Notes under the pieces: model-generated
Told to the model about the DNA's origin: nothing
What the model saw: the letters and a program-made list of their open reading frames with translations, nothing else
The model's database searches: none
NCBI GenBank assembly: GCA_015494595.1
Contig: WGAX01000183.1
Span: forward strand, 1 to 42,878
DNA from: Nitratiruptor sp.
GTDB taxonomy: Bacteria > Campylobacterota > Campylobacteria > Campylobacterales > Nitratiruptoraceae
DNA length: 42,878 bases
Direction: 5' to 3'
Part shown: positions 1 to 42,878 of the stretch, one piece after another
How the letters are laid out: every line of letters starts with the position of its first letter
Numbering within the stretch: position 1 is the stretch's first letter
Position numbers and translations under genes: made by a program

Positions 1-675
1 ATCTACTATCTCTTTGGATAGACTCTCTAACTTCTCTTTAATCTCTATACTATGACGATGTTTTAAAGGATTGTAAGCAAAAATATTCTCATTAATAGTA
101 ACAAAATGGCTCTTTTGGGAGCACTTCTTACCAGCTCCACTTACACCACTTTTGGCATCTATCATTAAAGGGTAACCTAAATCAAGATAGGGTAAAAAAG
201 GGATAACAGCCAGAAGCGTAGCGGTAGGATAGCAGCCTGGATTTGCAACTAAAGAGGCTTTTTCTATTTTTTCTCGATTTATCTCAGGTAGACCATAGAC
301 TGCATCCTCTAAATGCTGAGAATCTGTATGCTTGGTATAAAAAGCTTCGTAGTTTTCAAGCTTGAGTCGATAATCTGCAGAGAGATCCACTACTTTCACC
401 CCAGCTTCAACCAGAGGCTTAGCTACTTGCATAGCGCTTTTGTGAGGCAAAGCCAAAAAAGCCAAATCACACCGTTGTATAATTACCTCAATATCTGTTT
501 TTTGCACAACTTCATCAAACACCTGCCTCAAGGCTGGATAAAGAGAGCTTATTTGCTCCCCTCCTTCACTACTAGATATATAAGCAATTTCAAAATAGGG
601 GTGATTGAGTAAAATTTTAATAAGCTCAACCCCCGTATAGCCGCTAGCGCCAACAACTGCTACTTTATACTTCAT
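1..675 (-). CDS. argC: N-acetyl-gamma-glutamyl-phosphate reductase (3' end runs off the window)
   Basis: Not in the ORF track. Manual translation from ATG at 675 gives MKYKVAVVGASGYTGVELIKILLNHPYF..., later VVDLSADYRL, YGLPE and VANPGCYPTATLLA, all ArgC signatures. Confidence 0.95.
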   Translation of the reverse strand, partial: MKYKVAVVGASGYTGVELIKILLNHPYFEIAYISSSEGGEQISSLYPALRQVFDEVVQKTDIEVIIQRCDLAFLALPHKSAMQVAKPLVEAGVKVVDLSADYRLKLENYEAFYTKHTDSQHLEDAVYGLPEINREKIEKASLVANPGCYPTATLLAVIPFLPYLDLGYPLMIDAKSGVSGAGKKCSQKSHFVTINENIFAYNPLKHRHSIEIKEKLESLSKEIVD

Positions 676-677
676 AG

Positions 678-1169
678 CTACTTCTCAAAATCAATTGGTT
701 TGTAGTAGATCTCTAATACCTCAAAATCGATCTCCCCCTTTGGCAGCTTCACTCTAATCTCATCCCCCTCCTCTTTGCCCAAAAGCTGACGCGCAAGAGG
801 GGTGTTATAAGAGATAAGCCCATGCTCTGGATTGCTCTCGGTTGAGCCAACTATAGTGTATTCAATCTCCTCATCCTCTTCAAGATCTAGCAGCTTCACC
901 GTTGAGCCAAATCCAACTTTGGTATGAGGAAGTTTTGAGGGATCAATCACCTGCGCTCTTGCTAAAAGATCTGAAAGCTCAGCAAGTCTTGCATCAATAA
1001 AGGCTAGACGCTCTTTTGCAGCGTGATACTCTGCATTCTCCCTTAAATCTCCATGCTCTTTTGCTCTTTCAATCTCTTCTACAACTTTTGGGCGCTCCTC
1101 TTTAAGCGCCTCAAACTCTTGTTGAATTTTTCTGTATCCAAACTCCGTCATAGGCTCTTTGTTTTCCAT
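678..1169 (-). CDS. greA: transcription elongation factor GreA
   Basis: HGDLRENAEYHAAKE and ISYNTPLARQLLGK motifs. Start moved to MENKEPMT (1169), which has an AGGA Shine-Dalgarno and avoids overlap with lpxB. Confidence 0.96.
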   Translation of the reverse strand: MENKEPMTEFGYRKIQQEFEALKEERPKVVEEIERAKEHGDLRENAEYHAAKERLAFIDARLAELSDLLARAQVIDPSKLPHTKVGFGSTVKLLDLEEDEEIEYTIVGSTESNPEHGLISYNTPLARQLLGKEEGDEIRVKLPKGEIDFEVLEIYYKPIDFEK

Positions 1170-1185
1170 ACCGTCTAGTCCTTTT

Positions 1186-1203
1186 TTGCTATAATTATAG
1201 CAA
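1186..1203. promoter_or_regulatory. palindromic back-to-back extended -10 promoters (greA / lpxB)
   Basis: Perfect 18-bp palindrome TTGCTATAATTATAGCAA reads TGCTATAAT on both strands, between divergent genes. Confidence 0.8.
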
Positions 1204-1218
1204 CTTTTGGGAGTGTTA

Positions 1219-2226
1219 ATGAATATTTTAATAAGCGCTTTTGAAAAATCTGCCAACCTGCATCTAGCTCATCTACTGCCCCTTTTAGAGTATAAGCCTA
1301 TAGGTATCTTTAATAAAAGTCTTGGAGATCCAATTGTAGATCTGCAATCCCTCTCAGTTATGGGATTTGTAGATGTGTTTAAAAAGATCCCCTTTTTTTT
1401 AGATCTTAAAAAGCAGATGGTGGAGCTAGCAGACAAAGCCCAAAAGGTGCTCTTAATAGATGCTAGCGGTTTTAATCTGCCCCTAGCAAAAGCTATAAAA
1501 AAGCGCTATCCCGACAAAGAGATTATCTACTACATTCTCCCCCAAGCCTGGGCATGGCGCAGAGGTAGGATTAAGACAATCCAAAAATATGTGGACAAAG
1601 CCCTCTCTATCTTGCCCTTTGAGCCTGAGTATTACGATAAAAACTACAATATCAAATATGTGGGACATCCTCTATTGGATGAGATTCCAGCATTTAAAAA
1701 AAGAGTAGTCAAAAGCGATAAAGTTGTCTTTATGCCTGGCAGTAGAGTTGGTGAAATCAAGGCCCTTATGCCAATCTTTAGGGAGGTTAGAAAAAAGATA
1801 GACAAAGAGGCGCTTCTAGTAATACCCTCTCATTTAGAGCCTTCAATGTATGGAGATATTAGCGGCTTTACTCCTACAACCAACGCGTATGAAGCCCTTT
1901 TGCAAAGTGAATTTGCCTTTATCTGTAGCGGCACGGCTACTTTGGAAGCCTCTCTTATTGGCACGCCTCTAGCTCTATGCTATATCGCTAAACCAATAGA
2001 TTACTTCATTGCAAAACATTTTGCCCATATTGATAAAGTAGGTTTAGCAAATATTATGCTAGGCAATATGCATCCAGAGTTTTTGCAAGATGAAGTTACA
2101 GTAGAAAATCTCTTACAAGCTTATAAAAGCGCAAATCCTCAAGAGTTTTTAGAAAAATCTTTTGCTCTTAGGCACTACCTTAAGCATGGCAGTGCAAAAA
2201 ACGCAGCAAGAGAAATAAATGGATAG
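1219..2226 (+). CDS. lpxB: lipid-A-disaccharide synthase
   Basis: SAFEKSANLH, IDASGFN, PQAWAWR, YVGHPL, PGSR and SGTATLE motifs. ATG at 1219 follows GGAG. Confidence 0.95.
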   Translation: MNILISAFEKSANLHLAHLLPLLEYKPIGIFNKSLGDPIVDLQSLSVMGFVDVFKKIPFFLDLKKQMVELADKAQKVLLIDASGFNLPLAKAIKKRYPDKEIIYYILPQAWAWRRGRIKTIQKYVDKALSILPFEPEYYDKNYNIKYVGHPLLDEIPAFKKRVVKSDKVVFMPGSRVGEIKALMPIFREVRKKIDKEALLVIPSHLEPSMYGDISGFTPTTNAYEALLQSEFAFICSGTATLEASLIGTPLALCYIAKPIDYFIAKHFAHIDKVGLANIMLGNMHPEFLQDEVTVENLLQAYKSANPQEFLEKSFALRHYLKHGSAKNAAREING

Positions 2227-3124
2227 TTTCAAGGCTGTCTTTTTTGTCTACTGTTTTATCCTCATCGGCTTTGTTACAAAAAAGATCTTTAAAGAGAGGG
2301 TAGATGAAAAGAGCCTTGTTATTCTCTCGGTTTACATTTTTCAGCCCTTTTTAACTTTTTGGGGATTGCTAAAAAAACAGATAGATTTTGATCTGGCTCT
2401 TTCGCCCTTTATCTTTTTTGCTCTGGGTCTGTTTATTATTGGCATTAATTACTTTTTAGCCAAACTACTCTTTAACGATCAAAAAGATCGATCAATTTTC
2501 ATCGTCTCTTCAGTCATTGGCAATACGGGCAATCTTGGCGTGCCACTAGGCATTGCACTATTTGGTGAAGTGAGCCTGCCATATACCACCATTATCAACC
2601 TTGCTAATGTCTTTATGGTCTACAGTTTTGGAGCATACTTCTATTCTAGAGGCAGCTTTGATGTAAAAAGCTCCATCATCAACACTATCAAACTCCCTAT
2701 TCTTTGGTTTGCCCTTTTAGCAATTGTGCTCAATCTGCAGGGTTTTCACCCCAATAAACATCTAGATCTCTTTTTGCAGATGGGAGCATTTAGCGCTATT
2801 GTGATACAGCTGCTTATATTTGGTTTTTATCTAGCTAAAATTCATCCCCAATTTCTAGACAAAAAGCTCATTATTGCAGTAAGTATAATGAAATTTGTTA
2901 CACTACCTCTGATTGCCTACATCTTTTTAAAGTTTCTGCCTTTGCAAGAGCTTAACAAAAAGATTTTATTTATGGAGATTATGATGCCTTTGGCAGTAGC
3001 CAATGTGAATTTGGCAGCTCTGTATCGGTGCAAAGAGCTGGTAGTTACTGCCCTTATTTTTATTACAACCCTGCTTTTTATTCCACTTTTACCCATCTAT
3101 ATTACAATAATTGAGAGGATTTGA
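2219..3124 (+). CDS. AEC (auxin efflux carrier / malate permease) family transporter
   Basis: About 10 TM segments, GNTGNLGVPLGIALFG motif and C-terminal MPLAVAN. Confidence 0.85.
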   Translation: MDSFKAVFFVYCFILIGFVTKKIFKERVDEKSLVILSVYIFQPFLTFWGLLKKQIDFDLALSPFIFFALGLFIIGINYFLAKLLFNDQKDRSIFIVSSVIGNTGNLGVPLGIALFGEVSLPYTTIINLANVFMVYSFGAYFYSRGSFDVKSSIINTIKLPILWFALLAIVLNLQGFHPNKHLDLFLQMGAFSAIVIQLLIFGFYLAKIHPQFLDKKLIIAVSIMKFVTLPLIAYIFLKFLPLQELNKKILFMEIMMPLAVANVNLAALYRCKELVVTALIFITTLLFIPLLPIYITIIERI

Positions 3125-3900
3125 TGAAAGAGATCTTAATAACAAATGATGATGGATTTGAGTCTTTAGGATTAAGCGCACTTATTGAGGCTATGCGAAA
3201 ACTTGGCAATGTGACAGTAGTGGTGCCAGCTAGTGAAAAGAGTGCCTGCGGACATAGTCTTACACTTACAAAGCCTCTGCGATTTATAGAGATTGAGGAT
3301 AATTTTTACAAACTTGAAGATGGCACGCCAAGCGATTGTATCTATTTGGCTCTGCACGCACTCTATCCAGAGAATAAAAGACCCGATTTAGTGGTAAGCG
3401 GTATCAATAGAGGCGCAAATATGGGAGAGGATATTACCTACTCTGGCACGGTGGCAGGAGCGATGGAGGCAGCCTTATATGATATACCCTCTTTTGCCAT
3501 TAGCCAGGTGTGCAACAGTAACTGCGAGCAGATGGAGCTTACTATCGGTTATTCCAATGCTAAAAAAGTGGCTTTTGAGATTGCAAAAAAGATTTTGCAA
3601 GAGGGCTTTCCTCTTGGCAAAAGAAAGCTTTTAAATATCAATATTCCTCCTACAAAAGAGATTAAAGGCTACAAAATCACAAAAGCTGGATTTAGACTCT
3701 ATGCAAATGAGGCACACCTGCACAGAAATCCAAGAGGGCTGGAGTATTGGTGGCTGGGACTGCATCCACTTGAGTGGGTGCCAAGTGAGCAAAGAGATTG
3801 CGATTTTGAAGCAGTTGCAAATGGTTATGTCTCTATTACTCCTATTAAAGCAGATCTCACTGCATATGAAGAGATGCAAAAATTAAAGAGTTGGCTATGA
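3124..3900 (+). CDS. surE: 5'/3'-nucleotidase SurE
   Basis: ILITNDDG, GTPSDC and VVSGINRGANMGEDITYSGTVAGAMEA. Confidence 0.97.
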   Translation: MKEILITNDDGFESLGLSALIEAMRKLGNVTVVVPASEKSACGHSLTLTKPLRFIEIEDNFYKLEDGTPSDCIYLALHALYPENKRPDLVVSGINRGANMGEDITYSGTVAGAMEAALYDIPSFAISQVCNSNCEQMELTIGYSNAKKVAFEIAKKILQEGFPLGKRKLLNINIPPTKEIKGYKITKAGFRLYANEAHLHRNPRGLEYWWLGLHPLEWVPSEQRDCDFEAVANGYVSITPIKADLTAYEEMQKLKSWL

Positions 3901-4604
3901 GATTTGCTAGGTGTAGAGAGCTTTTTGGCAAAGATTTTGAAAAAATCTCTCAAGCAAAAGTATTAATTTTAGGAGTTGGAGGTGTGGGAAGTTTTACCCT
4001 TGATTGTCTGTATAGAAGCGGAATAAAAGATATTACTATTGTCGATTTTGACAGCTATGACATAACCAACCAAAATCGCCAAATCGGAAGCGAGCATATA
4101 GGTAAAATTAAAGTCGATGTACTTGCAAATCTCTATAAAGGAATAAAAAAGATTAATACAAAAATCGATAATGAGTGGGTAGAGCATTTTGATTTTTCGC
4201 CTTATGATATAGTTATTGATGCTATAGATGATATGGGGGCAAAAGTAGCCATTGCCAAAAAGTGCGCCCCTAAACTTATCTCCTCAATGGGGAGTGCAAG
4301 AAAGTGTGATCCTACAAAGATAGAGGCAGCCTCTATCTGGAAAACCTATGGTGATCCCTTTGCTAAAAAGCTTCGCTACGAGCTAAAAAAGAGCGGTTTT
4401 AAGGGAGATTTTTTGGCAATTTTCAGCCCAGAAGCGCCAAGATGCAGCACAAAGGGAAGCTTTGTGGGAGTAACAGGAAGCTTTGGTCTAGCTATATGCG
4501 CAAAAGCGATTGAAAGAGTAGTTAATGCAAGAAGTAGCCATTGTCATACCTCTATACAACGAAGAGAAAGTAGTACGCCAGACTCTCCTGGAGCTAAGAG
4601 ATAA
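3897..4604 (+). CDS. tcdA: ThiF/MoeB-family tRNA threonylcarbamoyladenosine dehydratase
   Basis: GVGGVG, TNQNRQ, IDAID, SSMGSA, DPFAKKLRYEL and GSFVGVTGSFG. The tail overlaps the next gene by 80 nt. Confidence 0.85.
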   Translation: MRFARCRELFGKDFEKISQAKVLILGVGGVGSFTLDCLYRSGIKDITIVDFDSYDITNQNRQIGSEHIGKIKVDVLANLYKGIKKINTKIDNEWVEHFDFSPYDIVIDAIDDMGAKVAIAKKCAPKLISSMGSARKCDPTKIEAASIWKTYGDPFAKKLRYELKKSGFKGDFLAIFSPEAPRCSTKGSFVGVTGSFGLAICAKAIERVVNARSSHCHTSIQRRESSTPDSPGAKR

Positions 4605-5205
4605 GCGTCCAGATGATGCTATCATTGTGATAGATGATGGCTCAAGAGATAGAAGCTACGAGCAAGCCTGTATACAAGGCGTCTATCTTCTCTCTCATCT
4701 TGTCAATCTTGGGCAAGGAGCAGCCCTACAAACAGGTATAGAGTTTGCCAGAAAACTTGGATGCAAATATGTAGTTACATTTGATGCAGATGGACAGCAC
4801 TGCGCAGATGATATAGAAAAGTTCATAGAGATTTTAAGAAGAGATGAAGCAGATATAGTCCTTTGCTCTAGATTTTTAGGCTCTGCCCTCAATATTCCTC
4901 CTTGTAGAAGATACTTCTTGCGCTTTGCAGCTCTTATTGAGCAGATTTTAACAGGACTCAAACTTACAGATGTCCATAATGGCTTTAGAGCAATTAATAT
5001 AGCTAAATTTCCAACATTTGCCATTAGCCAAAACCGTATGTCTCACGCTTCAGAAATCATTGATCTCATAAAACATCTTAAAATGCGCTATGTAGAAAAG
5101 CCCTGTACCATTCGCTACAGTACATATTCACTTCGTAAAGGGCAATCAATGATTAATAGTATTAATATACTTTTTGAGTTTATTTTAGGAAAGGCTATTA
5201 AATGA
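4525..5205 (+). CDS. GT2 glycosyltransferase, DPM1/GacI/PpgS-like polyprenyl-phosphate sugar synthase
   Basis: IVIPLYNE, IDDGSRD, NLGQGAALQTG, TFDADGQH and TDVHNGFRA. It is followed directly by a DUF2304 gene. Confidence 0.9.
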   Translation: MQEVAIVIPLYNEEKVVRQTLLELRDKRPDDAIIVIDDGSRDRSYEQACIQGVYLLSHLVNLGQGAALQTGIEFARKLGCKYVVTFDADGQHCADDIEKFIEILRRDEADIVLCSRFLGSALNIPPCRRYFLRFAALIEQILTGLKLTDVHNGFRAINIAKFPTFAISQNRMSHASEIIDLIKHLKMRYVEKPCTIRYSTYSLRKGQSMINSINILFEFILGKAIK

Positions 5206-5531
5206 TAGTAATCAAAATCTTTTTGATTCTCATCTTAAGCATTGTCTTTTTACTTCTAGCACTCTCTAGCAGATTTCGCACCTACCAGCGCCTTATTATT
5301 GTGGCATTTTACATTTTATTATCATTTTTAATCATTTTTCCTCAAAAAGCAGATAAAATCGCAGCCTTTTTTGGAATTGGGAGAGGCGTAGACCTTATTA
5401 TCTATCTATCTATTGCCATTTTATCTCTTATCGTAGCTATTTTGTATGCCAAAGTTAAAATGAATGAGCGAGCTCTTACAAAAATTATACGCACACTTGC
5501 TATAATGCAAGCCAAAAAGTGTCATGAATAG
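5202..5531 (+). CDS. DUF2304 family small membrane protein (GacJ/Rv3632-like partner of GT2)
   Basis: 109 aa, 3 TM, FGIGRGVDLIIY motif and C-terminal LTKIIRTLAI. Overlaps the GT2 stop. Confidence 0.85.
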   Translation: MIVIKIFLILILSIVFLLLALSSRFRTYQRLIIVAFYILLSFLIIFPQKADKIAAFFGIGRGVDLIIYLSIAILSLIVAILYAKVKMNERALTKIIRTLAIMQAKKCHE

Positions 5532-6408
5532 AGTCTACTCAAAAGAGCTGATTCAGAGCTGGAAACAGGCTCTTATTGACACCTATGGATTTGAAGAGTA
5601 TATGGACTTTTTAATACAACCCACATTTACTAACACCTATCTTACATATCTACCCCATATCAACTATACTGACAGAGAAAGAGATAACATAGCAGATCTG
5701 TTAGAGCTTGCAAAAGAGAGCAATTACCAAATACGCATCCTCAATTTTGCCTACAAAGATTTCAAAGAGTTTGATACTGTTACACTGCGTCTCAATGTGA
5801 AAGGGTGCAAAAATGCCCAAGATCTTAAAAAGATGTACAAAAAATTGGCTAAGAGATCTATTAACAGAGATAAAAGAAAATATCATCTTACCATTAAAAG
5901 AAATAACGATATTGAGCTCTTTTATGCTATTATCTCTTCAATCTATAAAGATCACGGTACACCAATTTTTCCAAAAGAGCTTTTAGTAAACCTCAAAAAG
6001 TATATGGAGCACAATCTCAATTTTCATATCTTCTATGATAAAAAGGAGCCAATTGGAGGCTTTATGAGCTTTTTTGATAATAAAATTTTAACATTTCAGA
6101 TGGGAGGCCTCCTAAAACAGTATAAAAAGATCTACTCCGGTTACTACTTGCAACATCTTCTTATTATAGAGAATATGGAAAATTTTGATATAGAAGTTGT
6201 CGATTTTGGACGATCTCCCTATAATGGAGGCACCTACTTTTTCAAAACCCGTTTTGGAGCAAAACCTGTAAAAATCGATATTCTCACAAATAGAACAAAA
6301 AATATCTATCAAACCTACTCTTTTGCCTCTGCAATATGGAAACGATTACCAAAATCTTTAGCAAATACCATTGGACCAAAAATTACCAAGTATTTAGTGG
6401 ATTTATGA
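5524..6408 (+). CDS. FemAB-related GNAT-fold protein (similar to the PEP-CTERM/XrtA-associated family)
   Basis: HGTPIFPK, VDFGRS..GGTYFFKTRFGAKP and IWKRLPKSLANTIGPKI resemble FemAB-like proteins of EPS loci. Confidence 0.75.
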   Translation: MNRVYSKELIQSWKQALIDTYGFEEYMDFLIQPTFTNTYLTYLPHINYTDRERDNIADLLELAKESNYQIRILNFAYKDFKEFDTVTLRLNVKGCKNAQDLKKMYKKLAKRSINRDKRKYHLTIKRNNDIELFYAIISSIYKDHGTPIFPKELLVNLKKYMEHNLNFHIFYDKKEPIGGFMSFFDNKILTFQMGGLLKQYKKIYSGYYLQHLLIIENMENFDIEVVDFGRSPYNGGTYFFKTRFGAKPVKIDILTNRTKNIYQTYSFASAIWKRLPKSLANTIGPKITKYLVDL

Positions 6409-7337
6409 AAACATTTCTAAAACTCTCTATCACCATTTTTATCATCTATTGGCTTTTTAAAGATGTAGATTTCTCTCTCCTACTGAAAACTTTGCAAAAT
6501 CTTCACCCCTTTGGCATCTGTGCAACCTTGTTAGCAGTTTTTTTGAGCGATCTTCTTATATCTTTTCGCTGGTACTATTTAAGCCAATATACACACCCCT
6601 TTGTAAGCACTCTTGAAGCCACTATGCTAGCCTTTTTTCTTAATATCTTTGCACCTGCTAAATTAGGGGATTTGGTAAAAATCTACTATCTGCATAAAAA
6701 AGATAGTAAAGACCCAAAACACTCCTCCTCTCTTTTTTTAATAGAGCGATTTTTTGATGTAATCCTCCTTGCATTGCTGATTACTTTTAGTACCCTTTTT
6801 ATTTTTCCCAATACCATTGCGCTTTTTCTTAGTCTCTCTCTTTTGGCTCTTATTGGATGCACAATTTTTATACTTCTCCATAGAAAAATACTTCATACAC
6901 TCCTCTTTTTCGTAAAAATAAAAAAGATTCGGCGCCTACTTTTTCATATTGCTCAAGCAATCCAAAGCAACCTGACTCCCAAAAGAGCACTCACTACATT
7001 TTTCTTAACCCTTGCAGTATGGATGGGATATTACCTCAATAATTTTATATTTTTTCTTTTTACCACCGATTTTGATCTCAATTTTCAGCAGATCTTCACC
7101 GCTTCCACCCTCGCTTTTGCCGTCTCTGCCATTCCTTTAACACCAGGAGGTATTGGCACATTTCAAGCTGCTTTTATCCTTACGCTTGGATGGTATGGAA
7201 TCGGTAAAGAGGAGGCACTGGGAGCATCAACTGTTTTACAGCTACTCTACATTTTACCCGCTACTCTTTTTAGTATCTATCTTTTTATAACCAAAGACTT
7301 TTTAGGAAAAAAAGATGTATCTACCAAATATATATAA
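6405..7337 (+). CDS. lysylphosphatidylglycerol-synthase TM domain / flippase-like protein (UPF0104)
   Basis: FRW, NIFAPAKLGDLVK, ERFFD and IPLTPGGIGTFQ motifs, about 8 TM. Start moved to ATG 6405, which overlaps the upstream stop. Confidence 0.85.
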   Translation: MKTFLKLSITIFIIYWLFKDVDFSLLLKTLQNLHPFGICATLLAVFLSDLLISFRWYYLSQYTHPFVSTLEATMLAFFLNIFAPAKLGDLVKIYYLHKKDSKDPKHSSSLFLIERFFDVILLALLITFSTLFIFPNTIALFLSLSLLALIGCTIFILLHRKILHTLLFFVKIKKIRRLLFHIAQAIQSNLTPKRALTTFFLTLAVWMGYYLNNFIFFLFTTDFDLNFQQIFTASTLAFAVSAIPLTPGGIGTFQAAFILTLGWYGIGKEEALGASTVLQLLYILPATLFSIYLFITKDFLGKKDVSTKYI

Positions 7338-8130
7338 AACCTCCCCTTTGTGGCTTACAATAGATATTGAGGAGTTGGAGGATGCAAATTTTGGTATTAC
7401 ACCCAAAAAGAGGCTCCACATTGATTACGAAGCTCTTATAAAAAAGTGGGATAGACTCTGCAAAAAGCATCAACTTCTCTCTACTGCATTTGTATTAGGA
7501 AAATTTGCCAAAAAGTATCCCCATCTCATACAATATCTAGCCAATGCAGGACACGAAATAGCTTGCCACGGATTAAGGCATAAACTCATCTATACTATGC
7601 CGTTTGATACCTGGTATGAAGAGACAAAAGAGGCAAAAAAGATTTTAGAAGATATTACAGGAAGCAAGATAGAGGGATTTAGAGCCCCAAGCTGGAGTAT
7701 GCCTTTTCAAAAACGCTACTACGAGGCACTAGCAGAGTTAGGCTTTGCCTACTCATCCTCCTATTTTCCCTTTAAAACCTATATGTATGGTAATAGCATA
7801 GATCGTAAATTCCCTTTTATGATCACCACTACATCTGGTACTTTTATAGAGATTCCTATCCCTAAACACATTATCCCTTTTAGTGGTGGATTTTATATGC
7901 GCACCCTCCCCTTTTTCCTTATTCGCTACCTTTTTCATAATCTAATGAAGAGAGGAGTTAAACCGATAATCTACACACACCCCTATGAGCTTTTACCAAA
8001 CCTTTTTGGTAGATTCAGAAAGGATGTGCAATTCAATCTGCCCTATATTTTAACTTTTATAGCACTAGAGGATAGCTATAAGAGATTTGATACAATAGTG
8101 CAACTCTTTGGAAGGAAAGAGAATGTATAA
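7315..8130 (+). CDS. CE4 polysaccharide deacetylase (DUF3473/XrtA-associated type)
   Basis: LTIDIEE, HEIACHGLRH, GFRAPSWS, SGGFYMR and YTHPYE. No signal peptide is visible. Confidence 0.9.
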   Translation: MYLPNIYKTSPLWLTIDIEELEDANFGITPKKRLHIDYEALIKKWDRLCKKHQLLSTAFVLGKFAKKYPHLIQYLANAGHEIACHGLRHKLIYTMPFDTWYEETKEAKKILEDITGSKIEGFRAPSWSMPFQKRYYEALAELGFAYSSSYFPFKTYMYGNSIDRKFPFMITTTSGTFIEIPIPKHIIPFSGGFYMRTLPFFLIRYLFHNLMKRGVKPIIYTHPYELLPNLFGRFRKDVQFNLPYILTFIALEDSYKRFDTIVQLFGRKENV

Positions 8131-9115
8131 AAACGCAACTTTTGCGCTTCTGCTTCTACCTTTACTATTTCTAGGATGCGCAAAAACTGCAGAGCAAAAA
8201 GAGATTAAAAAGAGCAAAGAGGGTATTACTATCCGTTTGGAGGGTACAGTATATCCCAGTAAAAAAGAGGCAATTATTGCTCCAATGACTGGACGCATCA
8301 AACATATTTTTGTGAAACCTGGTGATAGAGTTGCAAAAAATAGCCTTATTGCAAGTTTTGAGACAATTGTTACAGAGTATGATGTACAAAAGACCGTACA
8401 GGAGTTGGAATACCTCAAAAAGCTCAAAAAATTTTTGCAAGCTAGTAAAAAAGAGAATATGAGCTTGGCCCTTGTCAATATAGCTAGAGAAAAGTTGGAG
8501 AGGCTCTCAAAACTACGGGCAAAAGGATATGCTGATACATTGGAGTATGATAATGCAAAAGCACTTTATGCTTCAAGTCTACATAACAGGTATAGTGAAA
8601 AAGAATCAAAAACAGAGAAACTGCACTTTTTGGATGAGAGAATCAATGTTACAAAAAATGAGCTTTTGAAACTGCAACACACCTTGGCACTCAGTCAAAT
8701 TAGAAGTAATCTTAGCGGTTTTGTAGCCGATATTGATACGCAGGTAGGAGAGTATGTAGCTAAAGGCACCAAATTGGGGCATATTGTAAATTTGGACAAG
8801 GTTATTGTAAAAGCAGGGGTAGCACCAGGACTGCTCCCCTTTATTAAAAAAGGTAAAAAGGTTAAAATAGACTTTATTACAACACCCCCTTACAAAGTGG
8901 AATCTACAATCTCAAGAGTTGTTATGGTAGTAGATCCAGATTTTAAAAGAATGACTGCAGAGATTGAAATTCCAAATAAAAATTACCTTCTTCAAGAGGG
9001 AACAAAGGCGCTTGTAACAGTCTATTTAACAAAAGAGGAGCAGCAATTTATCAAAGAGAACTTTTTAGATCGAGCTAATCAAACTCTCTATGAGGTAAAA
9101 TCTTTCAACCGATAA
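8123..9115 (+). CDS. HlyD/RND-type periplasmic adaptor (membrane fusion) lipoprotein
   Basis: Lipobox LFLGC. Lipoyl halves APMTGRIKHIFVKPGDRV and IRSNLSGFV..VGEYVAKG flank a coiled coil. ATG at 8123 follows GGAAGG. Confidence 0.88.
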   Translation: MYKNATFALLLLPLLFLGCAKTAEQKEIKKSKEGITIRLEGTVYPSKKEAIIAPMTGRIKHIFVKPGDRVAKNSLIASFETIVTEYDVQKTVQELEYLKKLKKFLQASKKENMSLALVNIAREKLERLSKLRAKGYADTLEYDNAKALYASSLHNRYSEKESKTEKLHFLDERINVTKNELLKLQHTLALSQIRSNLSGFVADIDTQVGEYVAKGTKLGHIVNLDKVIVKAGVAPGLLPFIKKGKKVKIDFITTPPYKVESTISRVVMVVDPDFKRMTAEIEIPNKNYLLQEGTKALVTVYLTKEEQQFIKENFLDRANQTLYEVKSFNR

Positions 9116-9117
9116 GA

Positions 9118-10572
9118 CTATTTTGCTTCCATAATCTGAAGCTTTTTATAAATTTTCTCAGCACTATCCAAAAATGCCTGAATAATAGAGGCCTCTACAA
9201 GTCTATTTTTTTCCTTTGCTATTTTTTCCACCGCCTCTTGATGAGAGAAAGGTTTTCTATATGCTCTTGGGCTTGTAAGCCCTATATAAAACTCTGCTAA
9301 TGCAACAATTTGTGCCAACAAAGGAATATCTTTACCCTTTAAGCCATACGGGTAGCCTCCACCATCATAACGCTCATGATGATACTTAATAATTGGCGCT
9401 ATAGGATAGACATTATTAATAGGCTCCACGAGTACTGAGCCTACAATAGGATGATAACGAATGAGATCCAACTCCTTTTTCTCAATCTTTTTACTATCAA
9501 GAAAATTTTCAATTTTGCCTATCATTCCTATATCATGCAATCTTGCCCCTATTCTAAGCACATCAATATGTCTCTCATCCAAAAAGATATTTTTCGCAAT
9601 TTCCACACTAACAAGCTCTACTTTTCTTGCGTGATCTTTAAAATAGGGACTTTGCAACTCTAAAACTCTATTGGCAAGAAGCAAAAAGTTAAGGTAGTTT
9701 GCCACCATTTTGCTGCTTGCATCCATATTCTCAAAATAGCCTCCTGCAAGATCCAAAAAGGCACCAATTTCTGCAATCTGCTTGGTATCAAGAGGAGCAT
9801 TTGTATACACTTCTAAGATATAGGGTGTATTTCTAATATAGAAGGCTTTTTTAAATTTATGTCTTTTAGGATATTTAAATACATCGACTTTTGTAGGATT
9901 TTCTCTATTTTTTAAGATCATCCCTGTAGCATTTGTCGTCTTTAATAAAAGAGAGCCCACAAACTTCAAAAATGTCTGGGTTCTATATTGAAAACTCATA
10001 ACATTTGTCAAAATATTTTTTGAGCTATCCATAATAGTACTAAGATGTATCTCTTTGTGCAGCTCGTTAATACGCAAATAGTAAGAGAGCAACATCATTA
10101 AAAATCCCTCAATCTCCTCTATAGCCAACTCCTTTTTGCTATAAATCCTCAAAAGGGCCTTTTCATCACAAGATTCAAAAGAGTAGACAGTATACTCCTC
10201 TTTTTTACTCTGTTTTTTAATATCTTTTTTATATACTCTACTCTCTATCTCTTCGCTCTCATCTTTCCCCTGTGCTTCTAAGACATAAATATCTCCCCTT
10301 CGCAAATAGATTGCTATATTATCTGCTCCTATATATCTTTGGTATTCACTTAAAAAAGCCTCCACATCCCCAATTTTACGCAAGGTAGCCAACTTTTTAA
10401 AAGCTCTATTTTGATTTCTAAAGCGAAATTTTAAGATTGCATTATCTCTAAAAAGCTTAATAGAGAGCAGGATAAATAGAATAGCTACTATTAAAAAAAC
10501 ATACCAGAAATTGAGCGCAATAAAAAAGATCACATCATCTACTCGCTCAGCAAAATTAATACTTCCTAACAC
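9118..10572 (-). CDS. membrane-anchored HD-GYP domain protein (partly degenerate)
   Basis: N-terminal TM. C-terminal LHDIG, HP, HHERYDGGGYPYGLKG and RAYRK motifs. Confidence 0.85.
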   Translation of the reverse strand: MLGSINFAERVDDVIFFIALNFWYVFLIVAILFILLSIKLFRDNAILKFRFRNQNRAFKKLATLRKIGDVEAFLSEYQRYIGADNIAIYLRRGDIYVLEAQGKDESEEIESRVYKKDIKKQSKKEEYTVYSFESCDEKALLRIYSKKELAIEEIEGFLMMLLSYYLRINELHKEIHLSTIMDSSKNILTNVMSFQYRTQTFLKFVGSLLLKTTNATGMILKNRENPTKVDVFKYPKRHKFKKAFYIRNTPYILEVYTNAPLDTKQIAEIGAFLDLAGGYFENMDASSKMVANYLNFLLLANRVLELQSPYFKDHARKVELVSVEIAKNIFLDERHIDVLRIGARLHDIGMIGKIENFLDSKKIEKKELDLIRYHPIVGSVLVEPINNVYPIAPIIKYHHERYDGGGYPYGLKGKDIPLLAQIVALAEFYIGLTSPRAYRKPFSHQEAVEKIAKEKNRLVEASIIQAFLDSAEKIYKKLQIMEAK

Positions 10573-12745
10573 GATTTTTCCTTTCTAAAAGTTTTATATA
10601 TTGACTATTATCGATCTCATAGACCGTTAATAGCTGACTTTTTGCAAAAATTCTAATATTATTATGTTTTGCACTATAAAGAGCTACCCACTCTTTCAAA
10701 TTTGTCTCTACATCCCTTCTCCAGCGATAAAACCACTCATCCTTTCCTTTATATGTGTGGGGAATGTCCTCCACAAAAATATAGACCTTTTTTGTAGGAA
10801 TTGGCAAATATCGATCTAAAGGATTATATTTTGTTACAAACTCATTAGCATTAATCATATACCCTTTACCAAGTACCTTAGAATACTCCTGTACATAAGA
10901 GACAACCGTCCAACTTAAAGGTGTGTTTTGCTTCACTATTTGATAAAGATAGTAAGGAATTGCAGAGTATTGCACTCCATTAATATACTTCTTAAACTGC
11001 TCTGTATCTTTATAGTGAGGAATAAAAAAGAGGGAGATAAATAAAGTTATATAAAGCAAAAAGAGAAAAAGAGGTTTAGCATACCTTCTTAACACAAAAC
11101 GCAAAGGCAACCACACAAAAAGTTTTACATAACAAGCTGCAATTATAGTAATGGATAAAAAGAGATACTCCGCCCCTCTAGCAGGATGTACAAGCTTTGG
11201 TAAACCTAAATTTTGTGCAAAATAGACTACAAAAAAACCCAATGGAATCAGTAAAAAACTACTAAAATAAAATCCCTTTTTATATAAGCGTGCCATAATA
11301 AAAAAAATAAGCGCAGAAAGAAGCAACAAAAGGTGAATAGAAGTAAGATGAGAAATTGTAACCTCTTCTATTCCTGCTGTAACTATCTCTTTAATAGCCT
11401 GCTTTGTACCAAACAGCTTGTCTAAAAAAGGAGCAGCTGCACCAAAATCTTGAGGAATACCATATTTTATAACAGAAAGCATCCAGCCATTTCCAAAAAT
11501 GGCTGCAATCACTATGCCAAGAAGCCCTCTTGCAAAAAGACTCCAACTCAATTTTAAACTAATAAAAGCATTCACTGCTATAAGCATACTAGGCACAATT
11601 AGTGCAATTGCCCCACCTCCGTGAAAAATAAAGACAAGCATCAATGTCAAAGTATAGTTATAAAGATATCTACTTTTTCCTTTATCTAAAGCTTTAATAA
11701 GATAAAAAAGATTAAGCAGATACATTGTAGAAGAAAATTCATAAGCCATACCGCTAAAATAGCGTAAATATGGCCTCATAGCTACATCTTCTAGCATCAA
11801 TTTTAATTCAGGATCAATAAAGAACTTTTGAGGAATAGTATAAAGAGTAAAATGCCACCAAGAGAGAATTGAAGGATTATTAAAGGTAAGAATCGGTGCG
11901 GCAATAGAGCTATTAAGAGGAGAGCCTATAAAAAAAGAGCCAAAAAGCAGTAGGATAAACAGAGCAAGAAGAGAGGAGATAGTAAATCGTTTTATAACAA
12001 AATAGACACCAAAAAGTAAAAAGGTAATGAGCAAAAGAGGATAGATATTAAACAACACTATAGAATCTATATGGGTAAAAACTTTTAAAATAAAAACAAA
12101 TACCGATATACCATAAAAATCAGCACCTACTGTCTTATTATCTGCATATAAGATATTACGCTCTAAGTTTGCTACCCACTCAAAAAATTGACTATTATCG
12201 GGCAAAGGATTTGCCATAGAGATAAAACACCTATAACCCAAAATATAGATTAAGTGAGTAAAAATAAAAAAAATAAGGACTTTTTTAAAAAATTGATAGT
12301 AATTGAGATGACGAAAATAGAGATAGAGCTCCTCTACTTTTTGCTTTTTATATTGAGCGATAATCTCTCTATAATTATCAAAAAAATGAAAAATAGCTAC
12401 CATTATAGCTATACGCTTAGCCAAAAGATAAGCTTTTACACTTCTTTTCTCATAAAATTTCACAAAAAAGAGCTTTGCCCCAATTAATGAGGCAATAAAT
12501 GTAAAAGTATTAAAGAGTTTTATAAAAACTAAAAGAGGTACTACTAGCTCAATAAAAACCAACATATATAAAATATTGGAGATAATATTTTCTATTCCAG
12601 CCCCTGCATAGTGCTGCGGAAATATGCGTCTTGGTAAAAAGATAAATAGAATGTATGCTACACTAAAAAGAACAACAATACCATGAAGATTAATGGAGAA
12701 AACATTATATAGGATAGAGTAATCTATAAACCTCTCTCTTTGCAA
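10556..12745 (-). CDS. large polytopic membrane protein, probable GT-C-fold glycosyltransferase/polymer-modifying enzyme
   Basis: More than 13 hydrophobic segments, an acidic first external loop (NPLPDNSQFFEW...ADFYG) and a soluble C-terminal domain. The coding status is clear; the function is inferred. Confidence 0.55.
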   Translation of the reverse strand: MQRERFIDYSILYNVFSINLHGIVVLFSVAYILFIFLPRRIFPQHYAGAGIENIISNILYMLVFIELVVPLLVFIKLFNTFTFIASLIGAKLFFVKFYEKRSVKAYLLAKRIAIMVAIFHFFDNYREIIAQYKKQKVEELYLYFRHLNYYQFFKKVLIFFIFTHLIYILGYRCFISMANPLPDNSQFFEWVANLERNILYADNKTVGADFYGISVFVFILKVFTHIDSIVLFNIYPLLLITFLLFGVYFVIKRFTISSLLALFILLLFGSFFIGSPLNSSIAAPILTFNNPSILSWWHFTLYTIPQKFFIDPELKLMLEDVAMRPYLRYFSGMAYEFSSTMYLLNLFYLIKALDKGKSRYLYNYTLTLMLVFIFHGGGAIALIVPSMLIAVNAFISLKLSWSLFARGLLGIVIAAIFGNGWMLSVIKYGIPQDFGAAAPFLDKLFGTKQAIKEIVTAGIEEVTISHLTSIHLLLLLSALIFFIMARLYKKGFYFSSFLLIPLGFFVVYFAQNLGLPKLVHPARGAEYLFLSITIIAACYVKLFVWLPLRFVLRRYAKPLFLFLLYITLFISLFFIPHYKDTEQFKKYINGVQYSAIPYYLYQIVKQNTPLSWTVVSYVQEYSKVLGKGYMINANEFVTKYNPLDRYLPIPTKKVYIFVEDIPHTYKGKDEWFYRWRRDVETNLKEWVALYSAKHNNIRIFAKSQLLTVYEIDNSQYIKLLERKNRVRKY

Positions 12746-12753
12746 AAATGCCC

Positions 12754-13656
12754 TTAACCTTTAATGAGATACAGTAGAAGCTTCCATCGTAAAAGCTCTC
12801 CATCATAATAGACATCACTATACTCAAAAGGAAGAAGTGAGACAATATATCCTCGACCATAAGGCAGCAGAGTTACTAGAGGACGACCTCTTGTATCCAC
12901 AATCAATTTTTTCCCTTCTATAAGAGGATAGATCTCCATAAAATTGTAAATAACTAGTTTTAATCTTTTTATACCTTTAATAAGAGAGGCTTTTTGATCA
13001 ATAATAAAACTTTTTGTTGAGGGCATATAATTGATAAGATCAATTTTTTTTGCCTGAAAAAGATAAGGAGTGACAGGTTTGTGCAAAAACCGCATACCCC
13101 CTACTGCTCTGTAAAGATTTTTGCGTATCCTCCAGGCGGCTATCTCCCCTTCCCTATTAAAAATATCATACCGAGTAGAAAAGAGGCCAAACTCTACCCA
13201 AAGCACTCCCCCCTGTTTAACCCAGGAGCGCAAAATCTCCTGCTCTTTTGCTGAGATATTTAAGGAGTAAGCAATATTTTTAAAAAGATCTCGACTTACT
13301 CTTTTATACTCTTTTATCCATAAAGGTCGAATATAGATAAAATCAAGAGATTGAGGCTCTTTTTGCAAACGCCAAAAATTTACATCTTCAATACTTTTAG
13401 CATTATAAGTAAGATTAATACTTTGATAAAATTTTGGATTGAATTTTCCTTTAACTTCAAACTCCCTCTCATCAATAAAAGGAAATTTATGAAAAATATC
13501 ACTCCCCTTCTGGACTGATACAAGATCTTCCACGGGCTGATTATAGATAGTAAGTGTAACTTCGTTTGTCAACTCCTTTTCTATACTATTTTGACTACTG
13601 GCACATCCACTTAAAAAAAGAAGGCTTAGTAAAAGTGATATGAAATATCTCATCAT
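12754..13656 (-). CDS. lipoprotein of unknown function (possible class-I GATase-like fold)
   Basis: Lipobox FLSGC. LRSWVKQGGVLWV and YGRGYIVSL resemble DUF4350/ThuA-like folds. Confidence 0.65.
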   Translation of the reverse strand: MMRYFISLLLSLLFLSGCASSQNSIEKELTNEVTLTIYNQPVEDLVSVQKGSDIFHKFPFIDEREFEVKGKFNPKFYQSINLTYNAKSIEDVNFWRLQKEPQSLDFIYIRPLWIKEYKRVSRDLFKNIAYSLNISAKEQEILRSWVKQGGVLWVEFGLFSTRYDIFNREGEIAAWRIRKNLYRAVGGMRFLHKPVTPYLFQAKKIDLINYMPSTKSFIIDQKASLIKGIKRLKLVIYNFMEIYPLIEGKKLIVDTRGRPLVTLLPYGRGYIVSLLPFEYSDVYYDGELLRWKLLLYLIKG

Positions 13657-13662
13657 CTTCCT

Positions 13663-15216
13663 TTAAAATGCTGCATAGTAGTAATAATCCAAATCTTTAA
13701 ACACCTTTTTCATATAAAGAAATGTTATAAGCCAAAAAGTTATACTACCTACTAACAATCCTACTACAGCAAGATATTGATCAACTATATTGGCTAAAAT
13801 AACTCCTACTGTAAAATCTATAGCTACAGCAATAACTATAGCCTGCACCACAACCTTTTGCCTAGAAAAAGAGAAAAGAATTAATGTATTCATCAACCCA
13901 CTTGTCAAAAAAGCATAAGCTATGGCACTTGCTATAAATACATATTCTGATATTTCAGTAAAAGGCAAACGATCAGCACTTACATAGTGACTCAGTGTCT
14001 TGACAATGGTATATATAACTATTATCGTTATAAATGCAAATATTGTAAAGAGTCTATTTACCCTTTTATAAAATTTCTCAAAATAGCTATTAAACTCCTT
14101 GACTTGCCAAAGAGAGTAATGCACAACCTTGTCATTGAGCATATATAAAAACTCATATACCACAACTTCCAATACTCCCATTAACAATACAAGTACTATT
14201 AAAGCAAGATCTGTACCTACCTCATACTCCACATCAAACCAAATAAAAAACCCCCGATCAAGCGCATAAACATTCCACTCAATTAACTTATCCAATACCA
14301 AAAAAAGAAAATAGAATGTGCCATATAAAAAAAAGGGTAAAAGAGTGTAAACAAGCATAGATGTTCTTGGTAGAAGCTCCCCTTCTGAAGGAGTAGTTTT
14401 TCTTAAGTGATAGAGCTTCCTAAACCCAAAATAGATAATAATAAGATCTAATAGTGCCAATGCTAAAAATTGTGCCCAGGGAAAACCTATACCTACAATA
14501 TAGTGGATAGGCACAACAATCACTACCCCTAAAAGAAAAAAGAGTGCAATTTTGCCATACTCTTCAAATACATAATAGACACTGATACTCAAAAATAGTA
14601 CAGAAAGCAGAAAAAAGCTTAAAATAAATGGAGGGAAAAAATTGTGCTCAAAAACTTTAAATAGAGAATTAAAAAGAAAGAAAAAGAGTGTTAATAGGAC
14701 AATTTTTGCAAAACTCGCTAAATAGAGTACCTTAATACTTTTTGCTGCTAAAACATACTCATGCATCTTTAGATAGTAGAGACCTTTTCGGCCAATAATT
14801 TGTGCAGGTCCCCCCGTTACAATCATTGCTAAAAATGTCCCAAAGGCTATAATTGTAGCCGTTGCCTCATCAATCATAATATTTGACCATAAGGCAAACC
14901 CAAAAATAATCGTAGCAATAATCTGAATAAAAATAGGAATAGCAAAAGCTAAACCTCGAAGATAGTTACGAATAATTCGCTGTTTTAAGGGTGGTAGTTT
15001 CTGCTGCACAAGGGCAATGCTTGGATATGTCTTTATCTCTTTATACTTAAAGAGCTCCTTTGCCAATGCAAATACATCATCAAAACCATACTCCTCTTTC
15101 GCATCAATATCGCGTATACCATATACTTCCAGCAAAGCGGCCACTTCCCAAAAATCAAGAGGCTCTCCTCTATCTTTAGTAATAGCCAAATAGAGCTCTT
15201 CCAACCTTTTACTCAT
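13663..15216 (-). CDS. PelG-like polysaccharide synthesis/export membrane protein
   Basis: About 12 TM, 4-nt overlap with pelF. The N-terminal EVAALLEVYGI...YGFDDVFALAKEL segment resembles the PelF-adjacent membrane proteins I recall from actinobacterial pel-like loci. Confidence 0.65.
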   Translation of the reverse strand: MSKRLEELYLAITKDRGEPLDFWEVAALLEVYGIRDIDAKEEYGFDDVFALAKELFKYKEIKTYPSIALVQQKLPPLKQRIIRNYLRGLAFAIPIFIQIIATIIFGFALWSNIMIDEATATIIAFGTFLAMIVTGGPAQIIGRKGLYYLKMHEYVLAAKSIKVLYLASFAKIVLLTLFFFLFNSLFKVFEHNFFPPFILSFFLLSVLFLSISVYYVFEEYGKIALFFLLGVVIVVPIHYIVGIGFPWAQFLALALLDLIIIYFGFRKLYHLRKTTPSEGELLPRTSMLVYTLLPFFLYGTFYFLFLVLDKLIEWNVYALDRGFFIWFDVEYEVGTDLALIVLVLLMGVLEVVVYEFLYMLNDKVVHYSLWQVKEFNSYFEKFYKRVNRLFTIFAFITIIVIYTIVKTLSHYVSADRLPFTEISEYVFIASAIAYAFLTSGLMNTLILFSFSRQKVVVQAIVIAVAIDFTVGVILANIVDQYLAVVGLLVGSITFWLITFLYMKKVFKDLDYYYYAAF

Positions 15217-16706
15217 AGGTGTACTGCCGGCAAAGAGTTTAAAGATGATTCAAAAAGTTTCCTATACACACTCCAGTAATTATTGACCATATCTTCAGTT
15301 GTAAAACCTGCTACAATCACTTCCCGTGCCTTTTTACCAAGCTCTTTGGTAAATGCAGGATTTTGTAAAAGATAGATAACATACTTTGCAAACTCCTCAT
15401 ACGCTTTAGGCTTAATAATAAAACCATATCCCTCCAGTACCTCTTTTGTTCCTCCCACATCACTTGAAACCACCACTTTTTCACACGCCATTGCCTCAAT
15501 GACTGCAAAAGGAAAAGCCTCGGATATGCTCGTAAGCATCACCACATCACCCTCATTATATGCCATAGCCGGATTAGAAGTAGCTCCCAAAAAGGAGAAG
15601 TTATTTTCTAATTGCAAACTCTTTACAAGCTCTTTACATTGCAAAGCATACTCCTTATCTACCTCAGGACCATAAAACTTAAAGTGTACATCTGGAATTT
15701 GCTTAGCCACCAGAGCACAACAGCGTATATAGGTCTCCACATCTTTGAGAGGATCCAAACGAGCTACCATCACAACAGTTGGTCTATCATCTCGCTGTAC
15801 ATCCATCTTTTTAAACTTGAGTACATCAATACCATTATAGATAGTCTCAATTTTACTCTCTTTTACTCCCCATTGAAGCTCCCAGCGCTTATTATAATCA
15901 CATACAGGAGAGATCAGATCGGCAAAATGGTAGTTGAGTTTAGAGACTGTTGTAATAAGTCCCAACAGAAACTCTTTTGTCTTAAGAGGCACCTTTCTTC
16001 TAGAGGCAAAAAGATACTGCTCTCTAATATAGATTCCATGCTCTGTTAATAAAAACCGACTTTTATGTTTCTTCTTAGCAATAATACAAGGCAGACCACA
16101 AAAAGCTGCTGCAGAGGAGTGATAAATATCTGCTTTGGGAAGCTCAGGTAAAAGAGTGATAAAGAAGCGAAAAATATAGCGCAGTCCCTCAATCATATCA
16201 AAAACTGTAGGCAAATCCTGCTCTTTTACTCGATAGTGCTCCATTAAATAGCCTTTATAAATCTCCCATACCTCCTGACTTCTAAAGATCTCATAATAAT
16301 CATACTCTAAAAAGTAGTCATAAAACTCTACCAAAGCATCACCCAACCCTTCTAAATCATCCTCTTTTCTATAGATATGATTCAAAAGTTTTATAAGAAT
16401 AGGCTCCAATCTTGCTATATCTCTTTTTTGCAATGTATTAATTTTAGCTTGATAGATTCTAGCAAACTCAATATTACGAATATACTCCACCGGTTCTTCT
16501 GTTCCCCAAAGAGGGACATTAATAATATCCACAACATTAGCCGGTATAGGAAACTTTGCCTGCATATAAGGATGCATCATAATTGGCATCAAAATAAAAT
16601 CGATATTTTTAAGCTCTCTAATAAGAAGATCTGCCCAGGTACTCACTCCTCCCGTTGCATAGGGGTAGGTACCTTCACCCGTCCATACAACTTTAATTCT
16701 GGCCAT
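15213..16706 (-). CDS. pelF: GT4 glycosyltransferase PelF (DUF3492 + GT-B)
   Basis: EGTYPYATGGVSTW, LTEHGIYIRE, IYNGID, ARLDPLKD and TSISEAFPFAVIEAMA are PelF signatures. Confidence 0.9.
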   Translation of the reverse strand: MARIKVVWTGEGTYPYATGGVSTWADLLIRELKNIDFILMPIMMHPYMQAKFPIPANVVDIINVPLWGTEEPVEYIRNIEFARIYQAKINTLQKRDIARLEPILIKLLNHIYRKEDDLEGLGDALVEFYDYFLEYDYYEIFRSQEVWEIYKGYLMEHYRVKEQDLPTVFDMIEGLRYIFRFFITLLPELPKADIYHSSAAAFCGLPCIIAKKKHKSRFLLTEHGIYIREQYLFASRRKVPLKTKEFLLGLITTVSKLNYHFADLISPVCDYNKRWELQWGVKESKIETIYNGIDVLKFKKMDVQRDDRPTVVMVARLDPLKDVETYIRCCALVAKQIPDVHFKFYGPEVDKEYALQCKELVKSLQLENNFSFLGATSNPAMAYNEGDVVMLTSISEAFPFAVIEAMACEKVVVSSDVGGTKEVLEGYGFIIKPKAYEEFAKYVIYLLQNPAFTKELGKKAREVIVAGFTTEDMVNNYWSVYRKLFESSLNSLPAVHL

Positions 16707-18366
16707 CTGCTATCTGTTGTCCTATAAGAATAAGAAGTTGCGCAGAGTTGCGAATCATTGCAGTTTTTATGGTAGCTTTCTCTTCAATATAGTGAAGATA
16801 ATTTTTTAGTGCATCATTAAAATCACGATAAACAGAAAGACCCTCTATATAGCGTTTGCGTACAATTTGCAGCTTTTTATACATCAAAGCGATCTGCTGT
16901 TGAACAATATCTAAATGTTTTTGTAGCCGTTTATTCTCATTATAGAGTTTATAGATCTGCTGTGCACTCTTTTTAATCGTATCAAGCAGCCTATTTTTCT
17001 GTTTCAAAGCTTCTATTTTTACCTTTTGTTTATGCAGTTTACATGCATCTCCTCCTATTAAAGGGATCTTTACACTAACAGCTCCACTATAATTAAGCCC
17101 CTTTGCTTTTTGATGGGGAATAAGAGAAAAATCCTTTTTATACTCATAAAAGAGAGCTCCATGAAAATCGATAATAGGTAGCATCGATTTTTCACTACTT
17201 ACTACCTTTGCTTTTTTCAATCCATACAAAAGACGCATCCTTCGTATAGTGCTGTTATGCAAATACGCCTCTTTATAAAGTGTTGGCAAATCCTTTGTCT
17301 CCAATGCAAAACCAATATTCTCCAACTCTACTCTTTTAGATATATTTAGCTCTATACTACTACGCAAAAGGTGATCACTATAGGTATAGTCATAAATCTT
17401 TTTTAATAAATCTTTTCGTAGCTCCAATAGATCATTTTTTGCATCTATCACATCTACTCTCGAAGCAACTCCTACCCTACCACGCTCTTTAATAAGATTA
17501 TAAAAACGCTTCTGATTGAAATACTCTTTTTCATAAATACTTTTTAGCTCCCATGCTAAAAGAGCTTCACTATAGATTGCGACTCCAAGTAAAGAGAGCT
17601 GCTCTTTTGCATTCAAAAAATCGACTTTTGCTAGCTGCTCTTTTAAATAACGTATACGAGCTACAAGGGGATAATCTCTGTCAAAAAGGCGTTTATCAAT
17701 ATTAATACCAGCATTAACTGTCAACTCTTTATCAGTAATTAAAGAGTAGTCTATAAATTTTGCATACCGTGCGGCAGCGTTGAAATAGATTTGCCACTCA
17801 TATCTACTCTGCTCTAAAATTGCCTCTAATCTCTTAATTTTTGCATCATAACTTTTACTCTTTAAACCATAATCTTTTTGTAATAATCTTTTTAAATACT
17901 CTTGTAAAGTAAGCTTGTAGACATGAGAAGACTTTTTATGAGAATGCTGCATAACATTTTGGATAAAACTATCTTCTGTTTGCCTAAGAGGTGCGGTTTG
18001 AAATTGAGCTACTTTGTTTTTCTTTATTACTTTTACTTTTGCTTTTACTTTTTTCTTTATTGGCTTATGATCTTGAGAAATCTTTGCCGTAGAAGAGCAT
18101 TTTATATTATTACAGCGCTTAATGTAAGCATCTGTATGAAGTTTTTTGGCCTTGGCAAAAGCTGATTTTAATTCCTTTTTATTCAAATAGGGGCCAGAGA
18201 TAAAGTGATAATACCCCCTCTTTTTACAAATAACTCCCTTTGGAAACATAGCCAAAAAAGTCTTATCTTCATTTTTATAGACTCTTTTTTGCATAGCATG
18301 CTGAATACACCAACCACCTAATAGAGGATAAACAAGTATAATTAAACCAACTATAACCCTACCCAT
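16693..18366 (-). CDS. TolC-family outer membrane efflux protein with N-terminal SPOR-like domain
   Basis: Signal peptide, SPOR-like segment (YHFISGPYLNKKELKSAFAKAKKLHTDAYI), Lys-rich linker, then two OEP repeats (LTLQEYL, VGVASRVDVIDAK, LPIIDF, VKIPL, YIEGLS). Start at ATG 18366 or TTG 18372. Confidence 0.85.
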   Translation of the reverse strand: MGRVIVGLIILVYPLLGGWCIQHAMQKRVYKNEDKTFLAMFPKGVICKKRGYYHFISGPYLNKKELKSAFAKAKKLHTDAYIKRCNNIKCSSTAKISQDHKPIKKKVKAKVKVIKKNKVAQFQTAPLRQTEDSFIQNVMQHSHKKSSHVYKLTLQEYLKRLLQKDYGLKSKSYDAKIKRLEAILEQSRYEWQIYFNAAARYAKFIDYSLITDKELTVNAGINIDKRLFDRDYPLVARIRYLKEQLAKVDFLNAKEQLSLLGVAIYSEALLAWELKSIYEKEYFNQKRFYNLIKERGRVGVASRVDVIDAKNDLLELRKDLLKKIYDYTYSDHLLRSSIELNISKRVELENIGFALETKDLPTLYKEAYLHNSTIRRMRLLYGLKKAKVVSSEKSMLPIIDFHGALFYEYKKDFSLIPHQKAKGLNYSGAVSVKIPLIGGDACKLHKQKVKIEALKQKNRLLDTIKKSAQQIYKLYNENKRLQKHLDIVQQQIALMYKKLQIVRKRYIEGLSVYRDFNDALKNYLHYIEEKATIKTAMIRNSAQLLILIGQQIADGQN

Positions 18367-18409
18367 TGACAAACTTTTTATGGATTTATTGAAGCCAAGT
18401 CTATCGAAA

Positions 18410-18418
18410 ATTATCGCA
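18410..18418 (-). promoter_or_regulatory. candidate extended -10 promoter of the tolC-pelF arm
   Basis: TGCGATAAT on the minus strand about 45 nt upstream of the start, one mismatch to TGnTATAAT. Confidence 0.45.
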
Positions 18419-18466
18419 ATTTTTCATAAAATTTTGAGGGTTTGTAAGTTTTGCAAAGAGGAGTAA

Positions 18467-18553
<87 letters not shown>

Positions 18554-18566
18554 GTTTTGAAGCAAA

Positions 18567-18575
18567 AGTATAGCA
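18567..18575 (-). promoter_or_regulatory. extended -10 promoter for tRNA-Leu
   Basis: TGCTATACT 13 nt upstream of the mature tRNA. Confidence 0.7.
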
Positions 18576-18576
18576 T

Positions 18577-18607
18577 AAAATCTTCCCGAAGGCAACCCTT
18601 CGGAAAG
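18577..18607 (-). terminator. Rho-independent terminator of atpE
   Basis: Minus-strand hairpin CTTTCCGAAGG-GTTG-CCTTCGGGAAG followed by ATTTT, immediately after the atpE stop. Confidence 0.7.
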
Positions 18608-18611
18608 TAAA

Positions 18612-18917
18612 TTATCCTAAGAATGGATTTGCATAAAGTGCAATAAGTGCAATTACAAGCGTATAAATAACTTGCGCTTCAATCATCGCAAGTGCAATAA
18701 ACATTGTAGTCATAAGCTTACCGCCAAGTCCCGGGTTTCTTGCAGTTCCTGCAATTGTAGCAGCTGCAGTATGTCCCATACCGATACCACCACCTGCTGC
18801 AGCAATACCCAAACCAACACCAGCAGCCAATACGCTGTAAGCTTGAATCATACTCTCACCATCACCAGCAAATGCAAAGCCAGCAAATGCTACCAACAAA
18901 AGAAGCAACTTTTTCAT
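18612..18917 (-). CDS. atpE: F0F1 ATP synthase subunit c
   Basis: GxGxG helix, ARNP loop, catalytic Glu in MIEAQVIY and AGGAGG Shine-Dalgarno. Confidence 0.97.
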   Translation of the reverse strand: MKKLLLLLVAFAGFAFAGDGESMIQAYSVLAAGVGLGIAAAGGGIGMGHTAAATIAGTARNPGLGGKLMTTMFIALAMIEAQVIYTLVIALIALYANPFLG

Positions 18918-18994
18918 AAAATCCTCCTGATATATTTTGCAAAGTCCGTTCGGCTTGCGTGTCCCTACTTGTCACTTTGCAGTGCAATTCTACA

Positions 18995-19729
18995 CTAAAA
19001 ATTTTTAAAAATTATTGAAGTTTGAGTTTTTTTTTGCTGAATAAATTCCAATAATTGAGACATATAGGAGGAGATATTCTCCCATGGGTTCGCACCGTCT
19101 TGCTCAGTTACATAAACATATTGATATGTTGCTATATCACTTTTTACTCTTTGAAAATCATCAACTGCATGTAGCAAAATCGCACTCTTTGCTATTGTAC
19201 TTTTATTGGGTATGCTTTTTGAATGCTCTCGCACTACAATAATATCTGCTAGCCTTTCAAATCTCTTATCAATAAAAGTCCCCGGATTAAATACCACAAT
19301 TGAAAAGCTCTTTTTGATATACTTAGTTACATCTTCATAATACTTTAATGATCGTAAATCTGTACTAACTTCATCTATAAAAATACCATGAATACCCCAC
19401 CTTTTATACTCCCTCCAAGCATCAATGCGCCGCTTTAAAGATGTGAGATTTCTTCGAGCATAAGAGCTATAGACATAACCAAGAACAGTTATATTGGCAT
19501 CCTCAAGTGCTTTAATTGCAGAGGCAAAATTGGATTCTACCCTTGCAAAATCGCCATTGGCAGGATTAATAATGACCAAAAATTTAATAGTAGGATAGGC
19601 TCTTTTATATGCAATAAGCTTTTGGATTTTTGGATCGTTGTATGTTGGAAAATGGTAAAAAGGGATTAAAACCCCTTCCATTCCATATAGTGCTATGCTA
19701 AGCAAAAGTCCAAAAAAGATCTTACCCAT
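18995..19729 (-). CDS. spherulation-specific family 4 protein (GH135, Sph3-like alpha-1,4-GalNAc hydrolase), secreted
   Basis: Signal peptide plus LIPFYHFP, IINPANG, VLGYVYSSYARR, GIFIDE, VFNPG and ADIIVVRE, matching Spherulin-4. Confidence 0.85.
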   Translation of the reverse strand: MGKIFFGLLLSIALYGMEGVLIPFYHFPTYNDPKIQKLIAYKRAYPTIKFLVIINPANGDFARVESNFASAIKALEDANITVLGYVYSSYARRNLTSLKRRIDAWREYKRWGIHGIFIDEVSTDLRSLKYYEDVTKYIKKSFSIVVFNPGTFIDKRFERLADIIVVREHSKSIPNKSTIAKSAILLHAVDDFQRVKSDIATYQYVYVTEQDGANPWENISSYMSQLLEFIQQKKTQTSIIFKNF

Positions 19730-21926
19730 CTCTTTTAAAAACCTGCCTGAGTGCCAACTCTATCTTATGCCCTTTTTGGCTCAATACCTCCACTTCTACC
19801 TCATCCCCCTCTTCTACTACATCCTCAACTCTTTCTACTCTTCTAGCAGCAAGTTTGGAGATATGCAAAAGTCCATCTACGCCACCCGGAAGCTCTACAA
19901 AGGCTCCAAAAGAGGTGGTTCGCTTCACTCTGCCTTTTAAGATCTCTCCAGGCTCAAAAGTTACGGGCTGAGAAGTTGACTTTTTTGTAATATTTTCTAT
20001 ATGCTCGCAAGCTGCAATTACCTTTGGTCTATTTTTGCCCGTAACGCGCACTCTGCCCTTCTCTCTATCTATATCAATAGTTACTTCAAATTTTTCTATA
20101 ATCTCTTTAATAGTTTTACCCGCTTGACCAATAATATCAGCAATCTTGCTTGGATGTACAAAAATAGTCTCACTACTTGGGAGATTCTCCTCATTTATCT
20201 CGATTTTTTCCTCTGCTTTTTTCATAACATCAAGAATATAGACTCTTGCCTCCCTTGCTTGCACAAGTGCCTCTTGTAAAATTTCGTGCGCCACGCCTCC
20301 TAACTTTATATCCATCTGCATAGCTGTTATACCTTCACTTGTGCCTGCTACTTTAAAATCCATATCCCCATCGTGATCTTCTAATCCCATAATATCAGTT
20401 AAAATCGCATACTTTTCATCCTCTACCACCAAGCCCATTGCCACGCCGGCTACTAGATCTGCTAGCTCAATATTGGCTGCTCGCATAGCCAATGCTCCAC
20501 CACATACAGTAGCCATAGAGGAGGAGCCGTTGGATTCTAAAATCTCTGAAACCAAACGATAGGTCTTATCTTCTGGCACATCGACTACCGGCTCAAGAGC
20601 ACGCCTTGCCAAATTGCCGTGACCAAGCTCTCGTCTGCCAGGAGCTGTAATTGGCTTTGCCTCCCCTACACTAAAGGGAGGAAAGTTATAGTGCACCATA
20701 AAGTGCTCATACTCAGGTCCCTTACTTGTTAGCATCTCAAACATCTGTGCATCAGTCTTTTCACCAATGGTACAGACCACCAAAGCCTGTGTCTCTCCTC
20801 TTGTAAAGAGACACGAGCCGTGTGCAGAAGGAAGGATATTTGTTTTTATATCTATTGGCCTTACATCTTTAAGCCCTCTGCCATCTGCTCTTTTGCCCTC
20901 TTGTAAAATCATCTCTCTAACAATTTTTCGCTTATATTTCTCTACTACTTTATAAATAAGCTCATACTCCCAACCCTGCTCTTGTGCCACCTCATCTTCG
21001 GCAATCTTTTTGGCGATCTCTTTAAGAAGCTCGTTTCTTTCACTCTTTGCCATCGCAGTTATGGCATCTTTAATCTCATCTTTATAGATCTCATCAATAT
21101 AGAGCCAAAGCTCTTCATTAATTTTTTCAGGCTCTAAAGGCAGCTCTAACATCGGTTTAGCAATTTCAATAAAGTATTTCTCATACTCTTTACACTCTTG
21201 GATTAAAACCTCTTTACCCTCTTTAATAATCTGTGCCAGCTCCTCTTCAGGCATTGCATTGGGCTCTTTTACCATTATAACCTCTTCCGCCAATGTGGGA
21301 TCCATAAAGGGATCTATTGGCGTCGTAGGCACAACCTCTGTTCTATAGCTTCCAATAGCAGCCATCTCTATCATTAAAAGCTCTTCTGCCGTACCGGCTA
21401 AGTAGAGATCAAGTGTACTCTTTTTCAGCTCTTCTAGTGTGGGATTGTAAACAATATTGCCATCAATCTTGGCTACCCTTACTCCACTGACCGCCTTACG
21501 GATAGGAATATCAGAGATATATAGCGCTGCACTTGCAGCTTTTAGCGCCAATACCTGCAAATCGCTTTGGGCATCTGCGCTCAACACCATAACAGTAATT
21601 ACCACCGGATATAAAAATCCTTTTGGAAAAAGCGGACGCAATGCTCTATCTACTATACGGGCAGTTAAGGTCTCAAAGTCTCCTGGCTTTTGCTCTCTTT
21701 TTACAAATCCTCCGGGAATCTTGCCAGCTGCATAGCTTTTTTCAATATACTGTACCGTAAGGGGTAAAAAATCCTCTTCTACTGGCTCTTTTTCTATGAC
21801 AACAGTTGCCAACATCACAGTTTTACCACTTTTAAGCAGCACTGAGCCATTTGCCTGTCGTGCAACCTCTCCAAATTCATAAATCTCGTGTAGATTATTC
21901 ATCTCAAATTCAAAGCGACACTTCAT
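19722..21926 (-). CDS. pnp: polyribonucleotide nucleotidyltransferase
   Basis: Two RNase PH domains (RRELGHG, LESNGSSSMAT, DMDFKVAG), KH and S1 domains. Confidence 0.98.
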   Translation of the reverse strand: MKCRFEFEMNNLHEIYEFGEVARQANGSVLLKSGKTVMLATVVIEKEPVEEDFLPLTVQYIEKSYAAGKIPGGFVKREQKPGDFETLTARIVDRALRPLFPKGFLYPVVITVMVLSADAQSDLQVLALKAASAALYISDIPIRKAVSGVRVAKIDGNIVYNPTLEELKKSTLDLYLAGTAEELLMIEMAAIGSYRTEVVPTTPIDPFMDPTLAEEVIMVKEPNAMPEEELAQIIKEGKEVLIQECKEYEKYFIEIAKPMLELPLEPEKINEELWLYIDEIYKDEIKDAITAMAKSERNELLKEIAKKIAEDEVAQEQGWEYELIYKVVEKYKRKIVREMILQEGKRADGRGLKDVRPIDIKTNILPSAHGSCLFTRGETQALVVCTIGEKTDAQMFEMLTSKGPEYEHFMVHYNFPPFSVGEAKPITAPGRRELGHGNLARRALEPVVDVPEDKTYRLVSEILESNGSSSMATVCGGALAMRAANIELADLVAGVAMGLVVEDEKYAILTDIMGLEDHDGDMDFKVAGTSEGITAMQMDIKLGGVAHEILQEALVQAREARVYILDVMKKAEEKIEINEENLPSSETIFVHPSKIADIIGQAGKTIKEIIEKFEVTIDIDREKGRVRVTGKNRPKVIAACEHIENITKKSTSQPVTFEPGEILKGRVKRTTSFGAFVELPGGVDGLLHISKLAARRVERVEDVVEEGDEVEVEVLSQKGHKIELALRQVFKRDG

Positions 21927-21936
21927 CTACTTCCTT

Positions 21937-22212
21937 TCAAAATCGAAATTTTTCCTGATACTCTTTATGAGGAAACTGCCTTAAAATCTCCTCCTCTGAG
22001 AAACTAAATCGGTAATTTTCCATATACTTTTTAAGAATCTCATAGGCTCGATTTATTCTTGCCATAGCATCGTTACCATTTCCAACAATATCGGGATGAT
22101 ATTTTCTGCTCAGCTGTCTATAACGCTTTTTGAGGTCTATGTAAGAGATCATTGGAGGAAGCCCCAAAGTCTCTAGGGCTTCATGAATTAAACTTACTGG
22201 ATCTTCGCTCAT
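21937..22212 (-). CDS. small J-domain protein
   Basis: LKKRYRQLSRKYHPD and INRAYEIL. Confidence 0.85.
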   Translation of the reverse strand: MSEDPVSLIHEALETLGLPPMISYIDLKKRYRQLSRKYHPDIVGNGNDAMARINRAYEILKKYMENYRFSFSEEEILRQFPHKEYQEKFRF

Positions 22213-23675
22213 TTAATAAACGACCCCGCTCCACTCACAGTACCTAAAAGATACTTCATATCTTGATCGATAAAATCAAGCCCTAATCCTAGAAAAAAGT
22301 TCCTCGCTTTGCTATTAAGAATATTATCCACACCTATATAGGTATCTAAATGTTTTAAGAATCTATGTCGATAGGAGAGTGTTAGATGAGGCTCATCTCC
22401 TCGTACATCATTAACTGCATTAAAATCGTAAAGCTCTAAAGAGGCTTTACCCCGATCATTAAAAAGATAGTAATCTGCTCCTATTCCTCCAGTACTTTCA
22501 AAAAGACCTAAGCGAAAACGAAAATCTCCATAGCGTCTAGCATACTGCGCATCCACATAGTAATTAGTATCCTCATGCTTTTTAGGAGGTATGAAGTGTC
22601 CTTGTGAATCTCTTTGTGAATAATCATCACTTGCTACAACATTTAAAATATAGGCTTTATTGGGTGAAGGAATGTAACTAATACCAAAAATATTTTTATT
22701 ATAGCTATCTTTACTCATATAGTAGCTCTTAAAATTGACATCAATCTTACTTTTACCCACAGCAGAGAGATATTTATCCAACTTTTTAAAGGAGCTGCTC
22801 CCATTACTAAAAAACTGATCAGCAGATTTAATAGCACTAGAGAGAGGCTTTTTATTAGATTGTAAAATATCCTCTAAATCTGTCTCAATTTTAGCAAACT
22901 TTTCCATTAAGTGCGGCACTTTTTTCTTTGCATCTTTTCCAAGATCGCGCAAATAGAGCGTAAGCTCATCTACCCTTTTGAGAATAGCAGGAAGCTTTTT
23001 ATTAATCGTTTTTGCCGTATAAGAAAATTCATCACTCATACTGCCAAATTTTGCTCCCGCTTTTGCCAGCTCTTCACCCATCTTTTTGATATTTTCTATG
23101 CTTGCTTCTATATTTTGCTGATTTTTTTCAATAAGAGTTTTAAGATTTTCAGTAATTTTATGAAGATTCTCTATGCTCTTTTTAAGATCCTCTCCACTTG
23201 CTCCTGCAATAGAGCGGCGCAACTCACTGATAAATGCTTTAAACTCTTTTGCTGCTTCATTAATAGTAGTAGAGGTTTGATCAAAGGAGACATACTCTTT
23301 TTGGCGTCTCAGCACTCCCCCTTCTTGTACATACTCATTGGAATTACCAGGCTCAATAGATAAAAATTTGGTTCCAAGCAGGCTCTGCTGCTGTAAAGTC
23401 ACAATAGAGTCTTGTGGAATTTTTACCCCTTGATAGATAAAAAGCTCTGCTTTTACCCTTTTGCCCTCCAGCCCCAAACGCCTAACATACCCAACATCTA
23501 CACCTTTAATCTTAACTTTAGCATTACGCTCCAAACCGTTAGCATCATCTAATAAAGCATAAATTACATACCCTTTTTTCCCCACATTTGCAAACTTATT
23601 CACCTGCGTACTAAGTAAAAAGAGAAAAAAGAGGCCAATTGCTACAAACAATCCAACTTTTGCTTCTGTATTCAT
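22209..23675 (-). CDS. MlaD/MCE family protein with long helical region and beta-rich C-terminus
   Basis: EAKVGLF TM anchor, ANGLERNAKVKIKGVDVGYV and SLLGTKFLSIEPG. Confidence 0.88.
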   Translation of the reverse strand: MNTEAKVGLFVAIGLFFLFLLSTQVNKFANVGKKGYVIYALLDDANGLERNAKVKIKGVDVGYVRRLGLEGKRVKAELFIYQGVKIPQDSIVTLQQQSLLGTKFLSIEPGNSNEYVQEGGVLRRQKEYVSFDQTSTTINEAAKEFKAFISELRRSIAGASGEDLKKSIENLHKITENLKTLIEKNQQNIEASIENIKKMGEELAKAGAKFGSMSDEFSYTAKTINKKLPAILKRVDELTLYLRDLGKDAKKKVPHLMEKFAKIETDLEDILQSNKKPLSSAIKSADQFFSNGSSSFKKLDKYLSAVGKSKIDVNFKSYYMSKDSYNKNIFGISYIPSPNKAYILNVVASDDYSQRDSQGHFIPPKKHEDTNYYVDAQYARRYGDFRFRLGLFESTGGIGADYYLFNDRGKASLELYDFNAVNDVRGDEPHLTLSYRHRFLKHLDTYIGVDNILNSKARNFFLGLGLDFIDQDMKYLLGTVSGAGSFIK

Positions 23676-23678
23676 CCC

Positions 23679-25751
23679 TTACAATACCTTTTGTGTTTCT
23701 GTATCAATTATGGAGTTTGCAATACCTCCTAAGGGATAGAGCTCTATTCTAAAAAAGACTACATTATTCTCATATGATCGACTACCCTCACTACTTAAAA
23801 TTGGTAATACCTCTCTTTTATAGCTTATCTCATATCCCCAACATTTTTTATGCATACTCCAGCCTACACTCCAACTCCGAGCATTATTATCTTTAATGTC
23901 AAAATCTATTGTAGCAAATAGTTTATATTTTTTTGATAAAGCCGTACTCCCTTTAAAGCGTATAAAATTGGAATCTCTCTCTCCTTTTACCCTATTTTTA
24001 TAAAAATGACTCAAAAAAAGCTCATAACGTGGATCACGATAGGTTAGGGTTGTGGCAATAGAGGTAAAAGTGGAGCGGGTATGAGAATAGAAAATATCGC
24101 TATTGAAGGTAAAATCTTTCCACTTGATCCCAATCTCATTTTCCAAATCTCCAAACTTGTCACTCTCATCATAAAAAATAGGCTGTGCCAATCTGTGATA
24201 TAATCGCTCTTGGCCATCTCCCTCATAAAAATATTGTTGCAAACTCAAAACAACTCTTTTGCTTTTATCCTCAATATTAATAAAAGGCGCTTGATCACCT
24301 CTTGTTTTTTCATAACTTGGTATAAAAAAAGTAGCATCAAGATGCAGCGTATGCAAAAAGCTAGGATAGCGCTTTATAAGATCACTAAAAAGGCTAATCC
24401 TATGCTCATTACGATATACATAGCTATTTTTCCACTTTTTATTAAGATTCTTCTTGACAAAATTATAATCTGCATAATCGGCAAAAAGATTTTCACTAAT
24501 GGCAAATCCCACATAATCATCAAAAAGCGAATAGTGAAAGGTAATGGGAATATTGAGTTTATACTCTAAAGCATTAAGCCCTTTATCCCTATAAAAATGG
24601 TTAATCATCGCATCTACATTATAAGAGAGATAATTAGTAAAAATAGGAGTCTCATATTTGTGATAGTGCAAAGCTGGCATCAGCTGCAAGGTTGCAGAGT
24701 TACTAACTTTTCTATTATCCTTAAAATACTTTGTATAGATTGCAAAATAGTGGGTATTGTAGTTATAGATATAATTGAGGCGAGATGTAATTTGACTATC
24801 AATACCCTCTACTAATCTATTCTTTTGCAAGTTAAAGTAATCTACATCATTATAGCTTTTTATATCAACATAGAGTCCATCATTCTCATAAACATTGTGG
24901 GCAGATGTAAAGAGATTTGTACGCTTATAAAAAATTTCAGCACCATAGTGCTTATCATTTTTTAATCTTTTCCCTCTTGCATAGCTGCTCTTTTCATCAA
25001 AATATCCAAGTCTTATAGATCCAAATGAGTATAAAGAGTCTACAAAACGGAATGTAGAGTAGATTCCATATCCACGCTTTGTACGGATTTGGGGCTCAAT
25101 TTCTAAATCCCACCAAGGCTTAGGAGCAAAATAGATAGGCTGCAAATAGACAAAGCCCTCATCTTCTGAAAAGCCCATTTTTGGCTTTAAAAGACCAGAA
25201 TGGCGCTTTCTAAAGGTAGAAAACCCTATATAAGGCAGATAGAGAATAGGATAATCCCCTAAATAGAGACGGACTCCATGAAGATCCACCCACTGCTTTT
25301 GCCGATCCAAAAGACCATCTTTAAAATAGAAACGCCAATCGCTGCATCTTACATCACAACTCGATATAAAAGCGTTTCGTAGTGTAACTTTAGGTTTTTG
25401 TACCTTTGCACTTGTAGCTGCTGCCCATACTTTTGTACTGTATTCAGTAAAAAAGATAGGAGTTGCTAACAGTTTTTCATTATAGAGATCCAAAATTGCA
25501 AAGTCGCTTAAAAATGTATATGTAGCATCTTTTATCAAAGAGACATTGCCAAAAAGCTTTACAATCCCCTTTGCTTTGTCATACTCTGCACGCTCTGCTT
25601 CAATATGGTAATCTTTATACTCTACAACTACTCTTTTTTGAGCTTTTACACTCTCTTTAGCTGCCTCCACTTCATAAGAGTAGATACGCAATGCCTCTTT
25701 TGCATAGAGTGCCCCAGCAAGAGATAAGGAGAGAAAAAATTTACGAAACAT
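23679..25751 (-). CDS. lptD: LPS assembly protein LptD
   Basis: Signal peptide, OstA-like N-terminal domain, SSC...[17 protein letters not shown]-terminal CW and terminal beta-strands. Confidence 0.9.
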
Positions 25752-27021
25752 CGGCTTGCAATGCTTGATAAGCTATATCTGCTCTAAACTTTTTACCGGC
25801 AAAATGCACTTGGCCTGTTAATAAATAGGCATAATCTCTTGCTTCTTGAATCGTATCTCCTATACCTACACACACAAGCACTCTTCCTCCTGTTGCATAA
25901 AGTTTTCCTTCTATTAAGCTCACTCCTGCAAAGCAGATATGTGCATGTTCTTTGAGATCTCCATGCACAATATCATCAATAATAATTTCACTAGGTTTAC
26001 TCTTACCATAAGGGTAGTTTTGGCTTGCAACCACTACACCTACAGCATATTTATCAAAAAACTCTATATCTACACTCTTTAAATCTTTAGTAGCTGCTTT
26101 ATAGAAAAGCTCACTTGCAGGAGTTTTAAGCAGAGGCATCAGCACTTCACACTCTGGATCACCAAAGCGCACATTAAATTCCAATACATAAGGCTCCCCA
26201 TTTACAATCATAAGCCCCGCAAACAGCACTCCCTCAAATGGTGTTTCTTCTTTTGCCATTCCTTCAATCGTTGGAGCGATAATACGCTCTTCAATCTTTT
26301 TATAGAGCTTCTCATCTATGAGCGGCGTAGGCGCATAAGCCCCCATACCTCCCGTATTTGGTCCTTTATCACCATCTAAAAGACGCTTATGATCTTGGGC
26401 TGCTGGAAGAATTGTGTAATCTTTGCCATCGCTTATTGCAAAAATACTTAACTCATATCCATCTAAAAACTCTTCAACAATAACTCTCTCTCCCGCTGGC
26501 CCAAAAGCCTCTCCACTGAGCATTTTAGCAGCTGCCTCTTTTGCCTCTTGGCGTGTCTGGGCAATAATAACCCCTTTGCCAGCACAAAGCCCATCAGCTT
26601 TGACGACAATAGGAGGGCTCAATTCATCAATAAACTCTGCTGCCTCTTCCATAAGGGAGGTTTCAATATATCTAGCTGTTGGAATATTATATTTTTTTAA
26701 GAAGTTTTTCATAAAGATTTTTGAGCCCTCAAGAAGAGCTGCTTTTTGGGAAGGTCCAAAGATAGTTAAGCCCTGCTCTTTAAAAATATCTACTATACCC
26801 TCTACCAAAGGTGCTTCAGGACCTACAATTGTCAAATCAACAGAGCGCTCTTTGGCAAACTGGGCAAGCTCATTATAATCACTAATATCTACATTTTCTC
26901 CAAGCTCCAAGGTAGCACCATTACCAGGAGCAAAAAAGATCTCTTCTACACTCTTATCTCTTTTCAGTGCCAATCCTATGGCATACTCTCTACCGCCGCT
27001 TCCAACCACCATAACTATCAT
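25741..27021 (-). CDS. purD: phosphoribosylamine--glycine ligase
   Basis: [28 protein letters not shown] and [10 protein letters not shown]. True start is ATG 27021; the track's upstream extension lies in the RNA leader. Confidence 0.97.
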
Positions 27022-27161
27022 AATAAAATGCCTTTTAGCTTGATACTCCACCGCGTAAACGAGGTGGATTCCCGCTCCCCTAAGCGACCTTAGGTTGCTG
27101 ACGGGCATTTTAGGTCAGGTGTATCCCACCTTGACCGACGGCTTTGGTTTTTGACCGTCAT
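27022..27161 (-). promoter_or_regulatory. structured purD 5' leader (candidate cis-regulatory RNA)
   Basis: TATAAT at 27167-27172, five hairpin/helix elements and a 9-bp inverted repeat that overlaps the Shine-Dalgarno. Confidence 0.55.
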
Positions 27162-27194
27162 TGAGTATTATACAAAAAAATTAGACTACGCCTG

Positions 27195-27244
27195 AATGAC
27201 CTTATATCCATCACCGGAAGGAGGTGGTTTTACGGTCATTTTTT
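27195..27244 (+). terminator. hairpin with GGAA tetraloop and T-run (terminator-like)
   Basis: AATGACC...CCATCACC-GGAA-GGAGGTGG...GGTCATT followed by TTTT. Confidence 0.4.
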
Positions 27245-27255
27245 GATAAATAGCA

Positions 27256-27442
27256 AAAGCCCAAGCGGGCGTTCACGCAATGCAATGGTCCCTTAGACCA
27301 AAGAAGAGGGAGCGAGCTTTGGATTAGGCGGCGGCTTTATGGGCCCCGCTAAAGTCGCCGACACACACCAAAGACTACAGACCTCCCTCAATAGTGCGAT
27401 TGTCGGACCCCCATACTGCGGGTAGCGCACCGCTCAGGCTTT
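27256..27442 (-). ncRNA. ssrS: 6S RNA (the 'purD motif' RNA of Campylobacterota)
   Basis: About 187-nt rod closed by AAAGCCTGAGCGG / CCGCTTGGGCTTT. TGCTATAAT promoter at 27448-27456. Location upstream of purD matches the known 6S locus of this phylum. Confidence 0.85.
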
Positions 27443-27469
27443 ATGTAATTATAGCAAAATTCTGCCAAT

Positions 27470-28099
27470 TTATACTTTTTTTTGCAAACTATCCACAATC
27501 TCTTGTAAACTCATCTGCTCAAAGAGTATATAAAAGATATTTTTTGGCATAGCGCTAGCACTCTTCTTGCCAATTACTACAGCCCTATAACTGCTATCCC
27601 ACTCAAAACAGCCAAAGAAGCAGCGAATAGTAGAAGGTGAAGAGAAAATAATGGTGGAGCCTTTTGGAGGAGGCTCTACTCTATCACACTCTTGGCACAG
27701 AGTCTCATAGATAACTGCCTCTTTAACATCCAATCCCAACTCTTTGGCAATAGCTGCTATATCGGTAGCCACCCTTTTAGGACGCAGATATAAAAATTTA
27801 GCACCTTTAAATCTTTTAGCTACCTCTTTAATAAAATCTTTGCCATAAAAGCTTTTTGCCACAAAAGCCACTTTTCCACCTAGCTGCTCTATGGTTTTAG
27901 CAGTAGCTTTGCCAATGGCCAAAGAGGGGATAGTTTTCCAACTATCAGTATAGTAGTTGATCGCTTTAACGCCGTTTTTGGAGGTAAAGAGCAAGTAATC
28001 GTAGGCAGCAATATCCACAGAGGGGGGAAAGTAACGCTGCCAGATTACTGGCAGCTTTTTTGCCCCTTGAATATCTGTATCAGAGAGGATATAGATCAC
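27470..28099 (-). CDS. hemD: uroporphyrinogen-III synthase
   Basis: [20 protein letters not shown] and [15 protein letters not shown] start overlaps the guaA stop. Confidence 0.88.
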
Positions 28100-29646
28100 T
28101 CCCACTCTATCGTTCCTGGCGGTTTGGAGGTAATATCAAAAACCACTCTATTAATGCCATCTACTTCATTGATAATACGATTGCTTATTAGCTCTAACAG
28201 ATCGTGAGGGATATGGGCAAAGGTTGCAGTCATCCCGTCACTGCTTTCAACTATACGCAAAGCTACCGTATTTTCATAGGTTCTTTTGTCTCCCATAACT
28301 CCAACGCTTTTGACATTAAGCAGCACTGCAAAACTTTGCCAAAGCTTCTCATAGAGTCCGTGGGCTTTAATCTCCTCTAACAAAATGGTATCAGCCCTTC
28401 GCACAAGCTCCAAAGCTTTTGGTGTAACCTCTCCCAAAATCCTAATAGCAAGTCCTGGTCCTGGAAATGGGTGGCGATAGACCATCTCTTTTGGAAGTCC
28501 AAGCTCTAAACCTAACTTTCTTACCTCATCTTTAAAAAGCTCTCTAAGCGGCTCAATAAGCTCAAACTGCATCCAATCAGGAAGCCCCCCCACATTGTGA
28601 TGCGATTTGATTGTCTGGCTAGGACCTTTGACTGAGACCGATTCAATCACATCTGGATAGAGGGTGCCTTGGGCTAAATATTTTACATCTTTATGCTTTT
28701 TGGCCTCCTCTTCAAACACCTCTATAAATGTGTGTCCTATAATCTTTCTTTTTTGCTCTGGATCTGTTACACCTTTTAAAGCATCTAAAAAGCGCCTCTT
28801 TGCATCAATGACTATAAGAGGGACTTTAAGAAGGCTCTTAAACACATATTCTACTTTCTCTCTTTCTCCCTCTCTTAGTAATCCATTATCTACAAAGACA
28901 GGAATAAGCTGATTGCCAATCGCTTCATACAATAAAGCTGTTACTACCGAGCTATCCACTCCCCCACTCAAAGCGCACAACACCTTATCTTTGCCAACCC
29001 TTTGGCGAATCTTTTCAATCTGCTCTTTGGCAAAGTGTCCCATATCCCAATCGGGCTTGACTTTTGCAATATTGATGGCAAAGTTTTGCAAAATTTTTGC
29101 ACCCTCTTCGGAATGGGAGACTTCTGGGTGAAATTGCAGCGCATAAATAGCTTTTTCCTCATTGGCGATGGCAGCATAAGGAGAGTTGTCTGTATGAGCG
29201 ATTTTGACAAACCCTTCTGGCAGCTTCACCACCTTATCACCGTGACTCATCCATACAATCTGCCCATCTCTTGTACCCTCAAATAGAGGAGAAACTCTGC
29301 CGTGGAGGGGATCAAAATAGAGCTTTGCCTTGCCATATTCGTGCTCCAAAGCCCTTATCACTTCACCACCAAAATCGGTAGCAATGAGCTGCATTCCATA
29401 ACAGATCCCAAGAATTGGAATACCAAGCTCATAAATTTCTCTATCCACCTTTGGAGCATCCTCTTCATAGACACTTGCAGGCCCCCCGCTAAAGATTATA
29501 CCTTGAGGAGATTTTTCTTTTATCTTTTCTATATCTTCAAAATAGGGGTAAATTTCGCAATAGACTCCACCCTCTCTGAGCCTTCTAGCAATAAGTTGCG
29601 TATACTGGCTTCCAAAATCCAAGATTACTATTGGCACCTTTTGCAT
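28096..29646 (-). CDS. guaA: GMP synthase (glutamine-hydrolysing)
   Basis: LDFGSQY, GICYGMQ, QFHPEV, SGGVDS and KPPGTIEWE. Confidence 0.98.
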
Positions 29647-29655
29647 CTACTTCCT

Positions 29656-30957
29656 TTAATACAAACCAAAAATCTCAAACTGAATATACCATAAAACAAC
29701 TGATAAAATATAGCCAGCAAGCACTGTCCATGCATACTTCATATGGGATCCAAAAGTGTAAATCCCTCGAAGTCTTCCCATTACGCCAACTCCTGCTGCA
29801 CTACCAAAGCTAATGAGGCTTCCACCAATTCCAGCAGTCATAGTTACAAGCAGCCACTGATCAATTCCCATTGGAGGATTGGCTTTTAAGATTGCGCTCA
29901 TTACAGGCACATTGTCAATAATTGCAGAGATAAATCCAACACCAATATTACCTGCAGTGGGACCAATAATATCATAAAGCTTGACAATATACTCCAAATA
30001 TCCCATAAAATGCAAAGCTCCCACTGCACTTAAAATTCCAAAGAAAAAGAGGAGTGTATCATTTTCTACATTTTTCATATTTACATAGACGTCGAAATGA
30101 TCGCTTTTGTTTTTAAGCCTATGAATATAGGAGTACATCTTAAGCAAAGCCAAACCAAACATCATACCCCACATTGCGGGAAAATGAAAAAACTGGTGTC
30201 CAGTGACTGCTATAAATATGGTAAACACACCCAACCAAATCACCACTTTTGCTCCCGGTTTAAGCTCAGCCCTTGGCAAAGAAGCATCAAAATGGGGCTC
30301 CCCTTTTGGCACAAAAAAGGATAAGAGCCACGCAGTTAGTAGCCATCCTGCAATACTGGGTACAAAAAGATATAAAAAGTCTATAAACTCTCCCTTGCCA
30401 GCCGTCCAAGCCATAAGTGTAGTAATATCACCAAAAGGGCTCCAAGCACCCCCTGCATTGGCAGCTACAACAATATTGATAGCTCCTGGCACTAAAAACT
30501 GCGTCTTTGTTTTGTCTATGGTAAAAAGCACGGTGGAGAGAATCAGCGCAGTAGTAAGGTTATCGGCTACAGGTGAAATCCAAAACGCCAAAGCTCCTGT
30601 AATCCAAAAGAGCTTTTTATAGCTATAACCTCTTGAGGTAAGCCTATATTTAAGCACATCAAACACTTGTCGCTCAATCAATGTCTCAATATAGGTCATT
30701 GCCACAAATAAAAAGAAGAAGATCTCAGCAATCTCTAAAATGAGCTTCTCCATTTCACTATGGAGTGGATGAGGATCTAAATGGTTAATAGTGAAATAGA
30801 TCCCCAGCAACATAAACATCAATGTTCCAATAAGCAGGGCCGGCTTTGCCTTATTCATATGGAACTTCTCTTCAGCAGCTATGAAATAGTAGCCTACAAC
30901 AAAAATGATAAGGTTCAAATACCCTATCCAGGTATGGGTCAATTCTACTCCATGCAT
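29656..30957 (-). CDS. nhaD: Na+/H+ antiporter NhaD
   Basis: SPVADNLTTAL, ANAGGAWSPFGDITT, SAIIDNVP and GSAAGV. Confidence 0.92.
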   Translation of the reverse strand: MHGVELTHTWIGYLNLIIFVVGYYFIAAEEKFHMNKAKPALLIGTLMFMLLGIYFTINHLDPHPLHSEMEKLILEIAEIFFFLFVAMTYIETLIERQVFDVLKYRLTSRGYSYKKLFWITGALAFWISPVADNLTTALILSTVLFTIDKTKTQFLVPGAINIVVAANAGGAWSPFGDITTLMAWTAGKGEFIDFLYLFVPSIAGWLLTAWLLSFFVPKGEPHFDASLPRAELKPGAKVVIWLGVFTIFIAVTGHQFFHFPAMWGMMFGLALLKMYSYIHRLKNKSDHFDVYVNMKNVENDTLLFFFGILSAVGALHFMGYLEYIVKLYDIIGPTAGNIGVGFISAIIDNVPVMSAILKANPPMGIDQWLLVTMTAGIGGSLISFGSAAGVGVMGRLRGIYTFGSHMKYAWTVLAGYILSVVLWYIQFEIFGLY

Positions 30958-32406
30958 TTAAACTCCTCCCTCTTCTTCGATATAGTGCGCGCCTACACTC
31001 TTTTTTCTTGCAATAGCAGCTTCTATTATCGCTAATGCGCTTGCCAGTCTTAAGCGTAAAAGATAGCCTATTGGTTTATTGGCTATTTGGGTTACAATAT
31101 CTTTTGCCTCTTGCAGCTCTGAGGGCTTGCGAATAATACCAACCTTTTCCCACATCGTTTTTCTTAGCAACGATTTGAACTTTGCATCTTCGCTTTTTAC
31201 CAACTGCCTTTTTTCAATGGCAAACTCTTTTGGTGTATAAGAAAACTCATTTATTAAACTATCCTCAACAGCCCTTTTGGAAAAGACCAATCCTTCTAAC
31301 AAGGAGTTACTTGCTAGTCTATTGGCACCATGCACACCCGTACAAGCTACTTCACCAATAGCATAGAGATTTTGCATACCCTCAACTCTGCCCCAAGTAT
31401 CTGTGGCGATTCCGCCCATAATAAAGTGAAACGCAGGAGAAATTGGCACCTGCTCTTTTGGAACATTAAAACCAAGATTTTGAAAATTGCGATAGATTGT
31501 GGGAAAGCGCTTTTTGAAAAACTCCTCATTAAAAGCACTAAAATTAAGATAGACTTTATGCCCTTTTTTTTGGTGGCGATAGATTGCACGGCTCACAATA
31601 TCTCTAGGTGCTAACTCTCCTCTTGGATCATATTCAAACAAGAAGCGCTCTCCTCTCTCATCCACTACCGTAGCCCCTTCACCTCTTAAAGCCTCTGTTA
31701 AAAGATATTTTCTTGCTCTTGTATTGTAAACAAAAACAGTGGGATGAAACTGAGTAAATTCCATATCCTTTAAAGGAAGCCCTCTCATTGCAGCTATACC
31801 TTGCAAATCTGCACTTATCATCTTTGCGTTGGTATGATACTCATACAGCGAGCCAATTCCCCCACTTGCAATAGAGATATTTTTAGCATAGATCGTAAAC
31901 TCTCTAGCTCCTTGACGCACACACACCCCATAGGCTATATCATCTTCTATAAGCAAATCTATAACTACCACACCCTCTAATACTGTAGCTTCCGTCTGCT
32001 GCAACAAAAAGCGGTGCAGCTCTCTGCCCGTAGCATCTCCTCCTGCATGCAGTATTCTAGCGCGTGAGTGTGCAGCCTCCTTAGTAAAGAGCAGATTACC
32101 CTTCTCATCTGTATCAAACTCAAAGCCTCTAGCCAAAAGATCCTCTATAACAGCTATGGAGTTACGGCTGAGGATTTCAACCGCTTCCCTATTACAAAGC
32201 CCAGCACCAGCTTTTAGAGTATCTTCTATATGCAAAGCTACATCATCACTATCTACAGCCGTAGCAATACCTCCTTGTGCATAGAAGGTATTACACTCCC
32301 ATAGAGGATCTTTTGCAAGAATAAGAGTTTTTTTATTGGAAGGGATATTCAAAGCAGCATAGAGTCCTGCAATCCCTGCCCCCACAATCAGATAATCATA
32401 GATCAT
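30958..32406 (-). CDS. nadB: L-aspartate oxidase
   Basis: GAGIAG, YAQGGIA, EAAHSRARILHAGGDATG, QFHPT and HGANRLASNSLLE. Confidence 0.95.
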   Translation of the reverse strand: MIYDYLIVGAGIAGLYAALNIPSNKKTLILAKDPLWECNTFYAQGGIATAVDSDDVALHIEDTLKAGAGLCNREAVEILSRNSIAVIEDLLARGFEFDTDEKGNLLFTKEAAHSRARILHAGGDATGRELHRFLLQQTEATVLEGVVVIDLLIEDDIAYGVCVRQGAREFTIYAKNISIASGGIGSLYEYHTNAKMISADLQGIAAMRGLPLKDMEFTQFHPTVFVYNTRARKYLLTEALRGEGATVVDERGERFLFEYDPRGELAPRDIVSRAIYRHQKKGHKVYLNFSAFNEEFFKKRFPTIYRNFQNLGFNVPKEQVPISPAFHFIMGGIATDTWGRVEGMQNLYAIGEVACTGVHGANRLASNSLLEGLVFSKRAVEDSLINEFSYTPKEFAIEKRQLVKSEDAKFKSLLRKTMWEKVGIIRKPSELQEAKDIVTQIANKPIGYLLRLRLASALAIIEAAIARKKSVGAHYIEEEGGV

Positions 32407-32525
32407 TTTTGTATCTCTTGCTTTGAGGGGTAATAGGGATCTGCTTTATACCCGCATCCTGCCATAGCTACCAAAAAAAGTGCTATAATAACTATATGAA
32501 AAATCCTACAACAATTTTTAAACAT
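32403..32525 (-). CDS. small lipoprotein (40 aa), LptM/YifL-like motif
   Basis: Below the track cutoff. Translates as MFKNCCRIFHIVIIALFLVAMAGCGYKADPYYPSKQEIQK with lipobox MAGC. Its stop overlaps the nadB start (ATGA). Confidence 0.7.
   Translation of the reverse strand: MFKNCCRIFHIVIIALFLVAMAGCGYKADPYYPSKQEIQK
32481..32489 (+). promoter_or_regulatory. extended -10 promoter (probable leaderless transcript)
   Basis: TGCTATAAT with 6 nt between it and the ATG at 32496. Confidence 0.75.
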
Positions 32526-32945
32526 CTCTATTCCCATCATCCCAAATTTTGGCAAAGTCGCTGTTTTCGCAAAATCTTATCACTTCTACCACCCCGCTTC
32601 AAAGATCATATTCTCTATCTCTATCAAAAAAATGGCACACTCTACTTTGTTTTTAACCATCCGGCCTTTGCAATGGAGTTCAATTATAATAAAAAACCTA
32701 TAAATGACATATTAAAACTGGCTAAAGAGAAGATTGAGGAGTGTCAAATACTCACTTTTACACATATCAAAGGTTATCATAAATTTGTAGCGCCACAAGA
32801 GCCTTACTCACCCCCACCCCTTCAACAATATAAAGAGCAAGCGCAAGGGGAGTTTACAATCTATACTACCGATGAAAAACTCTCTACCCTTTTAGCCCAC
32901 ATCAAAGATCAGATCAAAAAAAATGCCTCTTCTGCAAACAATTAA
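32496..32945 (+). CDS. hypothetical protein, possibly DciA (DUF721)-like
   Basis: KNGTLYFVFNHPAFAMEFNY resembles the DUF721 core. Overlaps the uvrC start. Confidence 0.55.
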   Translation: MKNPTTIFKHLYSHHPKFWQSRCFRKILSLLPPRFKDHILYLYQKNGTLYFVFNHPAFAMEFNYNKKPINDILKLAKEKIEECQILTFTHIKGYHKFVAPQEPYSPPPLQQYKEQAQGEFTIYTTDEKLSTLLAHIKDQIKKNASSANN

Positions 32946-34722
32946 AAACCTCCCAGATAAACCGGGCGTTTATCAATATTTTGACAAGGAGGGAAAGCTC
33001 CTTTATATTGGCAAGGCAAAGAGTCTTAAAAAGCGCATTAAGAGCTACTTTCGTCTCAACCCTCTCTCACCAGCTTTAAATCTTTCTCCCCGCATCGCTA
33101 AAATGCTCAAAGAGACTGCAAATATTGAATATATCCTCGTAGAAAATGAGAATGATGCACTCATTTTAGAAAACTCTCTTATTAAACAGCTTAAACCAAA
33201 ATATAATATTTTACTTCGCGATGATAAAACCTATCCCTATATCTATGTAGATTTTAACGAGGAATTTCCACGCATTAAATTAACAAGAAAAGTGATACAA
33301 GGTACAAATATTAAATACTTTGGTCCGTTTCCAAACGCTGCTAAAGAGATTGTTGATAGCATATATGAGCTTTTTCCCCTCGTACAAAAAGAGTCCTGCA
33401 TAAAAGGCAAAAAGGCTTGCCTCTTCTACCAGATCAAAAGGTGCCTTGCCCCTTGTGAGGGAAAAGTTACCAAAGAGGAGTATCATACAATCCTTCATCA
33501 AGCTCTCAAGCACATCTATAATAAAGAGCTTCTTATTGCAAAATTACAAGAAAAAATGCACCACTTAGCCCAGCAGTTGCGCTTTGAAGAGGCTGCTAAG
33601 ATACGCGATCGTATTAAAAAAATCGACTCCATACAGATCCAAAGTCAGATCGATTTAGTAAAAATGGAGGATCTCGATATTTTTGCAATCGCTTCCTCTC
33701 CTAACAAAGTAGCAGTTGTCAAAATGTTTATGCGCGAGGGAAAAGTAGTAGCTAGCAGTAGTGAGAGCTTCTTCATTGACAGCAAAAGAGGATTTGACAA
33801 AGATGAGGCGTATAAGCGTCTGCTTTTAGAATTTTATACCCACGAGAGTCCCATTAGTCCTTCTCAAATTTTGGTAGCTCACGATTTTACAGATAGGGAG
33901 GAGATTGAGCGGTTTCTTACGCAAACTAAAGGCAAAAAATGTACAATTCTTGCTCCTCAAAAGGGTAAAAAATATAAACTGACACAACTAGCACTTCTTA
34001 ATGCCAAGGAGATTATACGGCAGCAAAGAGATGAGCCCCTCATACAACATAAGCTCCAAGAGCTCTTAGGCTTAGCAGCCCCACCCTACCGCATTGAAGT
34101 CTTTGATACCTCTCATCTGCATCAGAGCACTCCTGTAGGAGCAATGATTGTATATAATCAACACAGTTTTGATAAGCAGCACTATCGCCACTATAACCTT
34201 ACAAGCCTTGATGAGTATTCCCAAATGCGGGAAATATTGACAAGAAGAGCGCAAAGCTTTGCTACCAATCCTCCTCCTGATATGTGGCTTATTGATGGAG
34301 GAGAGAGTGTAAGAGTATTGGCTAAAAATATTTTACAAAGTGTTGGAGTCGATATTGATGTGGTAGCCATAGCAAAAGAGAAAATTGATACAAAAGCAAA
34401 ACGCTCTAAAGGGAGTGCAAAAGATATACTTTATTGCCAAAAAGGTAAAATTACGCTTCTATCAACCGATAAAAGATTACAGTTCTTACAAAGATTACGG
34501 GATGAAGCACACAGGTTTGCTCTTATGTACCAACGAAAGCAGCGGGAAAAAAGGGCAAAAGAGATAGAGCTTTTGGCAGTAAAAGGGATTGGAAAAGCAA
34601 AGATGAAAAGGCTTTTAGACTACTTTGGAAGCTTTGAGAATATTAAAAAGGCATCTGTAGATGAGTTGAGTTTGGTACTCAATCCAAAGGATGCCTTAGA
34701 GCTCAAAAAGAGGCTTAATTAA
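32923..34722 (+). CDS. uvrC: excinuclease ABC subunit C
   Basis: GIY-YIG domain (PGVY...YIGKAK), FEEAAKIRD, RIEVFDTSH, LIDGG, RDEAHRFA and HhH. Confidence 0.97.
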   Translation: MPLLQTIKNLPDKPGVYQYFDKEGKLLYIGKAKSLKKRIKSYFRLNPLSPALNLSPRIAKMLKETANIEYILVENENDALILENSLIKQLKPKYNILLRDDKTYPYIYVDFNEEFPRIKLTRKVIQGTNIKYFGPFPNAAKEIVDSIYELFPLVQKESCIKGKKACLFYQIKRCLAPCEGKVTKEEYHTILHQALKHIYNKELLIAKLQEKMHHLAQQLRFEEAAKIRDRIKKIDSIQIQSQIDLVKMEDLDIFAIASSPNKVAVVKMFMREGKVVASSSESFFIDSKRGFDKDEAYKRLLLEFYTHESPISPSQILVAHDFTDREEIERFLTQTKGKKCTILAPQKGKKYKLTQLALLNAKEIIRQQRDEPLIQHKLQELLGLAAPPYRIEVFDTSHLHQSTPVGAMIVYNQHSFDKQHYRHYNLTSLDEYSQMREILTRRAQSFATNPPPDMWLIDGGESVRVLAKNILQSVGVDIDVVAIAKEKIDTKAKRSKGSAKDILYCQKGKITLLSTDKRLQFLQRLRDEAHRFALMYQRKQREKRAKEIELLAVKGIGKAKMKRLLDYFGSFENIKKASVDELSLVLNPKDALELKKRLN

Positions 34723-34767
34723 TGCTATTTTTCGCTTTTTTATGCCATAATTAAGTAAAAATGATAG

Positions 34768-36150
34768 GTGGGATTTGCATTGATACTCTATAATGCACAC
34801 AAAAAGCTTATTGCTATCAATGAGCAGACCTTGGAGATGTTAGGGTACTCCTCACCTGAAGAGTTTACAAAAGAGGTAACAGATGTAGCCCAGTTTTTTG
34901 TCAAAAAAGCAGGATATATCTACCAATTTACAAGCTTTCACTGGATCGATTACATCCTTACAAACAACGCAGTCACCCACAGAGCTCTTCTCCAGACAAA
35001 AAGTGGCAAAGTGTTGGAAGTTTTTGTCAAGGTTAACCAACTTACAGGCTGTGTGAATCCTACTCTTTACTATCTTGTTACATTTGAGCTCAATACTTTT
35101 AATGAGTGCCTTGCAATACTAGCGCAGTCGCAGCATACAGTACAAAATAAAAAAATCCCTATAGAAAAAAAGGAGTTTCCTCCTTTGGAGCTTGAAGAGA
35201 TTGCTCACGATCTCAATCTTGACCAAGAGATTGTCATAGATTTTATCAAAGAGTATATCGCTCAAGCAGTAGAGAAGCTAGATGAAATAAACAAATACCT
35301 TAAAAGCAATAATATCAAAAGCCTTTACAATACGATTCATACGCTCAAAGGCGTTGCTGCCAACCTTCGCCTGCAACCAGCCTTTGAGATTCTCTCACGC
35401 GCTAAAAAAGATTTAGAGGCACAAAAGTTTATAGAAATTTTACAAGAGTACTATAGCTACATCCTCTTTTTAGCAGACACTTTCCAAGTCTCTATCGACA
35501 AAGAGATTGTCCTATATACTCCTCTTTATACCCCTCCACAAGAGGCTCCTACTACAACACAAATTCCTGCAAAAGAGCAAAAAGGCTTTGCCATTAATGA
35601 AGCTGCCAAGGAGTTGGGACTCTCCTTGAATGAGTATCAAGAGTATCTAAGAGAGCTCATTAATGAAATTAAACTCAATTTAGCATATAATAACTATAGT
35701 GAATTGCATAAGCTGGCCTCTTTTGCACGCAATCTCTATCTGCAAGAGTGTGCCAAATATTTAGATCAAGTTAATATCAATCAAAATCCAGATCTAGTAA
35801 AAAAATGCATTACAGATCTTGAAGAGCTTAAAAAGGAGCCAAACCCTTTTATTGTGACAGTAGATGATCTAAAAGATTCGCTAGATCTGACTCAAATTAG
35901 TAAAGATGACTTTAAAGAGATTATAGAGGATTTTATCATTGAACTTAAAACCTTGAATAATATTAAAATGAGTAAAGAGAAGTTTTTGAAAAAGGCAAAG
36001 CAGCTCAAAAGCGTAGCAGAGAGTTTAAGACTTAGCAATTTAGTTTTATTGCTCAATAATATCATATCCAATTATCCTATGGACAATTTCTTAAGTAAGC
36101 AGCTGCAAGAGGCTATAGGCTCTTTAGAATCTAGCCTAAAACAACTATAA
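34768..36150 (+). CDS. PAS-like + tandem Hpt domain protein
   Basis: N-terminal INEQTLEMLGY PAS-like motif, IHTLKGVAANL Hpt and two further Hpt-like repeats. TGCCATAAT promoter at 34743-34751. Confidence 0.75.
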   Translation: MGFALILYNAHKKLIAINEQTLEMLGYSSPEEFTKEVTDVAQFFVKKAGYIYQFTSFHWIDYILTNNAVTHRALLQTKSGKVLEVFVKVNQLTGCVNPTLYYLVTFELNTFNECLAILAQSQHTVQNKKIPIEKKEFPPLELEEIAHDLNLDQEIVIDFIKEYIAQAVEKLDEINKYLKSNNIKSLYNTIHTLKGVAANLRLQPAFEILSRAKKDLEAQKFIEILQEYYSYILFLADTFQVSIDKEIVLYTPLYTPPQEAPTTTQIPAKEQKGFAINEAAKELGLSLNEYQEYLRELINEIKLNLAYNNYSELHKLASFARNLYLQECAKYLDQVNINQNPDLVKKCITDLEELKKEPNPFIVTVDDLKDSLDLTQISKDDFKEIIEDFIIELKTLNNIKMSKEKFLKKAKQLKSVAESLRLSNLVLLLNNIISNYPMDNFLSKQLQEAIGSLESSLKQL

Positions 36151-36162
36151 AGGGTATACGCA

Positions 36163-39100
36163 ATGGCACTTGGAATGAAAAATAGGCTAAAAATAGTTAC
36201 ACTTTTGCCTATTCTGCTCCTCTTTTTTGTCTCCTCCTTTTTTTTATGGTATTTTGCCACTACCTATCTCAATAATAAAAAGACGCAGCAAAATCTTCTC
36301 AGCGCAAAAATCTTAACAGATATTTTATATGAAAGTGCAAAGGAGCGAAGTGTAGTAGCTCGTTACCTTGCCAACAGAGCCGCTCCAAAAGATTTGCGAG
36401 CACAATTTACAAAAACTGACAAGATTATAGCTAAATTTAAGCAACTACCTCAAAGTAGTCAATATGTACAGCTTCTCAATACATTAAGCCTCATCAAAAT
36501 AGCAAGGAAAAAAACACTCCAACATAGCGACACCTTTCGCTCTATCTTTTTTGGCCTCTACACCAATAGCATCAACTCTACCCTTTTAGAGCACATCCAA
36601 AAAATTATAGAAAATCTACCCAATAAAAAACTATGGCAAGATGGATATTTATACAATCTTTTTGTCTATAGCTTAGAATATACAACACTAGAGGAGGCAT
36701 ACCTTAGCTACTGCTCCACTCTTGCCCAAACAAACAGAGAGTGCAAAACCCTTGAGCTCTCACTTATCCCAAAGGCTGATGCTTTCTTAAATTTTTCCAA
36801 ACTTGATCCTGCAATTGCTGCTCAACTCTCTATGCTCATTCAAAAGAGCCATTTTGAAAAACTCTACAAAGAGCTCAAAGCTCTTAGAGTCTCCTTTTTA
36901 GCTCATAACAATTTACCTCTTCAAAAATGGAGACAAATCAATACTCAAAAAAGCGCTTCTTTGTATAATTTCATAAAAGACAGCTATATATGGTTGGAGG
37001 GTGATGTAGCAAAAGAGCTCCAATTCTCCTTTACTGCACTGCTCTTTAGCCTGCTCATTTGGATTTTGTCTGTTATACTCTTTATCTATAGCTACCTCTT
37101 CTCTAGAGATTTCTCCTATAATTTGGAAAAATTAGAAAATCTTTTGAAAAAAGTAGCACTCTCTGATGACATTATCAAAGCAAAAGGCTCTCTTGCTCAA
37201 GAGATTAACCTTGATACCATTGAAGGGATCGACAAAGCCTATGAGCTATTAGATTTAGCTCTTAAACGCACAGAAGATGCCAAAGAGGCTGCAGAAGAGG
37301 CAAACAAAGCCAAAAGTATGTTTTTGGCAAATATGAGCCACGAAATTCGTACCCCTCTTAATGGTATTATGGGATTTACCGAGCTTTTAAAAAATACGCC
37401 TCTTAATGAGGAGCAAAAAGATTTTGTCAATATTATAGAAAAAAGCTCCCAAAATCTTTTGGAGATTATTAATAATATTCTTGATTTTGCAAAAATTGAG
37501 AGTAAAAAGATTGAGCTAGAGAGCGTTGTTTTTGAGCCAATTACAGAGTTTGAAAATGCTGTAGAGGTCTATGCACCAAAAGCAGCAGAGAAAAATATTG
37601 ATCTTGCATTTTTTGTAGATCCAAACCTAGAGCGTCCTTTAAAAGGGGATCCTACTAAAATAAAAGAGGTACTTATTAATCTCATTAGCAATGCAGTCAA
37701 ATTTACACCAAAAGGTGGTGAAATTGCAGTAGAAATTAGAAAGATTGGCGAAAAGGATGCTTATGCCATTATCCAATTTGAGGTACGAGATACAGGCATT
37801 GGTATTCCAAAAGATAAAAGAGACAAGATCTTTGAAGCATTTTCTCAAGCAGATCTCTCCGTTACCCGAAAATATGGGGGTACAGGACTTGGACTCACAA
37901 TCTCAAGCGAATTTATCAAACTTATGGGAGGAGAGTTAAAAATAGAGAGTGAAGAGGGGAAAGGGAGCCGTTTCTACTTTACTCTGGAATTAGAAGAGAT
38001 TCCAATCCTGCAAGAATCGCTCAAAGATAAATTCTCAAGTCTTAAAATTGCCTTTTATGCTTCCAAAGAGCATCCCAAAACACAAAATCGCTATATTGAA
38101 GAGTATATGCGCTACTTTGGTGTGCAGTTTGTCGTCAATGAAGATCTTAAAGAGATTATAGCCCAGCAAAGCAGTATCAATTTTGCCCTTTTGGATTTTG
38201 ACTATATTAAAGAGAGCGCTATTAAAAACTTCTACCTTAATAAAATCCCTGTAGCCCTCATAGCAAAAGTAACCTACAAAAAGCGTATTGAAGAGTTTGC
38301 AGGTAAAATTATGAAGATCGTTTATGAGCCTGCGAACTTCTCAAAACTCAAACAGCTCCTAGAGTACTACCTGCAAAATAGCAAATCTTTACATAAAAAG
38401 AGTGAAATTCTTGCAAGCACAGGAGCAATCAAATTCAATGCTAAAGCTTTAGTAGCAGAGGATAATATTATCAATCAAAAACTTATCAAAAAGACACTAG
38501 AGGATTTTGGACTAACAGTTGATTTAGCAGACAATGGAGAGGAAGCTATAGAGAAGTTCAAAAAGAATCAGTATGACATTATCTTTATGGATATTCAAAT
38601 GCCTATAAAAGATGGGGTAGAAGCTCTCCAAGAGATACATCTGTATGAAAAAGAGATGCACCTTATCCCAACCCCCATCATCGCCCTTACTGCCCACGCT
38701 CTTAAAGGAGATAGAGAGCGTTTTATGAAAAAGGGGTTTGATGAGTATATTACAAAACCAATAAATCGCAAAGATATAGAGACAATTCTCAAAGCCTTCC
38801 TCCCCGACAAAAAATATATTCCAACACTGCAAGAGCTAACCAAAGAGGAGGAGTCCTCTCCTGAAGAGGAGCACCGAGATGATGGTTATGACTATGATAT
38901 TTTACTTCTTAAAAAGAGTCCTCTAGAAGCCAAACTCTTTGCCAATGTACTAAAATCCTTAGGGTATAGTGTAGATATGGCATTGGATTTAGAAGATTTT
39001 GTCACACGCATAAAAAATAAGCGCTATAGAGTCGCCTTTATCGATAAAGAGAGTGATGAATACAATTTTCATATTATCCAAAAACTCAAAAATAGTGCTC

Positions 39101-39261
39101 CGCACACAAAATTTGTTCTGCTTGTTGAGCCAAGTTTTGATATGAAAAAGATTGCAACTATTGAAAAGAGCTTCTTTGATGATATTCTACGCAATATTAT
39201 CAAAAAGGACTTTTTCAAAGAGGAGCTTGATAAACTTATGAAAGAAGAGGTAAATGAATGA
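36163..39261 (+). CDS. hybrid sensor histidine kinase/response regulator with NIT-like periplasmic domain
   Basis: Two TMs, [16 protein letters not shown]-box, N/G1/F/G2 boxes and a REC domain (AEDN, FMDIQMP, ALTAH, KP). Confidence 0.93.
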
Positions 39262-39635
39262 AGCAGTTGAAGATTCTCTTAGTAGACGATGATGCAATTA
39301 CACGCAAACTTCTTATAACAATGCTTAAGCAAAATCCAAATGTCTACGAAACCCTCGAAGCTCAAGATGGGCAAGAGGCATTAGAGATTCTCAATAAAAA
39401 CAGAGATATAGATTTTGTTCTTTTAGACATTATTATGCCAGGGCGTGATGGTATTGAAGTATTGGAGTATATGCGAAAAGATCCCCGTTTTAAAAATATT
39501 CCTGTTATTGTACTAAGCACAGATGAGACACAAAAAACAAGAGCTATTGATGCAGGTGCTAATGATTTTATCAATAAACCTATTGCAGAAAAAGAGCTTA
39601 CCTACAAAATAGAGAAGTACGGCTCTTTAGAGTAG
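39258..39635 (+). CDS. single-domain response regulator
   Basis: LLVDDD, LLDIIMP, VLST and INKP. Confidence 0.93.
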
Positions 39636-42044
39636 AGCCTCTTTGAGTACTTCTTCTATATGCGTAACAGGTTTAATAGTAAGATTTTGCACTACCTCCT
39701 CTGGAATCTCATCCAAATCCCTATCATAGTTCTTTTTGGGTACTAATACTGTTTGAATTTTTGCTTTATAAGCAGCTATGAGTTTCTCTTTGAGTCCTCC
39801 AATTGGCAACACTTTTCCGCTCAGCGTCAGCTCTCCCGTCATCGCCACATCACTGCGTACTCGTCTCTCACTCAAAATTGAGGCAATAGCTGTTGCCATC
39901 GTAATACCTGCACTTGGACCATCTTTTGGTGTAGCCCCCTCTGGAATGTGCAGATGAATATCATAGCGGCGGTAGACTTCGCTTGCATCTACTTTTATAT
40001 TCTCCTCTTTTTCTTTGAAGGTTTTAGGGATTACCTCTTGCTCAATAGGAATCTTGCCTCTATCAATAAGCACCTTCACCACGCTAAATGCAATCGATGC
40101 AGACTCTTTCATCACCTCTCCTAATCTGCCTGTCAGTTGCAAGGAGCCTTTACCTTTAATTTTAATAGCCTCAATTCTTAATACATCACCTCCCACAGCC
40201 GTCCACGCTAAGCCGTTCACAACACCAACTTGCGGACTCTTTTCCACCTCCTCAATCTCAAACACCGGCTTATCTAGATATTTATCCAAATTTTTCAATG
40301 TGATAGATATTTTTGTAATTTTTGGATTTTCCAAAAGCTCTTTTGCAGCCTTTCGTACAATATCTGCAATCCTGCGTCTAAGATTTCTTACTCCTGCCTC
40401 TCTGGTATATTTTTCAATAATTGCTTCCAATGCACCTTTGCTAATAGTAAGCTCCGTACGCTTTAAACCGTGCTTTTTAAGCTCTTGAGGAATTAAATAG
40501 CGCTTAGCAATCTCAAACTTCTCATTGGGAGTATAGGAGCTAAGAAAGATAAACTCCATCCTATCTCTTAGAGGTGCTGGAATATAGCCAATATCATTAG
40601 CAGTTGCAATAAAAATCACATTACTCAAATCAATACTAAAATTGAGATAGTAATCACGAAAATGGGTATTTTGCTCAGGATCTAAAATCTCCAAAAGCAC
40701 AGAAGTGGGATCGCCTCGCATACTGCGCCCCACTTTGTCAATCTCATCCAACACCATCACCGGATCCATCTCTTTAGCCTCAATAAGTCCCTGTACAATA
40801 CGCCCGGGCATTGCACCAATATAGGTGCGTCTATGTCCTCTTAACTCATTTACATCCTCCAAACCTCCCAAGGCTATACGAACAAGAGGTCTTTTAAGGG
40901 CATTGGCAATAGAGTTTGCCAAGGAGGTTTTACCGATTCCCGGAGGTCCAGCAAAGCAAAGAATTGCCCCGCTTCCCTTTTCACTCTTAATTCCTCTTAA
41001 CTCCATAAGCTCTTTGACAGCAAAATACTCTACAATTCTCTCTTTGGCTTTTTGAAGCCCATAGTGGTCTTTATCAAGCTCCCTTTGCACATCTGTAATA
41101 TCGAGCTTCTTTTTGGAGTATTTACCAAAAGGCACCTCCAATACCCAATCCAAATAGCTTTGAATCACTACAGCCTCTGCACTGTCTGGATGCATTCTGG
41201 CATAGCGATCTATTTGCTTTTTGATCTCTTTATAAGCCTCTTCTGTAAGATGCGGCTTGAGGGACTCAAGCTTTTTGCGATACTCCTCAATCTCCTCTTC
41301 TCTTTGGGTATCGACACCAAGCTCTTTTTGGATCTGTTTAAGCTGCTCTTTGAGAAAATACTCCCTGTTTGCCTGCTCTAGCTTGGAGCTTACTTTGCTC
41401 TTAATCTCTCTTTGGAGTTTACTCTGCTCAATCTCCTCTGTTACTGCATCAATTAGCAGCATCAAACGCTGCTCTACATCCTCCTCAATAAACATCTCAT
41501 AGGCTCTGCTCTTTTTAAGCTTAAGGACGGAGCTTACCAAATCAGCTATACGGTTTGGCTCATGATTCTCTTCAAGGGTTCTAATAAGATCTTGGGGAAA
41601 GGAGCTGCTTACATTTGCCAAAGCACGAACTTTCTCTCGTAATACCTCAAGAAGGGCTTCTATTTTGATCTCATTATAGGGCTTTGATTCTATTATATCT
41701 ACTACTGCTTTTAAAGGAGCGCTAGAGACCTTCTCTACAATCTTTCCTCTTGCTAATCCTTGAAAAAGGAGTTTGACTCTGCCATCAGGAAGATTGACTT
41801 TGCGCATAATTGAGCCAATCACCCCTGCTGGATAGATAGCATCAAAACTTCTCTCTCCTTCTCTTCCCTCTTTTGAGGGAGCAATTAAAATAAGACTATT
41901 ATCTTTTAATGCCTCCTGGGCTGCTGCAATATTGGCTTCATCACTTATAAATATAGGTGAAATCATAAAGGGGTATAAAAACATATCATCTTCAACCACA
42001 ATGGGAAGTGTTGCTGGAAAAGCACTATAATCACTCAACTGCAT
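39627..42044 (-). CDS. lon: ATP-dependent Lon protease
   Basis: [23 protein letters not shown] and [11 protein letters not shown]. Confidence 0.98.
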
Positions 42045-42052
42045 TCTCTCTC

Positions 42053-42691
42053 CTACCAGTTTATCAAATAGTCATACCAAGATTTTGGTATATCGATTTC
42101 ATCTTTTTTTAGCCAAAAGTTTTTGTATCTCTCTTCATAGATTTTGGCAGCTTTTTCTTTACCCCTTCTTTTGTACAAAGAGGCTATCTCTCTATCAAGT
42201 ACATACTGAGCCAGATAGAGCTTTGTTAGCATCGTATCAACCAAAGGATTATATTTTGAGTGGGGAAATTTCTGCTTATACTCCAACGCCTCCTTAATCG
42301 TATCTGCCAAGAGTTTTTGATCTCTGTTAATACTCTTAAAAGCCAAAAAGGAGGCTTTAATCTTCAAATATTCGATAAAAGGGAGACTTTTATCATCTGC
42401 AAAACGCTTTTTATACTCATCCAGATAGTATTTTGCCATTAAGTATTCGTCATTATCCATATGCGCTTGAGCCATTAGGAGCGTAGCCTCTTTAAGCAGG
42501 GGCGAAGCAAAATGCTCACTCTGTAAAGAGGTATAGTACTCATCTGCTTTATCTAAATCATCTGCACTAATATAGTAAATCATCTTCTGATACCAGTAAA
42601 TATCACTCTTATTATACTCAGCCTGGTTTTTGTTAGAGCATCCTGCCATAAAAAGTAGCATACTCAAGAAGATAGGAGCAAACCGTTTCAT
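42053..42691 (-). CDS. bamD: outer membrane protein assembly factor BamD
   Basis: Lipobox MAGC, TPR-like helices and [14 protein letters not shown]. Upstream of lon, with a TGATATAAT promoter at 42712-42720. Confidence 0.85.
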
Positions 42692-42764
42692 AGTTCCTCT
42701 TTTTTATGAAAATTATATCAAATTTCAAGAAGCTATGTTACAATAATCCTCGAAGGAGTTTTTG

Positions 42765-42878
42765 ATGCTAACCATCATCGGTACGGGTAAAATGGCTGAG
42801 GCCATCATTAAGGGCCTTATTAAAAGAAAAGAAAAAATTTTAGTAGTGGGAAGAGATGAAAAGAGATTGCAACAACTC
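42765..42878 (+). CDS. proC: pyrroline-5-carboxylate reductase (5' fragment, runs off the window)
   Basis: MLTIIGTGKMAEAIIKGL Rossmann start, AAGGAG Shine-Dalgarno and TGTTACAAT promoter at 42736-42744. Confidence 0.75.
   Translation, partial: MLTIIGTGKMAEAIIKGLIKRKEKILVVGRDEKRLQQL

What the first reader, a model, noticed from the sequence alone, without database searches (positions are those of the whole stretch)
4525..19729. Non-canonical Pel-like exopolysaccharide system in a Campylobacterota genome
Seen: a clear PelF GT4 coupled to a PelG-like membrane protein, within 12 tightly packed genes in two convergent operons (stops at 9115 and 9118), plus a GH135 hydrolase nearby. Known: Gram-negative Pel needs PelA (hydrolase/deacetylase), PelB/PelC (export) and PelD/PelE, and none of these is recognisable here. 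Inference: most roles are filled by unrelated parts (TolC + HlyD adaptor for export, HD-GYP for c-di-GMP control, stand-alone GH135 for hydrolysis), with an added lipid-linked decoration pathway. This would be a distinct architecture for an alpha-1,4-GalNAc/GalN-type polymer, and I do not know of it having been described.
Basis: partly seen in the sequence, partly recalled or inferred. Interest (0 to 1): 0.9.

Follow-up and report, generated by a model that had tools for sequence, protein, structure and literature searches.

The report
Rewired Pel-like polysaccharide machine
A conserved 12-gene cluster of vent-type Campylobacterota keeps only divergent forms of the two core genes of the Pel biofilm-sugar machine and likely makes a related polymer, branches it with a predicted membrane sugar-transferase, likely switches it on through a probably inactive c-di-GMP enzyme and would export it through a TolC tube, a combination I did not find in print.

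Summary
The cluster is real: 12 tightly packed genes at 4525-18372 and a GH135 gene at 18995-19729, beyond atpE and a tRNA. PelF passes its family cut-off. Its neighbour has a predicted MOP fold and weak PelG similarity; a model supports a PelF-PelG-like complex (0.82, controls 0.00). No PelA, B, C, D or E was found in this genome (88% complete); PelB and PelD were found in 0 of 12 family genomes with the cluster.

New here: the 729-aa gene has a GT-C fold; the HD-GYP protein lacks Lys225 and Asp308 in 43 of 43 sequences, so it is likely a receptor; PelF groups with Streptomyces/Deinococcus/Thermus PelF, not canonical PelF; canonical pel occupies the same chromosomal site in two relatives. Seven core genes occur together in 26 of 26 TolC-type metagenome loci.

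No polymer, export or binding has been shown. TolC/HlyD polymer export and lipid-donor decoration each have precedents; the combination was not found in my searches. The scan found this system twice before on other DNA. Verdict: new variant of a known kind.

The parts
4525..5205 (+). GT2, PpgS/GacI-like polyprenyl-phosphate HexNAc synthase (likely makes the lipid-linked sugar donor)
   Evidence: PF00535; best NCBIfam hit PpgS NF058614 205.6 bits, below its 370 cut-off; a GT2 in 26 of 26 TolC-type loci
5202..5531 (+). DUF2304 three-helix membrane protein (GacJ/Rv3632-like activator of the GT2)
   Evidence: PF10066 57.8 bits; 16 of 26 loci; role from 10.1101/180810 passages
5524..6408 (+). FemAB-like GNAT acyltransferase, no membrane segment
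   Evidence: PF13480; TIGR03019 85 bits, below cut-off; same 21 of 26 loci as the deacetylase
6336..7337 (+). LPG_synthase_TM flippase-like membrane protein (likely flips the lipid-linked donor)
   Evidence: PF03706 151 bits, TIGR00374 over cut-off; 23 of 26 loci; L070 has a GtrA gene at this place instead
7315..8130 (+). CE4 deacetylase without signal peptide (cytoplasmic)
   Evidence: PF01522, PF11959; TIGR03006 144.8 bits, below cut-off; no hydrophobic N-terminus in the window protein or the homologues listed
8108..9115 (+). HlyD/AcrA-type periplasmic adaptor, lipoprotein
   Evidence: PF16576, PF13437; lipobox in 23 of 26 homologues; no pump gene in the cluster
9118..10572 (-). Membrane-anchored degenerate HD-GYP protein (likely c-di-GMP receptor in place of PelD)
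   Evidence: PF13487; aligned to PmGH 4MCW; residue table of 43 sequences; PmGH mutant data
10556..12745 (-). 729-aa membrane protein with predicted GT-C fold (AglB/ArnT-like)
   Evidence: model pLDDT 91.2; Z 18.9 to AglB, rmsd 7.9, 450 aligned; Z 16.7 to ArnT, rmsd 6.2, 428 aligned; Foldseek STT3 E 5e-6
12754..13656 (-). Lipoprotein of unknown family; fused to OmpA or SPOR peptidoglycan-binding domains in relatives
   Evidence: no Pfam hit; lipobox in 61 of 63; OmpA in G180; SPOR in P0240; weak DUF2194 likeness, inconclusive
13663..15216 (-). Divergent PelG: predicted MOP-fold transporter with an N-terminal extension predicted to dock PelF
   Evidence: (MATE/Wzx/MurJ fold, TM about 0.5)
15213..16706 (-). 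PelF GT4 glycosyltransferase, divergent lineage
   Evidence: NF038011 185.5 bits, DUF3492; 25% identical to canonical PelF of G016/G019; trees
16693..18372 (-). TolC-family outer-membrane channel with SPOR-like N-terminal domain
   Evidence: PF02321; N-terminal profile hits the SPOR domain of P0240 at E 9e-13, shuffled 0.005; 100-aa remnants of this domain score at the SPOR cut-off
18995..19729 (-). GH135 (Sph3-like) hydrolase with a hydrophobic N-terminus; separated from the cluster by atpE and tRNA-Leu
   Evidence: PF12138 141.5 bits; aligns to spherulin-4 5C5G with the IDE motif and a later Glu kept; same 12 of 22 genomes as the cluster

Best explanation
The cluster likely makes, branches and exports an alpha-1,4-GalNAc/GalN-type surface polysaccharide: PelF, predicted to dock directly on the PelG-like transporter, would polymerise UDP-GalNAc, a probably inactive HD-GYP protein would act as the c-di-GMP switch, a predicted GT-C enzyme would add a lipid-carried sugar, and HlyD-TolC would carry the chain out. 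Steps: (1) a GalE-type epimerase elsewhere in the genome supplies UDP-GalNAc (gene shown, specificity inferred). (2) PelF binds the N-terminal extension and C-terminal tail of the PelG-like protein, so PelE is not needed (predicted). (3) PelG-like moves the chain across the inner membrane (inferred from Pel). (4) GT2+DUF2304 load a HexNAc on undecaprenyl phosphate, the deacetylase and GNAT exchange its N-acyl group, the LPG_synthase_TM protein flips it (inferred from GacI/J/K/L and PpgS/Rv3632). (5) The GT-C transfers it to the chain in the periplasm (fold predicted, acceptor inferred). (6) The lipoprotein and SPOR/OmpA domains tether the machine to peptidoglycan; HlyD and TolC form the exit (inferred). 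(7) GH135 trims or releases the chain (inferred). Shown: gene content, order, co-occurrence, residue changes, absence of canonical parts in the searches run.
For: PelF over cut-off. MOP fold and PelG similarity. Complex model PelF with PelG-like: score 0.82, best of 3 controls 0.00; that mark was reached by 116 of 157 solved and 2 of 215 mismatched pairs; runs agree in at least 96% of contacts, partner pLDDT at least 87. The interface uses PelG-like residues 16-68, an extension found in the Streptomyces, Deinococcus and Thermus proteins (E<=3e-9) and in none of 3 canonical PelG. Hydrolases of alpha-1,4-GalNAc/GalN families track the core: GH135 in the same 12 of 22 genomes, lost with the cluster in the complete genomes G001 and G010; a GHL15-like gene in 13 of 26 TolC-type loci; GH114 beside TolC in L089. 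Canonical pel sits at the same site in G016 and G019; a third polysaccharide cluster sits there in G017. Of 401 phylum genomes 23 have PelF: 6 of this type, 17 scoring as canonical, none both. TolC, PelF, PelG-like, lipoprotein, GT-C, HD-GYP and a GT2 occur in 26 of 26 TolC-type loci with wide flanks. GT-C fold; GT-C copy number varies (three in G004), as expected of a modifier. HD-GYP changes. Precedent for synthase+HlyD+TolC and for GT2/DUF2304/flippase/GT-C. galE over cut-off.
Against: No polymer, sugar, linkage, export or ligand binding has been measured. The genome is 88% complete. PelF is only 25% identical to canonical PelF, so donor and linkage may differ. The window's PelG-like protein is below the Pfam cut-off. 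A MOP fold is also the fold of lipid-linked flippases, which fits rival 1. The HD-GYP keeps five His, the HD Asp, GYP and Arg314, and Asp305 to Glu is conservative, so activity is not excluded; it shows no homology to PelD (hhalign probability 0.6%) and no GAF hit in the window protein. HlyD was seen in only 14 of 26 loci; 11 of the other 12 run off the fetched stretch, and in G336 the orthologue lies on another contig. Nothing ties HlyD to PelG-like rather than to another pump. No periplasmic polymer deacetylase was found, whereas Pel needs one. Loci are kin: the 26 form 24, 13 and 5 groups at 90, 70 and 50% identity.
Confidence: 0.62

Rival explanations
1. Lipid-linked pathway: PelF extends GalNAc on a lipid carrier, the MOP-fold protein flips it, and the GT-C transfers or polymerises the whole glycan onto a protein, lipid or growing chain; TolC/HlyD export the conjugate.
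For: PelG-like matches WzxE and MurJ as well as MATE. The best GT-C matches are oligosaccharyltransferases. GT-C homologues follow the PelG-like gene even in distant loci with no GT2 in view (L111, L112, L118, L119).
Against: No initiating phosphoglycosyl transferase lies in the cluster. The 729-aa sequence has no WWD motif (seen in the sequence; the motif is recalled from PglB/AglB). A dedicated monosaccharide-donor module is present in all 26 TolC-type loci. Endo-hydrolases point to a long polymer. No giant or obvious acceptor protein is linked.
Confidence: 0.15
2. Two neighbours with separate jobs: PelF/PelG/TolC make an unbranched polymer, while GT2/DUF2304/deacetylase/flippase/GT-C add an amino sugar to lipid A or another envelope molecule (like the ArnT-type Francisella and Bordetella pathways; recalled).
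For: ArnT is the second-best fold match. A cytoplasmic deacetylase acting on a lipid-linked HexNAc is known from lipid A pathways (recalled). The donor genes vary between loci.
Against: GT-C lies between PelG-like and HD-GYP in one strand and stays with the core through rearrangements. The whole block is lost together in G001 and G010.
Confidence: 0.12
3. Same polymer machine, but the HD-GYP protein is an active phosphodiesterase that lowers c-di-GMP (or cleaves another nucleotide) and the synthase has no receptor in the cluster.
For: His189, His221, Asp222, His250, His276, His277, GYP kept in 42-43 of 43; Tyr/Phe at Glu185 is normal for the two-metal subfamily.
Against: Lys225 is never Lys, Asp308 never Asp, Asp183 is Asp in 4 of 43; alanine at any of these removes PmGH activity. 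An unrelated HD-GYP in L078 keeps Lys225, Asp305 and Asp308. The same changes occur in 5 of 5 distant non-TolC loci.
Confidence: 0.15
4. TolC and HlyD serve another pump or a secreted protein; the polymer stays cell-bound or leaves by another route.
For: HlyD is unlinked in G336; distant relatives of the core have no TolC (4 of 30 wide loci).
Against: TolC overlaps PelF's start in the window and directly precedes PelF in the TolC-type loci. G001, G010 and G016, which lack the cluster, have no HlyD orthologue (best E 2e-8 against 3e-118). No pump gene is linked.
Confidence: 0.1

Closest known systems
Pel system (P. aeruginosa pelABCDEFG; Gram-positive pelDEA(DA)FG)
   Same: PelF GT4 next to a PelG-type membrane protein; alpha-1,4-GalNAc-type hydrolase; a degenerate c-di-GMP enzyme domain on a membrane protein; in this family, the same chromosomal site.
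   Different: No PelA, B, C, D, E found; PelF 25% identical and in another clade; PelG with an N-terminal extension; TolC/HlyD, GT-C and a lipid-donor module added.
Bacterial galactosaminogalactan-like clusters (Agd3/Sph3/Ega3-type; PMC7229062, passages)
   Same: PelF lineage, PelG N-terminal extension, GH135 and GH114 hydrolases.
   Different: The Deinococcus and Thermus loci carry Agd3-type deacetylases and no TolC, HlyD, HD-GYP or GT-C match.
Synthase + HlyD + TolC exporters: S. meliloti mixed-linkage glucan BgsA/BgsB/TolC (PMC13438883) and cyanobacterial cellulose (PMC8892547); passages read
   Same: Polymer synthase coupled to an adaptor and TolC, no ABC or RND pump, c-di-GMP control.
   Different: Those use a single GT2 synthase-translocase and beta-glucans; here a soluble GT4 plus a MOP-fold protein and a lipoprotein adaptor.
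Lipid-donor decoration systems GacI/J/K/L and PpgS/Rv3632 (10.1101/180810, passages)
   Same: GT2 + DUF2304 + flippase + GT-C.
   Different: They decorate cell-wall polymers of monoderms and mycobacteria; here the flippase is LPG_synthase_TM or GtrA type, a deacetylase/GNAT pair is added, and the likely acceptor is a synthase-made exopolysaccharide.

Membership tests
Gram-negative Pel | PelF GT4 | tested here: met
   NF038011 185.5 bits, cut-off 100; canonical ones score 420-658
Gram-negative Pel | PelG (PF16933) over cut-off | tested here: inconclusive
   14.7 bits against 29; 30 of 49 homologues hit at E<=0.1; MOP fold
Gram-negative Pel | PelD with degenerate GGDEF | tested here: not met
   PF16963 in 0 of 12 cluster genomes, 2 of 22 overall
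Gram-negative Pel | PelB TPR/beta-barrel | tested here: not met
   PF24604 in 0 of 12 cluster genomes, 2 of 22 overall
Gram-negative Pel | PelA hydrolase-deacetylase | tested here: not met
   G016 PelA finds nothing in G000, G009, G015, G180; G336 has an unlinked 514-aa N-terminal half; stand-alone GH114 fragment at G000:C66
Gram-negative Pel | PelC and PelE | tested here: not met
   G016/G019 proteins at the pelC and pelE positions gave no tblastn hit in G000 at E<=1e-3; single-sequence queries in an 88% complete genome, identity assigned by position
Gram-positive Pel | DUF2194 PelA(DA) | tested here: not met
   PF09960 over cut-off in 0 of 5 cluster genomes; present in distant non-TolC loci
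Pel (any) | Produces partly de-N-acetylated alpha-1,4-GalNAc polymer | not testable with these tools
   needs chemistry
GT-C superfamily | GT-C membrane fold with periplasmic C-terminal domain and conserved acidic residue after the first core helix | tested here: met
   Z 18.9/16.7; D183 in 93% and E336 in 97% of 60 sequences; catalytic role inferred
Active HD-GYP phosphodiesterase | D183, K225, D305, D308 (PmGH numbering) besides the His ligands | tested here: not met
GH135 | Spherulin4 domain with acidic active-site residues | tested here: met
   PF12138 141.5 bits; DE and later E aligned to 5C5G; their catalytic role is recalled
Type I secretion / RND efflux | Cognate ABC or RND pump linked to HlyD and TolC | tested here: not met
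   none among the window genes 678-42691 or in the cluster loci; an unlinked pump was not searched for

The most novel reading that the evidence does not exclude
This is a second Pel lineage with its own machine: a dead HD-GYP domain is the c-di-GMP receptor that gates a PelE-less PelF-PelG synthase, a GT-C branches the polymer with an interchangeable lipid-carried sugar, and a SPOR-anchored TolC with a lipoprotein adaptor is the exit. It would give an HD-GYP-type receptor for a polysaccharide synthase and a synthase-made exopolysaccharide decorated by a GT-C, neither of which my searches found described, in at least three phyla.
Probability: 0.4. Interest if true: 0.86.

Novelty: new variant of a known kind. 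Interest (0 to 1): 0.72.

Why it matters
Pel is described as mechanistically very conserved (PMC7890745). This system keeps only PelF and PelG and swaps the regulator, the scaffold, the exit and the modifier, so it shows which parts a Pel-type synthase really needs. It offers a two-protein PelF-PelG complex for structure work, a candidate new class of c-di-GMP receptor, and a direct test of whether the MOP-fold PelG moves a free chain or a lipid-linked one. It is the common PelF system of a vent genus (11 of 15 relatives) and swaps with canonical pel at one site, so it may shape biofilms of chemosynthetic communities.

Tried and rejected
Pfam/NCBIfam scans left the 729-, 300- and 517-aa genes unnamed at E<=0.01. 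The genome-contig scan with one protein gave one locus. The PelG-like protein found nothing among plasmids. Lipoprotein: PDB profile search gave only noise; Atlas top hits were unnamed clusters at 0.93, MJECL34 0.92, DUF2194 0.91 with 118 shared features; hhalign to DUF2194 proteins E 0.007, probability 5%, to PelA 0.7%, so 'it is PelA's middle domain' is not claimed. HD-GYP as a PelD homologue: rejected. The roughly 700-aa genes of the Streptomyces, Deinococcus and Thermus loci as GT-C homologues: no match; three of the five scanned are Agd3-like. The GH114 on C66 as PelA: it has its own signal-like start after housekeeping genes and the G016 PelA query does not hit it; it is cut by the contig end. 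G336's PelA-like gene as a hidden pel operon: its neighbours are housekeeping genes. The seventh match (G401, E 4e-4, two stops) was dropped as noise. Promoter scan: chance level. No RNA holder was listed. The careful tree did not finish; quick trees were used. One cluster member is labelled as an archaeon by its source; not used. The Atlas look-up of the 729-aa protein did not complete. Papers: searches gave no description of this cluster; and passages of PMC10519070 gave no degenerate HD-GYP receptor of a synthase. The library lacks most subscription papers, and I saw no supplements (tables of PMC7112194, PMC7229062 and PMC12022489 could list such loci).


Full report
Observation. Twelve ORFs fill 4525-18372 in two convergent arms, with gaps of -73 to +8 bases and stops at 9115 and 9118. 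On the + strand: GT2, DUF2304, FemAB-like GNAT, LPG_synthase_TM, CE4 deacetylase, HlyD. On the - strand: TolC, PelF, a 517-aa membrane protein, a 300-aa lipoprotein, a 729-aa membrane protein, an HD-GYP protein. GH135 lies at 18995-19729, beyond tRNA-Leu and atpE. The nearest named homologues are from Nitratiruptor. The genome is 88% complete.

The core. PelF passes NF038011 at 185.5 bits but is 25% identical to the canonical PelF of two family members. The 517-aa protein models at pLDDT 88.6, matches MATE, WzxE and MurJ, and 30 of 49 homologues hit Pfam PelG weakly. A complex model of the two scored 0.82 against 0.00 for the best of three controls; 116 of 157 solved and 2 of 215 mismatched pairs reach that mark, runs agree in at least 96% of contacts, partner pLDDT at least 87. 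This supports binding, it does not show it. No PelF or PelG structure came up in my PDB searches. The interface uses the N-terminal extension (16-68) and the conserved C-terminal tail. A profile of the extension finds the PelF neighbours of Streptomyces, Deinococcus and Thermus and none of three canonical PelG. In quick trees PelF groups with those three, away from canonical PelF (SH-aLRT 100); holding four PelF of this type together with the two canonical Campylobacterota ones is rejected (p-AU 0.0002; long branches apply). Those loci carry Agd3-, Sph3- and Ega3-type genes, the bacterial clusters noted in PMC7229062 (passages).

Canonical parts. PelB barrel and PelD were found in 2 of 22 family genomes, G016 and G019, and in none of the 12 with this cluster, two of them complete. 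G016/G019 pel proteins other than PelF give no hit in the window's genome. PelA and DUF2194 were not found in G000, G009, G015 or G180; G336 has an unlinked half-length PelA-like gene. A stand-alone GH114 start lies at a contig end, and galE is present.

One site, several systems. G016 and G019 carry canonical pel directly after surE-thiF, G019 also before tRNA-Leu-atpE-pnp, the same flanks as in the window. G017 has a GT2/deacetylase/TPR cluster there. G001 and G010 have only a 100-aa ORF matching TolC's N-terminal SPOR-like domain, and no GH135. Among 401 phylum genomes, 23 have PelF: 6 of this type, 17 scoring as canonical, none both.

Conservation. The 12-gene order recurs in 6 of 11 same-genus relatives, the rest are cut by contig ends. 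G180 has the donor genes in line behind HD-GYP. The metagenome scan kept the best 80 of 183 matches, giving 78 loci; 30 have at least 3.3 kb upstream and 9 kb downstream, and 26 of these have TolC. All 26 have PelF, PelG-like, lipoprotein, GT-C, HD-GYP and a GT2; 23 LPG_synthase_TM, 21 deacetylase, the same 21 GNAT, 16 DUF2304, 14 HlyD, 13 a 477-aa gene, 0 GH135 (profiles were built from these loci). Eleven of the 12 without HlyD run off the fetched stretch. The 26 form 24, 13 and 5 groups at 90, 70 and 50% identity. Source names place members in Sulfurimonas, Caminibacter, Balnearium (Aquificota, phylum recalled; gene only, locus not seen) and Nitrospirota. The PelG-like family is large: 373 clusters at E<=1e-30, 979 at 0.001.

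Hydrolase slot. GH135 is in exactly the 12 of 22 genomes with the cluster, next to it in 4 of 11 relatives. Elsewhere the 477-aa gene takes the place; it resembles GHL15 (Atlas 0.95; Pfam GHL15 and GH114 at E about 1e-3). L089 has GH114 and L076 GH135 before TolC. This is the best indirect evidence for an alpha-1,4-GalNAc/GalN chain.

The 729-aa protein models at pLDDT 91.2. Its best matches are AglB (Z 18.9, rmsd 7.9, 450 aligned), ArnT (Z 16.7, rmsd 6.2, 428), STT3, AftA, PglB and ALG12. D183, R328, E336 and H375 are nearly invariant. GT2+DUF2304+flippase+GT-C is the set that adds side sugars in S. pyogenes and, for PpgS/Rv3632, makes the donor in mycobacteria (10.1101/180810, passages). L070 has GtrA in place of LPG_synthase_TM, and L098 has other sugar genes beside its GT2, so the donor module is exchangeable. 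The deacetylase has no signal peptide. The acceptor is inferred.

The HD-GYP protein aligns to PmGH (numbering offset for the tag worked out by me). In 43 TolC-type sequences, some redundant, Lys225 is Met/Ile/Ser, Asp305 is Glu, Asp308 is never Asp, Asp183 is Asp in 4; the five His and GYP are kept in 43, Arg314 in 42. Alanine at D183, K225 or D308 removes PmGH activity, whereas changes at GYP, R314 and K317, linked to c-di-GMP recognition, do not (PMC4159591, passages). Five distant non-TolC loci share the changes, two with GAF domains. I read it as a receptor standing in for PelD; activity is not excluded.

Export. TolC precedes PelF in the TolC-type loci. HlyD is a lipoprotein; its orthologue is in G336 on another contig and not in three genomes without the cluster. 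No pump is linked. Synthase-HlyD-TolC export is proposed for rhizobial mixed-linkage glucan (PMC13438883, passages) and cyanobacterial cellulose (PMC8892547, passages). The lipoprotein stays unassigned; OmpA or SPOR fusions suggest tethering to peptidoglycan.

Known or new. It works like Pel but fails membership on PelA-E. I read parts 1-2 of 4 of PMC7890745, passages of PMC7112194, whose main text has no hit for Nitratiruptor, Epsilonproteobacteria or TolC, and passages plus part of section 4 of PMC12022489, which reports full-length PelA in epsilonproteobacteria. Searches listed no description of this cluster; supplements were not seen. Two earlier notes of this scan describe the same system in other genomes; I met them after the GT-C and co-occurrence results, and they are not evidence. 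Verdict: real, conserved, a new variant of Pel-type synthase systems; interest 0.72.

Noticed in passing
window 3891-4604 to 18467-18917; L038, L040, L130-L132: The interval between thiF and tRNA-Leu(GAG)-atpE holds this cluster, canonical pel, a GT2/deacetylase/TPR cluster, or nothing, depending on the genome: an exchangeable exopolysaccharide slot.
   Followed up: partly
L130:2184-2486, L131:2011-2313: Two complete genomes without the cluster keep a 100-aa ORF with a signal-like start that matches only the SPOR-like N-terminus of the TolC.
   Followed up: partly
L132:2582-10410 (G017): Five-gene cluster: KaiC-like ATPase, TPR protein, PgaC-like GT2, CE4 deacetylase, unknown protein; a possible PNAG-like system.
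   Followed up: partly
L014:16920-20000 and L015:3-1510 (G015): Two tandem GT-C copies, each read as two ORFs (about 495 and 170 aa); cause not examined. G004 has three intact copies.
   Followed up: no
L111, L112, L118, L119: Distant loci of the same PelF/PelG lineage without TolC: a second short DUF3492 GT4 in L112, L118 and L119, degenerate HD-GYP in L111, L118 and L119, GH114 in L111, a GT-C homologue, and DUF2194 proteins (about 1300 aa in three, 621 aa in L118).
   Followed up: partly
L123:5810-11885 (Sulfitobacter plasmid): pelF-pelG preceded by a polysaccharide export (Wza-type) gene, another non-canonical exit.
   Followed up: no
G000:C125:15789-16673; G000:C66:1-220: A second GH135 (294 aa, twin-arginine-like start), unique to this genome among the 22, and a GH114 cut by a contig end.
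   Followed up: partly
L126:9935-11479 (G336): Stand-alone 514-aa protein matching the N-terminal half of PelA, without the deacetylase half, among housekeeping genes.
   Followed up: partly
window 34768-39635: Hpt protein, NIT-sensor hybrid histidine kinase and single-domain response regulator; not linked to the cluster by any test.
   Followed up: no

Follow-up and report, generated by a model that had tools for sequence, protein, structure and literature searches.

A polysaccharide locus with a Pel-type core (PelF and a PelG-like protein) was found in the window, that is, the whole stretch of 42,878 nucleotides that was analysed. Judging from gene content, conservation, folds and co-occurrence, we lean towards the reading that its polymer crosses the periplasm and the outer membrane through an adaptor and a TolC of its own, replacing PelB/PelC. 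As the locus has its own TolC and adaptor and lacks a standard pump or pore gene, the polymer is likely to exit by a duct in the style of the drug pumps. The initial annotation had suggested such a conduit. It is partly supported: TolC and adaptor are dedicated and co-inherited, and neither a co-tracking pump nor a PelB barrel was found. Its novelty was overstated, since export through TolC and HlyD-like proteins has been proposed before.

Gene content of the locus

The features of the locus and its border are the following:

4525..5205, + strand: GT2, PpgS/GacI-like polyprenyl-phosphate HexNAc synthase, 226 aa (PF00535; NF058614 PpgS 205.6 bits, under the cut-off of 370)
5202..5531, + strand: DUF2304 small membrane protein, GacJ/Rv3632-like activator of the GT2 (PF10066, E 1.5e-15; role as described in the part of 10.1101/180810 consulted)
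5524..6408, + strand: FemAB/GNAT-like acyl or aminoacyl transferase (TIGR03019, E 3.9e-24, under cut-off)
6336..7337, + strand: LPG_synthase_TM flippase-like membrane protein (PF03706, E 6.4e-44; TIGR00374 above cut-off)
7315..8130, + strand: polysaccharide deacetylase with DUF3473 (PF01522, PF11959)
8123..9115, + strand: periplasmic adaptor (membrane-fusion) lipoprotein, 330 aa (HlyD_D23, E 7.7e-18; lipobox FLGC at Cys19)
9118..10572, - strand: single-TM HD-GYP protein, 484 aa (PF13487; alignment to 4mcw, E 1e-32)
10556..12745, - strand: GT-C-fold membrane glycosyltransferase, 729 aa (predicted model; Foldseek and VIA-align matches)
12754..13656, - strand: 300-aa lipoprotein, invariant Cys18 (weak likeness to the N-terminal part of DUF2194)
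13663..15216, - strand: PelG-like inner-membrane transporter of MOP fold, 517 aa, soluble domain at the N-terminus (PF16933 in relatives; fold match)
15213..16706, - strand: PelF GT4 glycosyltransferase, 497 aa (NF038011)
16693..18366, - strand: TolC-family outer-membrane factor, 557 aa, N-terminal SPOR-like domain (PF02321/OEP match, E 1.8e-22)
18467..18553, - strand: tRNA-Leu(GAG), at the locus border (ARAGORN)
18995..19729, - strand: spherulin-4 secreted hydrolase (PF12138, E 4.2e-41)

The 12 locus genes are packed with intergenic gaps of -73 to +8 nt throughout, thus leaving no space for an additional gene, and the absence of ABC, RND and MFS genes from the locus was confirmed by a scan of 36 window proteins that gave zero such transporters. 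The span proposed earlier, 8123-18366, was too narrow: the locus starts at 4525 with the GT2 gene and probably includes the spherulin-4 gene, despite atpE and the tRNA-Leu standing between this gene and the rest. In L053, L062, L063, L075 and L178 the spherulin-4 gene lies directly upstream of tolC; we take its product to be a GH135-type hydrolase. Promoter-like sites were at chance level (59 counted versus 58 +/- 6.7 by chance).

Regarding the individual proteins, the GT2 has no TM segment and is the sole GT2 of the locus. Neither a signal peptide nor a hydrophobic segment was seen in the deacetylase, which is therefore probably cytoplasmic. The HD-GYP protein has Glu in place of Asp at a metal-ligand position (E427, invariant) and is a candidate c-di-GMP sensor in the role of PelD. 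The 300-aa lipoprotein weakly resembles the ThuA/GATase-type portion that forms the N-terminus of DUF2194 (hhalign probability 38%, E 3.3e-4), its profile found no relative among solved structures, and its relatives include fusions to OmpA or SPOR peptidoglycan-binding domains. For a 468-aa hydrolase, the Pfam matches were weak (GHL15 5/13, GH114 2/13) and no useful match was found in the PDB.

TolC and the adaptor belong to the locus

As the initial annotation had it, TolC heads the pelF operon: its gene runs from the ATG at 18366 to 16693 and overlaps the pelF start (16706) by 14 nt. The gene directly upstream of pelF is tolC in 51 of the 53 related loci informative at that position, hence this order is not due to chance. 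PF02321 was present in all TolC relatives (38/38), SPOR in five and AMIN in one, and residues 21-91 of the window copy scored 80 bits on the profile of the relatives' N-terminal block. Locus-bearing genomes retain separate efflux TolCs besides this one.

Equally, the HlyD-type lipoprotein does close the opposite arm, its gene being the last one on the + strand, convergent with the HD-GYP gene across a 2-nt gap. It is a subfamily of its own by score gap (at least 182 bits inside versus at most 72 bits outside), it was found in 46/55 locus genomes, single-copy wherever the whole genome was searched, and in eight of the nine genomes without it the contig end cuts the locus. The adaptor gene adjoins another locus gene in 24/27 cases, and adaptor, tolC, pelF and pelG form one run in L067 and L069 and in the distant L133 and L134.

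The locus type is conserved in Campylobacterota and in a few other bacterial groups, and the names of the homologue sources include Nitratiruptor tergarcus, Nitratiruptor sp. YY09-18 and Caminibacter pacificus. In a phylum sample of 301 genomes, adaptor and PelG-like protein were both present in 4 and both absent in 297. A Nitrospirota sample had the PelG-like protein in 1/201 genomes (the centre genome) and the adaptor profile in 2/201, the second being a 434-aa frame of G584 with 123 bits. The adaptor, TolC and PelG trees have their main clades in common, and in a mirror-tree comparison every pair of locus genes correlates (Spearman 0.59-0.90). At 0.70, adaptor-PelG ranks last among the six pairs that include the adaptor (0.70-0.80); since all locus genes correlate, the comparison shows co-inheritance and does not single out a partner. 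Taken together, the data support TolC and the adaptor as dedicated, co-inherited parts of the polysaccharide locus.

A Pel-type core with no PelB barrel found

The PelF of the locus passes the Pel synthase model NF038011 (185.5 bits, cut-off 100), and pelG directly follows pelF in 53/53 loci. PF16933 matched 41 of the 68 aligned PelG-like relatives and not the window copy. In structure comparison, the 517-aa protein has a MOP transporter fold of the MATE/MurJ/Wzx kind (E 3e-5, TM 0.53-0.60). The families of PelF and of the hydrolases suggest that the polymer may be alpha-1,4-GalNAc/GalN.

The PelB barrel (PF24604) was found in none of five locus genomes, three of them 99-100% complete, against 18/121 genomes in the control. 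The PelD model (PF16963) also gave 0/5, in a search with no positive-control match, and PelD is not among the locus genes either. Concerning PelE (TM and TPR) and PelA (a hydrolase-deacetylase fusion), no TPR or GH114-fusion protein was found among the locus ORFs; genome-wide, GH114 occurs as stand-alone frames of 280-320 aa outside the locus.

Sister loci have the same core, with a TPR/barrel-like protein where TolC and adaptor would be. Among 80 metagenome loci, 19 had TolC/adaptor only, 19 had DUF2194 plus the TPR/barrel-like domain only, and none had both; clustering at 70% and at 50% identity reduces the 19+19 loci to 7+10 and 3+5, respectively. The barrel call is weak, as PgaA_barrel matched 2/13 members (best E 0.0036), and the C-terminal domain of these 1,300-aa sister proteins (330 residues) matched neither the PelB barrel (probability 2.9%) nor any PDB entry.

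Models of export

In the model that we favour, PelF would polymerise a HexNAc chain at PelG, which would pass it across the inner membrane. A lipid-anchored adaptor hexamer with almost no membrane-proximal domain would sit on the PelG-containing complex and open the TolC trimer tip to tip, and chain growth, not a pump, would provide the driving force. The GT2, DUF2304, deacetylase, FemAB and flippase-like proteins may make and flip a polyprenyl-phosphate sugar, which, at the membrane face, the 729-aa GT-C protein would attach to the chain. The link to c-di-GMP would be the HD-GYP protein, the 300-aa lipoprotein and the SPOR domains may anchor the machine to peptidoglycan, and the hydrolase would remove stray polymer.

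Some observations count against this model. A closed duct would impede the access of the GT-C protein and the hydrolase to the chain. In G020, where the locus is flanked on both sides and TolC is present, the adaptor was not found anywhere in the MAG. The lolE-lolD-like neighbours in G033, the adaptor of the C50 RND operon and the weak sister barrel go in the same direction.

The PelG-like protein is the best candidate docking partner of the adaptor; according to the part of PMC12141448 covered here, the transport mechanism of PelG is unknown. The 729-aa protein, the other platform named initially, must be abandoned as a pump, because its fold is that of a GT-C glycosyltransferase and the distant locus L134 has adaptor and TolC with no match to it in the available DNA; in the structure search, transporter folds appeared only at E > 0.2. 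Its predicted model (pLDDT 91.8) matches STT3/AglB/ArnT/PglB by Foldseek and VIA-align (Z 20.2 to STT3, rmsd 7.3, 453 aligned; Z 18.4 to ArnT), and D183, the acid that GT-C enzymes keep in their first outer loop, shows conservation of 90% or more. More tentatively, and with somewhat less than even confidence, we suggest that PelG-like protein, adaptor and dedicated TolC form a genuine tripartite exporter, with a MOP-fold protein as its base and polymer growth as its power source, and that this duct and the TPR-barrel porin are interchangeable exit modules, swapped within one PelF/long-PelG/GT-C/HD-GYP family.

An unlikely alternative is that the polymer leaves through TolC and an adaptor that is not docked on PelG: the chain would be freed into the periplasm, where the GT-C protein would decorate it, and then be caught by an unattached adaptor ring keeping TolC open. 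The adaptor family has an invariant lipobox Cys and no transmembrane anchor, the GT-C protein and the hydrolase need access to the chain, and all the co-occurrence evidence fits equally well. However, an ungated open TolC would leak. The domains of the adaptor also bear on this question: hairpin, lipoyl and beta-barrel are followed by a 28-residue tail where RND/MacB adaptors hold most of the membrane-proximal domain, and 25-38 residues lie beyond the barrel in 56/56 sequences, versus 70 in MacA. This short tail and the N-terminal segment are both conserved, which suggests a binding surface and speaks against a free ring. Of the literature, PMC12141448, in the part seen, supports the alternative with the lipoprotein ring that PelC forms at the PelB mouth, whereas passages of PMC8277102 give the inner-membrane partner as the usual assembly site of adaptors. 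The same passages describe the membrane-proximal domain as missing in adaptors that serve transporters without periplasmic domains, which, with the short tails, counts in favour of the model with PelG. None of the 56 sequences had the full domain, a feature of RND/MacB adaptors, but this is not decisive given the 263-aa adaptor of the C50 RND operon in the same genome, which also lacks it; domain loss is therefore compatible with an RND partner.

It is improbable that the GT-C protein is the centre of a lipid-linked path, in which PelF would build a lipid-linked glycan, PelG flip it like MurJ/Wzx, and the GT-C protein polymerise it or transfer it to lipid or protein, with the adaptor on the GT-C or HD-GYP anchor and TolC exporting the glycoconjugate. 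The fold of PelG fits this path, and so do the best structural matches of the GT-C protein, which are oligosaccharyltransferases. Furthermore, GT-C-like genes are also present in sister loci, and the adaptor gene often adjoins the HD-GYP gene across related loci. Against it, the donor for the GT-C protein is already supplied by the GT2/DUF2304/flippase set, as in the GacI/J/K/L module (10.1101/180810, as far as consulted), L134 has adaptor, tolC, pelF and pelG and no GT-C match in the available DNA, and hydrolases typical of Pel/GAG loci are present at 29/56 loci.

The least probable reading is that TolC and adaptor serve an unlinked ABC, RND or MFS transporter, exporting a protein (hydrolase, adhesin) or a small molecule while the polymer exits otherwise: it draws on a single RND gene of the source genome that has no adaptor beside it (C24), on the C50 operon and on the lolE-lolD-like ABC genes that precede the adaptor in G033, but RND content is the same in the locus-positive G054 and G074 and the locus-negative G072 and G080 (4/5 systems with their own adaptor), the orphan RND is in both locus-negative genomes and was not found at E 1e-60 in 10/16 locus genomes, the single MacB-type periplasmic domain of G074 is the ~403-aa type common to all five genomes, a PelB-type alternative porin was not found in five genomes, and the locus-associated hydrolases bear signal peptides of their own. 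In the related loci, the pump screen (81/91 unassigned ORFs of at least 230 aa plus shared-family representatives, so that a lone small ABC ATPase could escape) picked up nothing but an OEP-adaptor-RND operon, complete in itself, next to L046 and the genes beside G033. For the RND and MacB-type genes and the related loci covered, the conclusion that no pump co-tracks with TolC and adaptor is supported.

Comparison with known systems

The locus resembles the Pel systems (pelABCDEFG of Pseudomonas aeruginosa, pelDEA_DAFG of Bacillus cereus) in its GT4 PelF with a PelG-like gene directly downstream, a membrane protein with a c-di-GMP domain and hydrolases of Pel/GAG-linked families. Unlike them, it has no recognisable PelA, PelD, PelE or PelB barrel and adds a dedicated TolC, an adaptor, a GT-C module and an HD-GYP protein, and its PelG is longer and divergent. 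The GT2, DUF2304, flippase and GT-C set is shared with the GacI/J/K/L and PpgS/Rv3632 side-chain modules, in the portion of 10.1101/180810 available; here a deacetylase and a FemAB-like transferase are added and the set sits within a Pel-like diderm locus.

TolC-adaptor export of polysaccharides has already been proposed for GT2 synthases. For cyanobacterial cellulose, XcsAB-TolC (Maeda et al. 2018) combines synthase, HlyD-like adaptor and TolC as the proposed exit with a glycanase, according to parts of PMC8892547 and PMC12430437. Our locus likewise has HlyD-like adaptor, TolC and glycanase tied to a polysaccharide synthase, but there a processive GT2 is used and tolC is unlinked, whereas here a GT4 and a separate MOP-fold protein are found and tolC overlaps pelF. 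In Sinorhizobium meliloti, loss of tolC abolishes the mixed-linkage beta-glucan of BgsBA (PMC13438883, in part), and the paper itself does not exclude an indirect role, the TolC being a shared housekeeping one. Both this system and ours have a HlyD-type partner and TolC as proposed tripartite exit under c-di-GMP-type control; there, a GT2 synthase and a housekeeping TolC, here a locus-specific TolC paralogue with a SPOR-like domain. A processive membrane GT2 synthase, the inner component of XcsAB/BgsBA, was not found among the locus genes. With EmrAB-TolC and other tripartite pumps the adaptor shares a small membrane-proximal domain, as would suit a transporter that lacks periplasmic domains; however, the candidate partner is MOP-fold and not MFS/RND/ABC, the adaptor is a lipoprotein and what passes through would be a growing polymer. 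The locus also differs from type I secretion systems, in which an ABC exporter goes with a TM-anchored adaptor: it encodes no ABC protein, and its adaptor carries the invariant lipobox Cys.

No description of TolC and adaptor with PelF/PelG and a dedicated operon TolC was found in the literature searched, which covered non-subscription papers. TolC is mentioned 0 times in the portions consulted of PMC7112194, 10.1101/768473 and PMC10553843, whose supplements and figures may list such operons. Both proposed cases of polysaccharide conduction by TolC use a shared or unlinked tolC, and the papers, in the parts seen, concede that direct proof of the model is wanting (PMC13438883, PMC12430437). Here TolC is a locus-specific paralogue and the efflux TolCs are separate, so a clean knockout would test the idea without pleiotropy. 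If the model is true, a partner for PelG would be identified, and the inner-membrane partners known to work with TolC, the ABC/RND/MFS set, would gain a MOP-fold protein.

Organization of the locus

The locus lies on contig C183, the window, of the source genome G000 (1.54 Mb, 88% complete), and the nearest named homologues of the window proteins are Nitratiruptor proteins. The genes form two convergent arms:

4525-9115, + strand: GT2, DUF2304, FemAB-like, flippase-like, deacetylase and adaptor genes
18366-9118, - strand: tolC, pelF, 517-aa, 300-aa, 729-aa and HD-GYP genes

Intergenic distances throughout the locus range from -73 to +8 nt, and tolC overlaps pelF by 14 nt. The initial annotation had described this overlap, with the adaptor (a HlyD-type membrane-fusion lipoprotein) on the opposite arm, accurately; it was also right that no ABC, RND or MFS partner is encoded in the locus, since none was found among the 36 window proteins scanned. 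Between tolC and the spherulin-4 gene there are a tRNA-Leu and atpE (window 18467-18917); the spacing is similar at loci L027, L031 and L070 and in genome G074, and at other loci the spherulin-4 gene directly precedes tolC.

Conservation of tolC and the adaptor

The TolC/adaptor/PelF/PelG locus is real and conserved. The genome scan gave 60 loci, of which four distant ones without an adjacent pelF were excluded, leaving 56 core loci labelled Campylobacterales, Desulfurellales, Thermodesulfovibrionales and Desulfuromonadales. The tolC gene immediately precedes pelF in 51 of the 53 loci whose upstream sequence is covered; in L050 and L078 it lies farther upstream, in the same direction. The position and orientation of the adaptor gene vary, yet it persists among the core loci: it is immediately 5' of tolC-pelF-pelG in L067 and L069 and divergent from tolC in L068, L071, L072 and L078. 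It was found within the available locus sequence at 20 of the 56 loci, and a whole-genome search recovered it as a single gene in 27 of the 36 core genomes (adjoining another locus gene in 24 of the 27) and none in the four distant-locus genomes. In total 46 of 55 locus genomes have the adaptor, and a contig end cuts the locus in eight of the nine misses. In G020, where the locus is flanked on both sides and TolC is present, the whole-genome search did not detect it.

The adaptors form a separate subfamily (members score 182-466 bits, others at most 72), and the adaptor, TolC and PelG trees have their main clades in common. In a phylum sample of 301 genomes, the adaptor and the PelG-like gene occurred together in the same four and neither occurred in the other 297; these absences are the informative part, because the profiles contain sequences from or close to the four positives, and related genomes are not independent.

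A full TolC/lipoprotein locus labelled as from a Pacearchaeota archaeon (L068) groups with Nitrospirota-like sequences and is probably misbinned. In L050 (2195-8451) five extra genes lie between a GT-C copy and pelF, encoding a glutamine amidotransferase domain, a methyltransferase, a formyltransferase, a radical SAM protein and one unassigned protein, which suggests further modification of the polymer.

Identity of the locus proteins

The 517-aa protein is, judging by its relatives and its model, PelG-like, as originally proposed: PF16933 was matched by 41 of 68 aligned relatives, the window copy itself being unmatched, and the model (pLDDT 89.4) matched MATE, Wzx and MurJ. The model of the 729-aa protein (pLDDT 91.8) matched STT3, AglB, ArnT and PglB (best Z 20.2), which makes it, by predicted fold, a GT-C glycosyltransferase; a role as a pump is not supported. 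Alongside the GT2, DUF2304 and flippase genes it makes up a set similar to the GacI/J/K/L side-chain module, as described in the available part of 10.1101/180810. GT-C duplications recur (L026 with three copies, L044, L045, L078, L116, L187), and G054 has two tandem copies, each split into two frames.

The 300-aa protein, a lipoprotein whose Cys is invariant, shows weak similarity to the N-terminal part of DUF2194; 8 of 34 relatives are fused to OmpA domains and others to SPOR-like repeats, of which homologues at L062:7755-10064 and L074:1615-3912 carry four. The N-terminus of TolC is also a SPOR-like domain. In the HD-GYP protein the motifs H, HD, H, HH and GYP are conserved, but an invariant Glu replaces the Asp of 4mcw, so it may bind c-di-GMP and not cleave it. 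A 1056-aa protein from the PelG-like family search (P0420), with its PelG-like domain at 540-1054, is possibly a PelF-PelG fusion.

Proposed mechanism

We somewhat favour a route in which PelF would synthesise a Pel-like chain, PelG would take this chain through the inner membrane, and the dedicated TolC would be opened by a ring of adaptors sitting on a PelG-containing complex. The GT-C module would decorate the chain, the HD-GYP protein would sense c-di-GMP and a hydrolase (spherulin-4, GH114 or 468-aa family; gene present in 29 of 56 loci) would remove stray polymer. This route would work like those proposed for XcsAB-TolC of cyanobacterial cellulose and, in the available part of PMC13438883, for BgsBA-TolC, but the processive GT2 of each, as far as the accessible descriptions go, is missing here. 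The Pel core is present, but nothing in the locus qualifies as PelB, PelA or PelE by the available parts of PMC12141448 and 10.1101/768473. Our literature searches, which covered listings and text passages, found no description of TolC/adaptor combined with PelF/PelG.

A funnel in which TolC and the adaptor are not seated on PelG is unlikely, and a lipid-linked route centred on the GT-C protein somewhat more so; both would still route the glycan via TolC. Adaptor-tolC-pelF-pelG forms a single run in L133 and L134, which are distant loci of high GC content; the available sequence of L134 gave no match to GT-C.

A possible pump encoded elsewhere

That a borrowed pump is used seems to us about as unlikely as the GT-C-centred route. 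We screened 81 of 91 unassigned ORFs of at least 230 aa, plus representatives of shared families, and the scanned flanks of related loci yielded a single efflux pump, a complete OEP-adaptor-RND operon next to L046. In G033 the adaptor is downstream of lysS-lolE-lolD-like genes, which we infer to be a housekeeping neighbour. Four complete same-genus genomes, locus-positive (G054, G074) and locus-negative (G072, G080), share the same five RND systems, four of which have their own adaptor; the fifth, with none adjacent, is present in locus-negative genomes, and 10 of 16 locus genomes gave no hit for it. The MacB-type and ABC-membrane inventories contained nothing exclusive to locus-positive genomes.

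The adaptor sequence stops 25-38 residues past the beta-barrel in 56 of 56 cases, compared with 70 in MacA. According to the available part of PMC8277102, the membrane-proximal domain is essential for RND and MacB and absent from adaptors of transporters lacking periplasmic domains. As a sign of a non-RND/MacB partner the short tail is suggestive only, because the 263-aa adaptor of the C50 RND operon of G000, the nearest match outside the subfamily, likewise has no membrane-proximal domain. The pump gene of that operon (G000:C50:1312-4751) is split, a split that recurs in four complete same-genus genomes. G000 also has an RND gene without an adjacent adaptor (G000:C24:5007-8075) and an unlinked short adaptor-like gene (G000:C62:2934-3743), and these may be partners.

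Possible alternative exit modules in sister loci

None of five locus genomes gave a hit to the PelB barrel family; run on a control class, the same search was positive for 18 of 121 genomes. The PelG-like family extends beyond the TolC/adaptor clade (support 1.0), with 366 representatives at E <=1e-30. A metagenome scan queried with sister sequences, which have the same Pel-like core, confirmed 230 loci, of which the best 80 were analysed; many share pelF, long pelG, GT-C-like, HD-GYP-like and hydrolase genes.

In five of the sister loci (L135, L144, L155, L160, L193) the HD-GYP gene has embedded neighbours of the SpoIIE-type phosphatase, STAS and anti-sigma-like kinds, which suggests partner-switching control. 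A fusion of about 1,300 aa joining DUF2194, a helical/TPR part and a barrel-like C-terminus occurs at L156:16114-19998, L155:7791-11771 and L197:14538-18446, and in split form at L144:11569-15356; it is possibly a modifying enzyme and porin in a single chain. The C-terminal domain is only weakly identified as a barrel: PgaA_barrel matched 2 of 13, and comparisons with the PelB barrel and the PDB gave no match.

Among the best 80 of the 230 loci, 19 had TolC and/or the adaptor, 19 had DUF2194 with the barrel-like C-terminal domain (with TPR matches in L144 and L155), five had DUF2194 alone and 37, many of them short, had neither module. At 70% identity the two groups of 19 collapse to 7 and 10 clusters, and at 50% to 3 and 5; some of the TolC loci duplicate those of the genome scan. 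The two putative exit modules were found together in none of these 80 loci, and this exclusivity is the pattern that would be expected of a swapped exit module.
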